Of a stretch of DNA of 64,000 bases, positions 1-64,000 are shown piece after piece. A model generated the notes under the pieces. It did no database searches and was not told where the DNA came from. It worked only from the letters and a program-made list of their open reading frames with translations. The position numbers were made by a program, and so were the translations under genes. The stretch's first letter is position 1; every line of letters starts with the position of its first letter. This DNA comes from Macrostomum hystrix (Eukaryota; Animalia; Platyhelminthes), in the NCBI GenBank assembly GCA_950097015.1, contig CATNEN010000014.1, forward strand, positions 1,240,001 to 1,304,000, in the 5' to 3' direction.

Positions 1-3000
1 TCTGGATGCAGAAGCCATCTAGCTTGGGCGGATTGTTGGTGTCATTTTTGTTTTTCACCTTCACAAACGGTGGATCCTGGATTTGATTGGTTGGCAACAT
101 TTAGCTTTACAGAGTGGAACTCAAAGCAATGAGTACAGACAAGACCTCGCTGACCTCCACGGTGGTGACGCGCAGGGTTTTGTTCTGTAACTTCTTGTGT
201 ACCTCCTCCAGCGGCTCCTTGAATGTCCGGCTGATGTTGAACCCGCTGCTCCGATCCCAGCTGCCGAGCTGAGAAGCAACCAAGAGAGAGACGCGGTCAG
301 GATGGACTTTTGTCAGAACTTTTCTGAATCAGCGCCGTGCACAAGCATACCAGTATGGAACATGCTCCTCACCATCCTGAAGCCCACAGACGTGAGCTCG
401 TAGGCCTTCAGGCTGAAGTTCACCCGCTTCCAGTCGGCGTCAAACTTCACCGGTCCCGTCAGCGTCTGCGATGAGATGTCCTCCGGGACCTTCAACGGAG
501 CATTTGCGAGCAAGTATTTCAATTAACAGCAGAAAGCCCACGGGGAGAAGGTTAGCGTGGTCTTCCCCAGCGGGAAGGTTAGCGTGGTCTTCCTTCTCTT
601 AAATGTCGAGCAGAATGGCAAGATGGTCAAGGGGAATGAAGCAAAAAGCTACTCACCGATCGCATGAAGTTAAGCAGGCTGGCGCCGTTCTGCCAGAAGC
701 GCTGACCTGAGCCGCAGGTCATCGGCTGCGGCTCCACCGGCTGCGCCCGGTTGGTGAAGTGGATGCCGTTGGCCAGCAGCACGATGCTGTCGAACACGAT
801 GGCTGCAGACATCTGCGGGTTGACGGATGCGCTGAAATACATCCGCGGAAGCCCAAAATCTGCGGGCACCACCAGAATCTGCCCAAAATCTACCACCAGA
901 ATATGCCCAAAATCGATCACCAGAATCTGCCCAAAATCCACCACCAGAATCTGCCTAAAATCCACCACCAGAATCTGCCTAAAATCCACCACCAGAATCT
1001 GCCCAAAATCCACCACCAGAATCTGCCTAAAATCCACCACCAGAATCTGCCTAAAATCCACCACCAGAATCTGCCCAAAATCCGCCACCAGAATCTGCCC
1101 GAGCACAATCACTTGAATCTGCCCAATAATAATAATTGCAGGAGAGCTGCGGGCAGTGGCGCACCATTTAGTGACACTGGACCCGCAGCCAGCGAGGAGG
1201 CAATTCTGCCCATTTCGCTGACTCCTGAGCACAAACGCACACAGATACTGTACGCAGGCACACACTCACACAGGTGTGTACATCTGCTCTGACTTTCTCA
1301 TCGTCAGGCAGTGTACACTCTCACTGTGCCTTGGAGGTTGGCCCTCTAGGGCTCAAATTGCACGACAAGCCCCCAAGCCTTCTCTCCGCGGCTGCGCCCC
1401 AAATGAATGTGGCCTCGCCGTGGAATCGAACTTAGGGACCGTGGTGCGAGAGGCAAACGCGATAACCGCTCTGCCACCGACCCCCCTGAATCTGCCCAAA
1501 TGCTTGATCAGAATCTCCCCAAATCCATCATTGGAATCTGCTCAATCATATGGTTTAAATTCGACCAATTCAACTCCAAACGTGTTTAAGTCACTCTCAC
1601 CGGCAGCATGTTCTCCAGCAGGCCACGGTACTGTGCCTTCTGGGTCTCGATGTTGAAGATCTCGGAGCGCATTCGCTCCACGGATCGGCCGCGGTCATAG
1701 TGCCCGGTCCGCGGCACCAGCGGCAGCATGGAAATTGCCGTGAAGTTGGCCGTTCGAACCACCTGGAAGTCTGACAGATCCAGTCGCTGCACGTCCTAAA
1801 AAGTTATTAAAATCATTGGACCTCGTGAACTCGGGACCTCGTGAACTCGGGACCTCGTGAACTCGGGACCTCGTGAACTCGGGACCTCGTGAACTCGGGA
1901 CCTCGTGAACTCGGGACCTCGTGAACTCGGGACCTCGTGAACTCGGGACCTCGTGAACTCGGGACCTCGTGAACTCGGGACCTCGTGAACTCGGGACCTC
2001 GTGAACTCGGGACCTCGTGAACTCGGGACCTCGTGAACTCGGGACCTCGTGAACTCGGGACCTCGTGAACTCGGGACCTCGTGACCTCGGGACCTCGTGA
2101 ACTCGGGACCTCGTGACCTCGGGACCTCGTGAACTCGGGACCTCGTGAACTCGGGACCTCGTGAACTCGGGACCTCGTGAACTCGGGACCTCGTGACCTC
2201 GGGACCTCGTGAACTCGGGACCTCGTGAACTCGGGACCTCGTGAACTCGGGACCTCGTGAACTCTCGACCTGAAGAAGGAAACTTACCCATGAAGTAAAG
2301 ATGTAGCTGTGATTTGATGACGTCATATTCATTGCTTTTGCCTGCAATTTAACGGTTTACGTTTTATTTATTTTTCTCTGTTTGTAAAGAACTTGCTCTG
2401 AAGGAGAACAGACTTTACCAATATCATAAACTTCAGCACGTCCTCCACAGGAATGTCAACCAGATATCCGAACACGCCAGCGCTCTTCAAGTCTTTCAGG
2501 ATGTACTTATAGGATCCGGACTGTTTCAACCACTGCCTGGTGATTACTGGCGTGTCCAGCCTGTTCAGCATGAGCTCATACTTCAATAGGGCTAGGGTGG
2601 AGGGTTGAAAATGCAAAAGATTTAATAATTTTGGATCGGACAATGAGATGTTTTGGGGTCGGCGGTCCAGGGAGTGAGGTTGGTGTCCTAATTGGACATG
2701 TTTTGGGGTTGGCTCTCCAGGCAGGGAGTGAGGTGGGTGTCCTAATTTGACCTGTTTTGGGGTTGGCTGACCAGGCAGGGAGTGAGGTGGGTGTCCTAAT
2801 TTGACATGTTTTGGGGTTGGCTGACCAGGCAGGGAGTGAGGTGGGTGTCCTTATTGGACATGTTTTGGGGGTGGCGGTCCAGGGAGTGAGGTGGGTGTCC
2901 TTATTGGACATGTTTTGGGGGTGGCGGTCCAGGGAGTGAGGTGGGTGTCCTTATTGGACATGTTTTGGGGGTGGCGGTCCAGGGAGTGAGGTGGGTACCA

Positions 3001-3913
3001 AGCTCAAAGTTTTTGGGGTTGGGGTGTGAGGTTTATATTAAATTTGATGATAGATTTTACGGTGAATGTCTCAGGAGACGAAGTCCATGTTAACTGTATT
3101 TTTATTGTATTCCGAAGGGCTCACTGTCAGGATTGCTGTAGATAATGGCGAAGTGGCCCCAGGTCTCCTGCGACTTGATGAAATCCTGCAGGGCCGAGCC
3201 CAGCGTGCCATGGTGCGGATTGAGATTCACTGAGTAGTGCAGCCGCCGGTTCGAGGCCCGGTAGTTCCAGTCGGCTGCGATGTGCGGCATGGTGTGGTGC
3301 TCGCACACCGAGCGCACCTGCTCGGCGGAAGCCGGGGATGTCGGTCCAATGATGGCCACGACACCCTTCTCTAGCAGCGAGCAAGCTGTGAAAATTGGTT
3401 GCAATCGTGGGTGTGAGGAGGTGCTTTGTGGGGCCTGGGTGTGAGGAGGTGCTTTGTGGGGCCTGGGTGTGAGGAGGTGCTTAATGAGCCATCAAAGCTG
3501 CCCAGCTCACCCTCTCTGGAGGCCTGGAATGAGTCGCCCGGGCTGATCCGGCGGATGTCGTGAGTCAGCGAGATGCCGTCCCGTCTGGAGGCGAAGAATT
3601 CATTGGCCTGGTCAACAGCGCGGGCCACGGCAATCTGGCGGACTTCGTCATCAGTTTCTATGATGGCACCTGATTGACGGGCAAGTCGGATCACGCGGTT
3701 CCATGGCAAAGCTTTTGTTCCGGGTGAGGTTAATAAAGGTCAAATCATGGAATGGTAGCTGCCGCAGGCCTCACCGAGTGTCAGCACAGAGCTGCGAGCC
3801 TGCCTGACAAACCGAGCAGACCGGATCGGCTCCTCGGCGGTGCATTTCGGCTGCGGCGCCAGCATCAGCAGCAGCAGCAACAGTGGCTGCGATGCACCCA
3901 GAGTCTTAGTCAT
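1..3913 (-). CDS. Ionotropic glutamate receptor, kainate-like (signal peptide, amino-terminal domain, start of S1); 3' part outside window
   Basis: Hand-spliced GT-AG exons with consistent phases: 3913-3775, 3669-3511, 3385-3125, 2591-2419, 2341-2288, 1795-1601, 812-657, 489-373, 268-155, 76-<1. Translation MTKTLGASQPLLLLLLMLAP...LGAIIE...ACSLLEKGVVAIIGP...YIFTSWDV...LTGPVKFD...LGSW...NKTLRVTTVEDPPFV...LDGFCIQ parallels GluK-type ATD and S1 motifs (ACDQLSLGVAAIFGP, YIFTTLD, LTGRITF, IVTTILEEPYV, FEGYCID). Confidence 0.9.
870..1100. repeat. 21-bp minisatellite (CCACCAGAATCTGCCYAAAAT)n, ~10-11 copies, in iGluR intron
   Basis: Direct tandem periodicity; explains the repetitive spurious ORFs at 627-1292. 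Confidence 0.95.
1127..1486 (-). mobile_element. tRNA-derived SINE, copy 1 (full length, ~360 bp)
   Basis: Minus strand starts GGGGGGTCGGTGGCAGAGCGG (A box) ... GTTCGATTCC (B box) and ends TGCAATTATTATT. Flanked by 13-bp direct repeat TGAATCTGCCCAA (1114-1126 and 1487-1499). Homologous copies at 9.9, 12.6 and 25.3 kb. Confidence 0.85.
1817..2265. repeat. 16-bp minisatellite (GGACCTCGTGAACTCG)n, ~28 copies, fills iGluR intron
   Basis: Near-perfect tandem array. Confidence 0.97.
2650..2995. repeat. ~50-54-bp minisatellite in iGluR intron
   Basis: TTATTGGACATGTTTTGGGGGTGGCGGTCC recurs at 2851, 2901 and 2951, with variant units to the left. Confidence 0.9.
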
Positions 3914-5242
3914 TAGTCTTAGACGGGGAAATCGCGTGTTGTCAAGTTGCCAGCCTCAGCGAAGGCTTTCAGTGGTCATCAAGCTGAGTGAGAGAATCCC
4001 ATGTTTGTTGGAGGCCTGAAACAGTTCACGGTTGACGTCGAAGGCTCGAGTCGTGAATTAGTCAGCAGTAGTTTTGCATAGGAAAAGACGCAACAGCAAA
4101 GCTGGGGCTTCAGCTGCTTGTGCCCGTCAACGGGGCAGAGGCGGGAGAGGGGAGCGGGCCCAGAGGGAATCTGGGGCGACCCGGCACCAGCCAGTGGCGC
4201 ACTGGGAGCGAAACCAGAGAGAGAGAGCGAGAGGGAGAAAGAGAGGCCCGGCAAAGTGCGCGTCAGGGATTTTTCCCCTACTTTTTCCTGCTGCACCGGC
4301 TTGGGAGCAGAAGAGGGCGGCCCGCGGGATGCAACAAAATCCCCTCCCACCGCGCGACCGATGGGTAGATAACAGAAGAGGCCGGGGCCGATGCGGAGAT
4401 ACGACAGTTCAGATCCCACTGGGGATTTCTGAGGATAATTACAGTCTGCCGGTCCGCCGCAGAATTGTCCCAGCACTAACTGGACCCTGGCAGCCTCGGG
4501 AGCAGGACCAGGGGGCCGGCCTCACAATGGCCTGGCAGCAATGCTTCACTACAATAGTTTGCACATGGTGGACCCCATTGCCGCCGGCCGATTAATACAG
4601 CTTATTCCTCTGTACAGGGAAAAAGCGGCTAAACTTACCTTGCGAATCGGAGCGTCTTCGATGCGTGTCCGCCTGGCTGGCCTCCCAAATGCCGGGTCCG
4701 CTGCCACTTGCTTATAAGCCTGGCTCGCTTAAAGTGTGCGGCCCAGCCCCCGTGGCAGAGGGGCTGGGGAAGTGGCCGGTGCGGCTCCTCTTCCCTAAGG
4801 ATCGCCTCAGCCAGCCAAATGGCGCGTGCAGGTGAGGGAGACAAGGGGAGAGCTATTTGGTTTGGGAGAAATTCTTGTCTGCCTTCAGCCCCTCCCCACC
4901 CCGATCGCCGCCCGACCGGATCTTCGGGAGGTTCGTCGGGCTGGATTTCTGCAGTTACTGGGCGATTTAAGTCCCATCGTTTTTGGTGGGGTAGGGGGTC
5001 CTGGAAGAGTGCTTGAACACCTACTTGGCCTCCGATTTACTTGCTTCCGCAGCTCTCTGCGAATAAATTGGAAAGACTGTGATTTACTAACTATCCAAAG
5101 TGTGTTTTCAAAGTTTCAAATCCCAAATTGCAATTCACAATCTTCAAAAACTAGCTGTGTAAATTTAAATTCAAAATAAAAGCACAGAGTTGTGCGTCTA
5201 TCAACGATGCGAATATTCAGACGTGCTACTCATGAGTAGCTT

Positions 5243-7039
5243 TCAATGCTCGCATCGTATCGGCTTCTGCTCAGGCAGCTCAACGCAGCTGGAGTTGGAC
5301 GTGGCCGCCAAGCTGATCGTCGGGGACGCCGGCAGCACTTGGATGACATTGCTGCCAACGCCCCGCTGCCGCCTGGTCCTGGCGATGAGATTGTACACCA
5401 GCTCGATGAGCTCGCACAGGCTGAGCAGGCTGCAGCCCAGGTAGATGCCCGCCGTGCCACCTAGGTCGGACACGTACGACTGCAGTGAGTAGCCCGGAGA
5501 CAGCCGAATCTGCGAGCTGCGCGACTCGTCCGTGCGCAGCGTCACCTTCAGGCCGGAGCGGGAGAAGAACTTGGCAGCCAGCATCTCCGCGGGTACAATG
5601 TTCCACATTGGTGGCTCACCCGGGAAAAATTCCACAACCCTCTGATACATGGCGGCCCAGGCCGGTCTCGAGACGCTGGGAAATGCGTCCAAGATGGTTT
5701 TCATGACGTCTAAAATCACTCGAATCTGTCCGTTCTCATTTGGCCAGTTCGCGCTAGAGACGCTGGTTTCGTACTGCCGTGTCAGGCACAGCTGCCTGCT
5801 CTGGCACAGCTGCTGGAAGTCGTTCAGCGAGGCTGTGTCGGCCATGAAGGCCTGCATGAGATTCGACTCTATGCGAGACTCGTCCAGACCGCTCACATTC
5901 AGGCAGAAGGCCAAGTTCCTGAACTCCCATGGAAGCGGGTTCACGTAGGGTGTGCAACCGTTCAGAGACAGCTGACGAGCAAACTCTGAGAAGTAGCAGA
6001 AGCTGTTGCTGTAGCGAAATGTGTACGCCGAGCCATCGTACGGATTGAAGAACTGCACGTCGGGAGCCTCGGTCAAGCACTGACCGGCGTAAGCTTCCGG
6101 ATCCTTCTTTACGTTCTGCATGCTGAGTCCGATGCTGTACGATCTGCCTGGAGCGAGCAGAAAGTTGGTCACGAACCTGCTCGGGTACTCTCCTCTCGGA
6201 GCCAGGTACAGCCTCATGCCCGTCGGTCTGTCGATTTCATACGGAGTGTCCAGATCCCAGTCGTACACAAAAGTAGTGAGGTTGTTGTACAAAGACACGA
6301 CCACACTGTTCACCTGCTGAAAGCTGTATGTTCTCAAGGGCACTAAAAAGTCAGTAAAGTACGGATCGAGAATGAACTGGAAGCTGATCTCCGAGTTGAC
6401 TTTACTCATCTCGGTGCGTCTCTGCTCGGTGAGGTCGACCTTCAGACATTTGAGGTGGTTCGGATGATAGAACGGGCTCAGCGAGACGCCCAGCTTGCTG
6501 TCATTCTTCAGCACCGTCTGCTGCTCCTTGTGCGCGAGCTGGTCCACCAGCAGGCTGTACGGCATTGACTGAATGACGGCCTTCAGTCTGTTGAGCTTCA
6601 TCTGATCGATCTGAGCCGTTGTGGCGTTCGCAAGCGACGAGTTCAGTAACCGCTGCATCGCAGAGTCGAACGTGGCGAACGTGCCGTTCATCCGGCCGTT
6701 GATGTCGGCAACAACCGAATCGGTGAGAGTCACTGAGTAGGTGCCAGACACCTGGACATTGTTGCAGAAGTAGACGTCAGGAAACTGGAAGTCCACGGAC
6801 TCGGCCTCGTAGGAAGTGCTGACCTCGCCTCTGATCAGCTTGCTTGTGAATCCGAACATGCTGAAGATGAAGACTGCCAGGAGAGCCAGGAAGGCCAGCA
6901 GCCAGCAGATCTTGACATAGAGAGGCCTCTGACCGGCGAGCCTGCTCAGACCGTGGGCTGTGGTCTCGCTTGCTGCAGATAGCAGAATCTGCGCCACTAT
7001 CGCTCCGTTGCTAGAGGTCGTGTACTTTTCAGTGGTCAT
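5243..7039 (-). CDS. DEG/ENaC (ASIC-like) sodium channel subunit, single-exon CDS, 598 aa
   Basis: Pre-TM1 HG motif (TTAHGLSRL), TM1 (ICWLLAFLALLAVFIFSMF), FPDVYFCN, Cys-rich extracellular domain, and TM2 SDLGGTAGIYLGCSLLSLCELIE with a GxS filter (GCS). Confidence 0.93.
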   Translation of the reverse strand: MTTEKYTTSSNGAIVAQILLSAASETTAHGLSRLAGQRPLYVKICWLLAFLALLAVFIFSMFGFTSKLIRGEVSTSYEAESVDFQFPDVYFCNNVQVSGTYSVTLTDSVVADINGRMNGTFATFDSAMQRLLNSSLANATTAQIDQMKLNRLKAVIQSMPYSLLVDQLAHKEQQTVLKNDSKLGVSLSPFYHPNHLKCLKVDLTEQRRTEMSKVNSEISFQFILDPYFTDFLVPLRTYSFQQVNSVVVSLYNNLTTFVYDWDLDTPYEIDRPTGMRLYLAPRGEYPSRFVTNFLLAPGRSYSIGLSMQNVKKDPEAYAGQCLTEAPDVQFFNPYDGSAYTFRYSNSFCYFSEFARQLSLNGCTPYVNPLPWEFRNLAFCLNVSGLDESRIESNLMQAFMADTASLNDFQQLCQSRQLCLTRQYETSVSSANWPNENGQIRVILDVMKTILDAFPSVSRPAWAAMYQRVVEFFPGEPPMWNIVPAEMLAAKFFSRSGLKVTLRTDESRSSQIRLSPGYSLQSYVSDLGGTAGIYLGCSLLSLCELIELVYNLIARTRRQRGVGSNVIQVLPASPTISLAATSNSSCVELPEQKPIRCEH

Positions 7040-7132
7040 GGCGCGTTTTTAGCGATTTGGCTCTGCTAGATGCGGCTGTGTTGTCAGCCCTTTAATAAAT
7101 TACATCTCAAATGGCCGTGCAAATACAGCGCC

Positions 7133-7146
7133 TTGTCCATAGCAAC
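7133..7146. promoter_or_regulatory. RFX X-box-like motif (TTGTCCATAGCAAC) between the divergent DEG/ENaC and IFT74 genes
   Basis: The right half ATAGCAAC matches the X-box consensus GTHNCCATRGNAAC and the left half has mismatches. Its CCAAT overlaps the end, and TATAAAA lies ~25 bp further on. Motif match only. Confidence 0.25.
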
Positions 7147-9327
7147 CAATGCTGCAGCGACTGCTGACTATAAAAGTGCAAACAATGTGATGCAAATCCA
7201 GCAATGATGGTGCTAAAAGCAAGGTTGGCAAACATAGAATTGTTTCAATATTGACGGCCTCATTGCTGGCTCCTCCATACTGTGTCTATGGATTTCCCGG
7301 CTTACCTCACAATAGGCTAAGCTTTGGCTAGCACATGGATGATTAGGACTATGTGAAGTATGCTGCCTGGCGCATAATAAAACTCAATGCAATGCTGCGA
7401 GTGAAATCGACATAATGAGTACGCTTATTTGCAGTAGCAAGCTGTTTCTGCTACTAGCCCATAAGTTTGTGGGCTAATAAACTGCAGTTTTGGCACATAA
7501 AATAGACTGAAACAGAAAAAAAATTGACTGAGAACTGAAACTGAGAATTTAATTACTGTGAAATCTAATTAGGATATGAAATTATGAGAATTATATTATA
7601 GTAAACGATCGAGCGTTTGATATTGTGCAAAAGGTATAGGGCTATAGGCTTAGCATAACCGGAATTGGTTAGTACCAAAATTTGAATAAATCCTCCCGAA
7701 GGGCGTTTGCTTGACTTCCTGGAAGTTTTGTTGCGCTGGCTTCAATCGTGGTTTTTTTGTCATGACTCTTCGTGGCTGTCACTGAAACAAGTATTCAGAA
7801 AATTCTATCAGAAGATTGGAATAATATTGACGACGTTTTCCGTGGCAATACTTTGGGGAGTGATGGGGAGACAGGGAGATATCGTAGCTTCTAAAATACA
7901 GTAACTATAAACATACAAAATCATTTGCAAAAATATTGCAAGTTAGAAAAAAATAGAAAAAGAGAAACACCATGCGCTTTATATAAATAAAGTGTAATGA
8001 AATATATGAAATGTAATATATAAAAAAATTAAGCCTTAAAATACGCATTGCCACTGTTACTCATATTTTAATGGAATGCTGAAAAGCCGTTTCAGGCTTT
8101 CAGATGAACTTTATGTTATGCCTTCAGTTTGAAATATGCTTTCAGGTCGAAATGAGAATAAGCCGACAGCCAGGCATACGAAAATTAACATGCTACAACG
8201 ATTACGTGACGACAGAAATTCTAAAAGCAGTTGAAACCTGCATATAGCCGGATACAGAATCTTTCATCAGACGTAGTTTTGAATAGTTTAAACAAAGTAT
8301 AGTTTATAGACAGTAAACTTTTATATAAAACGAAAATAAAAACAATTGAAATACAAGTTATTTTTTTATTCTTATAAAACTGTCATTATAGTAAATATTT
8401 CATTCATAGAGTAGAATTTACAGTAACAACTATTTATAACTCCTAAATAATGTGAATAATTTAATATACATTCCATTCTAATAAATATAATAGAATATGT
8501 TCTATTCCGCTCCGCAATGTGTTGATGTCACCTGAACCTGAATTACAAGACAGAAGGAAACGAGCAACAGAAATTATACATTAAGGATGAAACGAATGAA
8601 CAAATGGTTGATAATCACAGAATGAATTTTTGTCATGTGTATGAATTTTTCAATAATTTTTAACTTCCTAAACACTTAACTAACATAATATTGTTGGTTC
8701 AAAGTGCAAAAGTAACAGTAATAAGTTAAGTTAAGTAAATTTAAGCTCTAATACTGGATAACTTCTAATATCCAATCGTTCCTTATTTTAATTAACTTTA
8801 GCCATTTGAATTTTATAGTCTTGTTATAGTGATGCATATTATATAAACTAAAAAACTATTTAGCAAGCCTCATGTGATATTCAGATCTCAAATTAATTTC
8901 TAAAAAACAGCAAAAATCTTTTTTAAGTACCAATTTAGATTAATTCTGCATATAAACTTACAGTCTTACACTCATAAATATGCAACAGGTAGTTTAAGGA
9001 AAAGAAGAATGCTGCAGCTTTTTTTCTTGCCACAACAATGAAGAGTCAGTATGTAAGCCTAGTGCAGATGAAATTGTGTTTTTAAAAAACCAATGACACT
9101 TTCATTGTCATATAGCTTTGCATTTCACTTTGATATTTTTCTGTGTCTTTACAAACAATTTTCATAGTTTCTTTATTTTGGCTTTTATTGTTATTTTTTT
9201 ATTAAAGTTACACTTTACGTTTAGATGTTGCTTTTTAAGCCAATGTTTGTGTTACAACTTTCGCCTAACAGATACTCATACTCATTAGGACGTTAGTTAC
9301 AATCATTAATAACGGGTTTCAGTTGAC

Positions 9328-12300
9328 ATGAGCGGACGCAACACCGCCCTGCGACCTGGAACTGCCAGCCGGCTCAAAGCCGGAGCCACCCGCGTAGATG
9401 GTCGACCGTCTGGCGTTGCTGTGGGCGCGGCTGTTCAGGTGAGCTGGCTGCACGCCATTATTAAACTAAAAAATCAGTTCCGACATCGCACAATCTGTTC
9501 TTGAATCCATGGATTTTATGAGCCAAATAATTTGTTTAAACAAAATCGCCGAACCCGCAGTTCGAAGACCGGCCAATCACGCAGCAGGGCCTGGGCGGCA
9601 TGAAAGTCGGTGGCCGGGGCACGAAGCGCCAGGTGGAGGACAAAAGCTACTACCTGGGCCTGCTGCGCAGCCGCATGGCCGAGCTGGCCGGCGAGACCGC
9701 CCGGCTGCGGGCCAGCCACGAGGAGCTGCAGCGGGACAGCGGCAGCTTCGCCCAGTACGAGGGCATGGCCGAGACTCTGGCCAAGGACATCCAGGTGGGC
9801 CTCGGCCTCGTTCACTGGCCTCTCAGAATAGAAATGGAACTACACTAACCCAGTTGGGTCAGATGCTAATGCAGGGCACGACAAATAATAATAATTGCAG
9901 GGGCTGAGGGCACTGGCACATCATTTGGTGGCACTAGACGTACAGCCAGTCTTTAGGCAATTCTGGCTATTTCGCTGACTCACAGATACCGCACGCAGGC
10001 ACTCGCTGACACAGGTGTGTACATCTGCCCTGACTCTCTCATCATCAGTCAGTGTACACTGCCTGATGTGCCTTGGACGTTGGGCCTCAAGGGCGTGAAT
10101 TGCAGGTCAAGCACGCAAGCATTCTCTCTGCGGCTGCGCCTCAAATGAATGCGGCCACACCGCGGAATCGAGCTCAGGGACCTTGGTGCGAGAGGCAAAC
10201 GCGTTAACCGCTCTGCCACTCACCCCCCAGGGCGCTACAAAAGTCAGTGTACAGTTTTTCAGTCCATGGACTAGCGGGATCCTGGGGCCCGTTTCACAGC
10301 TGTTTGCTATTTCATATTATTTAATATTATTTTTTCAATTCTTTACACATGCTAATGACGAATGAACAGTAGAATGACCAGAGCGTATTTCAACTACCCA
10401 CAACTTTTCTTTTTCTGTATCTCCCAGAATGCTCAACCAATTGCCATGAAAATGCGGAACACGGGCTAAAAGTTCTCGCTATCAGATGAAACAGCTTCCA
10501 GAATCACAAAACACCGGCAGCATCAAGATATTCAACGATTCTCATCGGTTGTCTGGTGGAAAAAAAGCACCACTATAGGCATCAGTTTTGTGCTCACAAA
10601 ATCATATTTAAGCATGTCGGCTGACATTATAGATAATTAATAATTATTTTATTATTGGACCAGAGCAACTCGCCATTGATGTTTATACAAAGCAATGCTA
10701 GTTGTCCTTGTCACCAGAATCGCTGAATATCTCGACGATGCTGACGTAGGACGGCCATGAAAGTTCAGAGGTGAAAATGTTGATCCATTCGGTGGAGCAA
10801 AATGGGGACCTGGTCTGTCTACTGTTGAGCTCATCTGAGCAGCAAAACCAGTCGAAAACTTTTTGCTTTTATTCACTCCGTAGGCTCAAGCTTATTACAC
10901 CTTTTAATTGTACGCTTCTAACCTGCTCATAGTATTAGTGCTAAGTAGTAAATTACTAGTAAAGAAATTGGCAGGAAGATAAACTTTTCAGTAATAAAGC
11001 TTAGTAAAATTAATCGGCATGATAAGTAATTTACATCAAAAGAAGAGCTTTAGATCCTTACAATGAAAGCAAAACATTTTTTAGAAACCTGATTTCCCGC
11101 CCTTCTTCTCCAAATGGTCCTTCTTGCTACTTACAGTAGTCGCTCTGAAAAATAGCGCATTTAGCGAATCTGTCACGCCTGACTGAGCCACCGGCCTCAT
11201 TCGCCGCATCTCGCAGGACCTGCAAGGCCAGCTGGCGGACGCGAACACGCTTCTTGACCGGCTGAACACCGAGCAGGACTCAGCCGAGGTGCAGCTCGAG
11301 TGCGACGAGCTGCGGGGCCGCAACGAGGCGCAGGAGGCTGCCCTGGAGACCGCCTTTGAGGAGAGAAAAAAGGCCGAGGCCGACGTGGCCGCGGCGGAGC
11401 GGGAGCTGGACCAGGTGAGCACTGGGCTGAGTGACACCAGAGTGACAAGCATCACCGGAGTGACACACACAAAGGAGTGACACACACAACGGAGTGACAC
11501 ACACAACGGAGTGACACACACAACAGAGGGACACACTACATAGTGATATACACACCAGAATGGCAGACACCAGAGTGACAGAGGCAACAGAGTGACAGAG
11601 GCAACAGAGTGACAGAGGCAACAGAGTGACAGAGGCAACAGAGGCAACAGAGTGACAGAGGCAACAGAGTGGCAGAGGCAGCAGAGTGACAGAGGCAACA
11701 GAGTGACAGAGGCAACAGAGGCAACAGAGTGACAGAGGCAACAGAGGCAACAGAGTGACAGAGGCAGCAGAGTGACTGAGGCAACAGAGTGACAGAGGCA
11801 ACAGAGTGGCAGAGGCAGCAGAGTGACAGAGGCAACAGAGTGACAGAGGCAACAGAGTGACAGAGGCAACAGAGTGACAGAGACAGCAGAGCAACCTGCG
11901 TCTGCTTTCATCACGCAGGAGCGCCGCATGGCGGACTCAATGGTGGCCCGGATGCGGCCCGAGCAGCAGCGGCAGCACCGGCAGCTCCGCGAGGAGGCCG
12001 AGCGGACGGGTCGCGACCTGGAGGCCGGGCAGCGCGAGCTCGACTTGCTGCGCAGGCAGCGCGCCCGCCTGGAGGACGAGCTGTCGGGCAACCTCATCAA
12101 GCAGGAGGCCGTGCGGCTGTGCGCCCAGCTGAGGGACCTGCTGGACCGGAGGGACGCCCTGCTCGAGGACGAGCGAGCGGCCGGAGATCCCAACCAGGAG
12201 CGGGAGCGGCTGCTGAACCAGGTGGGGAACCACCGTGGGATTGGAGATCGGGATGAGATTCTGCAGTGGGATTTGGACATGGAGTTTGAGATGGGTCCCA

Positions 12301-14051
12301 GTCCCAGGTGCCTAGGGAGCTTGCAGCCCGATGGTTAGAGCTAGAGACTGACCGAGAGGTCCGGAGTTCGATTCTCAGCCAAAGGTAAGATATTTGTCCT
12401 ACTTCCCTTGACACTGACACTTCATTTCCTAGTGCTTCAGTTCACCCAAGTGTAAAATGGCTACCAGGATTTACTGCTAGCATATGGGTGGATGGGTACA
12501 ACTTTTCTTGTGCTGTTGCCGCCTCCCCAGTCCACAGACAGAACAGCTGTACGCAGTCTTCGGGAACGTTCAAACTGGGCTATTATAATAATTGCAGGAG
12601 GGCTGCGGGCAATGGCACGTCATTTGCTGACACTGGACCCGCAGCCAGCGACGAGGCGATTCTGCCCATTTCGCTGACTCCTGAGCACGCACGCACACAT
12701 ACCGTACGCACACACTGACACATGTGTACATCTGCCCCGACTTTCTCACCCCAAACCTTCTCTCCGCGGCTGCGCCCCAATTTAATGTGGCCTCGCCGCG
12801 GACTCGAGCTCAGGGGCCTTGGTGCGGGAGGCAAACGCGTTAAGCGCTCTGCCACTCAGCCCCTAAACTGGCTGTTGGTGATTTCATCTCTGTTATCTCT
12901 ATCTTGAGATTCGCAGGTTCGTGAAGATAACGCCGAGATCGGCACAATGGAGCGGCAGGCGCAGGAGGCGCTGGCCCGCCTTTCGGAAGTGCAGGCGGAG
13001 ACCCGCGCCACGGAGCAGGAGATCGAGGAGACCTCCGGGCAGCGGTCGCAGCAGTACCGCGAGCTGCGCAAGCGCGAGGAGCAGATGGATGGCTTCCTGA
13101 ACGACTACGATCGGCTGGCCGCGGCCGAGAAGGCGGTGCTGACGGAGCGGGAGCGCCAGGTTGTCGACCTACTGGACAGCTTGTCGCGTGGCGTCGCCTT
13201 GGCAACCACGGCCGGGGCAGCCAAGCTGCCGACTGAGACGGAGCTGCGCGCGATGCGCGAGCAGTTGAGCTTCAAGACGGGCGAGCGGGACCGCGCCGAC
13301 GCCACGGTGATGGCGCTGGCCGAGAACCACGAGAAGCTGGTCAGGGACGCGGGTAAAATCGACCAGCTGGAGCGCAAGACGGCCGATGAGATCGAAACCC
13401 TGCGGGCGCGCATCGACACTATGCAGCGGGAGCTGGAGAAGTACAGCGATGTCGCCGCGCTGATGCAGGAGGGAGAGGACAAGCGCGAGGAGGTGGGAAC
13501 CCGCTTGGAGTGTCTCCTGGTCTCCCCTGTTCTCCCTCTTCCTCTTCTAGTCCCTGATGTCGGCAAAGAAGTCCCTGACATCCTAGAGCTAGTAGACTAT
13601 GGTGTCCTGGATCAATTCTTTGTCTCTGTACGAGTATTCCTGACGCCATAGATCTAGAAGTCCCAGCTATAGTCCCTGTTCTTTTAGATATGATGTTCTA
13701 TGTCCAGTAGTCCCCGAGCGTCCAACCCGCCCTCCACCGCAGCTGGGCCGGCAGCGCCACACCCTCTCGAGCCGGCGGGACCGCATGAAGCGGCTCATCC
13801 GCAGCCTGGAGCGCGAGTGCGACGCCCGCAGGCGCGAGCTGGCGGACAACGAGACGCACGCCCAGCTGGCCAATCTCGAGCGCAAGTGGCAGCACCAGGA
13901 GCAGAACAATTTCGTGCTGCGCGAGTTCGTGGCCAGCAAGATGGCCGAGTCCGACACCTCGCTGGTGTCCGGGAAGGCGCTGTCGCTGGCGCTGAACCTG
14001 AACGGCCGCCTGGTGGAAAATGCATCCAAGCAGCAGCACCGACTGAGCTGA
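9328..14051 (+). CDS. IFT74: Intraflagellar transport protein 74 (complete, ~576 aa)
   Basis: Exons 9328-9438, 9561-9794, 11217-11414, 11919-12221, 12917-13492 and 13743-14051, all phase 0 GT-AG. Diagnostic motifs DRPITQQGLGGMK, DKSYYLGLLRS, LQGQLAD, and NETHAQLANLERKWQHQEQNNF...EF. Confidence 0.95.
9885..10227 (-). mobile_element. tRNA-derived SINE, copy 2 (IFT74 intron 2)
   Basis: Colinear with copy 1. Degenerate 13-bp TSD CAGGGCACGACAA (9872-9884) / CAGGGCGCTACAA (10228-10240). Confidence 0.85.
11440..11885. repeat. ~17-bp minisatellite (AGAGTGACAGAGGCAAC)n in IFT74 intron 3
   Basis: Tandem array with 9-bp sub-duplications. Confidence 0.95.
12581..12863 (-). mobile_element. tRNA-derived SINE, copy 3 (internal ~70-bp deletion; IFT74 intron 4)
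   Basis: Same head and tail as copy 1, but jumps from CTTTCTCA to CCCCAA. AAACTGG(G)CT on both flanks. Confidence 0.8.
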
Positions 14052-14629
14052 TCAGCTGCGGCCTCTTTAACTCACCGAATCGCATGCTCGGCCCCGCCTG
14101 GCAACCGAGTCCTTAGTAAAGAGTTTAAAATGACTGACCCAATATAGGAAAATTCTAAGAAAACGCGGGTTCTCTGTGAAAAATTAATTCTTTTTCAGCT
14201 TCCTAAATTTTCGCAGAAATTTCGCTTTAGATCAAAAGTTTTTTGTCCCGAAAATAGTTTTTCCATGTCAGAAACTCCTTGTTGCTTTTGTTTTCTATTA
14301 TTTCTGTCGAGTGGTTTCGCCCTTCCTGCCGCTGAGTTGTGCTTCCTTCCGCGCTTCCTAAACTTTTCGAAATATTTTTAGACCGCAAAAGCCTGGCGGG
14401 CATGCCCGCGGGCTGGCGGGCGGCCAATGATATAAATCGGTTTACGTAATGTATGCATTCTTGCTCGTGTATAAACATGAGAGAACTGACATACGAGTGC
14501 CAACTTGAGCTTATGTGAGTTCCTATCGCAAATTAGTCATGAATGAAGTATTTTAGAACAATTTAGAACACATTAAAATTTAATGTCTTTACATTACTCG
14601 TACTTTGGATGCTAAATTAAGGCAACCGC

Positions 14630-15105
14630 CTTCGTATAGCAACAGGGATTCTCCTTGGATACAGAACTGCTCAGTATATCTCCTTGGATACCGAGACAAT
14701 AGGGATTCTCCTTCAATACAGAGACAAAAGGGGTTTTCCTTGGATGCCGATGCGTGGATACTGAGGCGATAGGGAATCGCCTTGAATACTGAGGCAATAG
14801 GGATTCCCCTTGGATACCGAGGCAACAGGATTCTCCTTGGATACCGAAGCGATAGGGAATCGCCTTGAATACTGAGACAACAGAGGTTCTCCAGGGATAC
14901 CGAGGTAACAGGGATTCTCCTTGGATACCGAGGCAACATAGTTTCTCCTTGGATACAGAGGCAACAGGGATTCTCATTGGATACCAAGGCAACAGGGATT
15001 CTCCTTGGATACCGAGGCAACAGAGGTTCTCCTTGGATACCAAGGCAACAGGGATTCTCCTTGGATACCGAGGCAACAGAGGTTCTCCTTGGATACCGAG
15101 GCAGC
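14630..15105. repeat. 28-bp minisatellite (GGGATTCTCCTTGGATACCGAGGCAACA)n between IFT74 and PTPRN 3' ends
   Basis: Tandem periodicity of 28 bp (e.g. 14967, 14995). Confidence 0.92.
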
Positions 15106-15677
15106 ACGGGTTTTCCGAGAACGATTATAGTATCTACAGGGAATTTCCCTGCTAAGGGATTAACACATGTAAACTAGCAGTTAGTCATGACGTTTATATT
15201 CTCAAATTAACGGCGCCTTTAACAAAACCAGCTCTGCAAAAAGCTGCGAACAGAAAATTTATGAAAACGATTTGTTCTTCACAACAGCTCGCAGAACAGA
15301 TGGGAATTTTAATGGCGAACCAAAATGCTAAAATATAATGAACAGATGAGCAAGGACTGTTGCAATATTACTCGGATATGATGACTGCATGGCTACTAGC
15401 ACAACAGCTCGTGAGATTGTTGACGCAGGCTTAGCTATAGAGTATTGATTAAAGCCTTAAGAAATGTGACACCAGGAATGCAGATTGATGTGAAAATGTT
15501 GGAATCTGCTTCAGCTACGTGAACTTACTGACCTTTGGGTTGACTGTTTTTAATAATGAGGCTGACACCAAAAACACAACAGCAACAGTAAAAAGCACGC
15601 AATATTCACTACTGAGTCAGTCCGGATAAGTAGGATTGTCAGCGCATTGCAGTCGGAACTTGTGCTGAAATTGTCAC

Positions 15678-18600
15678 TCACTGGGGCAGCGAGGCCAACA
15701 CCGCTGCGAGTTCGTCCGCCACCGCTGAGAACACGAACTCAAACTGCTCCTGCGGGCGACGGAAAGTAGACAGCTCAGTGTCTACCTACCAGTCTGTCTA
15801 CTAATCTGTATCAATGCCTGTCTGCCATGAATGACACATGACAGTCGGGGAGAATGGCACATGGCAGTCAGGGAGAATGGCACATGACAGTCAGGGAGAA
15901 TGGCACATGACAGTCGGGGAGAATGGCACATGACAGTCGGGGAGAATGGCACATGACAGTCGGGGAGAATGGCACATGACAGTCGGGGAGAATGGCACAT
16001 GACAGTCGGGGAGAATGGCACATGACAGTCGGGGAGAATGGCACATGACAGTTAGGGAGAATGGCACATGACAGTCGGGGAGAATGGCACATGCCAGTCG
16101 GGGAGAATGGCACATGACAGTCGGGGAGAATGGCACATGACAGTTAGGGAGAATGGCACATGACAGTCGGGGAGAATGGCACATGACAGTCGAGGAGAAT
16201 GGCACATGACAGTCGGGGAGAATGGCACATGACAGTCGAGGAGAATGGCACATGACAGTCGGGGAGAATGGCACATGACAGTTAGGGAGAATGGCACATG
16301 ACAGTCGGGGAGAATGGCACATGACAGTCGGGGAGAATGGCACATGACAGTCGGGGAGAATGGCACATGACAGTTAGGGAGAATGGCACATGACAGTCGG
16401 GGAGAATGGCACATGACAGTCGAGGAGAATGGCACATGACAGTCGGGGAGAATGGCAGTCAGGAACTCACCTCGCTCTCGACCAGCCCCGGCCGCTGATC
16501 CCGAAGGTGCTCAAGTGCAACCGCCAGCGAAACCTCCTTGAGGCTGCCGAAGGGCCCGACGCCGAAGCTGCAGATGCGGGCGAGTGTGGAGTCCAGCAGG
16601 CAGTAGGCGCCGGACCGACCGGCACCGTCACTGCAATGACGATATCGATAATCAATAAATGGATCCGGTGGGCGGAATGTATTGAAAGTGGCTCTCACCT
16701 GCAGTGGACGATGAGTGGCGAACCGCGGCTCCTGTAGGACTTGTTCACCTTCCTGCGATTATAGTCAGAGGATGAGATTTTCAGAGCAATTATAGTCAGA
16801 GGATGAGATTGTCAGTGCAATTATAGTCAGAGGATGAGATGTGGGAGAGACAGAGACAGGGGGAGTGAGGGGTGGGGCAGTCAGGGGTGGGGCAGTCAGA
16901 GGTGGGGCAGTCAGGGGTGGGGCAGTCAGGGGTGGGGCAGTCAGGGGTGGGGCAGTCAGCGGTGGGGCAGTCAGGGGTGGGGCAGTCAGAGGTGGGGCAG
17001 TCAGCGGTGGGGCAGTAAGGGGTGGGGCAGTAAGGGGTGGGGCAGTCAGGGGTGGGGCAGTAAGGGGTGGGGCAGTAAGGGGTGGGCAGTCAGGGGTGGG
17101 GCAGTCGCTCACCTCCTGAAGTCCAGCAGGCTGAGTGTGGTTGGTGGCAGTCCACCATCCTGCCAGCTGAGGTAGTGGAACTGTGTGACAGTCCTGGGGG
17201 GTCCCGGCAGGCTTTGATGTTTGCCGCTGTTGCTGAGGCGCACCCGGAGGCTCCGAATGACAAAGTGATCGCAGCAGAAGTGCTCGGAGACCAGGTGCAC
17301 CTGAGGGTTGAAATGAGACACCTGTTTTAAAGCAGCAACTGAGCAGCAACTGAGCAGCAACTGAGCAGCAACTGAGCAGCAACTGAGCAGCAACTGAGCA
17401 ACAACTGAGCAGCAACTGAGCAACAACTGAGCAGCAACTGAGCAACAACTGAGCAACAACTGAGCAGCAACTGAGCAGCAACTGAGCAGCAACTGAGCAG
17501 CAACTGAGCAGCAACTGAGCAGCAACTGAGCAGCAACTGAGCAGCAACTGAGCAGCAACTGAGCAACTGAGCAACAACTGAGCAGCAACTGAGCAGCAAC
17601 TGAGCAGCAACTGAGCAGCAACTGAGCAGCAACTGAGCAGCAACTGAGCAGCAACTGAGCAACAACTGAGCAGCAACTGAGCAGCAACTGAGCAACAACT
17701 GAGCAGCAACTGAGCAACAACTGAGCAGCAACTGAGCAACAACTGAGCAACAACTGAGCAGCAACTGAGCAGCAACTGAGCAGCAAGTGAGCAGCAACTG
17801 AGCAGCAACTGAGCAGCAACTGAGCAGCAACTGAGCAGCAACTGAGCAGCAACTGAGCAACTGAGCAACAACTGAGCAGCAACTGAGCAGCAACTGAGCA
17901 GCAACTGAGCAACAACTGAGCAGCAACTGAGCAGCAGCTGAGCAGCAACTGAGCAGCAACTGAGCAACTGAGCAGCAACTGAGCAGCAACTGAGCAACTG
18001 AGCAGCAACTGAGCAGCAACTGAGCAGCAACTGAGCAGCAACTGAGCAGCAACTTGAAGCCTCTCATTATTATTTTTCGTACTTGCAAAGTCATCATTAA
18101 GGCTGAGCAGGTGAGTGAAGATGAGAATCAAACGGCATTAAAAACCTGTCTTCCCGAGCTAGTGTATCAGATATGAGAGCTTCTGAAAAGAAATGTTAAA
18201 CACGACTTCAAAGGGAAGTACATGATTTTCCAGTATTGAATTTTGTTTCTAAAGACTCCTCAGCAAAGATGAGCTCTTTTGAGATTCGGGGTTCTGTCTG
18301 GGGTACTCATCCACGGCCGAAAAGGAAAGAAAAAAATTAGAAGGCTAAAATAATTTGTCAAAGCCTGTGAGTAGACAACTCAAGATGTTATTTCAGTGAA
18401 GCAAAAAACTCAATTAAAAAGACAGCCATAAATTTCACAACCCGAATTTTCCGATCGTAATCTTGACTATAAATATCAAAACTAAACTGAAGTCTAAATT
18501 CTAAAAGTCTAAATATGAAAATAAAAATCCTAAGTCTAAAGTTCGAAATCATATATCTATGAAATTCTGATCCTCAATAAAAAAAATCCGAATCCCAAAC

Positions 18601-21600
18601 GTAAAATCCTGCAATTTCCGAATCAAAAAATCCGAAATAGAATATGCCAATCCTGATTCTACAAGCCATAAAACCCGATAAAGCTTCTGGTCCCAAAGTC
18701 ATAAATCAAATTCATAAACCAAAACCAAAAATCAAAACCATAAATCAAAACGATAAATCAAAACCATAAAGCAAAACCATAAATCAAAACCATAAATCAA
18801 AACCATAAATCAAAACCATAAATCAAAACCATAAATCAAAACAATAAATCAAAACCATAAATCAAAGTCATAAATCAAAACAATAAACCAAAACAATAAA
18901 CCAAAACAATAAATCAAAGTCATAAACCAAAACAATAAATCAAAACCATAAATCAAAACCATAAATCAAAACCATAAATCAAAACCATAAATCAAAACCA
19001 TAAATCAAAACCATAAATCAAAACCATAAATCAAAACAATAAATCAAAACCATAAATCAAAGTCATAAATCAAAACAATAAACCAAAACAATAAATCAAA
19101 ACCATAAATCAAAGTCATAAATCAAAAACATAAATCCAAACCATTAATCAAAATCCAAACCAAAAAACCCAACGCCTGAAATCCCGAGCTCGTTCCGCAG
19201 CCGCGAGTCGCACCTGGAAGTCGCCGAAGACGCCGCAGCCGCGCTCCGGCCAGTAGTCGGGCGAGTCGGGCTCCCTGGCCTGCGCCAGGCTGACGATGCC
19301 GGACGCGCCGGTCTGCCACACGAGTCGCCAGAAGTCGGCCTGGGTGTCGGGCAGCGGGCTCTGCGTCAGGACGTAGTGGCCGCCGAAGCCGCGGCAGCCG
19401 CGGTCGCAGACGAGGCTCGCATTGATGTAGTCGGAGCTGTCGGGATCTTCGACAGAGGCGGAGGCGACGGGCTGCAGGCGGACTCGCGACTTGTCGTCTG
19501 TTGTTTGGGGAAATGGGACATTTAGGGGAGAAATATTTTTAGCGCAACCGCTTTTCGAATTCGCATTCAGCACTCTGAAGATTCTGAGCTCAAATTCACA
19601 GCGATCGTGGCTGCACCCTGAAGATTCTGAGCTCAAATTCACAGCGATCGTGGCTGCACCCTGAAGATTCTGAGCTCAAATTCACAGCGATCGTGGCTGA
19701 GTCCCTAGCGACGAAGGCTGAAAGTTGAGCTGTCGAATTGCTGCTCAACCGAACTTGGGATCGGATGATAATGGGAGAAAAATCCTAATCCGACCAGGGA
19801 CCGGATTATCGACGTTCTGCTCAAAGTTCGGGATTAATTATCTGAGTTGCTGAGGGCTGCGGGGGGATGAAAAATTCCAGCTGACTGCACCGGCGCGGGC
19901 GGAAAATTGGGATGGAGAGACCCAGACGGCAGATTTCTTGTTACCTCAGCCCGTGCGAAGTTTGAGTACTTAAGGCGTGCTCGATCGGAGAGCCAGTAAA
20001 TTTGGGGTCAGGAAAAGAGCGTCAGGGTGGGAGAGTCAGGGTGGGAGAGTCAGGGTGGGAGAGTCAGAGGTTTGGAGAGTCAGAGGTTTGGAGAGTGAGA
20101 GGGTGGGAGAGTCAGAGGGTGGGAGAGTCAGAGGGTGGGAGAGTCAGAGGGTGGGAGAGTCAGAGGGTGGGAGAGTCAGAGGGTGGGAGAGTCAGAGGGT
20201 GGGAGAGTCAGAGGTTTGGAGAGTCAGAGGTTTGGAGAGTGAGAGGGTGGGAGAGTCAGAGGGTGGGAGAGTCAGAGGGTGGGAGAGTCAGAGGGTGGGA
20301 GAGTCAGAGGGTGGGAGAGTCAGAGGGTGGGAGAGTCAGAGGGTGGGAGAGTCAGAGGGTGGGAGAGTCAGAGGGTGGGAGAGTCAGAGGGTGGGAGAGT
20401 CAGAGGGTGGGAGAGTCAGAGGGTGGGAGAGTCAGAGGGTGGGAGAGTCAGAGGGTGGGAGAGTCAGAGGGTGGGAGAGTCAGAGGGTGGGAGAGTCAGA
20501 GGGTGGGAGAGTCAGAGGGTGGGAGAGTCAGAGGGTGGGAGAGTCAGAGGGTGGGAGAGTCAGAGGGTGGGAGAGTCAGAGGGTGGGAGAGTCAGAGGGT
20601 GGGAGAGTCAGAGGGTGGGAGAGTCAGAGGGTGGGAGAGTCAAAGGGTGGGAGAGTCAGAGGGTGGGAGACTGAGAGTCAGAGGGTGGGAGAGTCAGAGG
20701 GTGGGAGAGTCAGAGGGTGGGAGAGTCAGAGGGTGGGAGAGTCAGAGGGTGGGAGAGTCAAAGGATGGGAGAGTCAGAGGGTGGGAGACTGAGAGTCAGA
20801 GGGCGGGAGAGTCAGAGGGTGGGAGAGTCCGAGGGTGGGAGAGTCAAAGGGTGGGAGAGTCAGAGGGTGGGAGACTGAGAGTCAGAGGGTGGGAGAGTCA
20901 GAGGGTGGGAGAGTCAAAGGGTGGGAGAGTCAGAGGGTGGGAGACTGAGAGTCAGAGGGTGGGAGAGTCAGAGGGTGGGAGAGTCAGAGGGTGGGAGAGT
21001 CAGAGGGTGGGAGAGTCAAAGGGTGGGAGAGTCAGAGGGTGGGAGACTGAGAGTCAGAGGGTGGGAGAGTCAGAGGGTGGGAGAGTCCGAGGGTGGGAGA
21101 GTCAAAGGGTGGGAGAGTCAGAGGGTGGGAGACTGAGAGTCAGAGGGTGGGAGAGTCAGAGGGTGGGAGAGTCCGAGGGTGGGAGAGTCAAAGGGTGGGA
21201 GAGTCAGAGGGTGGGAGACTGAGAGTCAGAGGGTGGGAGAGTCAGAGGGTGGGAGAGTCAAAGGGTGGGAGAGTCAGAGGGTGGGAGACTGAGAGTCAGA
21301 GGGTGGGAGAGTCAGGGCAAAGCCGACTCACATGGCAGCCTGTCAGGTCGCCGGTTCTTGCTGGTATTTTCGGGCCGTCTGGCTGCGCTGAACAGCCGCT
21401 GGTCGTCAGTCGGCAGAGGGTGGGAGAGTCAGAGGGTGGGAGAGTCAGAGGGTGGGAGAGTCAGAGGGTGGGAGACTGAGAGTCAGAGGGTGGGAGAGTC
21501 AGAGGGTGGGAGAGTCCGAGGGTGGGAGAGTCAAAGGGTGGGAGAGTCAGAGGGTGGGAGACTGAGAGTCAGAGGGTGGGAGAGTCAGAGGGTGGGAGAG

Positions 21601-23222
21601 TCAAAGGGTGGGAGAGTCAGAGGGTGGGAGACTGAGAGTCAGAGGGTGGGAGAGTCAGAGGGTGGGAGAGTCAAAGGGTGGGAGAGTCAGAGGGTGGGAG
21701 ACTGAGAGTCAGAGGGTGGGAGAGTCAGGGCAAAGCCGACTCACATGGCAGCCTGTCAGGTCGCCGGTTCTTGCTGGTATTTTCGGGCCGTCTGGCTGCG
21801 CTGAACAGCCGCTGGTCGTCAGTCGGCAGCACATGACGGGCCGCCTCCTGCAGCTCATCCCACTCCTCGCGCAGCTTCTGCTTGTCGGCAAGGTGCGACT
21901 CCATGTAGTCCTGGGCGGGCAGAGTGAGGTGGTTGATTTCACAATTCCATGATGCCAGGGATTTCCTCAGGTGATACACATTATTTATAGTTGTTATTGC
22001 TAGGGGATTCCGTCAGGTGATACACATTATTTATATTTGTTATTGCTAGGGGATTCCGTCAGGTGATACAGATGCCTCACGGTTGTTGCCAGCGGATTGC
22101 GTCAGGTGATAAAGATTTCTTACAGCTTTCGCTAGGGCGTCCTTTTTTGGTAATTCACGATTCCCATGGATTTTTCTGCTAAGAAAATTTCGCTGCTCGG
22201 CCGTTGCTAGGCTGTAGAGCCATTCAAATCCCAAGAGCTGCTCACCAAGATGACGTGAGCAGTCCGAATGTCAAGGTCGGCGCGCACCGGCTCCTGCCAC
22301 CTGAGGTGATGGGAAAACAGAGGGAATCATTGCTTCTTTTTGAATCCCATAGAAGAAAATCTAAGCCACGCCATCAGCCACGTCAACTATTTTGGGCAAT
22401 TCCTAGAAACGCCCTTACAGGAAGCACAACTTAAGAAGGGACGGCAAGGGAAAAAAGAAGAAACACCTCAGGCAGCTCAAGCTTAGAGTTTTCGCTTTAT
22501 TAGCTGCAGGAAATAAATCAAGCACATAATTGGATGTGAGGGCCTAGATCGATATGCTTGAAATTCTAGTCTTTGAAATTTCTTATCCCGATTTTTATGT
22601 CCTCTAAAACCTTACGAGACCATTTTAATAAGCATAAATTCCCATATAAAAACCTACGCGTACCCACCTCTCCTCCGCGTAACCACCTCTCCACCGCGTA
22701 CCCACCTCTCCACCGCGTACCCACCTCTCCTCCGCGTAACCACCTCTCCTCCGCGTACTTAAGATTTGGCCCCATTTTCGCACGACACGCCTTGCACTGC
22801 CTTCACCTTGAATTTAAAATGACCAGATCAGAACCGCGACCCCACGAGCAACCGTCTGGATCGTCGCGAACTATGAGCCTCAACTCCAGTTGCTGCTTGT
22901 GCTGCTGATACAGGCTAAGCGGTGGCGATGGCTGATGCTGTGGAGTCTCCGAGGTGCCGTCGGCCAGGAGCAGCGATGACTCGTCCGCCTCGTCAACTGG
23001 GAGGCCAGAGTCGCTCGACTTGCAGTCTCCGGCCACCAATCCCGACGTTGTCACGTCGGCTATGCCTCCAGACGCAGCATTGGCGACGTCGCTGCCTGCC
23101 TTCGCCTGCGTGTTATCGGCGACGGCAGCTGCCGAGGTCGACGACGCGAAGCTCAACAGTCGGTCGAAGTCAAAGTCCGTGGAGAAAATCGATTGCAGCA
23201 TCGCCGAATCAGGGCTATCAAC
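15678..23222 (-). CDS. PTPRN2: IA-2/phogrin family receptor-type tyrosine phosphatase-like protein (PTPRN/PTPRN2 family), cytoplasmic portion; 5' exons unresolved
   Basis: Phase-consistent exons 23222-22807, 22300-22246, 21910-21745, 19497-19214, 17300-17113, 16752-16699, 16630-16471 and 15749-15678. They give [92 protein letters not shown] and [23 protein letters not shown], which match the IA-2/phogrin C-terminus. The symbol marks the family; one invertebrate gene corresponds to both PTPRN and PTPRN2. Confidence 0.92.
15832..16455. repeat. 23-bp minisatellite (CACATGACAGTCGGGGAGAATGG)n, ~27 copies, PTPRN last intron
   Basis: Near-perfect tandem array ending ~15 bp from the donor at 16470. 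Confidence 0.97.
16860..17105. repeat. 15-bp G-rich minisatellite (GGGGCAGTCAGGGGT)n in PTPRN intron
   Basis: Tandem array abutting the donor at 17112. Confidence 0.95.
17333..18052. repeat. 11-bp minisatellite (AGCAGCAACTG)n in PTPRN intron
   Basis: ~65 tandem units; source of the spurious [11 protein letters not shown] ORFs. Confidence 0.97.
18715..19135. repeat. 13-bp minisatellite (AAATCAAAACCAT)n in PTPRN intron
   Basis: Tandem array. Confidence 0.95.
20025..21727. repeat. 16-bp minisatellite (GGGTGGGAGAGTCAGA)n, ~100 copies, interrupted by a duplicated exon fragment
   Basis: Tandem array with occasional 22-bp variant units; 21315-21416 is a copy of 21728-21829. Confidence 0.97.
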
Positions 23223-23395
23223 CTGAGGACTGGTGGGAGGGGGTGGCGGATCAACCTGAGGACTGGCGGGAGGGGGTGGCGGATCACCTTAGGACTGGCG
23301 GGAGGGGGTGGCGGATCAACCTGAGGACTGGCGGGAGGGGGTGGCGGATCAACCTGAGGACTGGCGGGGAGGGGGTGGCGGATCAACCTGAGGAC
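23222..23395. repeat. 33-bp minisatellite containing the PTPRN splice acceptor, ~5 copies
   Basis: CCTGAG/CCTTAG recurs at 23222, 23255, 23287, 23320, 23353 and 23387. Confidence 0.9.
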
Positions 23396-25295
23396 GGGCG
23401 GGGAGGACTAGGTGGACTAACAGGACTAACATTTTCTCATCTCGCACCCTTGGTCTATAACTCAAGATTTGAGTCGGGTCTGCGAGCATCTATTTTTAGA
23501 CCGCACATCAGTTGGCATGGCAGCCTCAAACTCGCAAAAGTGCACATAAGCTGTCGGTATGCGAAGCTTCTCAGCCTGAGTAGGCTTGCTCCGTTTTGAA
23601 TGAGTTTCGTCAGCTCAGAGTAGACTCAATTGGGGGGTGGTTGTGAAGCCGCACAATCGGTCAAACAAGCAAGCAAGAACTGGGAAAAATACTGACTGCT
23701 CGCGACATAAAATGTAGTTTAGAGAGATAGCAGGCTCATACAACTCACTGACCGCTGAGCAGTGTACTCACGACTCACCTGTGTGGAGAGCCGAGTGGCG
23801 AACTCTAACAATGCTGCAACTGATTAGGCTGTGAATAATTCAGAGTTCAGAGCTGCCTGCGCTGTGAGTGAGCAGTTGTCTCCTCTGGCTCCAACTCAGC
23901 CGCCCGCCTGGCCGCGGCCTTTTCTTCACTTTTGGTGGCGGCGGTGGCGGGCTGCGCGTGTGGGAGGCTCCCCTGGCCTTTCTCTATCTTCCACTTCTCC
24001 TGCCTAAGCGGGCGCCCACCCACCCCACGCCGCCCCTCTAATACTCATTGGGGAGGCGGCTGAGCTAAAAATAGAAACGCTGGGGTGGCGGGCCGGAGGG
24101 TGTGGAAAAGGATTAACTAGAGGCCACAACCGGAGGGGTGAGGCGGGCGAGTGTACACTCGGGGAACTTATACGCGCCCAATGCTATCGGGTTCACTGTT
24201 TGCACTGAGGGAGCGCTGAGCAGCATTGTGTTGGGCTAAGAAGCGAACAAACTCTACACGGACAAGGCTAAGAAAGAGCAGGACCCGCCCTGCCTGTACC
24301 GCCCTCGCTTTTGGGCTCCGCGCATTTTGTCTGCGCGCCTCACATCCGCAACCCGAGTTGGTCTCTGGGCTTGGCACTTCCCTCATTCCCTGCCCCAAAC
24401 CCCAAAGTCTACAGGTTCGCTCCGCCTGCTGCTCCCATGGGATCAGGGCAACTTAGAGACTGCTTCTTGGGAAGGGAGCGCGCACCCAACTTGTGAATGG
24501 GATATTGATTCACAAGTATTTTATCAGAAACAATGTGGAGGCGAAATGAGGACCAAACCAAAAATCAAATGCGGTGTTGACGGAATTAGCAAAATATTAT
24601 TCAGCCATAGTTCCTACTCGGAGGGCGTCCACGCAAATATTTTTGCCCGACGCAAAAAGTGGAAAAAACACAGCTATTGTGCACGACTGGGTCATTCTGT
24701 ATGACTGGGTCATTGTGTATGATTGAGTCATTGTGTATGATTGAGTCATGATGACTGGATCTGGGTGATTCTGGGTAGAGTTTGGGCTGGTTGTGGGTGG
24801 GACTCTAATTATACGGACAATCTCGTAGTGCTCTGCACGAATGGGCTGGAAAGTATAATGAGAAGGTGCTGAAGAACGGATCGAGCGTTCCAGGGTCAGT
24901 TCACGGTGATCGATCTGCCTGGCTTTCAGAAGTAAATTTAACAGCTGATATATATTTTTCTTTACCAACCAGCAGGTAGTTAGTAGTAGCATGCGCGTTT
25001 TATTTAAGAAAAAGTAGCGAAAAGTAGCACAAGGACCTACGTTGCCGTGCCGGAGGTCCCTCCGCCACCGGGGAAATGTTGGCCTCGTCCTCATGCAGCT
25101 GATTAATTTGAACCTCTGCCTGACAGTCTGCGGCTACGTCCCGTTCTGGCGCTGGTGCTGACTGAGCACATCCTTGCGGAAGGCTCGGCGGCCAACACGA
25201 TGTTTAACGTGAGCCCCTCGAGAACAGACTCAATTATCGCTTCATAAATTTATCTCCTAACAATCTGCGGGAATCGAACTCAATGCCAAGCAGGT

Positions 25296-25622
25296 GGCAG
25301 AGCGGTCTAACACGTTTGCCTCTCGCGCGAAGGTCCCTGGGCTCGATTCCGCGGCGAGGCCACATTCATTTGGGGCGCAGCCGCGGAGAGAAGGCTTGGG
25401 AGCTTATCGTGCAATTTTCGCCCCTGAGGGCCGAGCTCCAAGGCACATTTTATTGTACAGCTGTGTGAGCGGATACCTGCGTAACGGCATCTGTGTGCGT
25501 GTGTGCTCAGGAGTCAGCGAAATGGGCAGAATTGCCTCAGAACTGGCTGTGGGTCCAGTGTTACTAAATGGTGTGCTATTATCCACAACCCTCCAACAAT
25601 TAATGTTATTAAAATGTTATTA
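25296..25622 (+). mobile_element. tRNA-derived SINE, copy 4
   Basis: GGTGGCAGAGCGG (A box), GCTCGATTCC (B box), body colinear with the reverse complement of copy 1, AT-rich tail. No clear TSD. Confidence 0.82.
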
Positions 25623-25624
25623 AA

Positions 25625-26153
25625 ACTGGCCACTTGCCAGCCAATCAGGTTCCGCAGCTGCGTGGGGCGCCGCTGCCAGCTGCGCAGCTTCGCCGTTGCG
25701 CTGCTGTTTGTAGCCCTCGCCGAATTCCCCACCTTCGTGGCGTGGCACCTGATTTCCGGCGGCAGCCAAGAGTTCTTGGCCAGCGTGCTGCTGCTAGTGA
25801 TGCAGGCGTCTCAGACCTACCTGCCCGTGCCGCTGGTCCTGCTGGTTGCAAGCGTCACCAGCGTGAAGCTGCTGGCCGCCAGACGGCCCGGCGATGTCGC
25901 AGACGTACCGGCCGGCGGCCTGGTCGCCACGCGCATCCTGCTGCCGCTGGCCGCCAGCTTTTTGCTCTTCCAGCTGCCCGGCGCGGCTTTCGTCACCTTC
26001 GAGCTGCACCGCGTCAGCCCCGACTGGCTCGTGACCGTCAGCGACCTGCTGACCACCATGGATTGCACAGGCAGCTTTGTCTTTTACTCATCCAGCGCCC
26101 GATTCCGCAGCCTGGTGCGCCAGCTGTTTAGCGGCAAACGTATAAGCACCTAG
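25625..26153 (+). CDS. Class A (rhodopsin-like) GPCR, ICL2 + TM4-TM7 fragment; TM1-TM3 not located
   Basis: LATCQPIRFRS resembles the (ERY)xAVCHPLR ICL2 motif. Four hydrophobic segments follow, then TM7/helix 8 DCTGSFVFYSSSARFRSLVRQLF, similar to the NFxxYxxxxxxFR ends of peptide-receptor-like GPCRs. The ORF's N-terminal part (25503-25622) is SINE sequence. Confidence 0.65.
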
Positions 26154-26376
26154 TGCCGCTGAACCTGGGCGCCCTGAACGGAGGAGACCTTAGCGTCAAG
26201 CGCCGGCTGCGGCGTTGAAACGCGTTGACACCAGCCTAAGAGAATCCCTCTAACCGGTGGGCGCGGGGTCCGTTGAGCCCCTCTGATGACCCAGAGTAGA
26301 GCTGAATTTCGAATTTATTTGTCTGTTTTTTTATTTCAGTGCAATCTCTCCGACGCATGTCAGACTTTAAATTCCT

Positions 26377-27892
26377 AGGTGTTAGATACAGCCAGAGCTT
26401 TCAAGTACTGTCTCAGGTGTTAGATACAGCCAGAGCTCTCAAGTACTGTCTCAGGTGTTAGACACAGCCAGAGCTCTCAAGTACTGTCTCAGGTGTTAGA
26501 CACAGCCAGAGCTCTCAAGTACTGTCTCAGGTGTTAGACACAGCCAGAGCTCTCAAGTACTGTCTCAGGTGTTAGACACAGCCAGAGCTCTCAAGTACTG
26601 TCTCAGGTGTTAGATACAGCCAGAGCTCTCAAGTACTGTCTCAGGTGTTAGATACAGCCAGAGCTCTCAAGTACTGTCTCAGGTGTTAGATACAGCCAGA
26701 GCTCTCAAGTACTGTCTCAGGTGTTAGATACAGCGAGAGCTCTCAAGTACTGTCTCAGGTGTTAGATACAGCCAGAGCTCTCAAGTACTGTCTCAGGTGT
26801 TAGATACAGCCAGAGCTCTCAAGTACTGTCTCAGGTGTTAGACACAGCCAGAGCTCTCAAGTACTGTCTCAGGTGTTAGACACAGCCAGAGCTCTCAAGT
26901 ACTGTCTCAGGTGTTAGACACAGCCAGAGCTCTCAAGTACTGTCTCAGGTGTTAGATACAGCCAGAGCTCTCAAGTACTGTCTCAGGTGTTAGATACAGC
27001 CAGAGCTCTCAAGTACTGTCTCAGGTGTTAGACACAGCAAGAGCTCTCAAGTACTGTCTCAGGTGTTAGACACAGCCAGAGCTCTCAAGTACTGTCTCAG
27101 GTGTTAGACACAGCCAGAGCTCTCAAGTATTGTCTCAAGTGTTAGATACAGCCAGAGCTCTCTAGTACTGTCTCAGGTGTTAGACACAGCCAGAGCTCTC
27201 AAGTACTGTCTCAGGTGTTAGACACAGCCAGAGCTCTCAAGTACTGTCTCAGGTGTTAGACACAGCCAGAGCTCTCAAGTACTGTCTCAGGTGTTAGATA
27301 CAGCGAGAGCTCTCAAGTACTGTCTCAGGTGTTAGATACAGCCAGAGCTCTCAAGTACTGTCTCAGGTGTTAGATACAGCCAGAGCTCTTAAGTACTGTC
27401 TCAGGTGTTAGACACAGCCAGAGCTCTCAAGTACTGTCTCAGGTGTTAGATACAGCGAGAGCTCTCAAGTACTGTCTCAGGTGTTAGATACAGCCAGAGC
27501 TCTCAAGTACTGTCTCAGGTGTTAGATACAGCCAGAGCTCTCAAGTACTGTCTCAGGTGTTAGACACAGCCAGAGCTCTCAAGTACTGTCTCAGGTGTTA
27601 GATACAGCCAGAGCTCTCAAGTACTGTCTCAGGTGTTAGATACAGCCAGAGCTCTCAAGTACTGTCTCAGGTGTTAGACACAGCCAGAGCTCTCAAGTAC
27701 TGTCTCAGGTGTTAGATACAGCGAGAGCTCTCAAGTACTGTCTCAGGTGTTAGATACAGCGAGAGCTCTCAAGTACTGTCTCAGGTGTTAGATACAGCCA
27801 GAGCTCTCAAGTACTGTCTCAGGTGTTAGACACAGCCAGAGCTCTCAAGTACTGTCTCAGGTGTTAGACACAGCCAGAGCTCTCAAGTACTG
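26377..27892. repeat. 38-bp minisatellite (TCTCAGGTGTTAGAYACAGCCAGAGCTCTCAAGTACTG)n, ~40 copies
   Basis: Highly homogeneous tandem array without spacers. Confidence 0.97.
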
Positions 27893-28387
27893 TTAAGCGG
27901 GAAATGCGGTTTTGAAAACTCATAAACTTTCGACTTTCCTGGCAGTCCGGCTTTTGTATTTCTCAAGAGACCTCCTGCGACTTGCTTAAGAAAGAGTCTT
28001 GAGTCCACTTCGAGGTAATCTCACGGATCAGGTCTTGGCCAGAGCAGAATAATGCAGCAAGTAAATCACCCAAGATTGGCGTGAACAAACGGCTTTACGG
28101 CCGGGCGTGTCGGCTAAGCTTTAAGACGGAAGCCGATTGGCCCTGCTACGGGCAGCGCTTTAAGTGCATTCGCAGAGGTCAGCTGAATTAACAAAATATG
28201 TACAGGTCACAGAGCCGCTTTCACTCAGTAATAAATCAGCAGCAAAATCTTAGCCTATCAAAAAAAGAATTACGGAAAGTGCAAAAAAACAATACTTAGC
28301 GAGACTTGCAAATATGTAACTTCACTTAGACAAACTCCGGGCTAATTAGCCCGCCCAGACCCGCTGTCCTCCAAATTTACTATATTC

Positions 28388-28980
28388 AGGCCGCTGTCAC
28401 CTCACCTTCAGGCCGCTGTCACCACACCTTCAGGCCGCTGTCACCTCACCATCAGGCCGCTGTCACCTCACATTCAGGCCGCTGTCACCTCACCATCAGG
28501 CCGCTGTCACCTCACTTTCAAGCCGCTGTCGCCTCACCTTCAGGCCGCTGTCACCTCACATTCAGGCCGCTGTCACCTCACATTCAGGCCGCTGTCACCT
28601 CACTTTCAGGCCGCTGCCACCTCACCTTCAGGCCGCTGTCACCTCACCATCAGGCCGCTGTCACCTCACTTTCAGGCCGCTGTCACCTCACCTTCAGGCC
28701 GCTGTCACCTCACCATCAGGCCGCTGTCCCTCACCTTCAGGCCGCTGTCCCTCACCTTCAGGCCGCTGTCCCTCACCTTCAGGCCGCTGTCACCTCACTT
28801 TCAGGCCGCTGTCCCTCACCTTCAGGCCGCTGTCGCCTTACCTTCAGGCAGCTGTCACTCACATTCAGGCAGCTGTCGCCTTACCTTCAGGCAGCTGTCA
28901 CTCACATTCAGGCAGCTGTCACTCACATTCAGGCAGCTGTCGCCTTACCTTCAGGCAGCTGTCACTCACATTCAGGCCGC
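28388..28980. repeat. 22-bp minisatellite (TTCAGGCCGCTGTCACCTCACC)n
   Basis: Tandem array with 21/22-bp variants. Confidence 0.95.
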
Positions 28981-30234
28981 TAGAAAAATGAAGATAAAAC
29001 AAGAAAAGTAAAGGAAGCAGCAGGTAGACAATGTGTTTAGCGCTGTGGGGACCTTTGAATTAGACTGAAGTCAAGTTTCCTTCTATGTAATTCGAGGACA
29101 AAGGTGCAAAATACAAAATTTTGAGTGTTTAAAGTCGCCGAGAAAATAAACTAAACACGACGACAGCGGAACGAAAAATGAAGCATATAAAGCAGCAGCA
29201 GGTAACGAGTTCAGGGGCGAATATTGCAAAATACTTGCTGAAGAATCGAGTTATTAAATATGAGCTTTGTAGCATTGTTGAGTAATCAACTGTAGCGCAT
29301 TTTATTCAGGCTCATAAAATGCCAAGTAAAGTAGAGTGCAAAAGTAGGTACTGTCAGCAGTAGTGCAGTAAAAAAAACAATTTTTATTGCATTCATGCTG
29401 GGACAAATATTATAATCTGAGACTACAAAAAGTGGGGAACACAAGAAGCGAAGCGTACCGCAAAGCTGGCTAGAAAAATACACAAAAAGGGATTGTAGAC
29501 TATTGAGAAAAATTTGAGTTGCCTAGCTGTTTGGGCGTGACCAGTTTGAAACTAGAAAATATAGCTTGGGAGATTCTGCCAGATAGGAAAACTGAAGTTT
29601 TGGTAAATAGTCACTCACAGGTGCAATATGTAACTTGCTGTGTGCGCGCGCGGCATCAGAAAATTAACTGCTTATTGACAAAACCAAGGCGGCTACATAG
29701 CGGAATACTCGGCTGGCTGGCAAAGCACAACTACCCCGGCACACTGCAACACTATAGCAACACTCGGAGTACCTAATAAAACATTTAGTGCTTTTGTTTT
29801 GATGAGCACAAAGTAAGTACTCAAGCTTCCGGAATTATTGATTGTCTTACGTCAGCTTCCATTTCTCATTTTGTTTAATTCTTTGTTTTAGAAAATCTGT
29901 AGGAAGTTGGCTATGACAACGAGTCCCGTTTTTTTCCTACAAACTTTCGAGCTGGGAAAATAATCGGTTGAGTCGTTCAGTTTACATGAATAACAGAGCG
30001 CTGGAAATGCGGTTTCCAACGACCCTGATCTCCTGGCCAGATTCCAGCGAGTCAGCCAGGTGGAAACTAAAAATGAGGCTGTGGAATACCTCGCACACTT
30101 AAAAACAGGGCCTTGTAGCGAAACCAAGGAGGCCAACCGCGAGCGGCTCGATCAGCGCACAAGCTAAATGGGACAGGAGGCATAGCGAGGCGACAGAAGA
30201 AACAGCACATAGCAACAGCAGGGATACACACACC

Positions 30235-30750
30235 CACAAACTCACTCACACCAACCCACAAACTCACTCAAACCCACCCACAAACTCACTTACACCAACC
30301 CACAAACTCACTCAAAACCACCCACAAACTCACTTACACGAACCCACAATCTCACTCACACCAACCCACAAACTCACTCACACCAACCCACAAACTCACT
30401 CACACCAACCCACAAACTCACTTACACCAACCCACAATCTCACTTACACCAACCCACAATCTCACTCACACCAACCCACAAACTCACTCAAACCCACCCA
30501 CAAACTCACTTACACCAACCCACAATCTCAATCACACCAACCCACAAACTCACTCAAACCCACCCACAAACTCACTTACACCAACCCACAAACTCACTCA
30601 CACCAACCCACAAACTCACTCACACCAACCCACAAACTCACTCACACCAACCCACAAACTCACTCACAGCAACCCACAAACTCACTCACACCAACCCACA
30701 AACTCACTTACACCAACCCACAAACTCACTCACACCAACCCACAAACTCA
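30235..30750. repeat. 22-bp minisatellite (CACCAACCCACAAACTCACTCA)n
   Basis: Tandem array. Confidence 0.95.
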
Positions 30751-30789
30751 CTCCACATAATTAATCGTTCCTAAGTTAGAAAGTAAGGT

Positions 30790-31885
30790 GATGGTTCCAG
30801 ATGATTCAACCAAGGGAACTGAAGGTTCCAGATGATTGAACCAAGGGAACTGAAGTTTCCAGATGATTGAACCAAGGGAACTGAAGGTTCCAGATGATTG
30901 AACCAAGGGTACTGAAGTTTCCAGATGATTGAACCAAGGGTACTGAAGGTTCCAGATGATTGAACCAAGGGAACTGAAGTTTCCAGACGATTGAACCAAG
31001 GGAACTGAAGGTTCCAGATGATTGAACCAAGGGTACTGAAGGTTCCAGATGATTGAACCAAGGGTACTGAAGGTTCCAGATGATTGAACCAAGGGTACTG
31101 AAGGTTCCAGATGATTGAACCAAGGGTACTGAAGGTTCCAGATGATTGAACCAAGGGTACTGAAGGTTCCAGATGATTGAACCAAGGGAACTGAAGGTTC
31201 CAGATGATTGAACCAAGGGTACTGAGGGTTCCAGATGATTGAACCAAGGGTACTGAGGGTTCCAGATGATTGAACCAAGGGTACTGAGGGTTCCAGATGA
31301 TTGAACCAAGGGTACTGAAGGTTCCAGATGATTGAACCAAGGGAACTGAAGGTTCCAGATGATTGAACCAAGGGTACTGAAGGTTCCAGATGATTGAACC
31401 AAGGGTACTGAGGGTTCCAGATGATTGAACCAATGAAACTGAAGGTTCCAGATGATTGAACCAAGGGTACTGAAGGTTCCAGATGATTGAACCAAGGGTA
31501 CTGAAGGTTCCAGATGATTGAACCAAGGGAACTGAAGGCTCCAGATGATTGAACCAAGGGTACTGAAGGTTCCAGATGATTGAACCAAGGGAACTGAAGG
31601 TTCCAGATGATTGAACCAAGGGAACTGAAGGTTCCAGATGATTGAACCAAGGGAACTGAAGGTTCCAGATGATTGAACCAAGGGTACTGAAGGTTCCAGA
31701 TGATTGAACCAAGGGTACTGAAGGCTCTAGATGATTGAACCAAGGGAACTGAAGGTTCCAGATGATTGAACCAAGGGTACTGAAGGTTCCAGATGATTGA
31801 ACCAAGGGAACTGAAGGTTCCAGATGATTGAACCAAGGGTACTGAAGGTTCCAGATGATTGAACCAAGGGTACTGAAGGCTCCAA
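30790..31885. repeat. 31-bp minisatellite (GAAGGTTCCAGATGATTGAACCAAGGGWACT)n, ~35 copies
   Basis: Tandem array; source of the spurious WFNHLEPSVPLVQSSGTFS ORFs. Confidence 0.97.
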
Positions 31886-31964
31886 ACGATACGATGGAAA
31901 CAGTCAAACAGCGAAAAAAGCAGAGACCAAGTCGGAGGTCCAGGTAGTTCTCAGCTCGGGCAGC

Positions 31965-34900
31965 TCACACCTGATGGGCGTTGAAGGCGGTCCGCTTCTT
32001 GGGATCTGTGGTGTAGCCGCCAATGAAGGAGCCGTCCTCCTCGTAGCGGCCTGCAAGAAGGCGCAGGGTGCGTGGACAGGGGGTAAGCTGAAAGGCAGTT
32101 TTATAATAAAGTACAAATACCAAGTGGCCTCTATAATTCATGCGGAAGATTTACTCCGTAGGGGATAATAATCCTACAAACTGCAAGCTGCTCAGAGTAG
32201 GGGTGAATTCTAGGAAGCATTTAGCACAGCAGTCATGAGACTTGCTAGCCAGTAGGACTTAGAAAATAAAATCCCCAGTGTGAAACTGATGCACAGTGCC
32301 AAGTTTAAACTAAACGTGCGGTAGAGGCGGCCCATATATAATTGCTGACAGTTTTATTGATATTGTGGCAAACCAACTGGGCCAGGGTGCGAATTCAGCT
32401 TCCCATCCGCTTAGACGGGTCTGGCGAGTGTTTAGATTAAAGAATTGGCTTGTGTCCCCAGCTATACAAAGTTCTAGTCGGCCTCATTAATTTAAGTCAG
32501 TTCTTGGGTTGGAATCTTTAAGGAGTACGGTCAGACTCCTCAGGTAGTTGGGTCAGACTCCTCAGGTAGTTGGGTCAGACTCCTCAGGTAGTTGGGTCAG
32601 ACTCCTCAGGTAGTTGGGTCAGACTCCTCAGGTAGTTGGGTCAGACTCCTCAGGTAGTTGGGTCAGACTCCTTAGGTAGTTGGGTCAGACTCCTCAGGTA
32701 GTTGGGTCAGACTCCTTAGGTAGTTGGGTCAGACTCCTCAGGTAGTTGGGTCAGACTCCTCAGGTAGTTGGGTCAGACTCCTCAGGTAGTTGGGTCAGAC
32801 TCCTCAGGTAGTTGGGTCAGACTCCTTAGGTAGTTGGGTCAGACTCCTCAGGTAGTTGGGTCAGACTCCTTAGGTAGTTGGGTCAGACTCCTCAGGTAGT
32901 TGGGTCAGACTCCTCAGGTAGTCTGACTTACTAGAAGAAAGACAAAAAATTCTGCATCAAAGGAAGGTGCACGAATGCTATGGCGCGAGAATTCCTCACA
33001 AATCACAGATAGATCGGCAGATGCGTCATGCAGCTGCGCAGTTCACAGCAAACTGCTAACAGCGCAGCCAGTTGCAGGACAGACCGCGTTGATAAGCCTA
33101 CCACAGTTATCCAGTACAGTACAAGCTGCGCCCCGCGCCCTCGCAGCAACTGCCGGGGCGTTCAGTCCTTCTGAACTTTTCGCCCCGCTGTGAGCAAGTA
33201 CAGCTGCTTAGAGCGTGGACTGGGATCCGGATAGAACTGGGATGGAACCGCACTCGAAATTATACAAGGCCCACCTTAGCTAATGGTAGTTCTCTCGGCT
33301 GAGATTCGAATTAAGACCACACGGTCATTAAACAGTAGAACTAACAAAAGGGCAGAACTAGCCCCCGAACAATTTTTCTGTTGCACCGGAACGGAGCAGA
33401 CGAACACATGGAGCAACGCAAGCACACGAAACTCAGGAAAACGGGCCAAATTTTTGTTGCACATCTACTGAAACAATAATCAAATCGCCAGCTCTTCCAT
33501 CCGTCGAGATATTCAAAGGTTCTGGCCAAAGGTCGAATTAAAAAAAGCGTCAGCGCATTTCATACATCCCTATACATGAATTAGCACTGCGCCTCAGTGC
33601 GGCCTTCAAAATCTATCAGCTTGTCACCCAAATGTGCCTGCATCATTTCCGATTTCGGTGGTCACCTAACTTTATCTAGACAGACTGCTGGACCTTCAAG
33701 GGCTACAACAGGTACATATACAACAGGTGGAATGCCCCCATGGTATAAAAACGGGCGGCAAAATGGCCTGTTAGTCCCACTGCTGATTCACATTCAGCTA
33801 GATGTTCTAGCCAGCCGCCAAGGCACTAACCAACGTCGATGTCGTTGTCGTATTCGTCCAGCTCCTGGTCGTCTTTGCTCTCCGCCGAGATACTGGAGCC
33901 GAGCGACAGTCTGGAAGCCTTCAGACCGCCCTCCTCAGGCCGCTGGTACTCCTTAAACTGCTCCTCCTTGGCCTCCAGCTGAGGGTGGTTGCCCTGCTGG
34001 CGCTCCTTCTCGTCCAGCATGTAGGTCTGGCCGGTGTCTCTGCGCAGCAGGAACAGCAGCAAAGCAGCGATCAGCAGCAGCAGCAGCGCCGCCGCCAAGA
34101 GGCCGATCACCAAACTCGTGCTGGCGGAGGCCGCTTCTAGGGGCATCGCCTTGCCCTGGGCGAAAAGAATGACGTGGATGAATTTACAGGAAGTGGGATA
34201 TCAGGTGAATAAAGAACTGGAAGTGGGATATCAGGTGAATATAGAACTGGAAGTGGGATATCAGGTGAATAAAGAACTGGAAGTGGGATATCAGGTGAAT
34301 AAAGAACTGGAAGTGGGATATCAGGTAAATATAGAACTGGAAGTGGGATATCAGGTGAATATAGTAACTGAAAGTGGGGATATCAGCAGGGACCAGCTGT
34401 GCCGAACATCCCGGTGCATCATTCCAAGAAACAGGCAAAGGCGCACCTGGAAGTCGATGCTCATGACGATTGACTGCAGACTGCTGGTCACATCAAAGTC
34501 AGTTGAGTAGAAGCAGCGAGGATCGGCCCTGCAGTCTTTGTCACCGGCGGCTACGTCCTTAGAACCGTACCGGTCTTTGTGCATCCGAAGGTTCGCCAGG
34601 TCGGCGAGGCTGCCGGAGCCGGGCCGGTAGCGGAGGTTGAAGACAGGCGTGAGGGTCTTGCGCTTCTGCAGCTCGGCAAGAACTTTCTCGTCTGAGATTG
34701 GCAGGACCTGTCGGGCGGTGAAGAGTCGGTAAAGTCGCGAGTGAGTGAAGGCGGGAAATAACGGGAACAATTAATTATATTTACAACCGCGCACCTTAAA
34801 TGACAGTCGATTTGTGTTGCTATCGAATAAGATTTCGGACACGCCTGGCTGGTTGATGATGGCTAGGTCAGTGAGGTAGACATTGTCAATCTTGAACATG

Positions 34901-36843
34901 GCGACCACTTCGACGTCGATTTGCTTCAGATAGGCAGTCAATTCCGGTTTGAAAGCTACCGCGAACTCGGCGCCGGTGATGGTGGAGCAGTGCTGCATGG
35001 AGCAGTTCCTGGCCATACTCAAATCAAAGCTCTCAGGCCCTGGACGCTGCAAGAAGAAGACATTGCTGCCAGACTCTACCGAGTATTTCGGCATGCCGAT
35101 CTTCTCCGCATCGCCGGGGCTCACGGTGGCGCGGCACACGATGCGATGCGAGAAATCCCTGCCCATGGACGATTTGCGCGGCGGGACACTGTCAATCGTT
35201 ATGTTGATGGTTCGCCTGCCCGGCACTGACGTCACCGTGTCAACAATGACAGGCTGGCGCGGACTAAACAGCGAGTTGAATTCGTTCAACTGCAGCTCCT
35301 TCCACGCAGAGGCTTCACGAACAACCGATGTTGAGAACACGGCACTGGCAACCACCTGGTCCAAGTTGCTAAAAAATGTGGTGCAGTTGTAAGACATGGA
35401 CTCGCCTTCCATTGCGTAGATCCTGGGCGGCAGGTTGCCGGATACTACACTGGAGCTTTGAAATGGCTTATAGCTGAAATGTGGCATGCTGACAATATGT
35501 ACATTGAATGTGAAGCTAACACCACCGGCCTCGCAAGTGTACTGGCCAGAGTGACTGTTGTCCACGGTCTCCGTGAACTCAATGACATTGCCAGCCTTTG
35601 AGACTCGGATGCCGTCAACATTTGCCCAATCTATTGACGCCGATGGCACTAGCGTCCTTCGATTATTGTCTTTGCTGATGTGCGTAAATTTGTAGGTCGT
35701 CAGGGGGTCGGTGCAGATGATCGGGCAGACAAGAGGCGTGGTGTCCATGCCAGAGAAGATAAAAATAGGATCATTGCTCAGGTTGGCCGGCAGCTTGCAA
35801 CCGGCATTTGTGCCCTGCCTGGTGTACATTACTTCATATTTGGATATCCTCTGTTTGATGGCTAAAGTGCTGTCATAGGGCTTTAACTGACCGGAGAACG
35901 AGAGTGTGGCGCAGATGCTGAATTGAGAGGAAGACATCTTATCGAACATGCTAGCAACGATGCTGCTGAGGCCGTAGGCTGCATAGTGCAGCTCGCCAGT
36001 GGCTAGATTCAAGTGCATATGCTTCAGCAGCCGCCGTCCTACTTCCTCCAGATTTGAATGATAATTGGCAAACGTGGCGGTAGATATCATCTGGGACCTA
36101 TCACAGGGCAATGCATCAAAACTGAGCAATCCACCAATGTTGATTTTTGACCTGAGAAAGGCTGGTGCCGACTTAAGCGCACTAACAATGCTTTGATCAA
36201 TGAATTTCACGGTGCCAAAATCTGATGCCATCCTGAAATTTATCAAGAATTCATATGCTTCTGGAGTGAGGAATCTCAGCATGACATTTGAGCCAGACAC
36301 CGGTTCGCTGTTCCAGTTTCCCAGGGGCTCCAGGCTCCACACGAAGACGCTATTGGACTGGAGCTTCAAATCCGGCTGCCCAGACACGCGGACCTGCACG
36401 GAGAGCTCTAGCTTCTTCCTAAAGACATCAACCGACGGCAATGAAGAAGGCTCAAGAATGAATTTGAATGCGTTCGGCTTGCCTTTAACTGGCTGCAAGG
36501 AGAATGGGATCATTGTGTTTTCACACTGCAGCTCGCGACCAGTCACGGCTGACAAGTCCAGATCGAGCCCGGCGCTGGTATCCGGGCACTTGTACTTGAG
36601 AACAGCTGAGTAGCCTATCTGCTGGTTTCTTTTGCCAACAAGAGAAATGTTGATTGTAAAGCTTTGCTTCAGCATCAGAATGGCAAACATGTTGGGTCCG
36701 CCAACCTCCCACACATCATTCCTGGAGAGGAGGATCTTGCCAGTCTGGGTATAACTGAATCGCACGTTCTCGGTGTCAACATCCTCAGACACAACAAAGC
36801 TGGCGGACGCCAGGCAGAGCAACAGAATGCTTTGGGAAAGCAT
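31965..36843 (-). CDS. Type I membrane protein, ~906 aa: signal peptide, atypical ectodomain with 2-3 Ig-like folds, TM, and L1/neuroglian-like cytoplasmic tail with FIGGY motif
   Basis: Exons 36843-34795, 34707-34447, 34155-33831 and 32050-31965, GT-AG and phase-consistent. Signal MLSQSILLLCLASASFVVS. Ig motifs SGQYTCEA and EGESMSYNC...IVCRA. TM LVIGLLAAALLLLLIAALLLFLL. Tail RRDTGQTYMLDEKE...FKEY...ELDEYDNDIDVGRYEEDGSFIGGY...NAHQV* parallels the L1-family RxxGGKY..KEKE...FxEY...SLxDY...FNEDGSFIGQY. Confidence 0.85.
32530..32922. repeat. 22-bp minisatellite (GGTCAGACTCCTCAGGTAGTTG)n in last intron of the L1-tail gene
   Basis: ~18 near-perfect units. Confidence 0.96.
34188..34385. repeat. 30-bp minisatellite (GAAGTGGGATATCAGGTGAATAAAGAACTG)n filling most of an intron
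   Basis: ~6.5 units between exons at 34155 and 34447. Confidence 0.95.
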
Positions 36844-37905
36844 GGGCTGCAACAAATGAACTCCTGTAATTAGGCTTAACATTCATTGTTCTACAGTATT
36901 ACACAGGTGATAATTTGAATGCATTAAAAAATAATTACTCAGATTATAATTAAAGAGTCAATGAGCTCATTGCAGAAAAGTATAATTGGCATTTAAATAA
37001 GCCAACAGCTGATGGCTTTTTGAGTATCACTATAGTTTAAAAGAGAAACTCGAAGAGAAAGAAATACCATAAAAAAGAATTTAGTATAAATTAACAACTA
37101 TTTTTTGTCATTTCTAAATTTTTTTTTGCAGAAGCCTGTGTTATAGGTAATAATTTTATTTAGTATTACTGCTTGCTGATAAATTATAACATTATACATT
37201 TTCTAAAAACAAAGATTCGGTATAATCTTGGAAGGCTATCTTGGAACGCTACTGCAATACTCCATGAAAATTAAGAGTAAATCTAGAAATTAAGGTAAGA
37301 TTTTCTTAGCAAAAACATTTTAAAGGATTTGGCCTACAGCTTTGATATAGCTGGTCATATATGATTATATAATCAAATAGGGACTATAAATTGACTTATG
37401 TAGCATTGGAACATAAATCAAATATTTGCAATTAGCCAAGAAGACTAAATTTTGAATTTAGGAGCCCATGAGACTAGCTAGATATGATTGTAAAATGATT
37501 ACTAAGCTAATATGAACTTAATTTTTTATAAGAAGTATAAAAGTATGAATAGGATAGTATTTAAACAAAAACATTCAAAATACAACAGCTTTCTGAGCTT
37601 ATAAATATATTTTTAGTATAAATTTAACATGGAGTATACTCTATAGGTGAAAGAGAATAAAGGAAGATGAAGAGAAGAAGAGAAAAAAAACAGAGAGAGA
37701 GTGGAAGGGAAAGAGAAGAAAAACGGTGTATAAATTACTATTAGAAAAGAAAGAAATAAGAAGAGAAAAAACTGAGAAAATAAGTAAGTGAAATTTTTAC
37801 TTAAGAAATTTCACGTCTATACTTCTAGTACCAGAAAAATTTTGTTATAGCAAACAAAAATTGACAAGCTTGTCTAACTGATGAAATACTTATATATGGG
37901 TCAGA

Positions 37906-40208
37906 GATATATATGGGAAGAGATGCCAAACCGCGACACGCTGGTGGTGCTCGGAGACCTAAACGCAGTTCCACGTAGGTCTGAACGATCGCCTTTCGTT
38001 ACGGGACGCGAGAACGCCAACACGGATGCGCTGGAGGACCTACTAGAACGGCTGGACCTGATGTCAATTAACACCCGTTTCCGCAAGCCACCGGCCCGCC
38101 TGGTCACCTTCGCGGGCTGCAAGAGGAGACGACGGAACGCGCGAGGACGGAATGCCACGAGGCGGCTGGCGCAACTCGATCATGTGCTGGTCCGCGCTCG
38201 CGAGCACCGCCGCGTCATCAACTGCGACACCATGGCTCCGCTGGCTCTCCGGTCTGACCACTGACTCCTGCTCTGCGACCTGCGGCTCAACGACCCGCTC
38301 TACCGACCTCCGAAGCAGCGGCCACGGCGCTACTATCGTGCCTTGTTGGACCCCCGCGTAAAGTACCAATTCGCGGGCGCCTTCGCTGGCGCGCTTGGAA
38401 ACCAGCGCGAAGCGGAGTACGCCGACATCAGCACTGCCGTGAGAACTGCAGCTGAGAAGACGGTCCCGCTGATGCGACCGGCGGAGCGGACGCAGCCAGT
38501 CTGGCAGAGCGATCCAACGATCAGGCAGGCGCGGCTAAAGATCCCGACGGCCCACTGGTGACGCCGAGGAGGCGCTCGCGCGTCTTCTGGACACGCGGCA
38601 GCAGGCCGCAGTCGACGACGCCATCCAGTCCATCACAGCAGCTGGCCCCGACATGAGGAGCCGCGCAGTGTGGACGGCCGTTCGGACCCTTACGGGGCGC
38701 AAGAGGCGTGTGGCGCTAAATATGGCCGGCGACACTCCGGAGGAGCGCAGGAATGAATTGTGCGACTTCTTCGCCGGCATTGTAAACGCACCCTCGCCCC
38801 CGCTGCCAGCCAGTTTCGCACTGCCGACGGACACGGCCCTGCCAGCTGAGGAGGATTTTCGCACCAGCCCAGTCACTGTGGAGGATGTTGTACGGTTCGC
38901 TCGGAGAACATCTGGCGGCAAGGCGCTCGGCCCCGACGAGGTTCCGGTCGAGGCGCTGCGGCTCCGCTGTGTGGCTTCCCAAGTCACAAGCGCCATGAAC
39001 CGCGTGCTCGCCAGCGCCCCTGCGCCCACCGAGTGGACCGTAGCACACATCGTGCCGATCCCGAAGAAGGCCGGGACAACGCGGAAAGAAGATCACCGCG
39101 GGATCTCGCTTATGTCCTGCACCGCAAAGCTTTTCAACCGACTGCTTCTCGATCGCCTGCAGTCGGTGCTGGACCCGTACCTCCGTTACGAGCAGAACGG
39201 GTTCCGGCCACAGCGCGGTACAGTAACCCAGATCCTCGCACTCCGCCGTGTCATCGAGGAGGCGCGTATCCGCCAGTCAACGCTGATCGTCGTGTTTGTC
39301 GACTTCCGCAAGGCGTTTGACTCGGTGTCGAGGGCCGCGCTTCCACTAGTCCTTCGTGCCTACCGGGTCCCAGAGCAGCTAGTTGCCGCTGTCATGTCGC
39401 TGTATCGCGACACGCGCGCTGCTGTTGTTACGGCGGACGGCCTGTCCGACCTGTTTGCCACCTCGTCAGGAGTGCTGCAGGGCGACACGCTGGCCCCGTT
39501 CCTCTTCGTGCTTCTCCTGGACTGGGTGCTTCGGACTGCGCTCCCCTCGGCTGAAGACGGCTTCCTGCTACGCAGACGCATCGGTCGCGGCCACGATGAG
39601 AAGCGCCTCAGTGTGCTTGGCTACGCCGACGACCTCGCCCTCTTGTCCTCGACTGTCGAAGGTGCCCAGCGCCAGATTGACAGGTTGGCTGAGGTGGCAT
39701 CAAGCGTCGGCCTAGTGATCAACACGCTTAAGACCGAGGTGCTGACCGTGCCGGCCGACATCCCAGCGGACCTGACGTGCCGCGGCGCAGACGGGCAGAT
39801 CATCTCGCTCGCACGCTGCCAGCGCTTCACTTACCTCGGCGGTCTGGTGCCCAACGTGGAAGACGACATCCGGCGGCGCAGAGGACTCGCATGGGCGGCC
39901 ATGGGCGAGAGAGCTCAGCTGCAACGCCCGTCCACCATCCTGCGCCAGCGACGACTTCGACTAGCGGGCCACGTCATTCGGGCCGAAAGCTACTGCCGCC
40001 AGCCCGCCCAGGACGTCCTTCTGCTCACCCTGCAGGGCCCGTTCAGGCGCGGCCAGGCTCGGACCCGCCGCTACGTCGACTGCCTGCTGAGCGACGCCAG
40101 GGCGCCCGACACTGCCTCCGGCGCGGACCATGTTTGCGCGCTGGCTCTGCGGCGCATCATTTGACGCCGCCCCCAACGTTTGGGGCTTGCGTATTTTGTT
40201 GTTGTTGT
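37906..40208 (+). mobile_element. 5'-truncated, mutated non-LTR retrotransposon (RTE/RTEX-like; partial APE endonuclease + RT)
   Basis: APE motifs VLGDLNA, LDHVL, RSDH followed by an in-frame TGA (38262-38264) and a frameshift near 38550. RT motifs HRGISL, QNGFR, DFRKAFDS, GVLQGDTLAP, YADD. (TTG)n tail. 11-bp TSD TATGGGTCAGA (37895-37905 / 40209-40219). Confidence 0.9.
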
Positions 40209-43200
40209 TATGGGTCAGAAAATATTATAATTACGAATAAGATAAATTAATATTTATCTTGCGCAAAACAAACAACAAATAGCAAATCCATATGTGACGG
40301 TGTAACATTAGGTAGTTTAATTGCTTATTTATTCTATAGTAATTCGCTACATTACAAATTGCTGACAATATTATTATTTATATGCTAAGCACGTTTACTA
40401 ATTATTGTTATATGGTAGGGTAATGTCCATCAACCAAACAGTGTATCTTCAAAACCAAGCAAGAATTTCAACTTCTTCCTTGGTCTTGTGCAAGACAGAA
40501 ACAAGCTATTGTGTTGTTTACAAACAACTAATTTGAAAGTTGAAGAAATTATCTACAAGCTGAGGCATGATGTGCAATGAAGCATTAAGAGGAAAGAAAG
40601 ATAATGATGTTTCAGTAGAAATTTTTATTGCAAAAGCATACTTTTTAACAACATTTTTTAGTATGTACTTTAGATGAAGATTGTATGTGGTTGCTTGCCA
40701 ATTAAATGACCATAAATGTAGTTATTTATAGAACATGAAAAATGCTTTCAAATTACATAATTCATGATAGTTCACACCTTAAAATAAGATTAAACCACTC
40801 ACTCAAATTGTAAAACCAAACATCAAATTCTCTGTTTGGTTTGAAGATACATGAAAATCATTGTTTGGTTTTAGATAAAAAGCAGGAATAACTTTTTTCT
40901 ATTTGATAGCATAGCAAAAGCAGATACCTTTTAGAAAGATGTAACTGTTTTCTATAACTTGGCTTTTGATTTATCATCATATCTTAAATAGAAAATCTGT
41001 AGCTTAGGTTTGAAGTTACAATAATACACATTCTTGTTTGGTTGATGATACATTACCCTATCATTCTAAGAATTATCTGTGTTTTTTTAAAAGCAACACA
41101 TGTATATTTTTCTGCTCTACCGGGCCTTGTGTCGAGCGTGTGAGCATCGAGATAACTTTGGAAATATATGTATATATACATACTTATTTATATCAAATAT
41201 AATTCGACGATATTACGCTACACTAATCTTAGTCCTTTGTCCTTACCGTTATTCGTCACACAAGTTTCATTTTTTTACAAAAAGGTTTTCAAATTAATTT
41301 TTTATAAAATAAAACAAATTTCCACATATAAGTAAGTAAAGGAATGAAAAATATGTTTATTAACAAACACACCTTAATTTTATTATTATATATTTATATT
41401 CGTAAACTTCAGCGAAGCTAAAAATATCTGCTTAACTTTTGTGCTTTGCAGGCTTAATTCACAAGGACCAACCTACTACGAAGACCATCTTCTTCTAGGG
41501 GTCCTTGTTAATACGTACATCATATACTTGATGTATCGAAAGCAAATATTTCAGAGCCCTGACTAGTCGCATCTCGGAGTTGTAGACCCTGGAGCCCCCC
41601 TGCACTCTGAGATACGAGAGTTTTGTTAGCGTATAGAGTTGCACAACGTGTGGCCGGATGTAATGCGCAATTGGTATTGCAGAAAAATATTTTTATCATG
41701 GCGTACACAAATGTACAAAATTTTTTGTATTTTTTTAAAATTATTTTAATTACTATAAATGCCCTCTAATGTGTTGTGGTCTTAAGCTTTTGAAGTGAGT
41801 GTTGAGAGTTCTGCAAGCCTCGTGTGTGCACGTTGCTTCGCATTTGGTAGTGCCAATTTTGAAGCATCCTCTATTACATTTTATTTTATCGGTAAGGCCT
41901 GACAAAATAAGTGTTCTCGGGTGTGTACCATGCTCGATCTGTTTTACCCTAGTAGCTGGACTATCGAATCAGCTGCTTTATCTGCTTCTTGCTTGCTATC
42001 TCATGTCCCTATTCGAACATCCCATGCATAAATTTTGGAGTATAAAGCCTACAGGAAAGCTGATTTCAATCGTCTGCTAACATATCAATATGTTTTTAAC
42101 CATTATTTTCAGTCTCCGCATCATTGCTTTACTTTCAATTTTCTTTATTTGCATATATTATAGCGACCCACAATCGACGCATTTTTTGAACTGCGCCTGA
42201 ATATTTTCAAGACTGATGAGTGCCTTCGCAAATCATTTCCCTGTCCCTATGGTGCTTGCAGGCAAATTCTGAGCAGGCTTTCAGCAAAGAACGCTATTGA
42301 AAACCGTCGAGTTGTCTGGCTGTATTATGAGCGTAAAATTGTCGGTAAGTCAAAATCTTCTTATTCAAAAAGTAAGAAAACTGCTTATCTTAAATCTGCA
42401 GTCGATAGATCCACTCGAGTTGCTGTTGCTGCTTCTGTTGTGCCTGCCCTATGTGTGCTCATATACGGTTGTTTTTGCACAAATCACGTTTTTCGATTTT
42501 GACAGTCAATTGTAACAAAATTTTGCAACTGACAGACGTTAATGTCAGACTTTTTCTGAGAGTAGTCATCTAGGTGTTTCTAATAAGTACAAATTTTGGC
42601 TCATTCTTATGCTTCCCCTATCCTTAGTATAGGTACAAGGTCATTATTTCATTTCAAGCAAGTCACGTGACCAGCTGGCCTGAGGTGTACAAAACATCGT
42701 GCAATGACAGCGAACATACACTCAAATAAAAGTACGTCAAAAATGTAGTTCAATGACACCAAGCACGCCGCGCTTCGGTAATCCGCTCAGAAGTTACAGG
42801 CTAAAAAGTATGTTCGATATGCAAGCCCCCCGTACTGTCGTTAAAGTTTACATTTCCGTACCGGCAACGACTTCAATAAACTAAGACAAAAATTCAAGAT
42901 ATATATATTGTGTGCAATTTAGTTGTGTACCTTGTCTAAAAAGTCAGATTTTCCTAGCATGTCCTCGTTTCTTATTTTTTGTATATTTGTATCATGAAAA
43001 ATGCAAAAAAATAGCCTAAATAATCACGTTTTGACTTTAGCAGTGTACTAGCAAGTTTTGCCCCCTTCGGGGAGCACTACTGGTCAGACAAAAAAATCTT
43101 GTGCCATGCGGAAGGACAAAACACACCTGAAAGCAAACAAAAACGTAAACTCATTTGGTCAGTAATAATTTCCCTGATTGCGAATATACGTTATTGCGAG

Positions 43201-43397
43201 TTAACGAAAATTAGAATTCTCACTAAATACAAAAATAGTCAGGCTGAGCTTGAATACATTCTGAGACATCCGGTCAGTACACCAAGAGCCCCATTGGGGC
43301 AAAAATAACCCAAGTAACTTACGTTTCATACAACTCAGCTTAATGCTACTGAGGTACATGTGAATACTATCCACTCAGCAATAAAAAATTAATGTCC

Positions 43398-44162
43398 CCA
43401 CAGCAGCAGAGAACTAATTCCCCCCCAGCAGCAAAGAACTAATTCCCCCAGCAGCAGAGAATTAATTCCCCCCTAATTCCCTCCAGCAGCAGTGAACTAA
43501 TTCCCCCCAGCAGCAGAGAACTAATTCCCCCCAGCAGCAGTGAACTAATTCCCCCCTCAGCAGCAGAGAACTAATTCCCCCCAGCAGCAGTGAACTAATT
43601 CCCCCCAGCAGCAGTGAACTAATTCCCCCCAGCAGCAGTGAACTAATTCCCCCCAGCAGCAGAGAACTAATTCCCCCCAGCAGCAGTGAACTAATTCCCC
43701 CCTCAGCAGCAGAGAACTAATTCCCCCCAGCAGCAGAGAACTAATTCCCCCCAGCAGCAGAGAACTAATTCCCCCCAGCAGCAGAGAACTAATTCCCCCC
43801 CAGCAGCAGAGAACTAATTCCCCTCAGCAGCAGTGAACTAATTCCCCCCAGCAGCAGTGAACTAATTCCCCCCAGCAGCAGAGAACTAATTCCCCCCCAG
43901 CAGCAGAGAACTAATTCCCCCCAGCAGCAGAGAACTAATTCCCCCTAATTCCCCTCAGCAGCAGAGAACTAATTCCCCCTAATTCCCCTCAGCAGCAAAG
44001 AACTAACTCCCCCCCAGCAGCAGAGAACTAATTCCCCCCCTCAGCAGCAGAGAACTAATTCCCCCCCCAGCAGCAGAGAACTAATTCCCCCCAGCAGCGG
44101 AGAACTAATTCCCCCTAATTCCCCTCAGCAGCAGAGAATTAATTCCCCCCTAATTCCCCTCA
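43398..44162. repeat. ~24-bp minisatellite (CAGCAGCAGAGAACTAATTCCCCC)n; continues at 47573-47660 and 50043-50493
   Basis: The same unit lies on both sides of the LINE and again after the 2.3-kb block. Confidence 0.95.
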
Positions 44163-47100
44163 CCACCCTGGTCGAACTCTGCTCTGCCAGGAATTATGAT
44201 CTCATGGTCGCCGGCGATATCAACGCCCACCATACCCACTGGGTCAGCACAGGGATAAACCAGAGAGGCGAAGACCTCCTGTCCTATGTTACCTCTACGA
44301 CCCTGGAGTTCTGTAACTCCGGGTCTACGCCTACCTTCGACAATGGACGCTGGTCAGAGGTGATTGACGCCACGCTCGCTTCACCCAAGCTCTTTCAGAG
44401 TATCGTGGAGTGGCGCGTTCTCCCGGAGCCATCCCTCTCTGACCATAAGTTCATTCACTTTCATGTGGCGAGCGCTCGCAGCCTTAACCACATCACGTGG
44501 AGACAGAACGCCAGAAATACTGATTGGGAAGCCTTCAGGCATGCCTTGGAGGCAACCCATCGGTCTTCGGGCCAACCACCCACTATTTCGACGTGCCGAG
44601 AGGCGGACGAGTGCGCGACTGTTTTAACAGAAACGCTAACCGCCGCCTTCGAGGCAGCCTGTCCCCTAAAAGCCTACAAAGGGAAGACATCTGCGCCGTG
44701 GTGGAATCCTCAGCTCGGCGACCTCCGTCGCAGAGCGAAGAAATTACACCGCAGAGCGAACAAAACCAGGAGCCCTGCAGACAGACCGCCTACCTTGAAG
44801 CCATCCATGAGTTCAAGAGGGAGATCAGGACTGCCAAGGCCTAGAAGTGGCGTCAATACTGCGAGGAGCTAGAGGGCTCACGCCCCACCTCCAGGATTGT
44901 CAAAGCACTTACGCTAGACAAAATGTCCAAGCTCTCCTCGGTTAAGCGAACCGACGGCACGTCAACTGACAACCCAGGAGAAACGCTTGAGGTCATGCTC
45001 TCTGCCTTCTTCCCCAACGAGCCAACCAACCTGACCACCTCAGACCACACTGAGGGAGGCCAGATGCTGGCTGCCTCTATCATCACGGAGGACCGCATCG
45101 TTAAAGCGGCCACCTCCTTTAAGCCTTTCAAGGCTCCAGGACCTGATGGCATCGTACCTGCCTTTCTTAGAGAGGCGGTTAAATGCCCAGGTTTCCTGCG
45201 CTCTCTTTGCAGCCTCTATCGAGCCTGCATCACGCTCGGGTACGTCCCGCAGGCATGGACCGAGGCGAAGGTGATTTTTATCCCGAAGCCAGGCCGCCCG
45301 GACTACCAGTCCATTAAATCCTTCAGACCAATCAGCCTAACCACCTTCCTGGTCAAGCTGATGGAGAGACTAGTGCTGTGGCGCCTTCTCTCAGTGGAAC
45401 TGAAGAACGCGCCGCTCAGCGACAACCAGCATGCTTTTCGGGCGGGTCGCTCCACCGAAAGCGCGCTGCACATTCTGGTCGACAAATTGGAGAAAGCTGT
45501 GCTTGGCACCGGCTTCGCCTGAAGTGTCTTCCTGGATATTGATGGTGCCTTTGACAACGTCCTCTTCGAAGCGTTCCGCAAAGCCCTTTACGAGAGGCAC
45601 ACTCACTCGTCCCTCACCAGATGGATCATGTATATGATCAGTCATCGCACGGTCACTGCCAACCTGCTGGGCCACCAACGGACGGTCCCCGTCCGCAAAG
45701 GGAGCCCGCAGGGAGGGGTCCTCTCTCCTATTCTCTGGAACATGGTCATTGACGAGCTCCTCCGAGACGATCGTCCTGACCCAATCCTGAAGGTGGGGTA
45801 TGCGGACGATGTCACTGCTGTGGCATCTGGCCCATCCCCTGACACTCTCAGGGACCTCCTTCAGAATTTCATCCACTCTGCTGAACAATGGGCGGGTCGC
45901 TGTGGTCTGAAGCTCTCCGAGACCAAGACTGCAGTGATCATGTTCACCAGCAGAAACAAGTGGCAGATACAGCCGCTTAGGCTTTACGGTAAGGAAAAGG
46001 ATCACCCTGGACCATAGGCTGAACTGGTCTCCCCATGTTCAAACCAAAACCAAGAGGGCCCTCGCGATCCTCGCGCAGCTGCGGAGGGCCGTTGGCACCA
46101 CCTGGGGGCTCACCCCCAAGCGCCTCTGGTGGATCTATACTGCAATGGTCAGGCCAGCTGTCTCGTACGGCAGCTTGATCTGGGCCAGTGCCCTGCAGAT
46201 GAAGACCTGCCTGGAGGCACTTAGGAAAACGCAAGGGCGCGCTTGTCGCATGACCATGAGTGCCCCACCGTCTGCTCCTTACGACGGCCTCAATGCCTTC
46301 CTCGACGCTCCCCCGCTGGACATTTTTGTCCGCAGGGAAGCCGCCAAAACAGCGCGTCGGCTCATTGACGCCGGCGTCCGCTTCACGCCGCAAAGAGCAA
46401 TGGCAAAGCGCAAACTTCTGCCTCACACCGATCTGTGCCTTCGTGACTTGAAAGATGGCGGCGGACTCCACGTCTTATCTGACGGCGAACCACGCACTCT
46501 CAATCTCACCCAGCGCTACAAAATCATCATTCCCTCGAGGGAAGACGCTAACGACCACTGGAACCACCAGGAGGTCCACTGCTACACGGACGGATCCCTA
46601 AAAGACGGCCTTGCCGGCTTTGGGGTCTGCATCCTGATCAACGGCCGCGTCGTCGCCACGCATGCCCAACATACTGGGAGACTCTCTACGGTCTTCCAGA
46701 ATGAAATCCTTGCCATCAGCTTTTGTGCCGCAGAGCTGAATGCCAGGAATACGAGAGGAGAGACTATCATCATCCACTCTGACAGCCAAGCGGCCTTACA
46801 AGCCCTTTGCCGCACCACCACGTGCTCCCGGACAGTCACTGACTGTGCCCGGCAACTCAACCTCCTGGCCAGTAACAACACGGTCAAGCTGAGCTGGATC
46901 CCAGGGCATGCGGGCTTCCCAGGGAACGAGCTTGCGGATACCCTTGCCAAGCAAGGTGGCTCTGGCTCTCTCGATCCTGGGCCCTGCTCCCCTGGTCCCG
47001 ATCCCCATCACGGTCATCAATCGCCTTATTGATGACTGGGCTGAATCCCTGCACAGGGACAGATGGGCGGGCACCCAGAACTGTCGGCAATCCCGTGCCG

Positions 47101-47572
47101 CAGTTCCGCGCCCGTCTCGCAGGCTCCTTTTGAACCAAAACCGGAAGGATATCCGCGCCCTCGCCATGACCCTCACGGGCCACGGCTACCTCGCTAGGCA
47201 CTGTTTCCTCCGGGGCGACCTTGAGAGTGAACTCTGCCCATTCTGTGAGTACGACATCGAAGATGCTGAGCACTTTGTGTGTCACTGCCCTTTCTTTAAC
47301 AGAGACCGACTACGCTACCTCGGGCCCAACCCGTCTATGGACGAGATCTGCCAGCCCGACAGCATTCCACGGCTCGTCCAGTTCCTTCGTGCAACAAGAC
47401 GAGCCACTTTCTTCCCTACGGAAGACAACGCTGCAGGACGGACCGGCGGACCACCCTGACCGGCCCCGCGCCCTTGCCTGTCTGCGGGCCTACAGGGGTT
47501 AGCGGTATGGGCGACCCTCGCCTCCCCGCTGCGTCCATGGACCACCCTGCAGCTAAGTCAAGTAAGTAAGTC
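44163..47572 (+). mobile_element. 5'-truncated non-LTR retrotransposon with APE, RT, RNase H and C-terminal Cys/His knuckle (I-group; LOA/R1-like)
   Basis: VAGDINAHH...LSDHKFI (APE); KAPGPDGI, FRPISLT, FLDIDGAFD, GSPQGGVLSP, YADD (RT); CYTDGS, EILAI, SDSQAAL, WIPGHAG..GNELAD (RNase H); CPFC...EHFVCHC. Premature stops and frameshifts. (TAAG)-type tail. AATTCCCCTCA on both flanks (44152-44162 / 47573-47583). Confidence 0.9.
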
Positions 47573-50539
47573 AATTCCCCTCAGCAGCAAAGAACTAATT
47601 CCCCCCAGCAGCAGAGAACTAATCCCCCCCTGCAGCAGAGAACTAATCCCCCCAGCAGCAAATAACCATTTTAAACCAATAAACAAATTAAAAAAATTAA
47701 GAACTGATGTGGAGTGTGCTGCGGGAATCGAGTGGGAGTGTGAGCCAGCATAATTTTTCAAATTTTTAAGTGTCTAATAATTGCGACCCACGTAGCAGCT
47801 GGCCGCAAACACGATCATTAATCTTAGGGCCGGGTTTTGGGCGGCGGTGAATTAAGTAGCCGTCGAATCCCTTCTCCCTGGATCTGTCTAGACCCCTGTA
47901 GGAATGACTGATCGCGGCCATAGCTTTTATTGTATGAGTAGTTTAGGTCATAATTCCCCTCCAAACCGCGATCAGATATAGGGGATCACTCGGGCGTTAT
48001 GAGTGATCATTAATTCTTCATGTCCCCTCTTCTTTACAGTATTCGAGCCCAGCTCGACTTTATGACCTCCCTCCTTTAGATACATGTAAATGTCACTGTA
48101 GGCAGGTCGGCGCCTGCGCTTCCCATTGTCCTGGCGGAGTAACAATCATTGGCCGACTGCCGACGGCTGTTCGAGCAGAACATCTGTCGTTTCCCGCAGT
48201 CGGTTCATTGGGTAATCGGGGTGGCCATTGCCGCTTCGATTCCCCGTTGACAGGCTGGCGCGAATGTGGGTTGCTTTGATGGATGTCGGGGTTGGCGTGC
48301 TGCAGGACTATTTAAGAAGGCGCGCTGCGCTGCCCCTAGTGGAACCTTTTTCCTTCCGGAGGACCTTTTTCTCCCGCCGGCTCTTCCCCTTCTCCCCTGC
48401 CGGACTTACCTTTGCCGGGCCGGACTCCCACCGGACCCAGAGCACCTTTCCGGACCCACGTAGGGCATAGACCCCTGAGCCTTGAGCTCCGAGCAGATAG
48501 TGCAGGCCAATTGCCTGTTTCCATTCCCTAAGCGCAAGCCACCTCTTTAGGTGAGCTCCAAATTGAGCCTCTGAGCTCCCAGTGTGTTGGCCCCTGCCAA
48601 CTCGCAGAAGTTTCTTCCCTCTGCCTTACTGTCTTGCCCATCCTTTCTCCCCGAGAACAACGGGACTGCAGCACGCGGCCAAACGAGATCCAGCTAAGTA
48701 ATCCGCGCAGCGGTTTATTATTGTTAATCCTAAGGGACAATTTACTTTTAGTTAGGCGGCACTTAGCGGGAGGGGAGTTAGGGAAGTTTTCAGCCTAATA
48801 AAACCACTTAATCTAAAGCACCTTTAACTTATTGGGCTTAGCTTTATAACAACTTAACTCCTTTTATTATGTCTCCTTTTTACTTTTATTTTATCAATAT
48901 ACAGCCCTCGGTCATGAGTGGCTAATCGCCTAGGGGGCGGGCTCTGGCACAGCCGAGCTGAAAGCTGCGGCAGGAAGGCAATTGTAAGCGCGCATGAGAG
49001 TAATATGGAGCTAGGGATTTGCAAGTAAAATGCGGAGTGTAGCACGTGTTGTCTTTCTGCCCAGGGGTGGGGAATTCCTTGGCGGGTTTTCCTCTCTTTC
49101 TGGCGGAACTGGGAGTGTGTGTCAAGCTCCTCTGCCAATTGAGTTTCCCTTCCGTTCCCCCTCCCGCTTCCACCGCCAAGGGAGTGGGGGGTGATGATCT
49201 TTTAATCTTACGCTCGCATAATCACTCAGCCAGTGTTCAGCTTAATCTCTCCTGCCTCTGATTTCCTCAACTCGCACAGACTCGGGTTGCTAGTTATCTA
49301 ATGTGTAGGCTGCAGTCTAATGTACCGAATGTGTCTGATGTTTCATGAGTAGGATTCTGGCTATGGATTTCACTTTCGGGTTCGGAGTACCACCTTTCTA
49401 GACCACTGTAGCGCAAATTCAGGAATCCCCTGGTGAGGCGTGTCTCGATCCATTCTGGGGTCTTCACCCTAGTCTAAAACGGAAGTTACAGAAGGCTCTA
49501 TTTTTTCGGCTTGTCTAAGATCTGTGTGACAAACTAGGAGCCGCGAGCTCCGGGGACCCAAGTTCCCAAATGTCTGCGGTGGCAACGTAGGCGCATTGGG
49601 TGGTGGCGCTACCCTAGATCATTTTCCGCTTTGCCGATAGCCTTTCCGCATTTCTAAGACAAGAGCCTAGGCCGAGTCGACCACTGCTACCAAGTTTAGG
49701 AGTCAGTTACGAACATGCTACTGATGACAGTAGGCTGCATAGCCCTGTCCTATCCGTCTGCGGGTAGTCCGACATCTATTTAGACTTTTAGCCGGTTTCG
49801 AGCACTGCTTGGGGTAGGCACGGCAGTCATGCCTGTGGCCTATGGGTTGAGTGGGACTGGCCAGCCTGAGGCCGAGAGGACCACTCCCTGCATCCACTGT
49901 CTCTCCCTTCATCTCTCCCTTCATCCCTCTTTCCGCGGCAACTCGCGAGACTTTGCGGTACGACTTCCGACTCTATCGCCATCCCCACACTCCTTTCCTT
50001 CACGAGGACAGATCATCGGATTGCAAAACCCGCAGCTATTTCAGAACTAATTCCCCCCCCAGCAGCAGAGAACTAATTCCCCATAATTCCCCTCAGCAGC
50101 AGAGAATTAATTCCCTCCTAATTCCCCTCAGCAGCAAAGAACTAATTCCCCCCTGCAGCAAAGAACTAACTCCCCTCAGCAGCAAAGAACTAATTCCCCC
50201 CTGCAGCAAAGAACTAATTCCCCTCAGCAGCAAAGAACTAATTCCCCCCTGCAGCAAAGAACTAATTCCCCTCAGCAGCAAAGAACTAACTCCCCTCAGC
50301 AGCAAAGAACTAATTCCCCCCTGCAGCAAAGAACTAATTCCCCTCAGCAGCAAAGAACTAATTCCCCCCTGCAGCAAAGAACTAATTCCCCTCAGCAGCA
50401 AAGAACTAATTCCCCCCTGCAGCAAAGAACTAATTCCCCCCTGCAGCAAAGAACTAATTCCCCCAGCAGCAGAGAGCTAATCCCCCCAGCAGCAAATAAC
50501 CATTTTTAACCAATAAACGAATTAAAAAACTTTTAGACG

Positions 50540-51840
50540 CATTTAGAAAAGCGGTAACTACTGGACACATTTAGAAAACTTTTGGAATCATTTGGAAAAT
50601 TATTAAACACGATAAAATACTACTGGACACTGAAATAACTCTAGACTGGTGGTATTTAGAACGAAACGTAAACAGTCAGAGCTCCACGCTCCTGAGAACA
50701 GCGATATATATTTTATGCGACGGCACGTTGGGTGTAAGGATTAGGGGGTGATAAAATAGAGCGAACAATGATTTGAAAGTCAGCTAGTTAACCAAACGGC
50801 TGCCAGCGCGGTGTACTCAGCGTACGCGCGCTGGCTGCACATGGCTGCACCGCACAATAAAATGATATTCAGCCAGTTAACAGACAGCTGCCAGCGCGGT
50901 GTACTCAGCGTATACGCGCTGGCTGCAAGTCACTACATAACAGACACATTTTTAAAAACGATTTACACCTTCAAAAACTATTTAAAACATTTAGAAAACT
51001 GATAGACACATTTAGAAAACGGTTAAACACTTTTAGAATACTGTTGGACACATTTATATAACTGTTAAAACATTTAGAATGCTGGTAAACGCATTTAAAA
51101 AACTGTTAAACACGTTTAGAATACTGGTAAACACATTTAGAAAACTATAAAACACATTTAGAATACTATAAAACACATTTAGAATACTGGTAAACACAAT
51201 TAAAAAACTGATAAACACGTTTAGAAACCTGTTAACACATTAAAAAAACTGTTGGACACATTAGGAAACTTTAAAACACATTTAGAATACTGGTAAACAC
51301 ATTTCAAAAACTGATAATCACATTTAGAAACCAGTTAAACACTTTCAGAAAACTGTTAAACACATTTAGAAAACTGTTAAACACATTTAGAAACCGCTTA
51401 AACACTTTTAGAAAACTGTTAAACACATTTAGAATACTGGTAAACACAATTAAAAAACTGATAAACACGTTTAGAAAACTGATAAACACGTTTAGAAAAC
51501 TGATAAACACGTTTAGAAAACTGATAAACACGTTTAGAAAACTGTTAAACACTTTTAGAAAACTGGTAAACACATTTAGAAACCTGTAAACACATTTAGA
51601 ATACTGGTAAACGCATTTAAAAACGGTTAAACACATTTAGTATACTGGTAAACACAATTAGAAAACTGATAAACACGTTTAGAAAACTGATAAACACGTT
51701 TAGCAAACTGATAAACACGTTTAGAAAACTGTTAAACACATTTAGTAAACTGTTAAACACATTTAGAAACCTGTAAACACATAAAAAACGGTTGGACGCA
51801 TGTAGAAAACTGTTGGACATTTTAAAAACTGTTGGACACT
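50540..51840. repeat. Degenerate ~21-bp AT-rich minisatellite (AAACACATTTAGAAAACTGTT)n
   Basis: Tandem periodicity; lies inside Helitron variant A. Confidence 0.9.
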
Positions 51841-52400
51841 TTTCTCGATTGAAATTGAGACAAGGTTTGATGATTTATTTGTGTCGTAGTAAGAAAGGAG
51901 TAAATGTCTCGCTAGTATTGAGCAATATATCGTCGAATTAAAATCTGCTATGCACATTTTACCTTTTCAAATCAAACACACACACGCGGGTGAGAAAAGC
52001 TGTGATGTAATCTATTTATAAATTCGCACTGACTGTCTCGCCAGTGGGGTTGACACAGTTATGGACATTTGACACAGTAAAATTCTTATCAGTGTACTCA
52101 CTTTTTAACAAAACTGGCCCTGATGCAATCATTAAAATTGGCAGTGGTATGCACGTTGACAAAACTGGCTCTGATGTAATGCATTAAAAATCCTATCTAA
52201 AAAAGTTTTTCAAATATTTAATCCCCTTGGCAATGAAGTTAAGCTTAATAAAAATACGTGTATATGTGTCCCCATATTTGGCATCTTTTAGTGAAGAAAT
52301 AGTGAAAATCGGTTAAGCCGTTCGGGAGAAAATCAATTACAACCAAGCAACCATTTCATTTTTAGTATATTAAAAAGATTTTCATTTTTAGTATATTAGA

Positions 52401-54139
52401 CTAGCAAGTTTTGCCCCCCTTCGGGGAGCAGAAATATTTTTAATTCGTCCAGTATACACTTTTTAGCAGCTTTATTTTTAGCCTTTTTACGCTACAATGA
52501 TCAGTTGACAATGATCCCCCAGTTGATAATGATCCCCCGGTTGACAATGGTCCCCCAGTCGACAATGATTCCCAGTTGATGATGATCCCCCAGTTGACAA
52601 TGATCACCCAGTTGACATTGATCCCCCAGTTTACAATGATCCCACAGTTGACAATGATCCCCCAGTTGACAATGATCCCACAGTTGACAATGATCCCCCA
52701 GGTTACAATGATCCCCCAGTTGATGATGATCACCCAGTTGACAATTATCTCCCAGTTGACTATGATCCCCCATTGATGATGATCCCCAGTTGACAATGTT
52801 ACCCCAGTTGGCTATTACCCCCTAGTTGACATTGATCCCCCAGTTGATGATGATCACCCAGTTGACAATGATGACCCAGTTGACATTGATCCCCCAGTTT
52901 ACAATGATCCCACAGTTGACAATGATCCCCCAGTTGACAATGATCCCACAGTTGACAATGATCCCCCAGTTCACAATGATCCCCCAGATGATGATGATCC
53001 ACCAGTTGAAGATGATCCCCCAGTTGACAATGATCCCCCAGTTGACATTGATCCCCCAGGTAACAATGATCCCCCAGTTGATGATGATCACCCAGTTGAA
53101 AATTATCTCCCAGTTGACTATGATCCCCCATTGATGATGATCCACAGTTGACAATGTTACCCCAGCTGGCTATTACCCCCTAGTTGACAATGATCCCCCA
53201 GTTGATGATGATCACCCAGTTGACAATGATCTCCCAGTTGACCATGATCCCCCATTTGATGATGATTCCCCAGTTTATAATTATCCCACAGTTGACGATT
53301 ATCCCCCAGTTCTGGTTTAGCTATGATTCAAACTCTGGTTTAGCCATGATTCAAACTCTAGTTTAGCCATGATTCAAACTCTGGTTTAGACATGATTCAG
53401 ACGCTGGTTTAGCCATGATTCAGACGCTGGTTTAGCCATAATTCAGGCAGTGGTTTTGCTATGCAAAAGTGAGTTAAAAGTTTCCCCCTTTTTTTCAAAA
53501 TTAAATAAAAGTTTATCGCTTCGCATCCATCACTACTGACTGATAATTAGTTTAAATGATTTGACGCAGTGCAGAGTCGAACCAGGGACACTTCGCCTAG
53601 CCTAGCCTAACCTATTCGTAGTGCCTACACATCGGCTATTCCGACTTTTGGTTAGTGGGTGCAAAAATCAGCCTTATAAAATGAATTCTCAAAGACCTGG
53701 CTTTGCACAATGAAGTAAGAAAATAGAGTACACTCAGTCTCGCGGTTGGTTGTGTACATTTATTTCCAATTTGTCTCCAGAGTGCAGGCTTCAAATTCAA
53801 TCAGCTAGGGGTTGTTGCGCAATTTGACGATGCAATTCTAATTCAGTGGCTGTGAGTAAAATTCTCAATAGGCCAAGATGGTTTGACCTTTAAAAAATCA
53901 TGTTTTTTTCGAATATTTAATCCCCTTAGCAAAAAAGTTAAGCTTAATAAAAATACGTGGATAATTCTCCCCATATTTAGCATCTTTTGGTGAAGAAATG
54001 GTGAAAATTGGTTGAGCCGTTCGGGAGAAAATCAATTACAACAAACCAACCAACCAAGCAAGCATTTCATTTTTAGTATAGTGGAGGATGGATGGAGGAT
54101 GGAGGAAGCAAGCAAGATTTTCATTTTTAGTATATTAGA
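52401..54139 (-). mobile_element. Non-autonomous Helitron-type element, long variant B (18-bp and 23-bp arrays)
   Basis: Plus strand starts CTAGCAAGTTTTGCCCCCCTTCGGGGAGC (same terminator as A) and ends in the shared head ...TTTTAGTATATTAGA. Confidence 0.75.
52500..53450. repeat. 18-bp array (CAGTTGACAATGATCCCC)n (52500-53310) followed by 23-bp array (GGTTTAGCCATGATTCAGACTCT)n (53312-53450)
   Basis: The same two arrays appear in the same order at 61873-64000. Confidence 0.93.
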
Positions 54140-55163
54140 CTAGCTGCCTTCGCTACCCTCTGGGTAGCCTCCCTGTGAGTTCTTATCAGTTCGTTATCAA
54201 AACTGGCTCTGATGCAATCATTAAAATTGGCACTGGAGGCCTCACTGTGCACAAGCTGAAAACAAGAATGCATTAGAAAAGCCTATTTAAAACTGTTTTT
54301 CGAATATTTAATCCCCTTGGCAATGGAATTAAGCTTAATAAAAACACGTGTACCGATTCGGGACCATTTGTGATCTTTTGGCGAAGGAATTGTGAAAATC
54401 GGTTAAGCCGTTCGGGAGCTAGTCGATTGCAAACAAGCAAGCAAGCAAGCAAGCAAGATTTTCATTTTTAGTATATTAGACTAGCTGCCTTCGCTACCCT
54501 CTGGGTAGCCTCCCTGTGAGTTCTTATCAGTACGCGCGTGCGTTATCAAAACTGGCTCTGATGCAATCATTAAAATTGGCACTGGAGGCCTCACTGTGCA
54601 CAAGCTGAAAACAAGAATGCATTAGAAAAGCCTATTTAAAACTGTTTTTCGAATATTTAATCCCCTTGCCAATGGAATTAAGCTTAATAAAATTACGTGT
54701 ACCGATTCCGGCCCATTTGTGATCTTTTGGCGAAGGAATTTTGAAAATCGGTTGAGCCGTTCGGGAGCTAGTCGATTGCAAACAAACATACAAGCAAGAT
54801 TTTCATTTTTAGTATATAAGAAGACTAGCTGCCCTTCGCTACCCTCTGGGTAGCCTCACTGGAGTTCTTATCAGTGCGTTATCAAAACTGGCTCTGATGC
54901 AATCATTAAAATTGGCACTGGAGCCTCACTGTGCACAAGCTGAAAACAAGAATGCATTAGAAAAGCCTATTTAAAACTGTTTTTCGAATATTTAATCCCC
55001 TTGGCAATGGAATTAAGCTTAATAAAAACACGTGTACCGATTCGGGACCATTTGTAATCTTTTAGCGAAGGAATTGTGAAAATCGGTTGAGCCGTTCGGG
55101 AGCTAGTCGATTGCAAACAAGCAACCAACCAAGCAAGCATTTCATTTTTAGTATAGTGGAAGA
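54140..55163 (-). mobile_element. Three head-to-tail ~340-bp non-autonomous Helitron units (plus-strand starts 54140, 54481, 54825)
   Basis: Each unit on the minus strand reads 5'-TC(TAA)TATACTAAAAATGAAAAT-(CTTG)n-...AACGGCTCAACCGATTTTC...GCTACCC AGA GGGTAGC-GAAGGCAG-CTAG-3'. Confidence 0.85.
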
Positions 55164-58100
55164 CTAGCAATTTAGGCCCCCCTTTGGGGCTTGAAGGCAA
55201 CTTTACAATAATAAAACAGTATTTAGTAAGTCAATAGATCTCAACTCTCAACTAAGATATCTATTGATTCTGAACTTAACTTTATATCGATTTTGAGCCT
55301 AAATATCTATCAACACTGAGCCTAGATATCTACCCGTGCTGAGCCAAGATTTCTATCAATTCTGAGCTTCGATATCTATCAATTCTGAGCTTAGAATTCT
55401 ATCAATTCTGACCTTAGATTTCTATAAATTCTGAGCTTTAATATCTATCGATTCTTAGCTTAAATTTCTATAGATTTTTAACCAATGAAGTTATCTAGAT
55501 ATCTATCAAATCTAAAGCACGATATCTATCCATTCTGAGCCTAGATATCTACCAGTGCTGAGCCTAGATATCTATAAAAATGTTGAGCCAAAAAATCTAT
55601 CAATTCTGAGCCTAGATAAATAACAATGCTGTGCCTAATTATCAATAAATATTTTGAGCCTAGATAACTATCAATGCTGAGCCTAGTTAACTATCAAGAC
55701 TGAACCATTGGAATCTATCGATTCTGAGCTTGGATATCTATCAATGCTGAGCCTAGATGTCCATAAAAATGTTGAGCTTAGATATTTATCGATTCTGAGC
55801 CTAGTAATCTATCCATTCTGGGCCTAGATAACTATCCATGCTGAGCTTTAATATCTATCGATTCTGAGCCTAGATAACTATCACGCTGAGCCTTGATATG
55901 TATAAAATTGTTGAGCCTAGATAACTATCAATGCTGAGCCTAGTTTTCTTTCGATTCTGACCCGTGGAATCTTTCAATTCTGAGCTTCGATATCTATCCA
56001 ATCTGAGCCTTGATTTCTATCGATTCTGAGCCTAGGAATCCATCCATTCTGAGTCTAGATAACTATCAATGCTGAGCCTAGTTATCTACAAAAATGTTGA
56101 GCCTAGATAACTATCAATGCTGTGCCTAGTTTTCTATCGATTCTGACCCTTGGAATCTATCAATTCTGAGCTTGGATATCTATCAATGCTGAGCCTAGAT
56201 GTCTAAAAATGTTGATCCTAGATATTTATCGATTCTGAGCCTAGTTTTCTATCGATTCTGAGCCTAGTAATCTATCAATTCTGGGCCTAGATTTCTATCA
56301 ATGCTGAGCCTAGTTAACTATCAATGTTGAGCCTAGATAACTATCAATGCTGAGCCTAGTAATCTATCAATTCTGGGCCTAGATTTCTATCAATGCTGAG
56401 CCTAGTTAACTATCAATGTTGAGCCTAGATAACTATCAATGCTGAGCCTAGATAACTATCAATGCTGAGCCTAGGTAACTATCAATGCTGAGCCTAGGTA
56501 ACTATCAATGCTGAGCCTAGTCTTCTATCGATTCTGACCCTTGGAACCTATCAATTCTGAGCTTGGATATCTATCAATGCTGAGCCTAGATATCTTTCAA
56601 TGCTGAGCCTAGATATCTTTATAACTGTTGAGCCTTGATAACTATCAATGTTGAGCCTAGATAACGATCACGCTGAGCCTTAAAATCTCGAAAATGTTGA
56701 GCCTAGATAACTATCACGCTGAGCCTTGATATGTATAAAATTGTTGAGCCTAGATAACTATCAATGCTGAGCCTAGTTTTCTTTCGATTCTGACCCGTGG
56801 AATCTATCAATTCTGAGCTTGGATATCTATCCAATCTGAGCCTTGATTTCTATCGATTCTGAGCCTAGGAATCCATCCATTCTGAGTCTAGATAACTATC
56901 AATGCAGAGCCTAGATATCCATAAAAATGTTGAGCCTAGGTAACTATCGATGCTGAGCCTAGATAACTATCAATGCTGAGCCTAGATAACTATCAATGCT
57001 GAGCCTAGATATCTATCAATGCTGAGCCTAGATAACTATCAATGCTGAGCCTAGATAACTATCAATGCTGAGCCTAGATAACAATCAATGCTGAGCCTAG
57101 ATAACTATCGATGCTGAGCCTAGATAACTATCAATGCTGAGCCTAGATAACTATTAATGCTGAGCCTAGATAACTATCAATGCTGAGCCTAGATAACTAC
57201 CAATGCTGAGCCTAGATAACTACCAATGCTGAGCCTAGATAACCATCAATGGTGAGCCTAGATAACTATCAATGCTGAGCCTAGATAAATATCAATCCTG
57301 TGCCTAGATAACTATCAATGCTGAGCCTAGATAACTATCGATGCTGTGCCTAGATATCTATAAAAATGCTGAGCCTAGATAACTATCAATGCTGAGCCTG
57401 GATAGCTATCAATGCTGAGCCTGGATAGCTATCAATGCTGAGCCTAGATAACTATCAATGCTGAGCCTGGATAGCTATCAATGCTGAGCCTGGATAGCTA
57501 TCAATCCTGTGCCTAGATAACTATCAATGCTGAGCCCAGATAAATATCAATGCTGAGCCTGGATAGCTATCAATGCTGAGCCTAGAAATCTATTAAAATG
57601 TTGAGCCTAGAAATCTATAAGAATGTTGAGCCTAGATATGGATCGATTCTGAGCCTAGGAATCTATTAATTCTAAGCCTAGATATCTATCAATGCTGAGC
57701 ATAGATATCTATCAATGCTGAGCCTAGATATCTATCAATGCTTTTGCAAGTAAGTAAGCAAGTAAGCAAGTAAGTAAGCTAGTATAATCAAGAAATGTTA
57801 CTTGCTTCCAAGAAAGGCCGATCACTTGAATCAGTTTAGTTCTCAGCTGTTGCCTTTGGAGTATGCTGTGATGTGAATGAATCTGCTATAATTGAAATCT
57901 GCTATATCTGCTAAATGAGTTTGAATAAAACTAAATTTAAAAAATAAAAAAATATCTCAGTGCCGAACAGATAACAGAAGCCAGCTCAGCCTGTACACAT
58001 TGGGCAGTAATTATCTCGCCAGTGGGGTTGACACAGCTATGAACATTTGGGTGAGAAATTCCTTATCAGTACGCTCGCCTAACAAAACTGGCTCTGATGC

Positions 58101-58364
58101 AATCATTAAAATTGGCACTGGAGCCTCACTGTGCACAAGCTGAAAACAAGAATGCATTAGAAAAGACTATTTAAAACTGTTTTTCGAATATTTAATCCCC
58201 TTGGCAATGGAATTAAGCTTAATAAAAACACGTGTACCGATTCGGGACCATTTGTGATCTTTTGGCGAAGGAATTGTGAAAATCGGTTAAGCCGTTCGGG
58301 AGCTAGTCGATTGCAAACAAGCAAGCAAGCAAGCAAGCAAGATTTTCATTTTTAGTATATTAGA
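55164..58364 (-). mobile_element. Non-autonomous Helitron-type element, long variant C (third terminator; 2.5-kb 23-bp array)
   Basis: Plus strand starts CTAGCAATTTAGGCCCCCTTTGGGGC (hairpin GCCCC/GGGGC) and ends in the shared head. It shares the extended segment CTCGCCAGTGGGGTTGACACAG with variant A (~58015 vs ~52035). Confidence 0.75.
55240..57745. repeat. 23-bp minisatellite (GCTGAGCCTAGATAACTATCAAT)n, ~105 units, divergent at the left end
   Basis: Tandem periodicity inside variant C. Confidence 0.93.
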
Positions 58365-61300
58365 CTAGCTGCCCTTCGCTACCCTCTGGGTAGCCTCCCT
58401 GTGAGTTCTTATCAGTACGCGCGTGCGTTATCAAAACTGGCTCTGATGCAATCATTAAATTTGGCACTGGAGGCCTCACTGTGCACAAGCTGAAAACAAG
58501 AATGCATTAGAAAAGCCTATTTAAAACAGTTTTTCGAATATTTAATCCCCTTGGCAATGGAATTAAGCTTAATAAAAATACGTGTACCGATTCGGGACCA
58601 ATTGTGATCTTTTAGCGAAGGAATTGCGAAAATCGGTTGAGCCGTTCGGGAGCTAGTCGATTGCAAACAAACATACAAGCAAGATTTTCATTTTTAGTAT
58701 ATTAGACTAGCTGCCTTCGCTACCCTCTGGGTAGCCTCCCTGTGAGTTCTTATCAGTACGCGCGTGCGTTATCAAAACTGGCTCTGATGCAATCATTAAA
58801 ATTGGCACTGGAGGCCTCACTGTGCACAAGCTGAAAACAAGAATGCATTAGAAAAGCCTATTTAAAACTGTTTTTCGAATATTAAATCCCCTTGGCAATG
58901 GAATTAAGCTTAATAAAAATACGTGTATATGTGTCCCCATATTTGGCATCTTTTGGTGAAGAAATGGTGAAAATCGGTTGAGCCGTTCGGGAGAAAATCA
59001 ATTACAAGCAAGCAAGCAAGATTTTCATTTTTAGTATATAAGACTAGCTGCCTTCGCTACCCTCTGGGTAGCCTCACTGGAGTTCTTATCAGTTCGTTAT
59101 CAAAACTGGCTCTGATGCAATCATTAAAGTTGGCACTGGAGCCTCACTGTGCACAAGCTGAAAACAAGAATGCATTAGAAAAGCCTATTTAAAACTGTTT
59201 TTCGAATATTTAATCCCCTTGGCAATGGAATTAAGCTTAATAAAAATACGTGTACCGATTCCGGCCCATTTGTGATCTTTTGGTGAAGGAATTGTGAAAA
59301 TCGGTTGAGCCGTTCGGGAGCTAGTCGATTGCAAACAAGCAAGCAAGATTTTCATTTTTAGTATATTAGACTAGCTGCCTTCGCTACCCTCTGGGTAGCC
59401 TCCCTGTGAGTTCTTATCAGTTCGTTATCAAAACTGGCTCTGATGCAATCATTAAAATTGGCACTGGAGCCTCACTGTGCACAAGCTGAAAACAAGAATG
59501 CATTAGAAAAGCCTATTTAAAACTGTTTTTCGAATATTTAATCCCCTTGGCAATGAAATTAAGCTTAATAAAATTACGTGTACCGATTCCGGCCCAATTG
59601 TGATCTTTTGGCGAAGGAATTGCGAAAATCGGTTGAGCCGTTCGGGAGCTAGTCGATTGCAAACATACAAGCAAGCAAGCAAGATTTTCATTTTTAGTAT
59701 ATTAGACTAGCTGCCTTCGCTACCCTCTGGGTAGCCTCCCTGTGAGTTCTTATCAGTTCGTTATCAAAACTGGCTCTGATGCAATCATTAAAATTGGCAC
59801 TGGAGCCTCACTGTGCACAAGCTGAAAACAAGAATGCATTAGAAAAGCCTATTTAAAACTGTTTTTCGAATATTTAATCCCCTTGGCAATGAAATTAAGC
59901 TTAATAAAATTACGTGTACCGATTCCGGCCCAATTGTGATCTTTTGGCGAAGGAATTGCGAAAATCGGTTGAGCCGTTCGGGAGCTAGTCGATTGCAAAC
60001 ATACAAGCAAGCAAGCAAGATTTTCATTTTTAGTATATTAGACTAGCTGCCTTCGCTACCCTCTGGGTAGCCTCCCTGTGAGTTCTTATCAGTACGCGCG
60101 TGCGTTATCAAAACTGGCTCTGATGCAATCATTAAATTTGGCACTGGAGGCCTCACTGTGCACAAGCTGAAAACAAGAATGCATTAGAAAAGCCTATTTA
60201 AAACTGTTTTTCGAATATTTAATCCCCTTGGCAATGGAATTAAGCTTAATAAAAATACGTGTACCGATTCCGGCCCATTTGTGATCTTTTGGCGAAGGAA
60301 TTTTGAAAATCGGTTGAGCCGTTCGGGAGCTAGTCGATTGCAAACATACAAACATACAAGATTTTCATTTTTAGTATATAAGATTAGAAGACTAGCTGCC
60401 TTCGCTACCCTCTGTGTAGCCTCCCTGTGAGTTCTTATCAGTACGCGCGTGCGTTATCAAAACTGGCTCTGATGCAATCATTAAAATTGGCACCGGAGGC
60501 CATACTGTGCACAAGCTGAAAACAAGAATGCATTAGAAAAGCCTATTTAAAACAGTTTTTCGAATATTTAATCCCCTTGCCAATGGAATTAAGCTTAATA
60601 AAAATACGTGTACCGATTCGGGCCCATTTGTGATCTTTTGGCGAAGGAATTTTGAAAATCGGTTGAGCCGTTCGGGAGCTAGTCGATTGCAAACATCGAT
60701 TGCAAGCAAGCAAGCAAGATTTTCATTTTTAGTATATTAGACTAGCTGCCTTCGCTACCCTCTGGGTAGCCTCACTGGAGTTCTTATCAGTTCGTTATCA
60801 AAACTGGCTCTGATGCAATCATTAAAATTGGCACTGGAGGCCTCACTGTGCACAAGCTGTAAACAAGAATGCATTAGAAAAGCCTATTTAAAACTGTTTT
60901 TCGAATATTTAATCCCCTTGGCAATGGAATTAAGCTTAATAAAATTACGTGTACCGATTCCGGCCCAATTGTGATCTTTTGGCGAAGGAATTGTGAAAAT
61001 CGGTTAAGCCGTTCGGGAGCTAGTCGATTGCAAACATACAAGCAAGCAAGCAAGATTTTCATTTTTAGTATATTAGATTAGAAGACTAGCTGCCTTCGCT
61101 ACCCTCTGTGTAGCCTCCCTGTGAGTTCTTATCAGTACGCGCGTGCGTTATCAAAACTGGCTCTGATGCAATCATTAAAATTGGCACCGGAGGCCATACT
61201 GTGCACAAGCTGAAAACAAGAATGCATTAGAAAAGCCTATTTAAAACAGTTTTTCGAATATTTAATCCCCTTGCCAATGGAATTAAGCTTAATAAAAATA

Positions 61301-61771
61301 CGTGTACCGATTCGGGCCCATTTGTGATCTTTTGGCGAAGGAATTTTGAAAATCGGTTGAGCCGTTCGGGAGCTAGTCGATTGCAAACATCGATTGCAAG
61401 CAAGCAAGCAAGATTTTCATTTTTAGTATATTAGACTAGCTGCCTTCGCTACCCTCTGGGTAGCCTCACTGGAGTTCTTATCAGTTCGTTATCAAAACTG
61501 GCTCTGATGCAATCATTAAAATTGGCACTGGAGGCCTCACTGTGCACAAGCTGTAAACAAGAATGCATTAGAAAAGCCTATTTAAAACTGTTTTTCGAAT
61601 ATTTAATCCCCTTGGCAATGGAATTAAGCTTAATAAAATTACGTGTACCGATTCCGGCCCAATTGTGATCTTTTGGCGAAGGAATTGTGAAAATCGGTTA
61701 AGCCGTTCGGGAGCTAGTCGATTGCAAACATACAAGCAAGCAAGCAAGATTTTCATTTTTAGTATATTAGA
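58365..61771 (-). mobile_element. Ten head-to-tail ~330-350-bp non-autonomous Helitron units (Helitron-derived satellite)
   Basis: CTAG junctions at 58365, 58707, 59044, 59371, 59707, 60043, 60392, 60742, 61086 and 61436; each unit has the terminal hairpin and TC head. Confidence 0.88.
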
Positions 61772-64000
61772 CTAGCATGTTTTGCCCCCCTTCGGGGAGC
61801 AGAAATATTTTTAATTCGTCTTGTATATACTGTTTAGCAGCTGAATTTACAGCTTTTTAAAGCTAAAATAAACCCCCAGTTGACAATGATCCCCCAGTTG
61901 ACAATGATCCCCCAGTTGACAATGATCCCCCAGTTGATGATGATCCCCCAGTTGACAATGATCCCCCAGTTGACAATGAACCCCCAGTTGACAATGATCC
62001 CCAGTTGACAATGATCCCCCAGTTGATGATGATCCCCCAGTTGACAATGATCCCCCAGTTGACAATGAACCCCCAGTTGACAATGATCCCCAGTTGACAA
62101 TGATCCCCCAGTTCACAATGATCCCCTTGTTGACAATGATCCCCCAGTTGACAATGATCCCACAGTTGACAATGATCCCCCAGTTGATGATGATCCCCCA
62201 GTTGACAATGATCACCCAGTTGACAATGATCCCCCAGTTGACAATGATCCCCCAGTTGACAATGATCTCACAGTTGACAATGATCCCCCAGTTTACAATG
62301 ATCCCCCAGTTGACAATGATCCCCCAGTTGACAATGATCACCCAGTTGACAATGATCTCACAGTTGACAATGATCCCCCAGTTGACAATGATCCCTCAGA
62401 TGACAATGATCCCCCAGTTGACAATGATCACCCAGTTGATGATGATCCCCCAGTTGATAATGATACCCCAGTTGACAATGATCCCCCAGTTGACAATGAT
62501 CCCCCAGTTGACAATGATCCCCCAGTTGACAATGATCCCCCAGTTGACAATGATCTCACAGTTGACAATGATCCCCCAGTTGACAATGATCCCCAGTTGA
62601 CAATGATCCCCCAGTTGACAATGATCACCCAGTTGACAATGATCCCCCAGTTGACAATGATCCCCCAGTTGACAATGATCCCCCATTTGATGAGGACTCC
62701 TTATTGATGATGATGCCCAGTTGACAATGTTGCCCAGTTAATTTTTATATTAGCTTCTTTTGTAGAAAATTGAGAAGAACAACAATTAAATGATTATTAG
62801 GCAAAATATTTATCATACAAATTATATCATTATGACGTTATGAGATAACAAACTCAAAATTCAATTCAATGACAAAAGACAAATTTTGCCATGATTCAAA
62901 CGCTGGTTTAGCCATGATTCAGACTCTGGTTTAGCCATGATTCAGACTCTGGTTTAGCCATGATTCATACTATGGTTTAGCCATGATTCAGACGCTGGTT
63001 TAGCCATGATTCAGACTCTGGTTTAGCCATGATTCAGACTCTGGTTTAGCCATGATGCAAACTCTGGTTTAGCCATGATTCAAACTCTGGTTTAGCCATG
63101 ATTCGGACTCTGGTTTAGCCATGATTCAGACTCTGGTTTAGCCATGATTCAAACTCTGGTTTAGCCATGATTCAGACGCTGGTTTAGCCATGATTCAGAC
63201 GCTGGTTTAACTATGATTTAAACTCTGTTTTAGCCATGATTCAGACTCTGGTTTTGCCATGATTCAGACTCTGGTTTAGCCATGATTCAGACTATGGTTT
63301 AGCCATGATTCAGACTCTGGTTTAGCCATGATTCAGACCCTGGTTTAGCCATGATTCAAACTCTGGTTTAGCCATGATTCAGACTCTGGTTTAGCCATGA
63401 TTTAAACTCTGTTTTAGCCATGATTCAGACCCTGGTTTAGCCATGATTCAAACTCTGGTTTAGCCATGATTCAGACTCTGGTTTTGCCATGATTCAAACT
63501 CTGGTTTAGCCATGATTCAGACTCTGGTTTAGCCATGATTCAGATTCAGACTCTGGTTTAGCCATGATTCAAACTCTGGGTTAGCCATGATTCAAAATCT
63601 GGTTTAGCCATGATTCAAACTCTGGTTTAGCCATGATTCAGACTCTGGTTTAGCCATGATTCAAACTCTGGTTTAGCCATGATTCAGACGCTGGTTTAGC
63701 CATGATTCAGACTCTGGTTTAGCCATGATTCAAAGTCTGGGTTAGCCATGATTCAAACTCTGGTTTAGCCATGATTCAAACTCTGGGTTAGCCATGATTC
63801 AGACTCTGGTTTAGCCATGATTCAGACTCTGGTTTAGCCATGATTCAGACTCTGGTTTAGCCATGATTCAAACTCTGGTTTAGCCATGATTCAGACGCTG
63901 GTTTAGCCATGATTCAGACTCTGGTTTAGCCATGATTCAAAGTCTGGGTTAGCCATGATTCAAACTCTGGTTTAGCCATGATTCAAACTCTGGGTTAGCC
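61772..64000 (-). mobile_element. Non-autonomous Helitron-type element, long variant D (B-family; 5' end outside window)
   Basis: CTAGCATGTTTTGCCCCCCTTCGGGGAGCAGAAATATTTTTAATTCGTC matches the start of B, followed by the same 18-bp and 23-bp arrays. Confidence 0.75.
61873..64000. repeat. 18-bp array (61873-62740) and expanded 23-bp array (62885->64000)
   Basis: Same units as in variant B, with the 23-bp array much longer here. Confidence 0.95.

What the first reader, a model, noticed from the sequence alone, without database searches (positions are those of the whole stretch)
43048..64000. >20.9-kb head-to-tail Helitron concatemer built from one shared head and three alternative terminators
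Read on the minus strand, the whole right third of the window parses into consecutive modules. Each begins 5'-TC (usually TCTAATATACTAAAAATGAAAAT) and ends with a GC hairpin plus CTAG, and modules join directly as CTAG|TC. The leftmost end is CTAG|T against ordinary flank. Order on plus: A (9.35 kb), B (1.74 kb), 3 short units, C (3.2 kb), 10 short units, D (>2.2 kb). 5'-TC, 3' hairpin+CTRR, A|T targets and tandem concatemers are established Helitron rolling-circle signatures, and Helitron-derived satellites are known in Drosophila and molluscs. What is unusual is a mixed array of short and long family members with three terminators and different cargo, suggesting repeated insertion into its own ends or read-through rolling-circle amplification (inference). 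No Rep/helicase is in the window.
Basis: partly seen in the sequence, partly recalled or inferred. Interest (0 to 1): 0.85.

Follow-up and report, generated by a model that had tools for sequence, protein, structure and literature searches.

The report
Head-to-tail train of non-autonomous Helitrons
The right third of the window is a same-direction chain of at least 17 small rolling-circle jumping genes (Helitrons) joined exactly end to start; it is a clear example, but tandem Helitron arrays are already described in several organisms.

Summary
On the minus strand, 43048-64000 parses into 17 modules (A 9353 bp, B 1739, three ~341-bp units, C 3201, ten ~340-bp units, D >2229). Each ends in a GC hairpin, 7-8 nt and CTAG. 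Each but the last is followed at once by a TC-initiated head, and the last meets the flank as CTAG|T.

Four details need correcting:
- There are two head subtypes, not one. The native heads of A and B are capped by 26- and 34-nt fragments of the other subtype.
- Terminators T1 and T3 are variants of one design. Only T2 is different.
- The extra length of A is a nested 5'-truncated LINE, an unidentified 2.4-kb insert and minisatellites, not demonstrable cargo.
- The short-unit run contains perfect 336-bp and 686-bp duplicates, so unequal crossing-over also shaped it.

The termini fit canonical Helitrons: TC start, hairpin plus CTAG end, no subterminal inverted repeats. The family has very high word depth in runs of the source organism. 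Two other organism labels hold a terminator joined to at least the start of a head.

Tandem and abutting Helitrons, new 3' ends and Helitron-derived satellites are published. I file this as a new member of a known kind, of moderate interest. Other first-stage notes of this scan (unchecked) report similar CTAG|TC trains elsewhere in this genome. The formation mechanism is inferred. Long-read support, A|T target sites and the autonomous partner could not be tested.

The parts
43048..52400 (-). Module A (9353 bp), the 3'-most element. Terminator T1 lies at 43048-43075 and meets the flank as CTAG|T. The native head starts at about 52374, and a 26-nt fragment of the other head subtype sits at 52375-52400.
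43390..44162 (-). 24-bp minisatellite inside A. Further blocks lie at 47573-47666 and 50055-50500.
44163..47572 (+). Nested, 5'-truncated, frame-broken LINE with endonuclease, reverse transcriptase and RNase H, inserted in the 24-bp minisatellite. Its 3' end is an AAGT-type microsatellite. An 11-bp direct repeat flanks it at 44152-44162 and 47573-47583; this is weak evidence because the motif recurs in the array.
47667..50054 (.). Unidentified GC-rich 2.4-kb stretch between two blocks of A's minisatellite. It has no Pfam hit, no repeats and no other copy in the window.
50974..51833 (-). 21-bp minisatellite of A, 41 copies.
52401..54139 (-). Module B (1739 bp). T1 lies at 52401-52430, an 18-bp minisatellite at 52502-53311 and a 23-bp minisatellite at 53311-53463. 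The native head starts at about 54088 behind a pile-up of TC-initiated oligonucleotides. A 34-nt (or 33-nt) fragment of the other head subtype sits at 54106-54139.
54140..55163 (-). Three short units: s1 (341 bp), s2 (344 bp) and s3 (339 bp). Each is a roughly 305-nt head plus terminator T2.
55164..58364 (-). Module C (3201 bp). T3 lies at 55164-55190, a 23-bp minisatellite at 55241-57742 (about 107 copies in two blocks), a unique segment at 57743-58061 and the head at 58062-58364. The head is 96.7% identical to s1 over 299 nt.
58365..61771 (-). Ten short units t1-t10 (327-350 bp, T2 terminators). t4 equals t5 and t7+t8 equal t9+t10. t2 is a mosaic with a subtype-2 body. An 8-nt TC-initiated filler sits at two junctions.
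61772..64000 (-). Module D (>2229 bp, cut by the window end), of the same type as B. T1 lies at 61772-61801, an 18-bp minisatellite at 61873-62690 and a 23-bp minisatellite at 62884-64000. The 23-bp array has at least 48 copies, against about 6 in B.

Best explanation
The region is a same-orientation train of at least 17 non-autonomous Helitrons with canonical-type ends, from one family complex.

Shown:
- Every module starts with TC.
- Every module ends with a GC hairpin, 7-8 nt and CTAG.
- The modules join without any intervening base.
- The long members carry internal minisatellites.
- The 341-bp unit is the first ~305 nt of a C-type element fused to a foreign ~35-nt terminator.
- A LINE is nested in module A.
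- Parts of the short-unit run are perfect local duplicates.

Inferred mechanism:
1. The five junctions between unlike elements (D|t10, t1|C, C|s3, s1|B, B|A) arose because an incoming element was integrated exactly at the 5' nick site of a resident element. The transposase has to cut A|TC at a left end when it mobilises an element, so a resident left end is a ready-made target. On this view the train grows at its 5' side and A, next to the flank, is the oldest member.
2. The 26- and 34-nt head fragments capping A and B are short 3' transductions. Each was copied from a tandem donor when the terminator was bypassed and copying stopped a few tens of nt into the next head.
3. Runs of 341-bp units started in the same way, or as rolling-circle multimers, and were then expanded by unequal crossing-over.

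Confidence that this is a genuine Helitron train is about 0.85-0.9. The figure given here is for the whole statement including the mechanism.
For: The head motif occurs 16 times against 0 expected, all on one strand. There are 17 hairpin-plus-CTAG ends, 16 followed directly by TC and one by flank T. The hairpins fold with the 3' arm ending 11-12 nt from the terminus in T1, T2 and T3. No subterminal inverted repeat exceeds chance.

Similarity between s1 and C ends about 35 nt before the end of s1, where T2 begins. Perfect duplicates t4=t5 and t7t8=t9t10, with the 8-nt filler present in t8 but absent from t10, indicate in-register unequal exchange rather than separate insertions.

The D|t10 junction is exactly the donor layout needed to yield 'B-type element plus 26 nt of the next head'. 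A, the 3'-most member, is the only one carrying a nested LINE.

In reads, summed word depth on heads and on B's body is about 10^5 in run X2, where listed single records have depth 50-90. Depth falls from 44,471 to 638 across the junction at 55164. A 299-nt contig from organism B runs from a T2-terminated unit straight into 131 nt of the next head. A 240-nt contig from organism C crosses the same junction by 15 nt. Two organism-B contigs share only the terminator plus the first 19-23 nt of the head and then differ.

In the literature, Helraiser forms circles with a perfect junction of its two terminal sequences, bypasses terminators and creates new 3' ends, and bat Helitrons are found abutting 5' end to 3' end (PMC4778049). 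[quoted passage not shown]
Against: - Only one outer flank is visible (T after CTAG). The 5' end of the train lies beyond the window, so the A|T target and the absence of a target-site duplication are untested.
- No empty site and no autonomous RepHel partner could be examined.
- The age order A to D is supported only by the nested LINE.
- Internal junctions are G|T, not A|T, so any insertion between existing members would need a non-canonical target.
- The T3 hairpin is not better than shuffles (z 0.04).
- The reads laid were short Logan contigs. No record spans the array, so copy numbers in the homogeneous run are unverified.
- The TC-initiated pile-ups at some junctions are not explained by simple insertion.
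Confidence: 0.55

Rival explanations
1. Rolling-circle multimers. The transposase failed to terminate, or replicated a joined-end circle repeatedly. The resulting concatemers, or read-through composites copied from pre-existing trains, were integrated in one piece. On this view the train reflects a few large integrations rather than serial insertion at 5' ends.
For: CTAG|TC is exactly the joined-end junction of a Helitron circle (PMC4778049). Rolling-circle amplification is the published explanation for plant, bat and Drosophila arrays (PMC12628747 citing Xiong et al. 2016; PMC9248874 citing Pritham and Feschotte 2007). The homogeneous runs of 3 and 10 short units and the 26/34-nt caps fit terminator bypass. 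Near-identical short-unit junctions occur in other organism labels.
Against: One circle cannot produce units with different bodies and terminators. Five junctions between unlike elements occur in 21 kb. Short units differ by 2-10% and are mosaics of variants, apart from a few perfect duplicates whose breakpoints lie inside units. The published plant arrays have many 5' ends and a single 3' end, whereas here every unit has its own terminator.
Confidence: 0.25
2. An ordinary satellite or segmental-duplication locus. A composite repeat was amplified by unequal crossing-over alone, and the TC and CTAG motifs are incidental.
For: There are perfect 336-bp and 686-bp duplicates and variant mosaics in the short-unit run. 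Minisatellites are abundant throughout.
Against: Three different terminators share one geometry and always sit exactly before a TC head. Similarity between family members starts and stops at these points. Read depth steps at a junction, and contigs of other organisms share only the terminator plus 19-23 nt of head. Recombination alone does not produce five different base-perfect end-to-start joins.
Confidence: 0.05
3. Assembly artefact. Repeats were chained or mis-counted by the assembler, so that the order or the number of modules is not real.
For: The family has very high word depth. The array holds 100% identical units. No laid record spans the stretch.
Against: Junction sequences themselves occur in independent runs and in other organism labels. 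Unique bodies (A tail, B body, C tail and unique segment) anchor the order. An assembler cannot invent base-perfect CTAG|TC joins absent from reads.
Confidence: 0.05

Closest known systems
Tandem and abutting Helibat Helitrons of Myotis, and the Helraiser mechanism (Pritham and Feschotte 2007 as cited in PMC9248874; Grabundzija et al. 2016, PMC4778049)
   Same: TC start and a hairpin plus CTAG end. Head-to-tail copies occur. [quoted passage not shown] New 3' ends arise by truncation or read-through. Circles carry the same joined-end junction.
   Different: Here at least 17 members of several structural types form one uninterrupted train. The commonest member is only 341 bp. No transposase or activity data exist.
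Rolling-circle amplified, truncated Helitron arrays of plant centromeres (Xiong, Dooner and Du 2016, as summarised in PMC12628747)
   Same: Tandem arrays of Helitron-derived units, from a few to hundreds of copies, explained by the rolling-circle mechanism.
   Different: The plant arrays have many 5' ends and a single 3' end. Here every unit keeps its own terminator, and unlike elements are interleaved.
Tandem Helitron-1_DPe on the Drosophila pseudoobscura Y chromosome (PMC9248874)
   Same: Full and partial head-to-tail Helitron copies detected by 3'-5' junction searches.
   Different: That is a single autonomous-size family restricted mostly to one Y variant. The window holds a mixed train of non-autonomous elements.
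Cg_HINE / Helentron-carried satellite-like repeats of the Pacific oyster, and DINE-1-type elements (PMC7492417, PMC7992393)
   Same: Modular build: a conserved left flank with a short microsatellite, central tandem repeats of variable length, and a conserved right flank with a palindrome. The same array type occurs in different elements.
   Different: Those elements have 11-12-bp subterminal inverted repeats and prefer T|T sites. Here no such repeats exceed chance, and the ends are TC...CTAG with the hairpin 11-12 nt from the end, as in canonical Helitrons.
Helitron-like subtelomeric 372-bp arrays of Hydractinia and Helitron-derived tandem arrays of Xenopus (PMC11934779, PMC12001565)
   Same: Short Helitron-derived units repeated in tandem, together with associated minisatellites.
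   Different: Those arrays are homogeneous, and in Hydractinia only partial affinity to Helitrons was shown. Here intact termini are visible at every junction.

Membership tests
Canonical Helitron (Helitron1 / HLE1), non-autonomous | 5' terminus TC | tested here: met
   All 16 visible module starts begin with TC directly after the preceding CTAG. The native second heads of A and B read TTT... and TCC... respectively.
Canonical Helitron (Helitron1 / HLE1), non-autonomous | 3' terminus CTRR | tested here: met
   All 17 modules end in CTAG.
Canonical Helitron (Helitron1 / HLE1), non-autonomous | Short GC-rich hairpin about 10-12 nt upstream of the 3' end | tested here: met
   Stems of 5-8 bp end 11-12 nt from the terminus in T1, T2 and T3. 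Energies beat shuffles for T1 and T2 (z -1.9 to -2.8) but not for T3 (z 0.04).
Canonical Helitron (Helitron1 / HLE1), non-autonomous | No terminal inverted repeats | tested here: met
   The longest head/tail inverted match is 7-8 nt, reached by 9-27% of shuffles where any match was found; B and C had none of 7 nt or more.
Canonical Helitron (Helitron1 / HLE1), non-autonomous | Insertion between A and T without target-site duplication | tested here: inconclusive
   Only the 3' flank is visible, and it starts with T at 43047. The 5' end of the train is outside the window. No empty site was available. A metagenome scan with the head gave only chance bacterial hits.
Canonical Helitron (Helitron1 / HLE1), non-autonomous | Autonomous RepHel partner with matching termini in the same genome | not testable with these tools
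   No Rep or helicase domain was found in window ORFs of 140 aa or more that were scanned. Unchecked scan notes report RepHel elements elsewhere in this genome.
Canonical Helitron (Helitron1 / HLE1), non-autonomous | Many copies sharing the same boundaries | tested here: met
   Word depth is very high on heads and on B's body, and steps about 70-fold at the junction near 55164. Contigs of other organism labels end their similarity 19-23 nt into the head. The tool warns that depth is not a copy number.
Helentron / HINE (Helitron2) | 11-12-bp subterminal inverted repeats | tested here: not met
Helentron / HINE (Helitron2) | 5' microsatellite and central tandem repeats | tested here: met
   A (CTTG)n tract of variable length lies 25-50 nt from the 5' end. 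Minisatellites of 18, 21, 23 and 24 bp lie inside A, B, C and D. This feature alone does not define the family.
Helitron tandem array / Helitron-derived satellite | Complete units joined 3' end to 5' end in one orientation | tested here: met
   16 junctions, all on the minus strand.
Helitron tandem array / Helitron-derived satellite | Array confirmed by molecules spanning several units | tested here: inconclusive
   Only short Logan contigs were available. Single junctions are bridged, but no record spans the stretch.

The most novel reading that the evidence does not exclude
In this animal, a canonical-type Helitron family integrates preferentially at the 5' nick site of resident relatives. 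The left terminal sequence would then serve both as donor cleavage site and as target. Mixed trains would be built genome-wide and would seed satellite arrays. The TC-initiated oligonucleotide pile-ups and the 26-34-nt head caps would be footprints of repeated or abortive nick-and-join cycles at that site.
Probability: 0.35. Interest if true: 0.6.

Novelty: new member of a known kind. Interest (0 to 1): 0.35.

Why it matters
The locus shows intact termini at every junction of a mixed train. That makes it a clean natural record of how rolling-circle transposons chain together, acquire new terminators and turn into satellite-like arrays.

If insertion at resident 5' ends proves to be the rule in this genome, it would give a target preference for Helitrons that can be tested at the bench. 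It would also explain why structure-based Helitron finders mis-pair ends in such regions.

On its own, the locus adds an example rather than a new principle.

Tried and rejected
- A scan of metagenome contigs with the 21-nt head start gave two hits, both chance matches in bacterial-looking contigs. No dispersed copies were recovered for a flank analysis.
- Rfam and a tRNA scan of 42-64 kb and of the window found nothing, so the head is not a recognisable RNA-gene derivative.
- A strict scan for perfect-stem hairpin plus CTRR ends on both strands found no further convincing Helitron ends outside the array.
- The Helentron/HINE reading was rejected on the missing subterminal inverted repeats.
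- 'Cargo' in A was rejected for 44163-47572, which is a nested LINE, and is left open for 47667-50054.
- Two key papers (Pritham and Feschotte 2007; Yang and Bennetzen 2009) are not held and are cited only through papers that describe them.
- The single read-laying run returned only short assembled contigs, so it could not validate array length.
- The source organism is coded. A feature search on the sodium-channel ORF points weakly to an ecdysozoan.
Full report
**What is there**

All copies are on the minus strand and lie between 52352 and 61771, against none expected from shuffles.

Listing every CTAG|T on the minus strand shows 17 ends preceded by a GC-rich hairpin. The last G of each lies at 43048, 52401, 54140, 54481, 54825, 55164, 58365, 58707, 59044, 59371, 59707, 60043, 60392, 60742, 61086, 61436 and 61772. 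Sixteen are followed at once by TC and a head. The end at 43048 is followed by unrelated sequence that starts with T.

The modules, in plus-strand order, are:

| Module | Size |
|---|---|
| A | 9353 bp |
| B | 1739 bp |
| s1-s3 | 341, 344, 339 bp |
| C | 3201 bp |
| t1-t10 | 327-350 bp |
| D | >2229 bp, cut by the window end |

Tandem Repeats Finder sees the two short-unit runs as arrays of period 349 and 341. No head copy lies left of 43048.

**Termini**

There are three terminators:
- T1 (A, B, D) has a C-run, a GAA loop and a G-run, then 7 nt and CTAG.
- T3 (C) has the same design with an AAA loop and also ends in TGCTAG.
- T2 (all short units) has a different 7-bp stem with an AGA loop, then 8 nt and CTAG.

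In all three the 3' arm of the hairpin ends 11-12 nt from the terminus, which is the canonical Helitron spacing. Folding energies beat shuffles for T1 and T2 but not for T3, so the argument rests on the recurring geometry rather than on any single hairpin.

Heads and tails share no inverted repeat beyond chance. This argues against Helentron/HINE-type ends. The modular build is nevertheless HINE-like, with a variable (CTTG)n tract 25-50 nt from the 5' end and central minisatellites (PMC7492417).

1. The heads are homologous but fall into two subtypes. C and the short units are 92-100% alike. A and B are 77-79% identical to them. Units s3 and t2 are mosaics of the two subtypes.
2. The native heads of A and B do not touch the preceding CTAG. 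They are capped by 26-nt and 34-nt fragments of the first subtype's 5' end.
3. Module A is long because a 5'-truncated, frame-broken LINE sits on the plus strand at 44163-47572, inside A's 24-bp minisatellite. The LINE has endonuclease, reverse transcriptase and RNase H. An unidentified GC-rich 2.4 kb follows at 47667-50054. No captured gene was found.
4. B and D are the same element type. Their 18-bp arrays have about 45 copies each, but the 23-bp array has about 6 copies in B and at least 48 in D.
5. The 341-bp unit is the first ~305 nt of a C-type element joined to a ~35-nt piece carrying T2. Similarity to C stops at that point. This fits the new 3' ends documented for Helraiser and bat Helitrons (PMC4778049).

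**Dynamics within the array**

t4 and t5 are identical, and t7+t8 equal t9+t10. The 8-nt filler at the start of t8 is absent from t10, so the duplicated block has its breakpoints inside units. This is what in-register unequal exchange gives, not what separate insertions give.

The other units differ by 2-10% and share variants in mosaic fashion. The homogeneous runs therefore behave as a young satellite.

**Junction oddities**

Several junctions carry short pieces that start with TC, ahead of the full head:
- TCT at s3|s2.
- TCTTCTAA at t9|t8 and t7|t6.
- A pile-up of TCCTCCA, TCCTCCA and TCCA before B's native start.

Together with the 26/34-nt caps these are unexplained. They could be footprints of repeated nick-and-join at the left end. 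They could be short transductions from a tandem donor after terminator bypass; the D|t10 junction is exactly the donor layout that would give B plus 26 nt. Slippage is a third possibility.

**Evidence from reads**

Only Logan contigs were available.
- In runs of the source organism, summed word depth on the heads and on B's body is about 10^5. Individually listed records there have depth 50-90. Depth falls from 44,471 to 638 across the junction at 55164. The heads are thus far more abundant than C's tail, and abundance changes at the predicted boundary. The tool warns that depth is not a copy number.
- A 299-nt contig from a second organism label runs from a T2-terminated unit straight into 131 nt of the next head.
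- A 240-nt contig from a third label crosses the same junction by 15 nt.
- Two contigs of the second label share only a terminator plus the first 19-23 nt of the head and then diverge. This suggests that the first ~20 nt are the conserved left terminal sequence.
- No record spans the array, so unit counts remain unverified.

**What it is and how it formed**

The features meet every testable criterion of a non-autonomous canonical-type Helitron. Two criteria could not be examined: the A|T target, of which only the T side is visible, and the autonomous partner. No RepHel was found in the scanned ORFs. Unchecked scan notes report such elements elsewhere in this genome.

Five base-perfect joins between unlike elements cannot come from replication of one circle or from recombination alone. 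I therefore favour integration of incoming elements exactly at the 5' nick site of residents, followed by local unequal crossing-over. Rolling-circle multimers or read-through composites are the main rival.

Both ideas are already in the literature:
- Abutting Helitrons and terminator bypass (PMC4778049).
- Tandem copies in Drosophila (PMC9248874).
- Plant arrays and oyster shuffled loci (PMC12628747).
- Xenopus and Hydractinia arrays (PMC12001565, PMC11934779).

**Verdict**

The locus is a well-preserved mixed Helitron train, a new member of a known kind. First-stage notes of this scan (unchecked) describe further CTAG|TC trains on other DNA of the same genome, so this is probably a genome-wide habit of the family rather than a unique locus. 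Interest is moderate. It would rise if genome-wide flank statistics showed true targeting of resident 5' ends.

Noticed in passing
window 5243-7039 (-): An uninterrupted 598-aa ORF matches the amiloride-sensitive sodium channel family over nearly the full profile (E 1.6e-34). Feature look-alikes are mostly arthropod and nematode proteins. It appears to be an intronless channel gene.
   Followed up: partly
window 38653-40164 (+): A 503-aa ORF has a full reverse-transcriptase domain (E 1.9e-30). This is a second retroelement, about 3 kb left of the train's 3' end.
   Followed up: no
window 16000-22000 and 30000-32000: These stretches have extreme strand composition (GC skew up to 0.64, AT skew up to 0.35) and long overlapping ORFs in several frames. 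They are probably further tandem-repeat blocks unrelated to the Helitron heads.
   Followed up: no
window 19148-19642 (-): An ORF fragment matches the protein-tyrosine phosphatase domain (E 1.1e-19). It is likely an exon of a host gene.
   Followed up: no
window 55241-57742 (-): Each 23-bp unit of C's minisatellite contains a 10-bp palindrome and ends in CTAG on the element's strand. This amounts to about 100 miniature 'palindrome plus CTAG' motifs that are never followed by a head.
   Followed up: no
window 54081-54105, and the junctions at 54824, 60391 and 61085: Pile-ups of 3-8-nt oligonucleotides, each starting with TC, lie in front of full 5' ends. See the notebook entry under 'unexplained'.
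   Followed up: partly
window 47667-50054: A GC-rich 2.4-kb stretch inside module A's minisatellite has no protein domain, no internal repeat and no other copy in the window. Whether it is a nested element or captured DNA is unresolved.
   Followed up: partly
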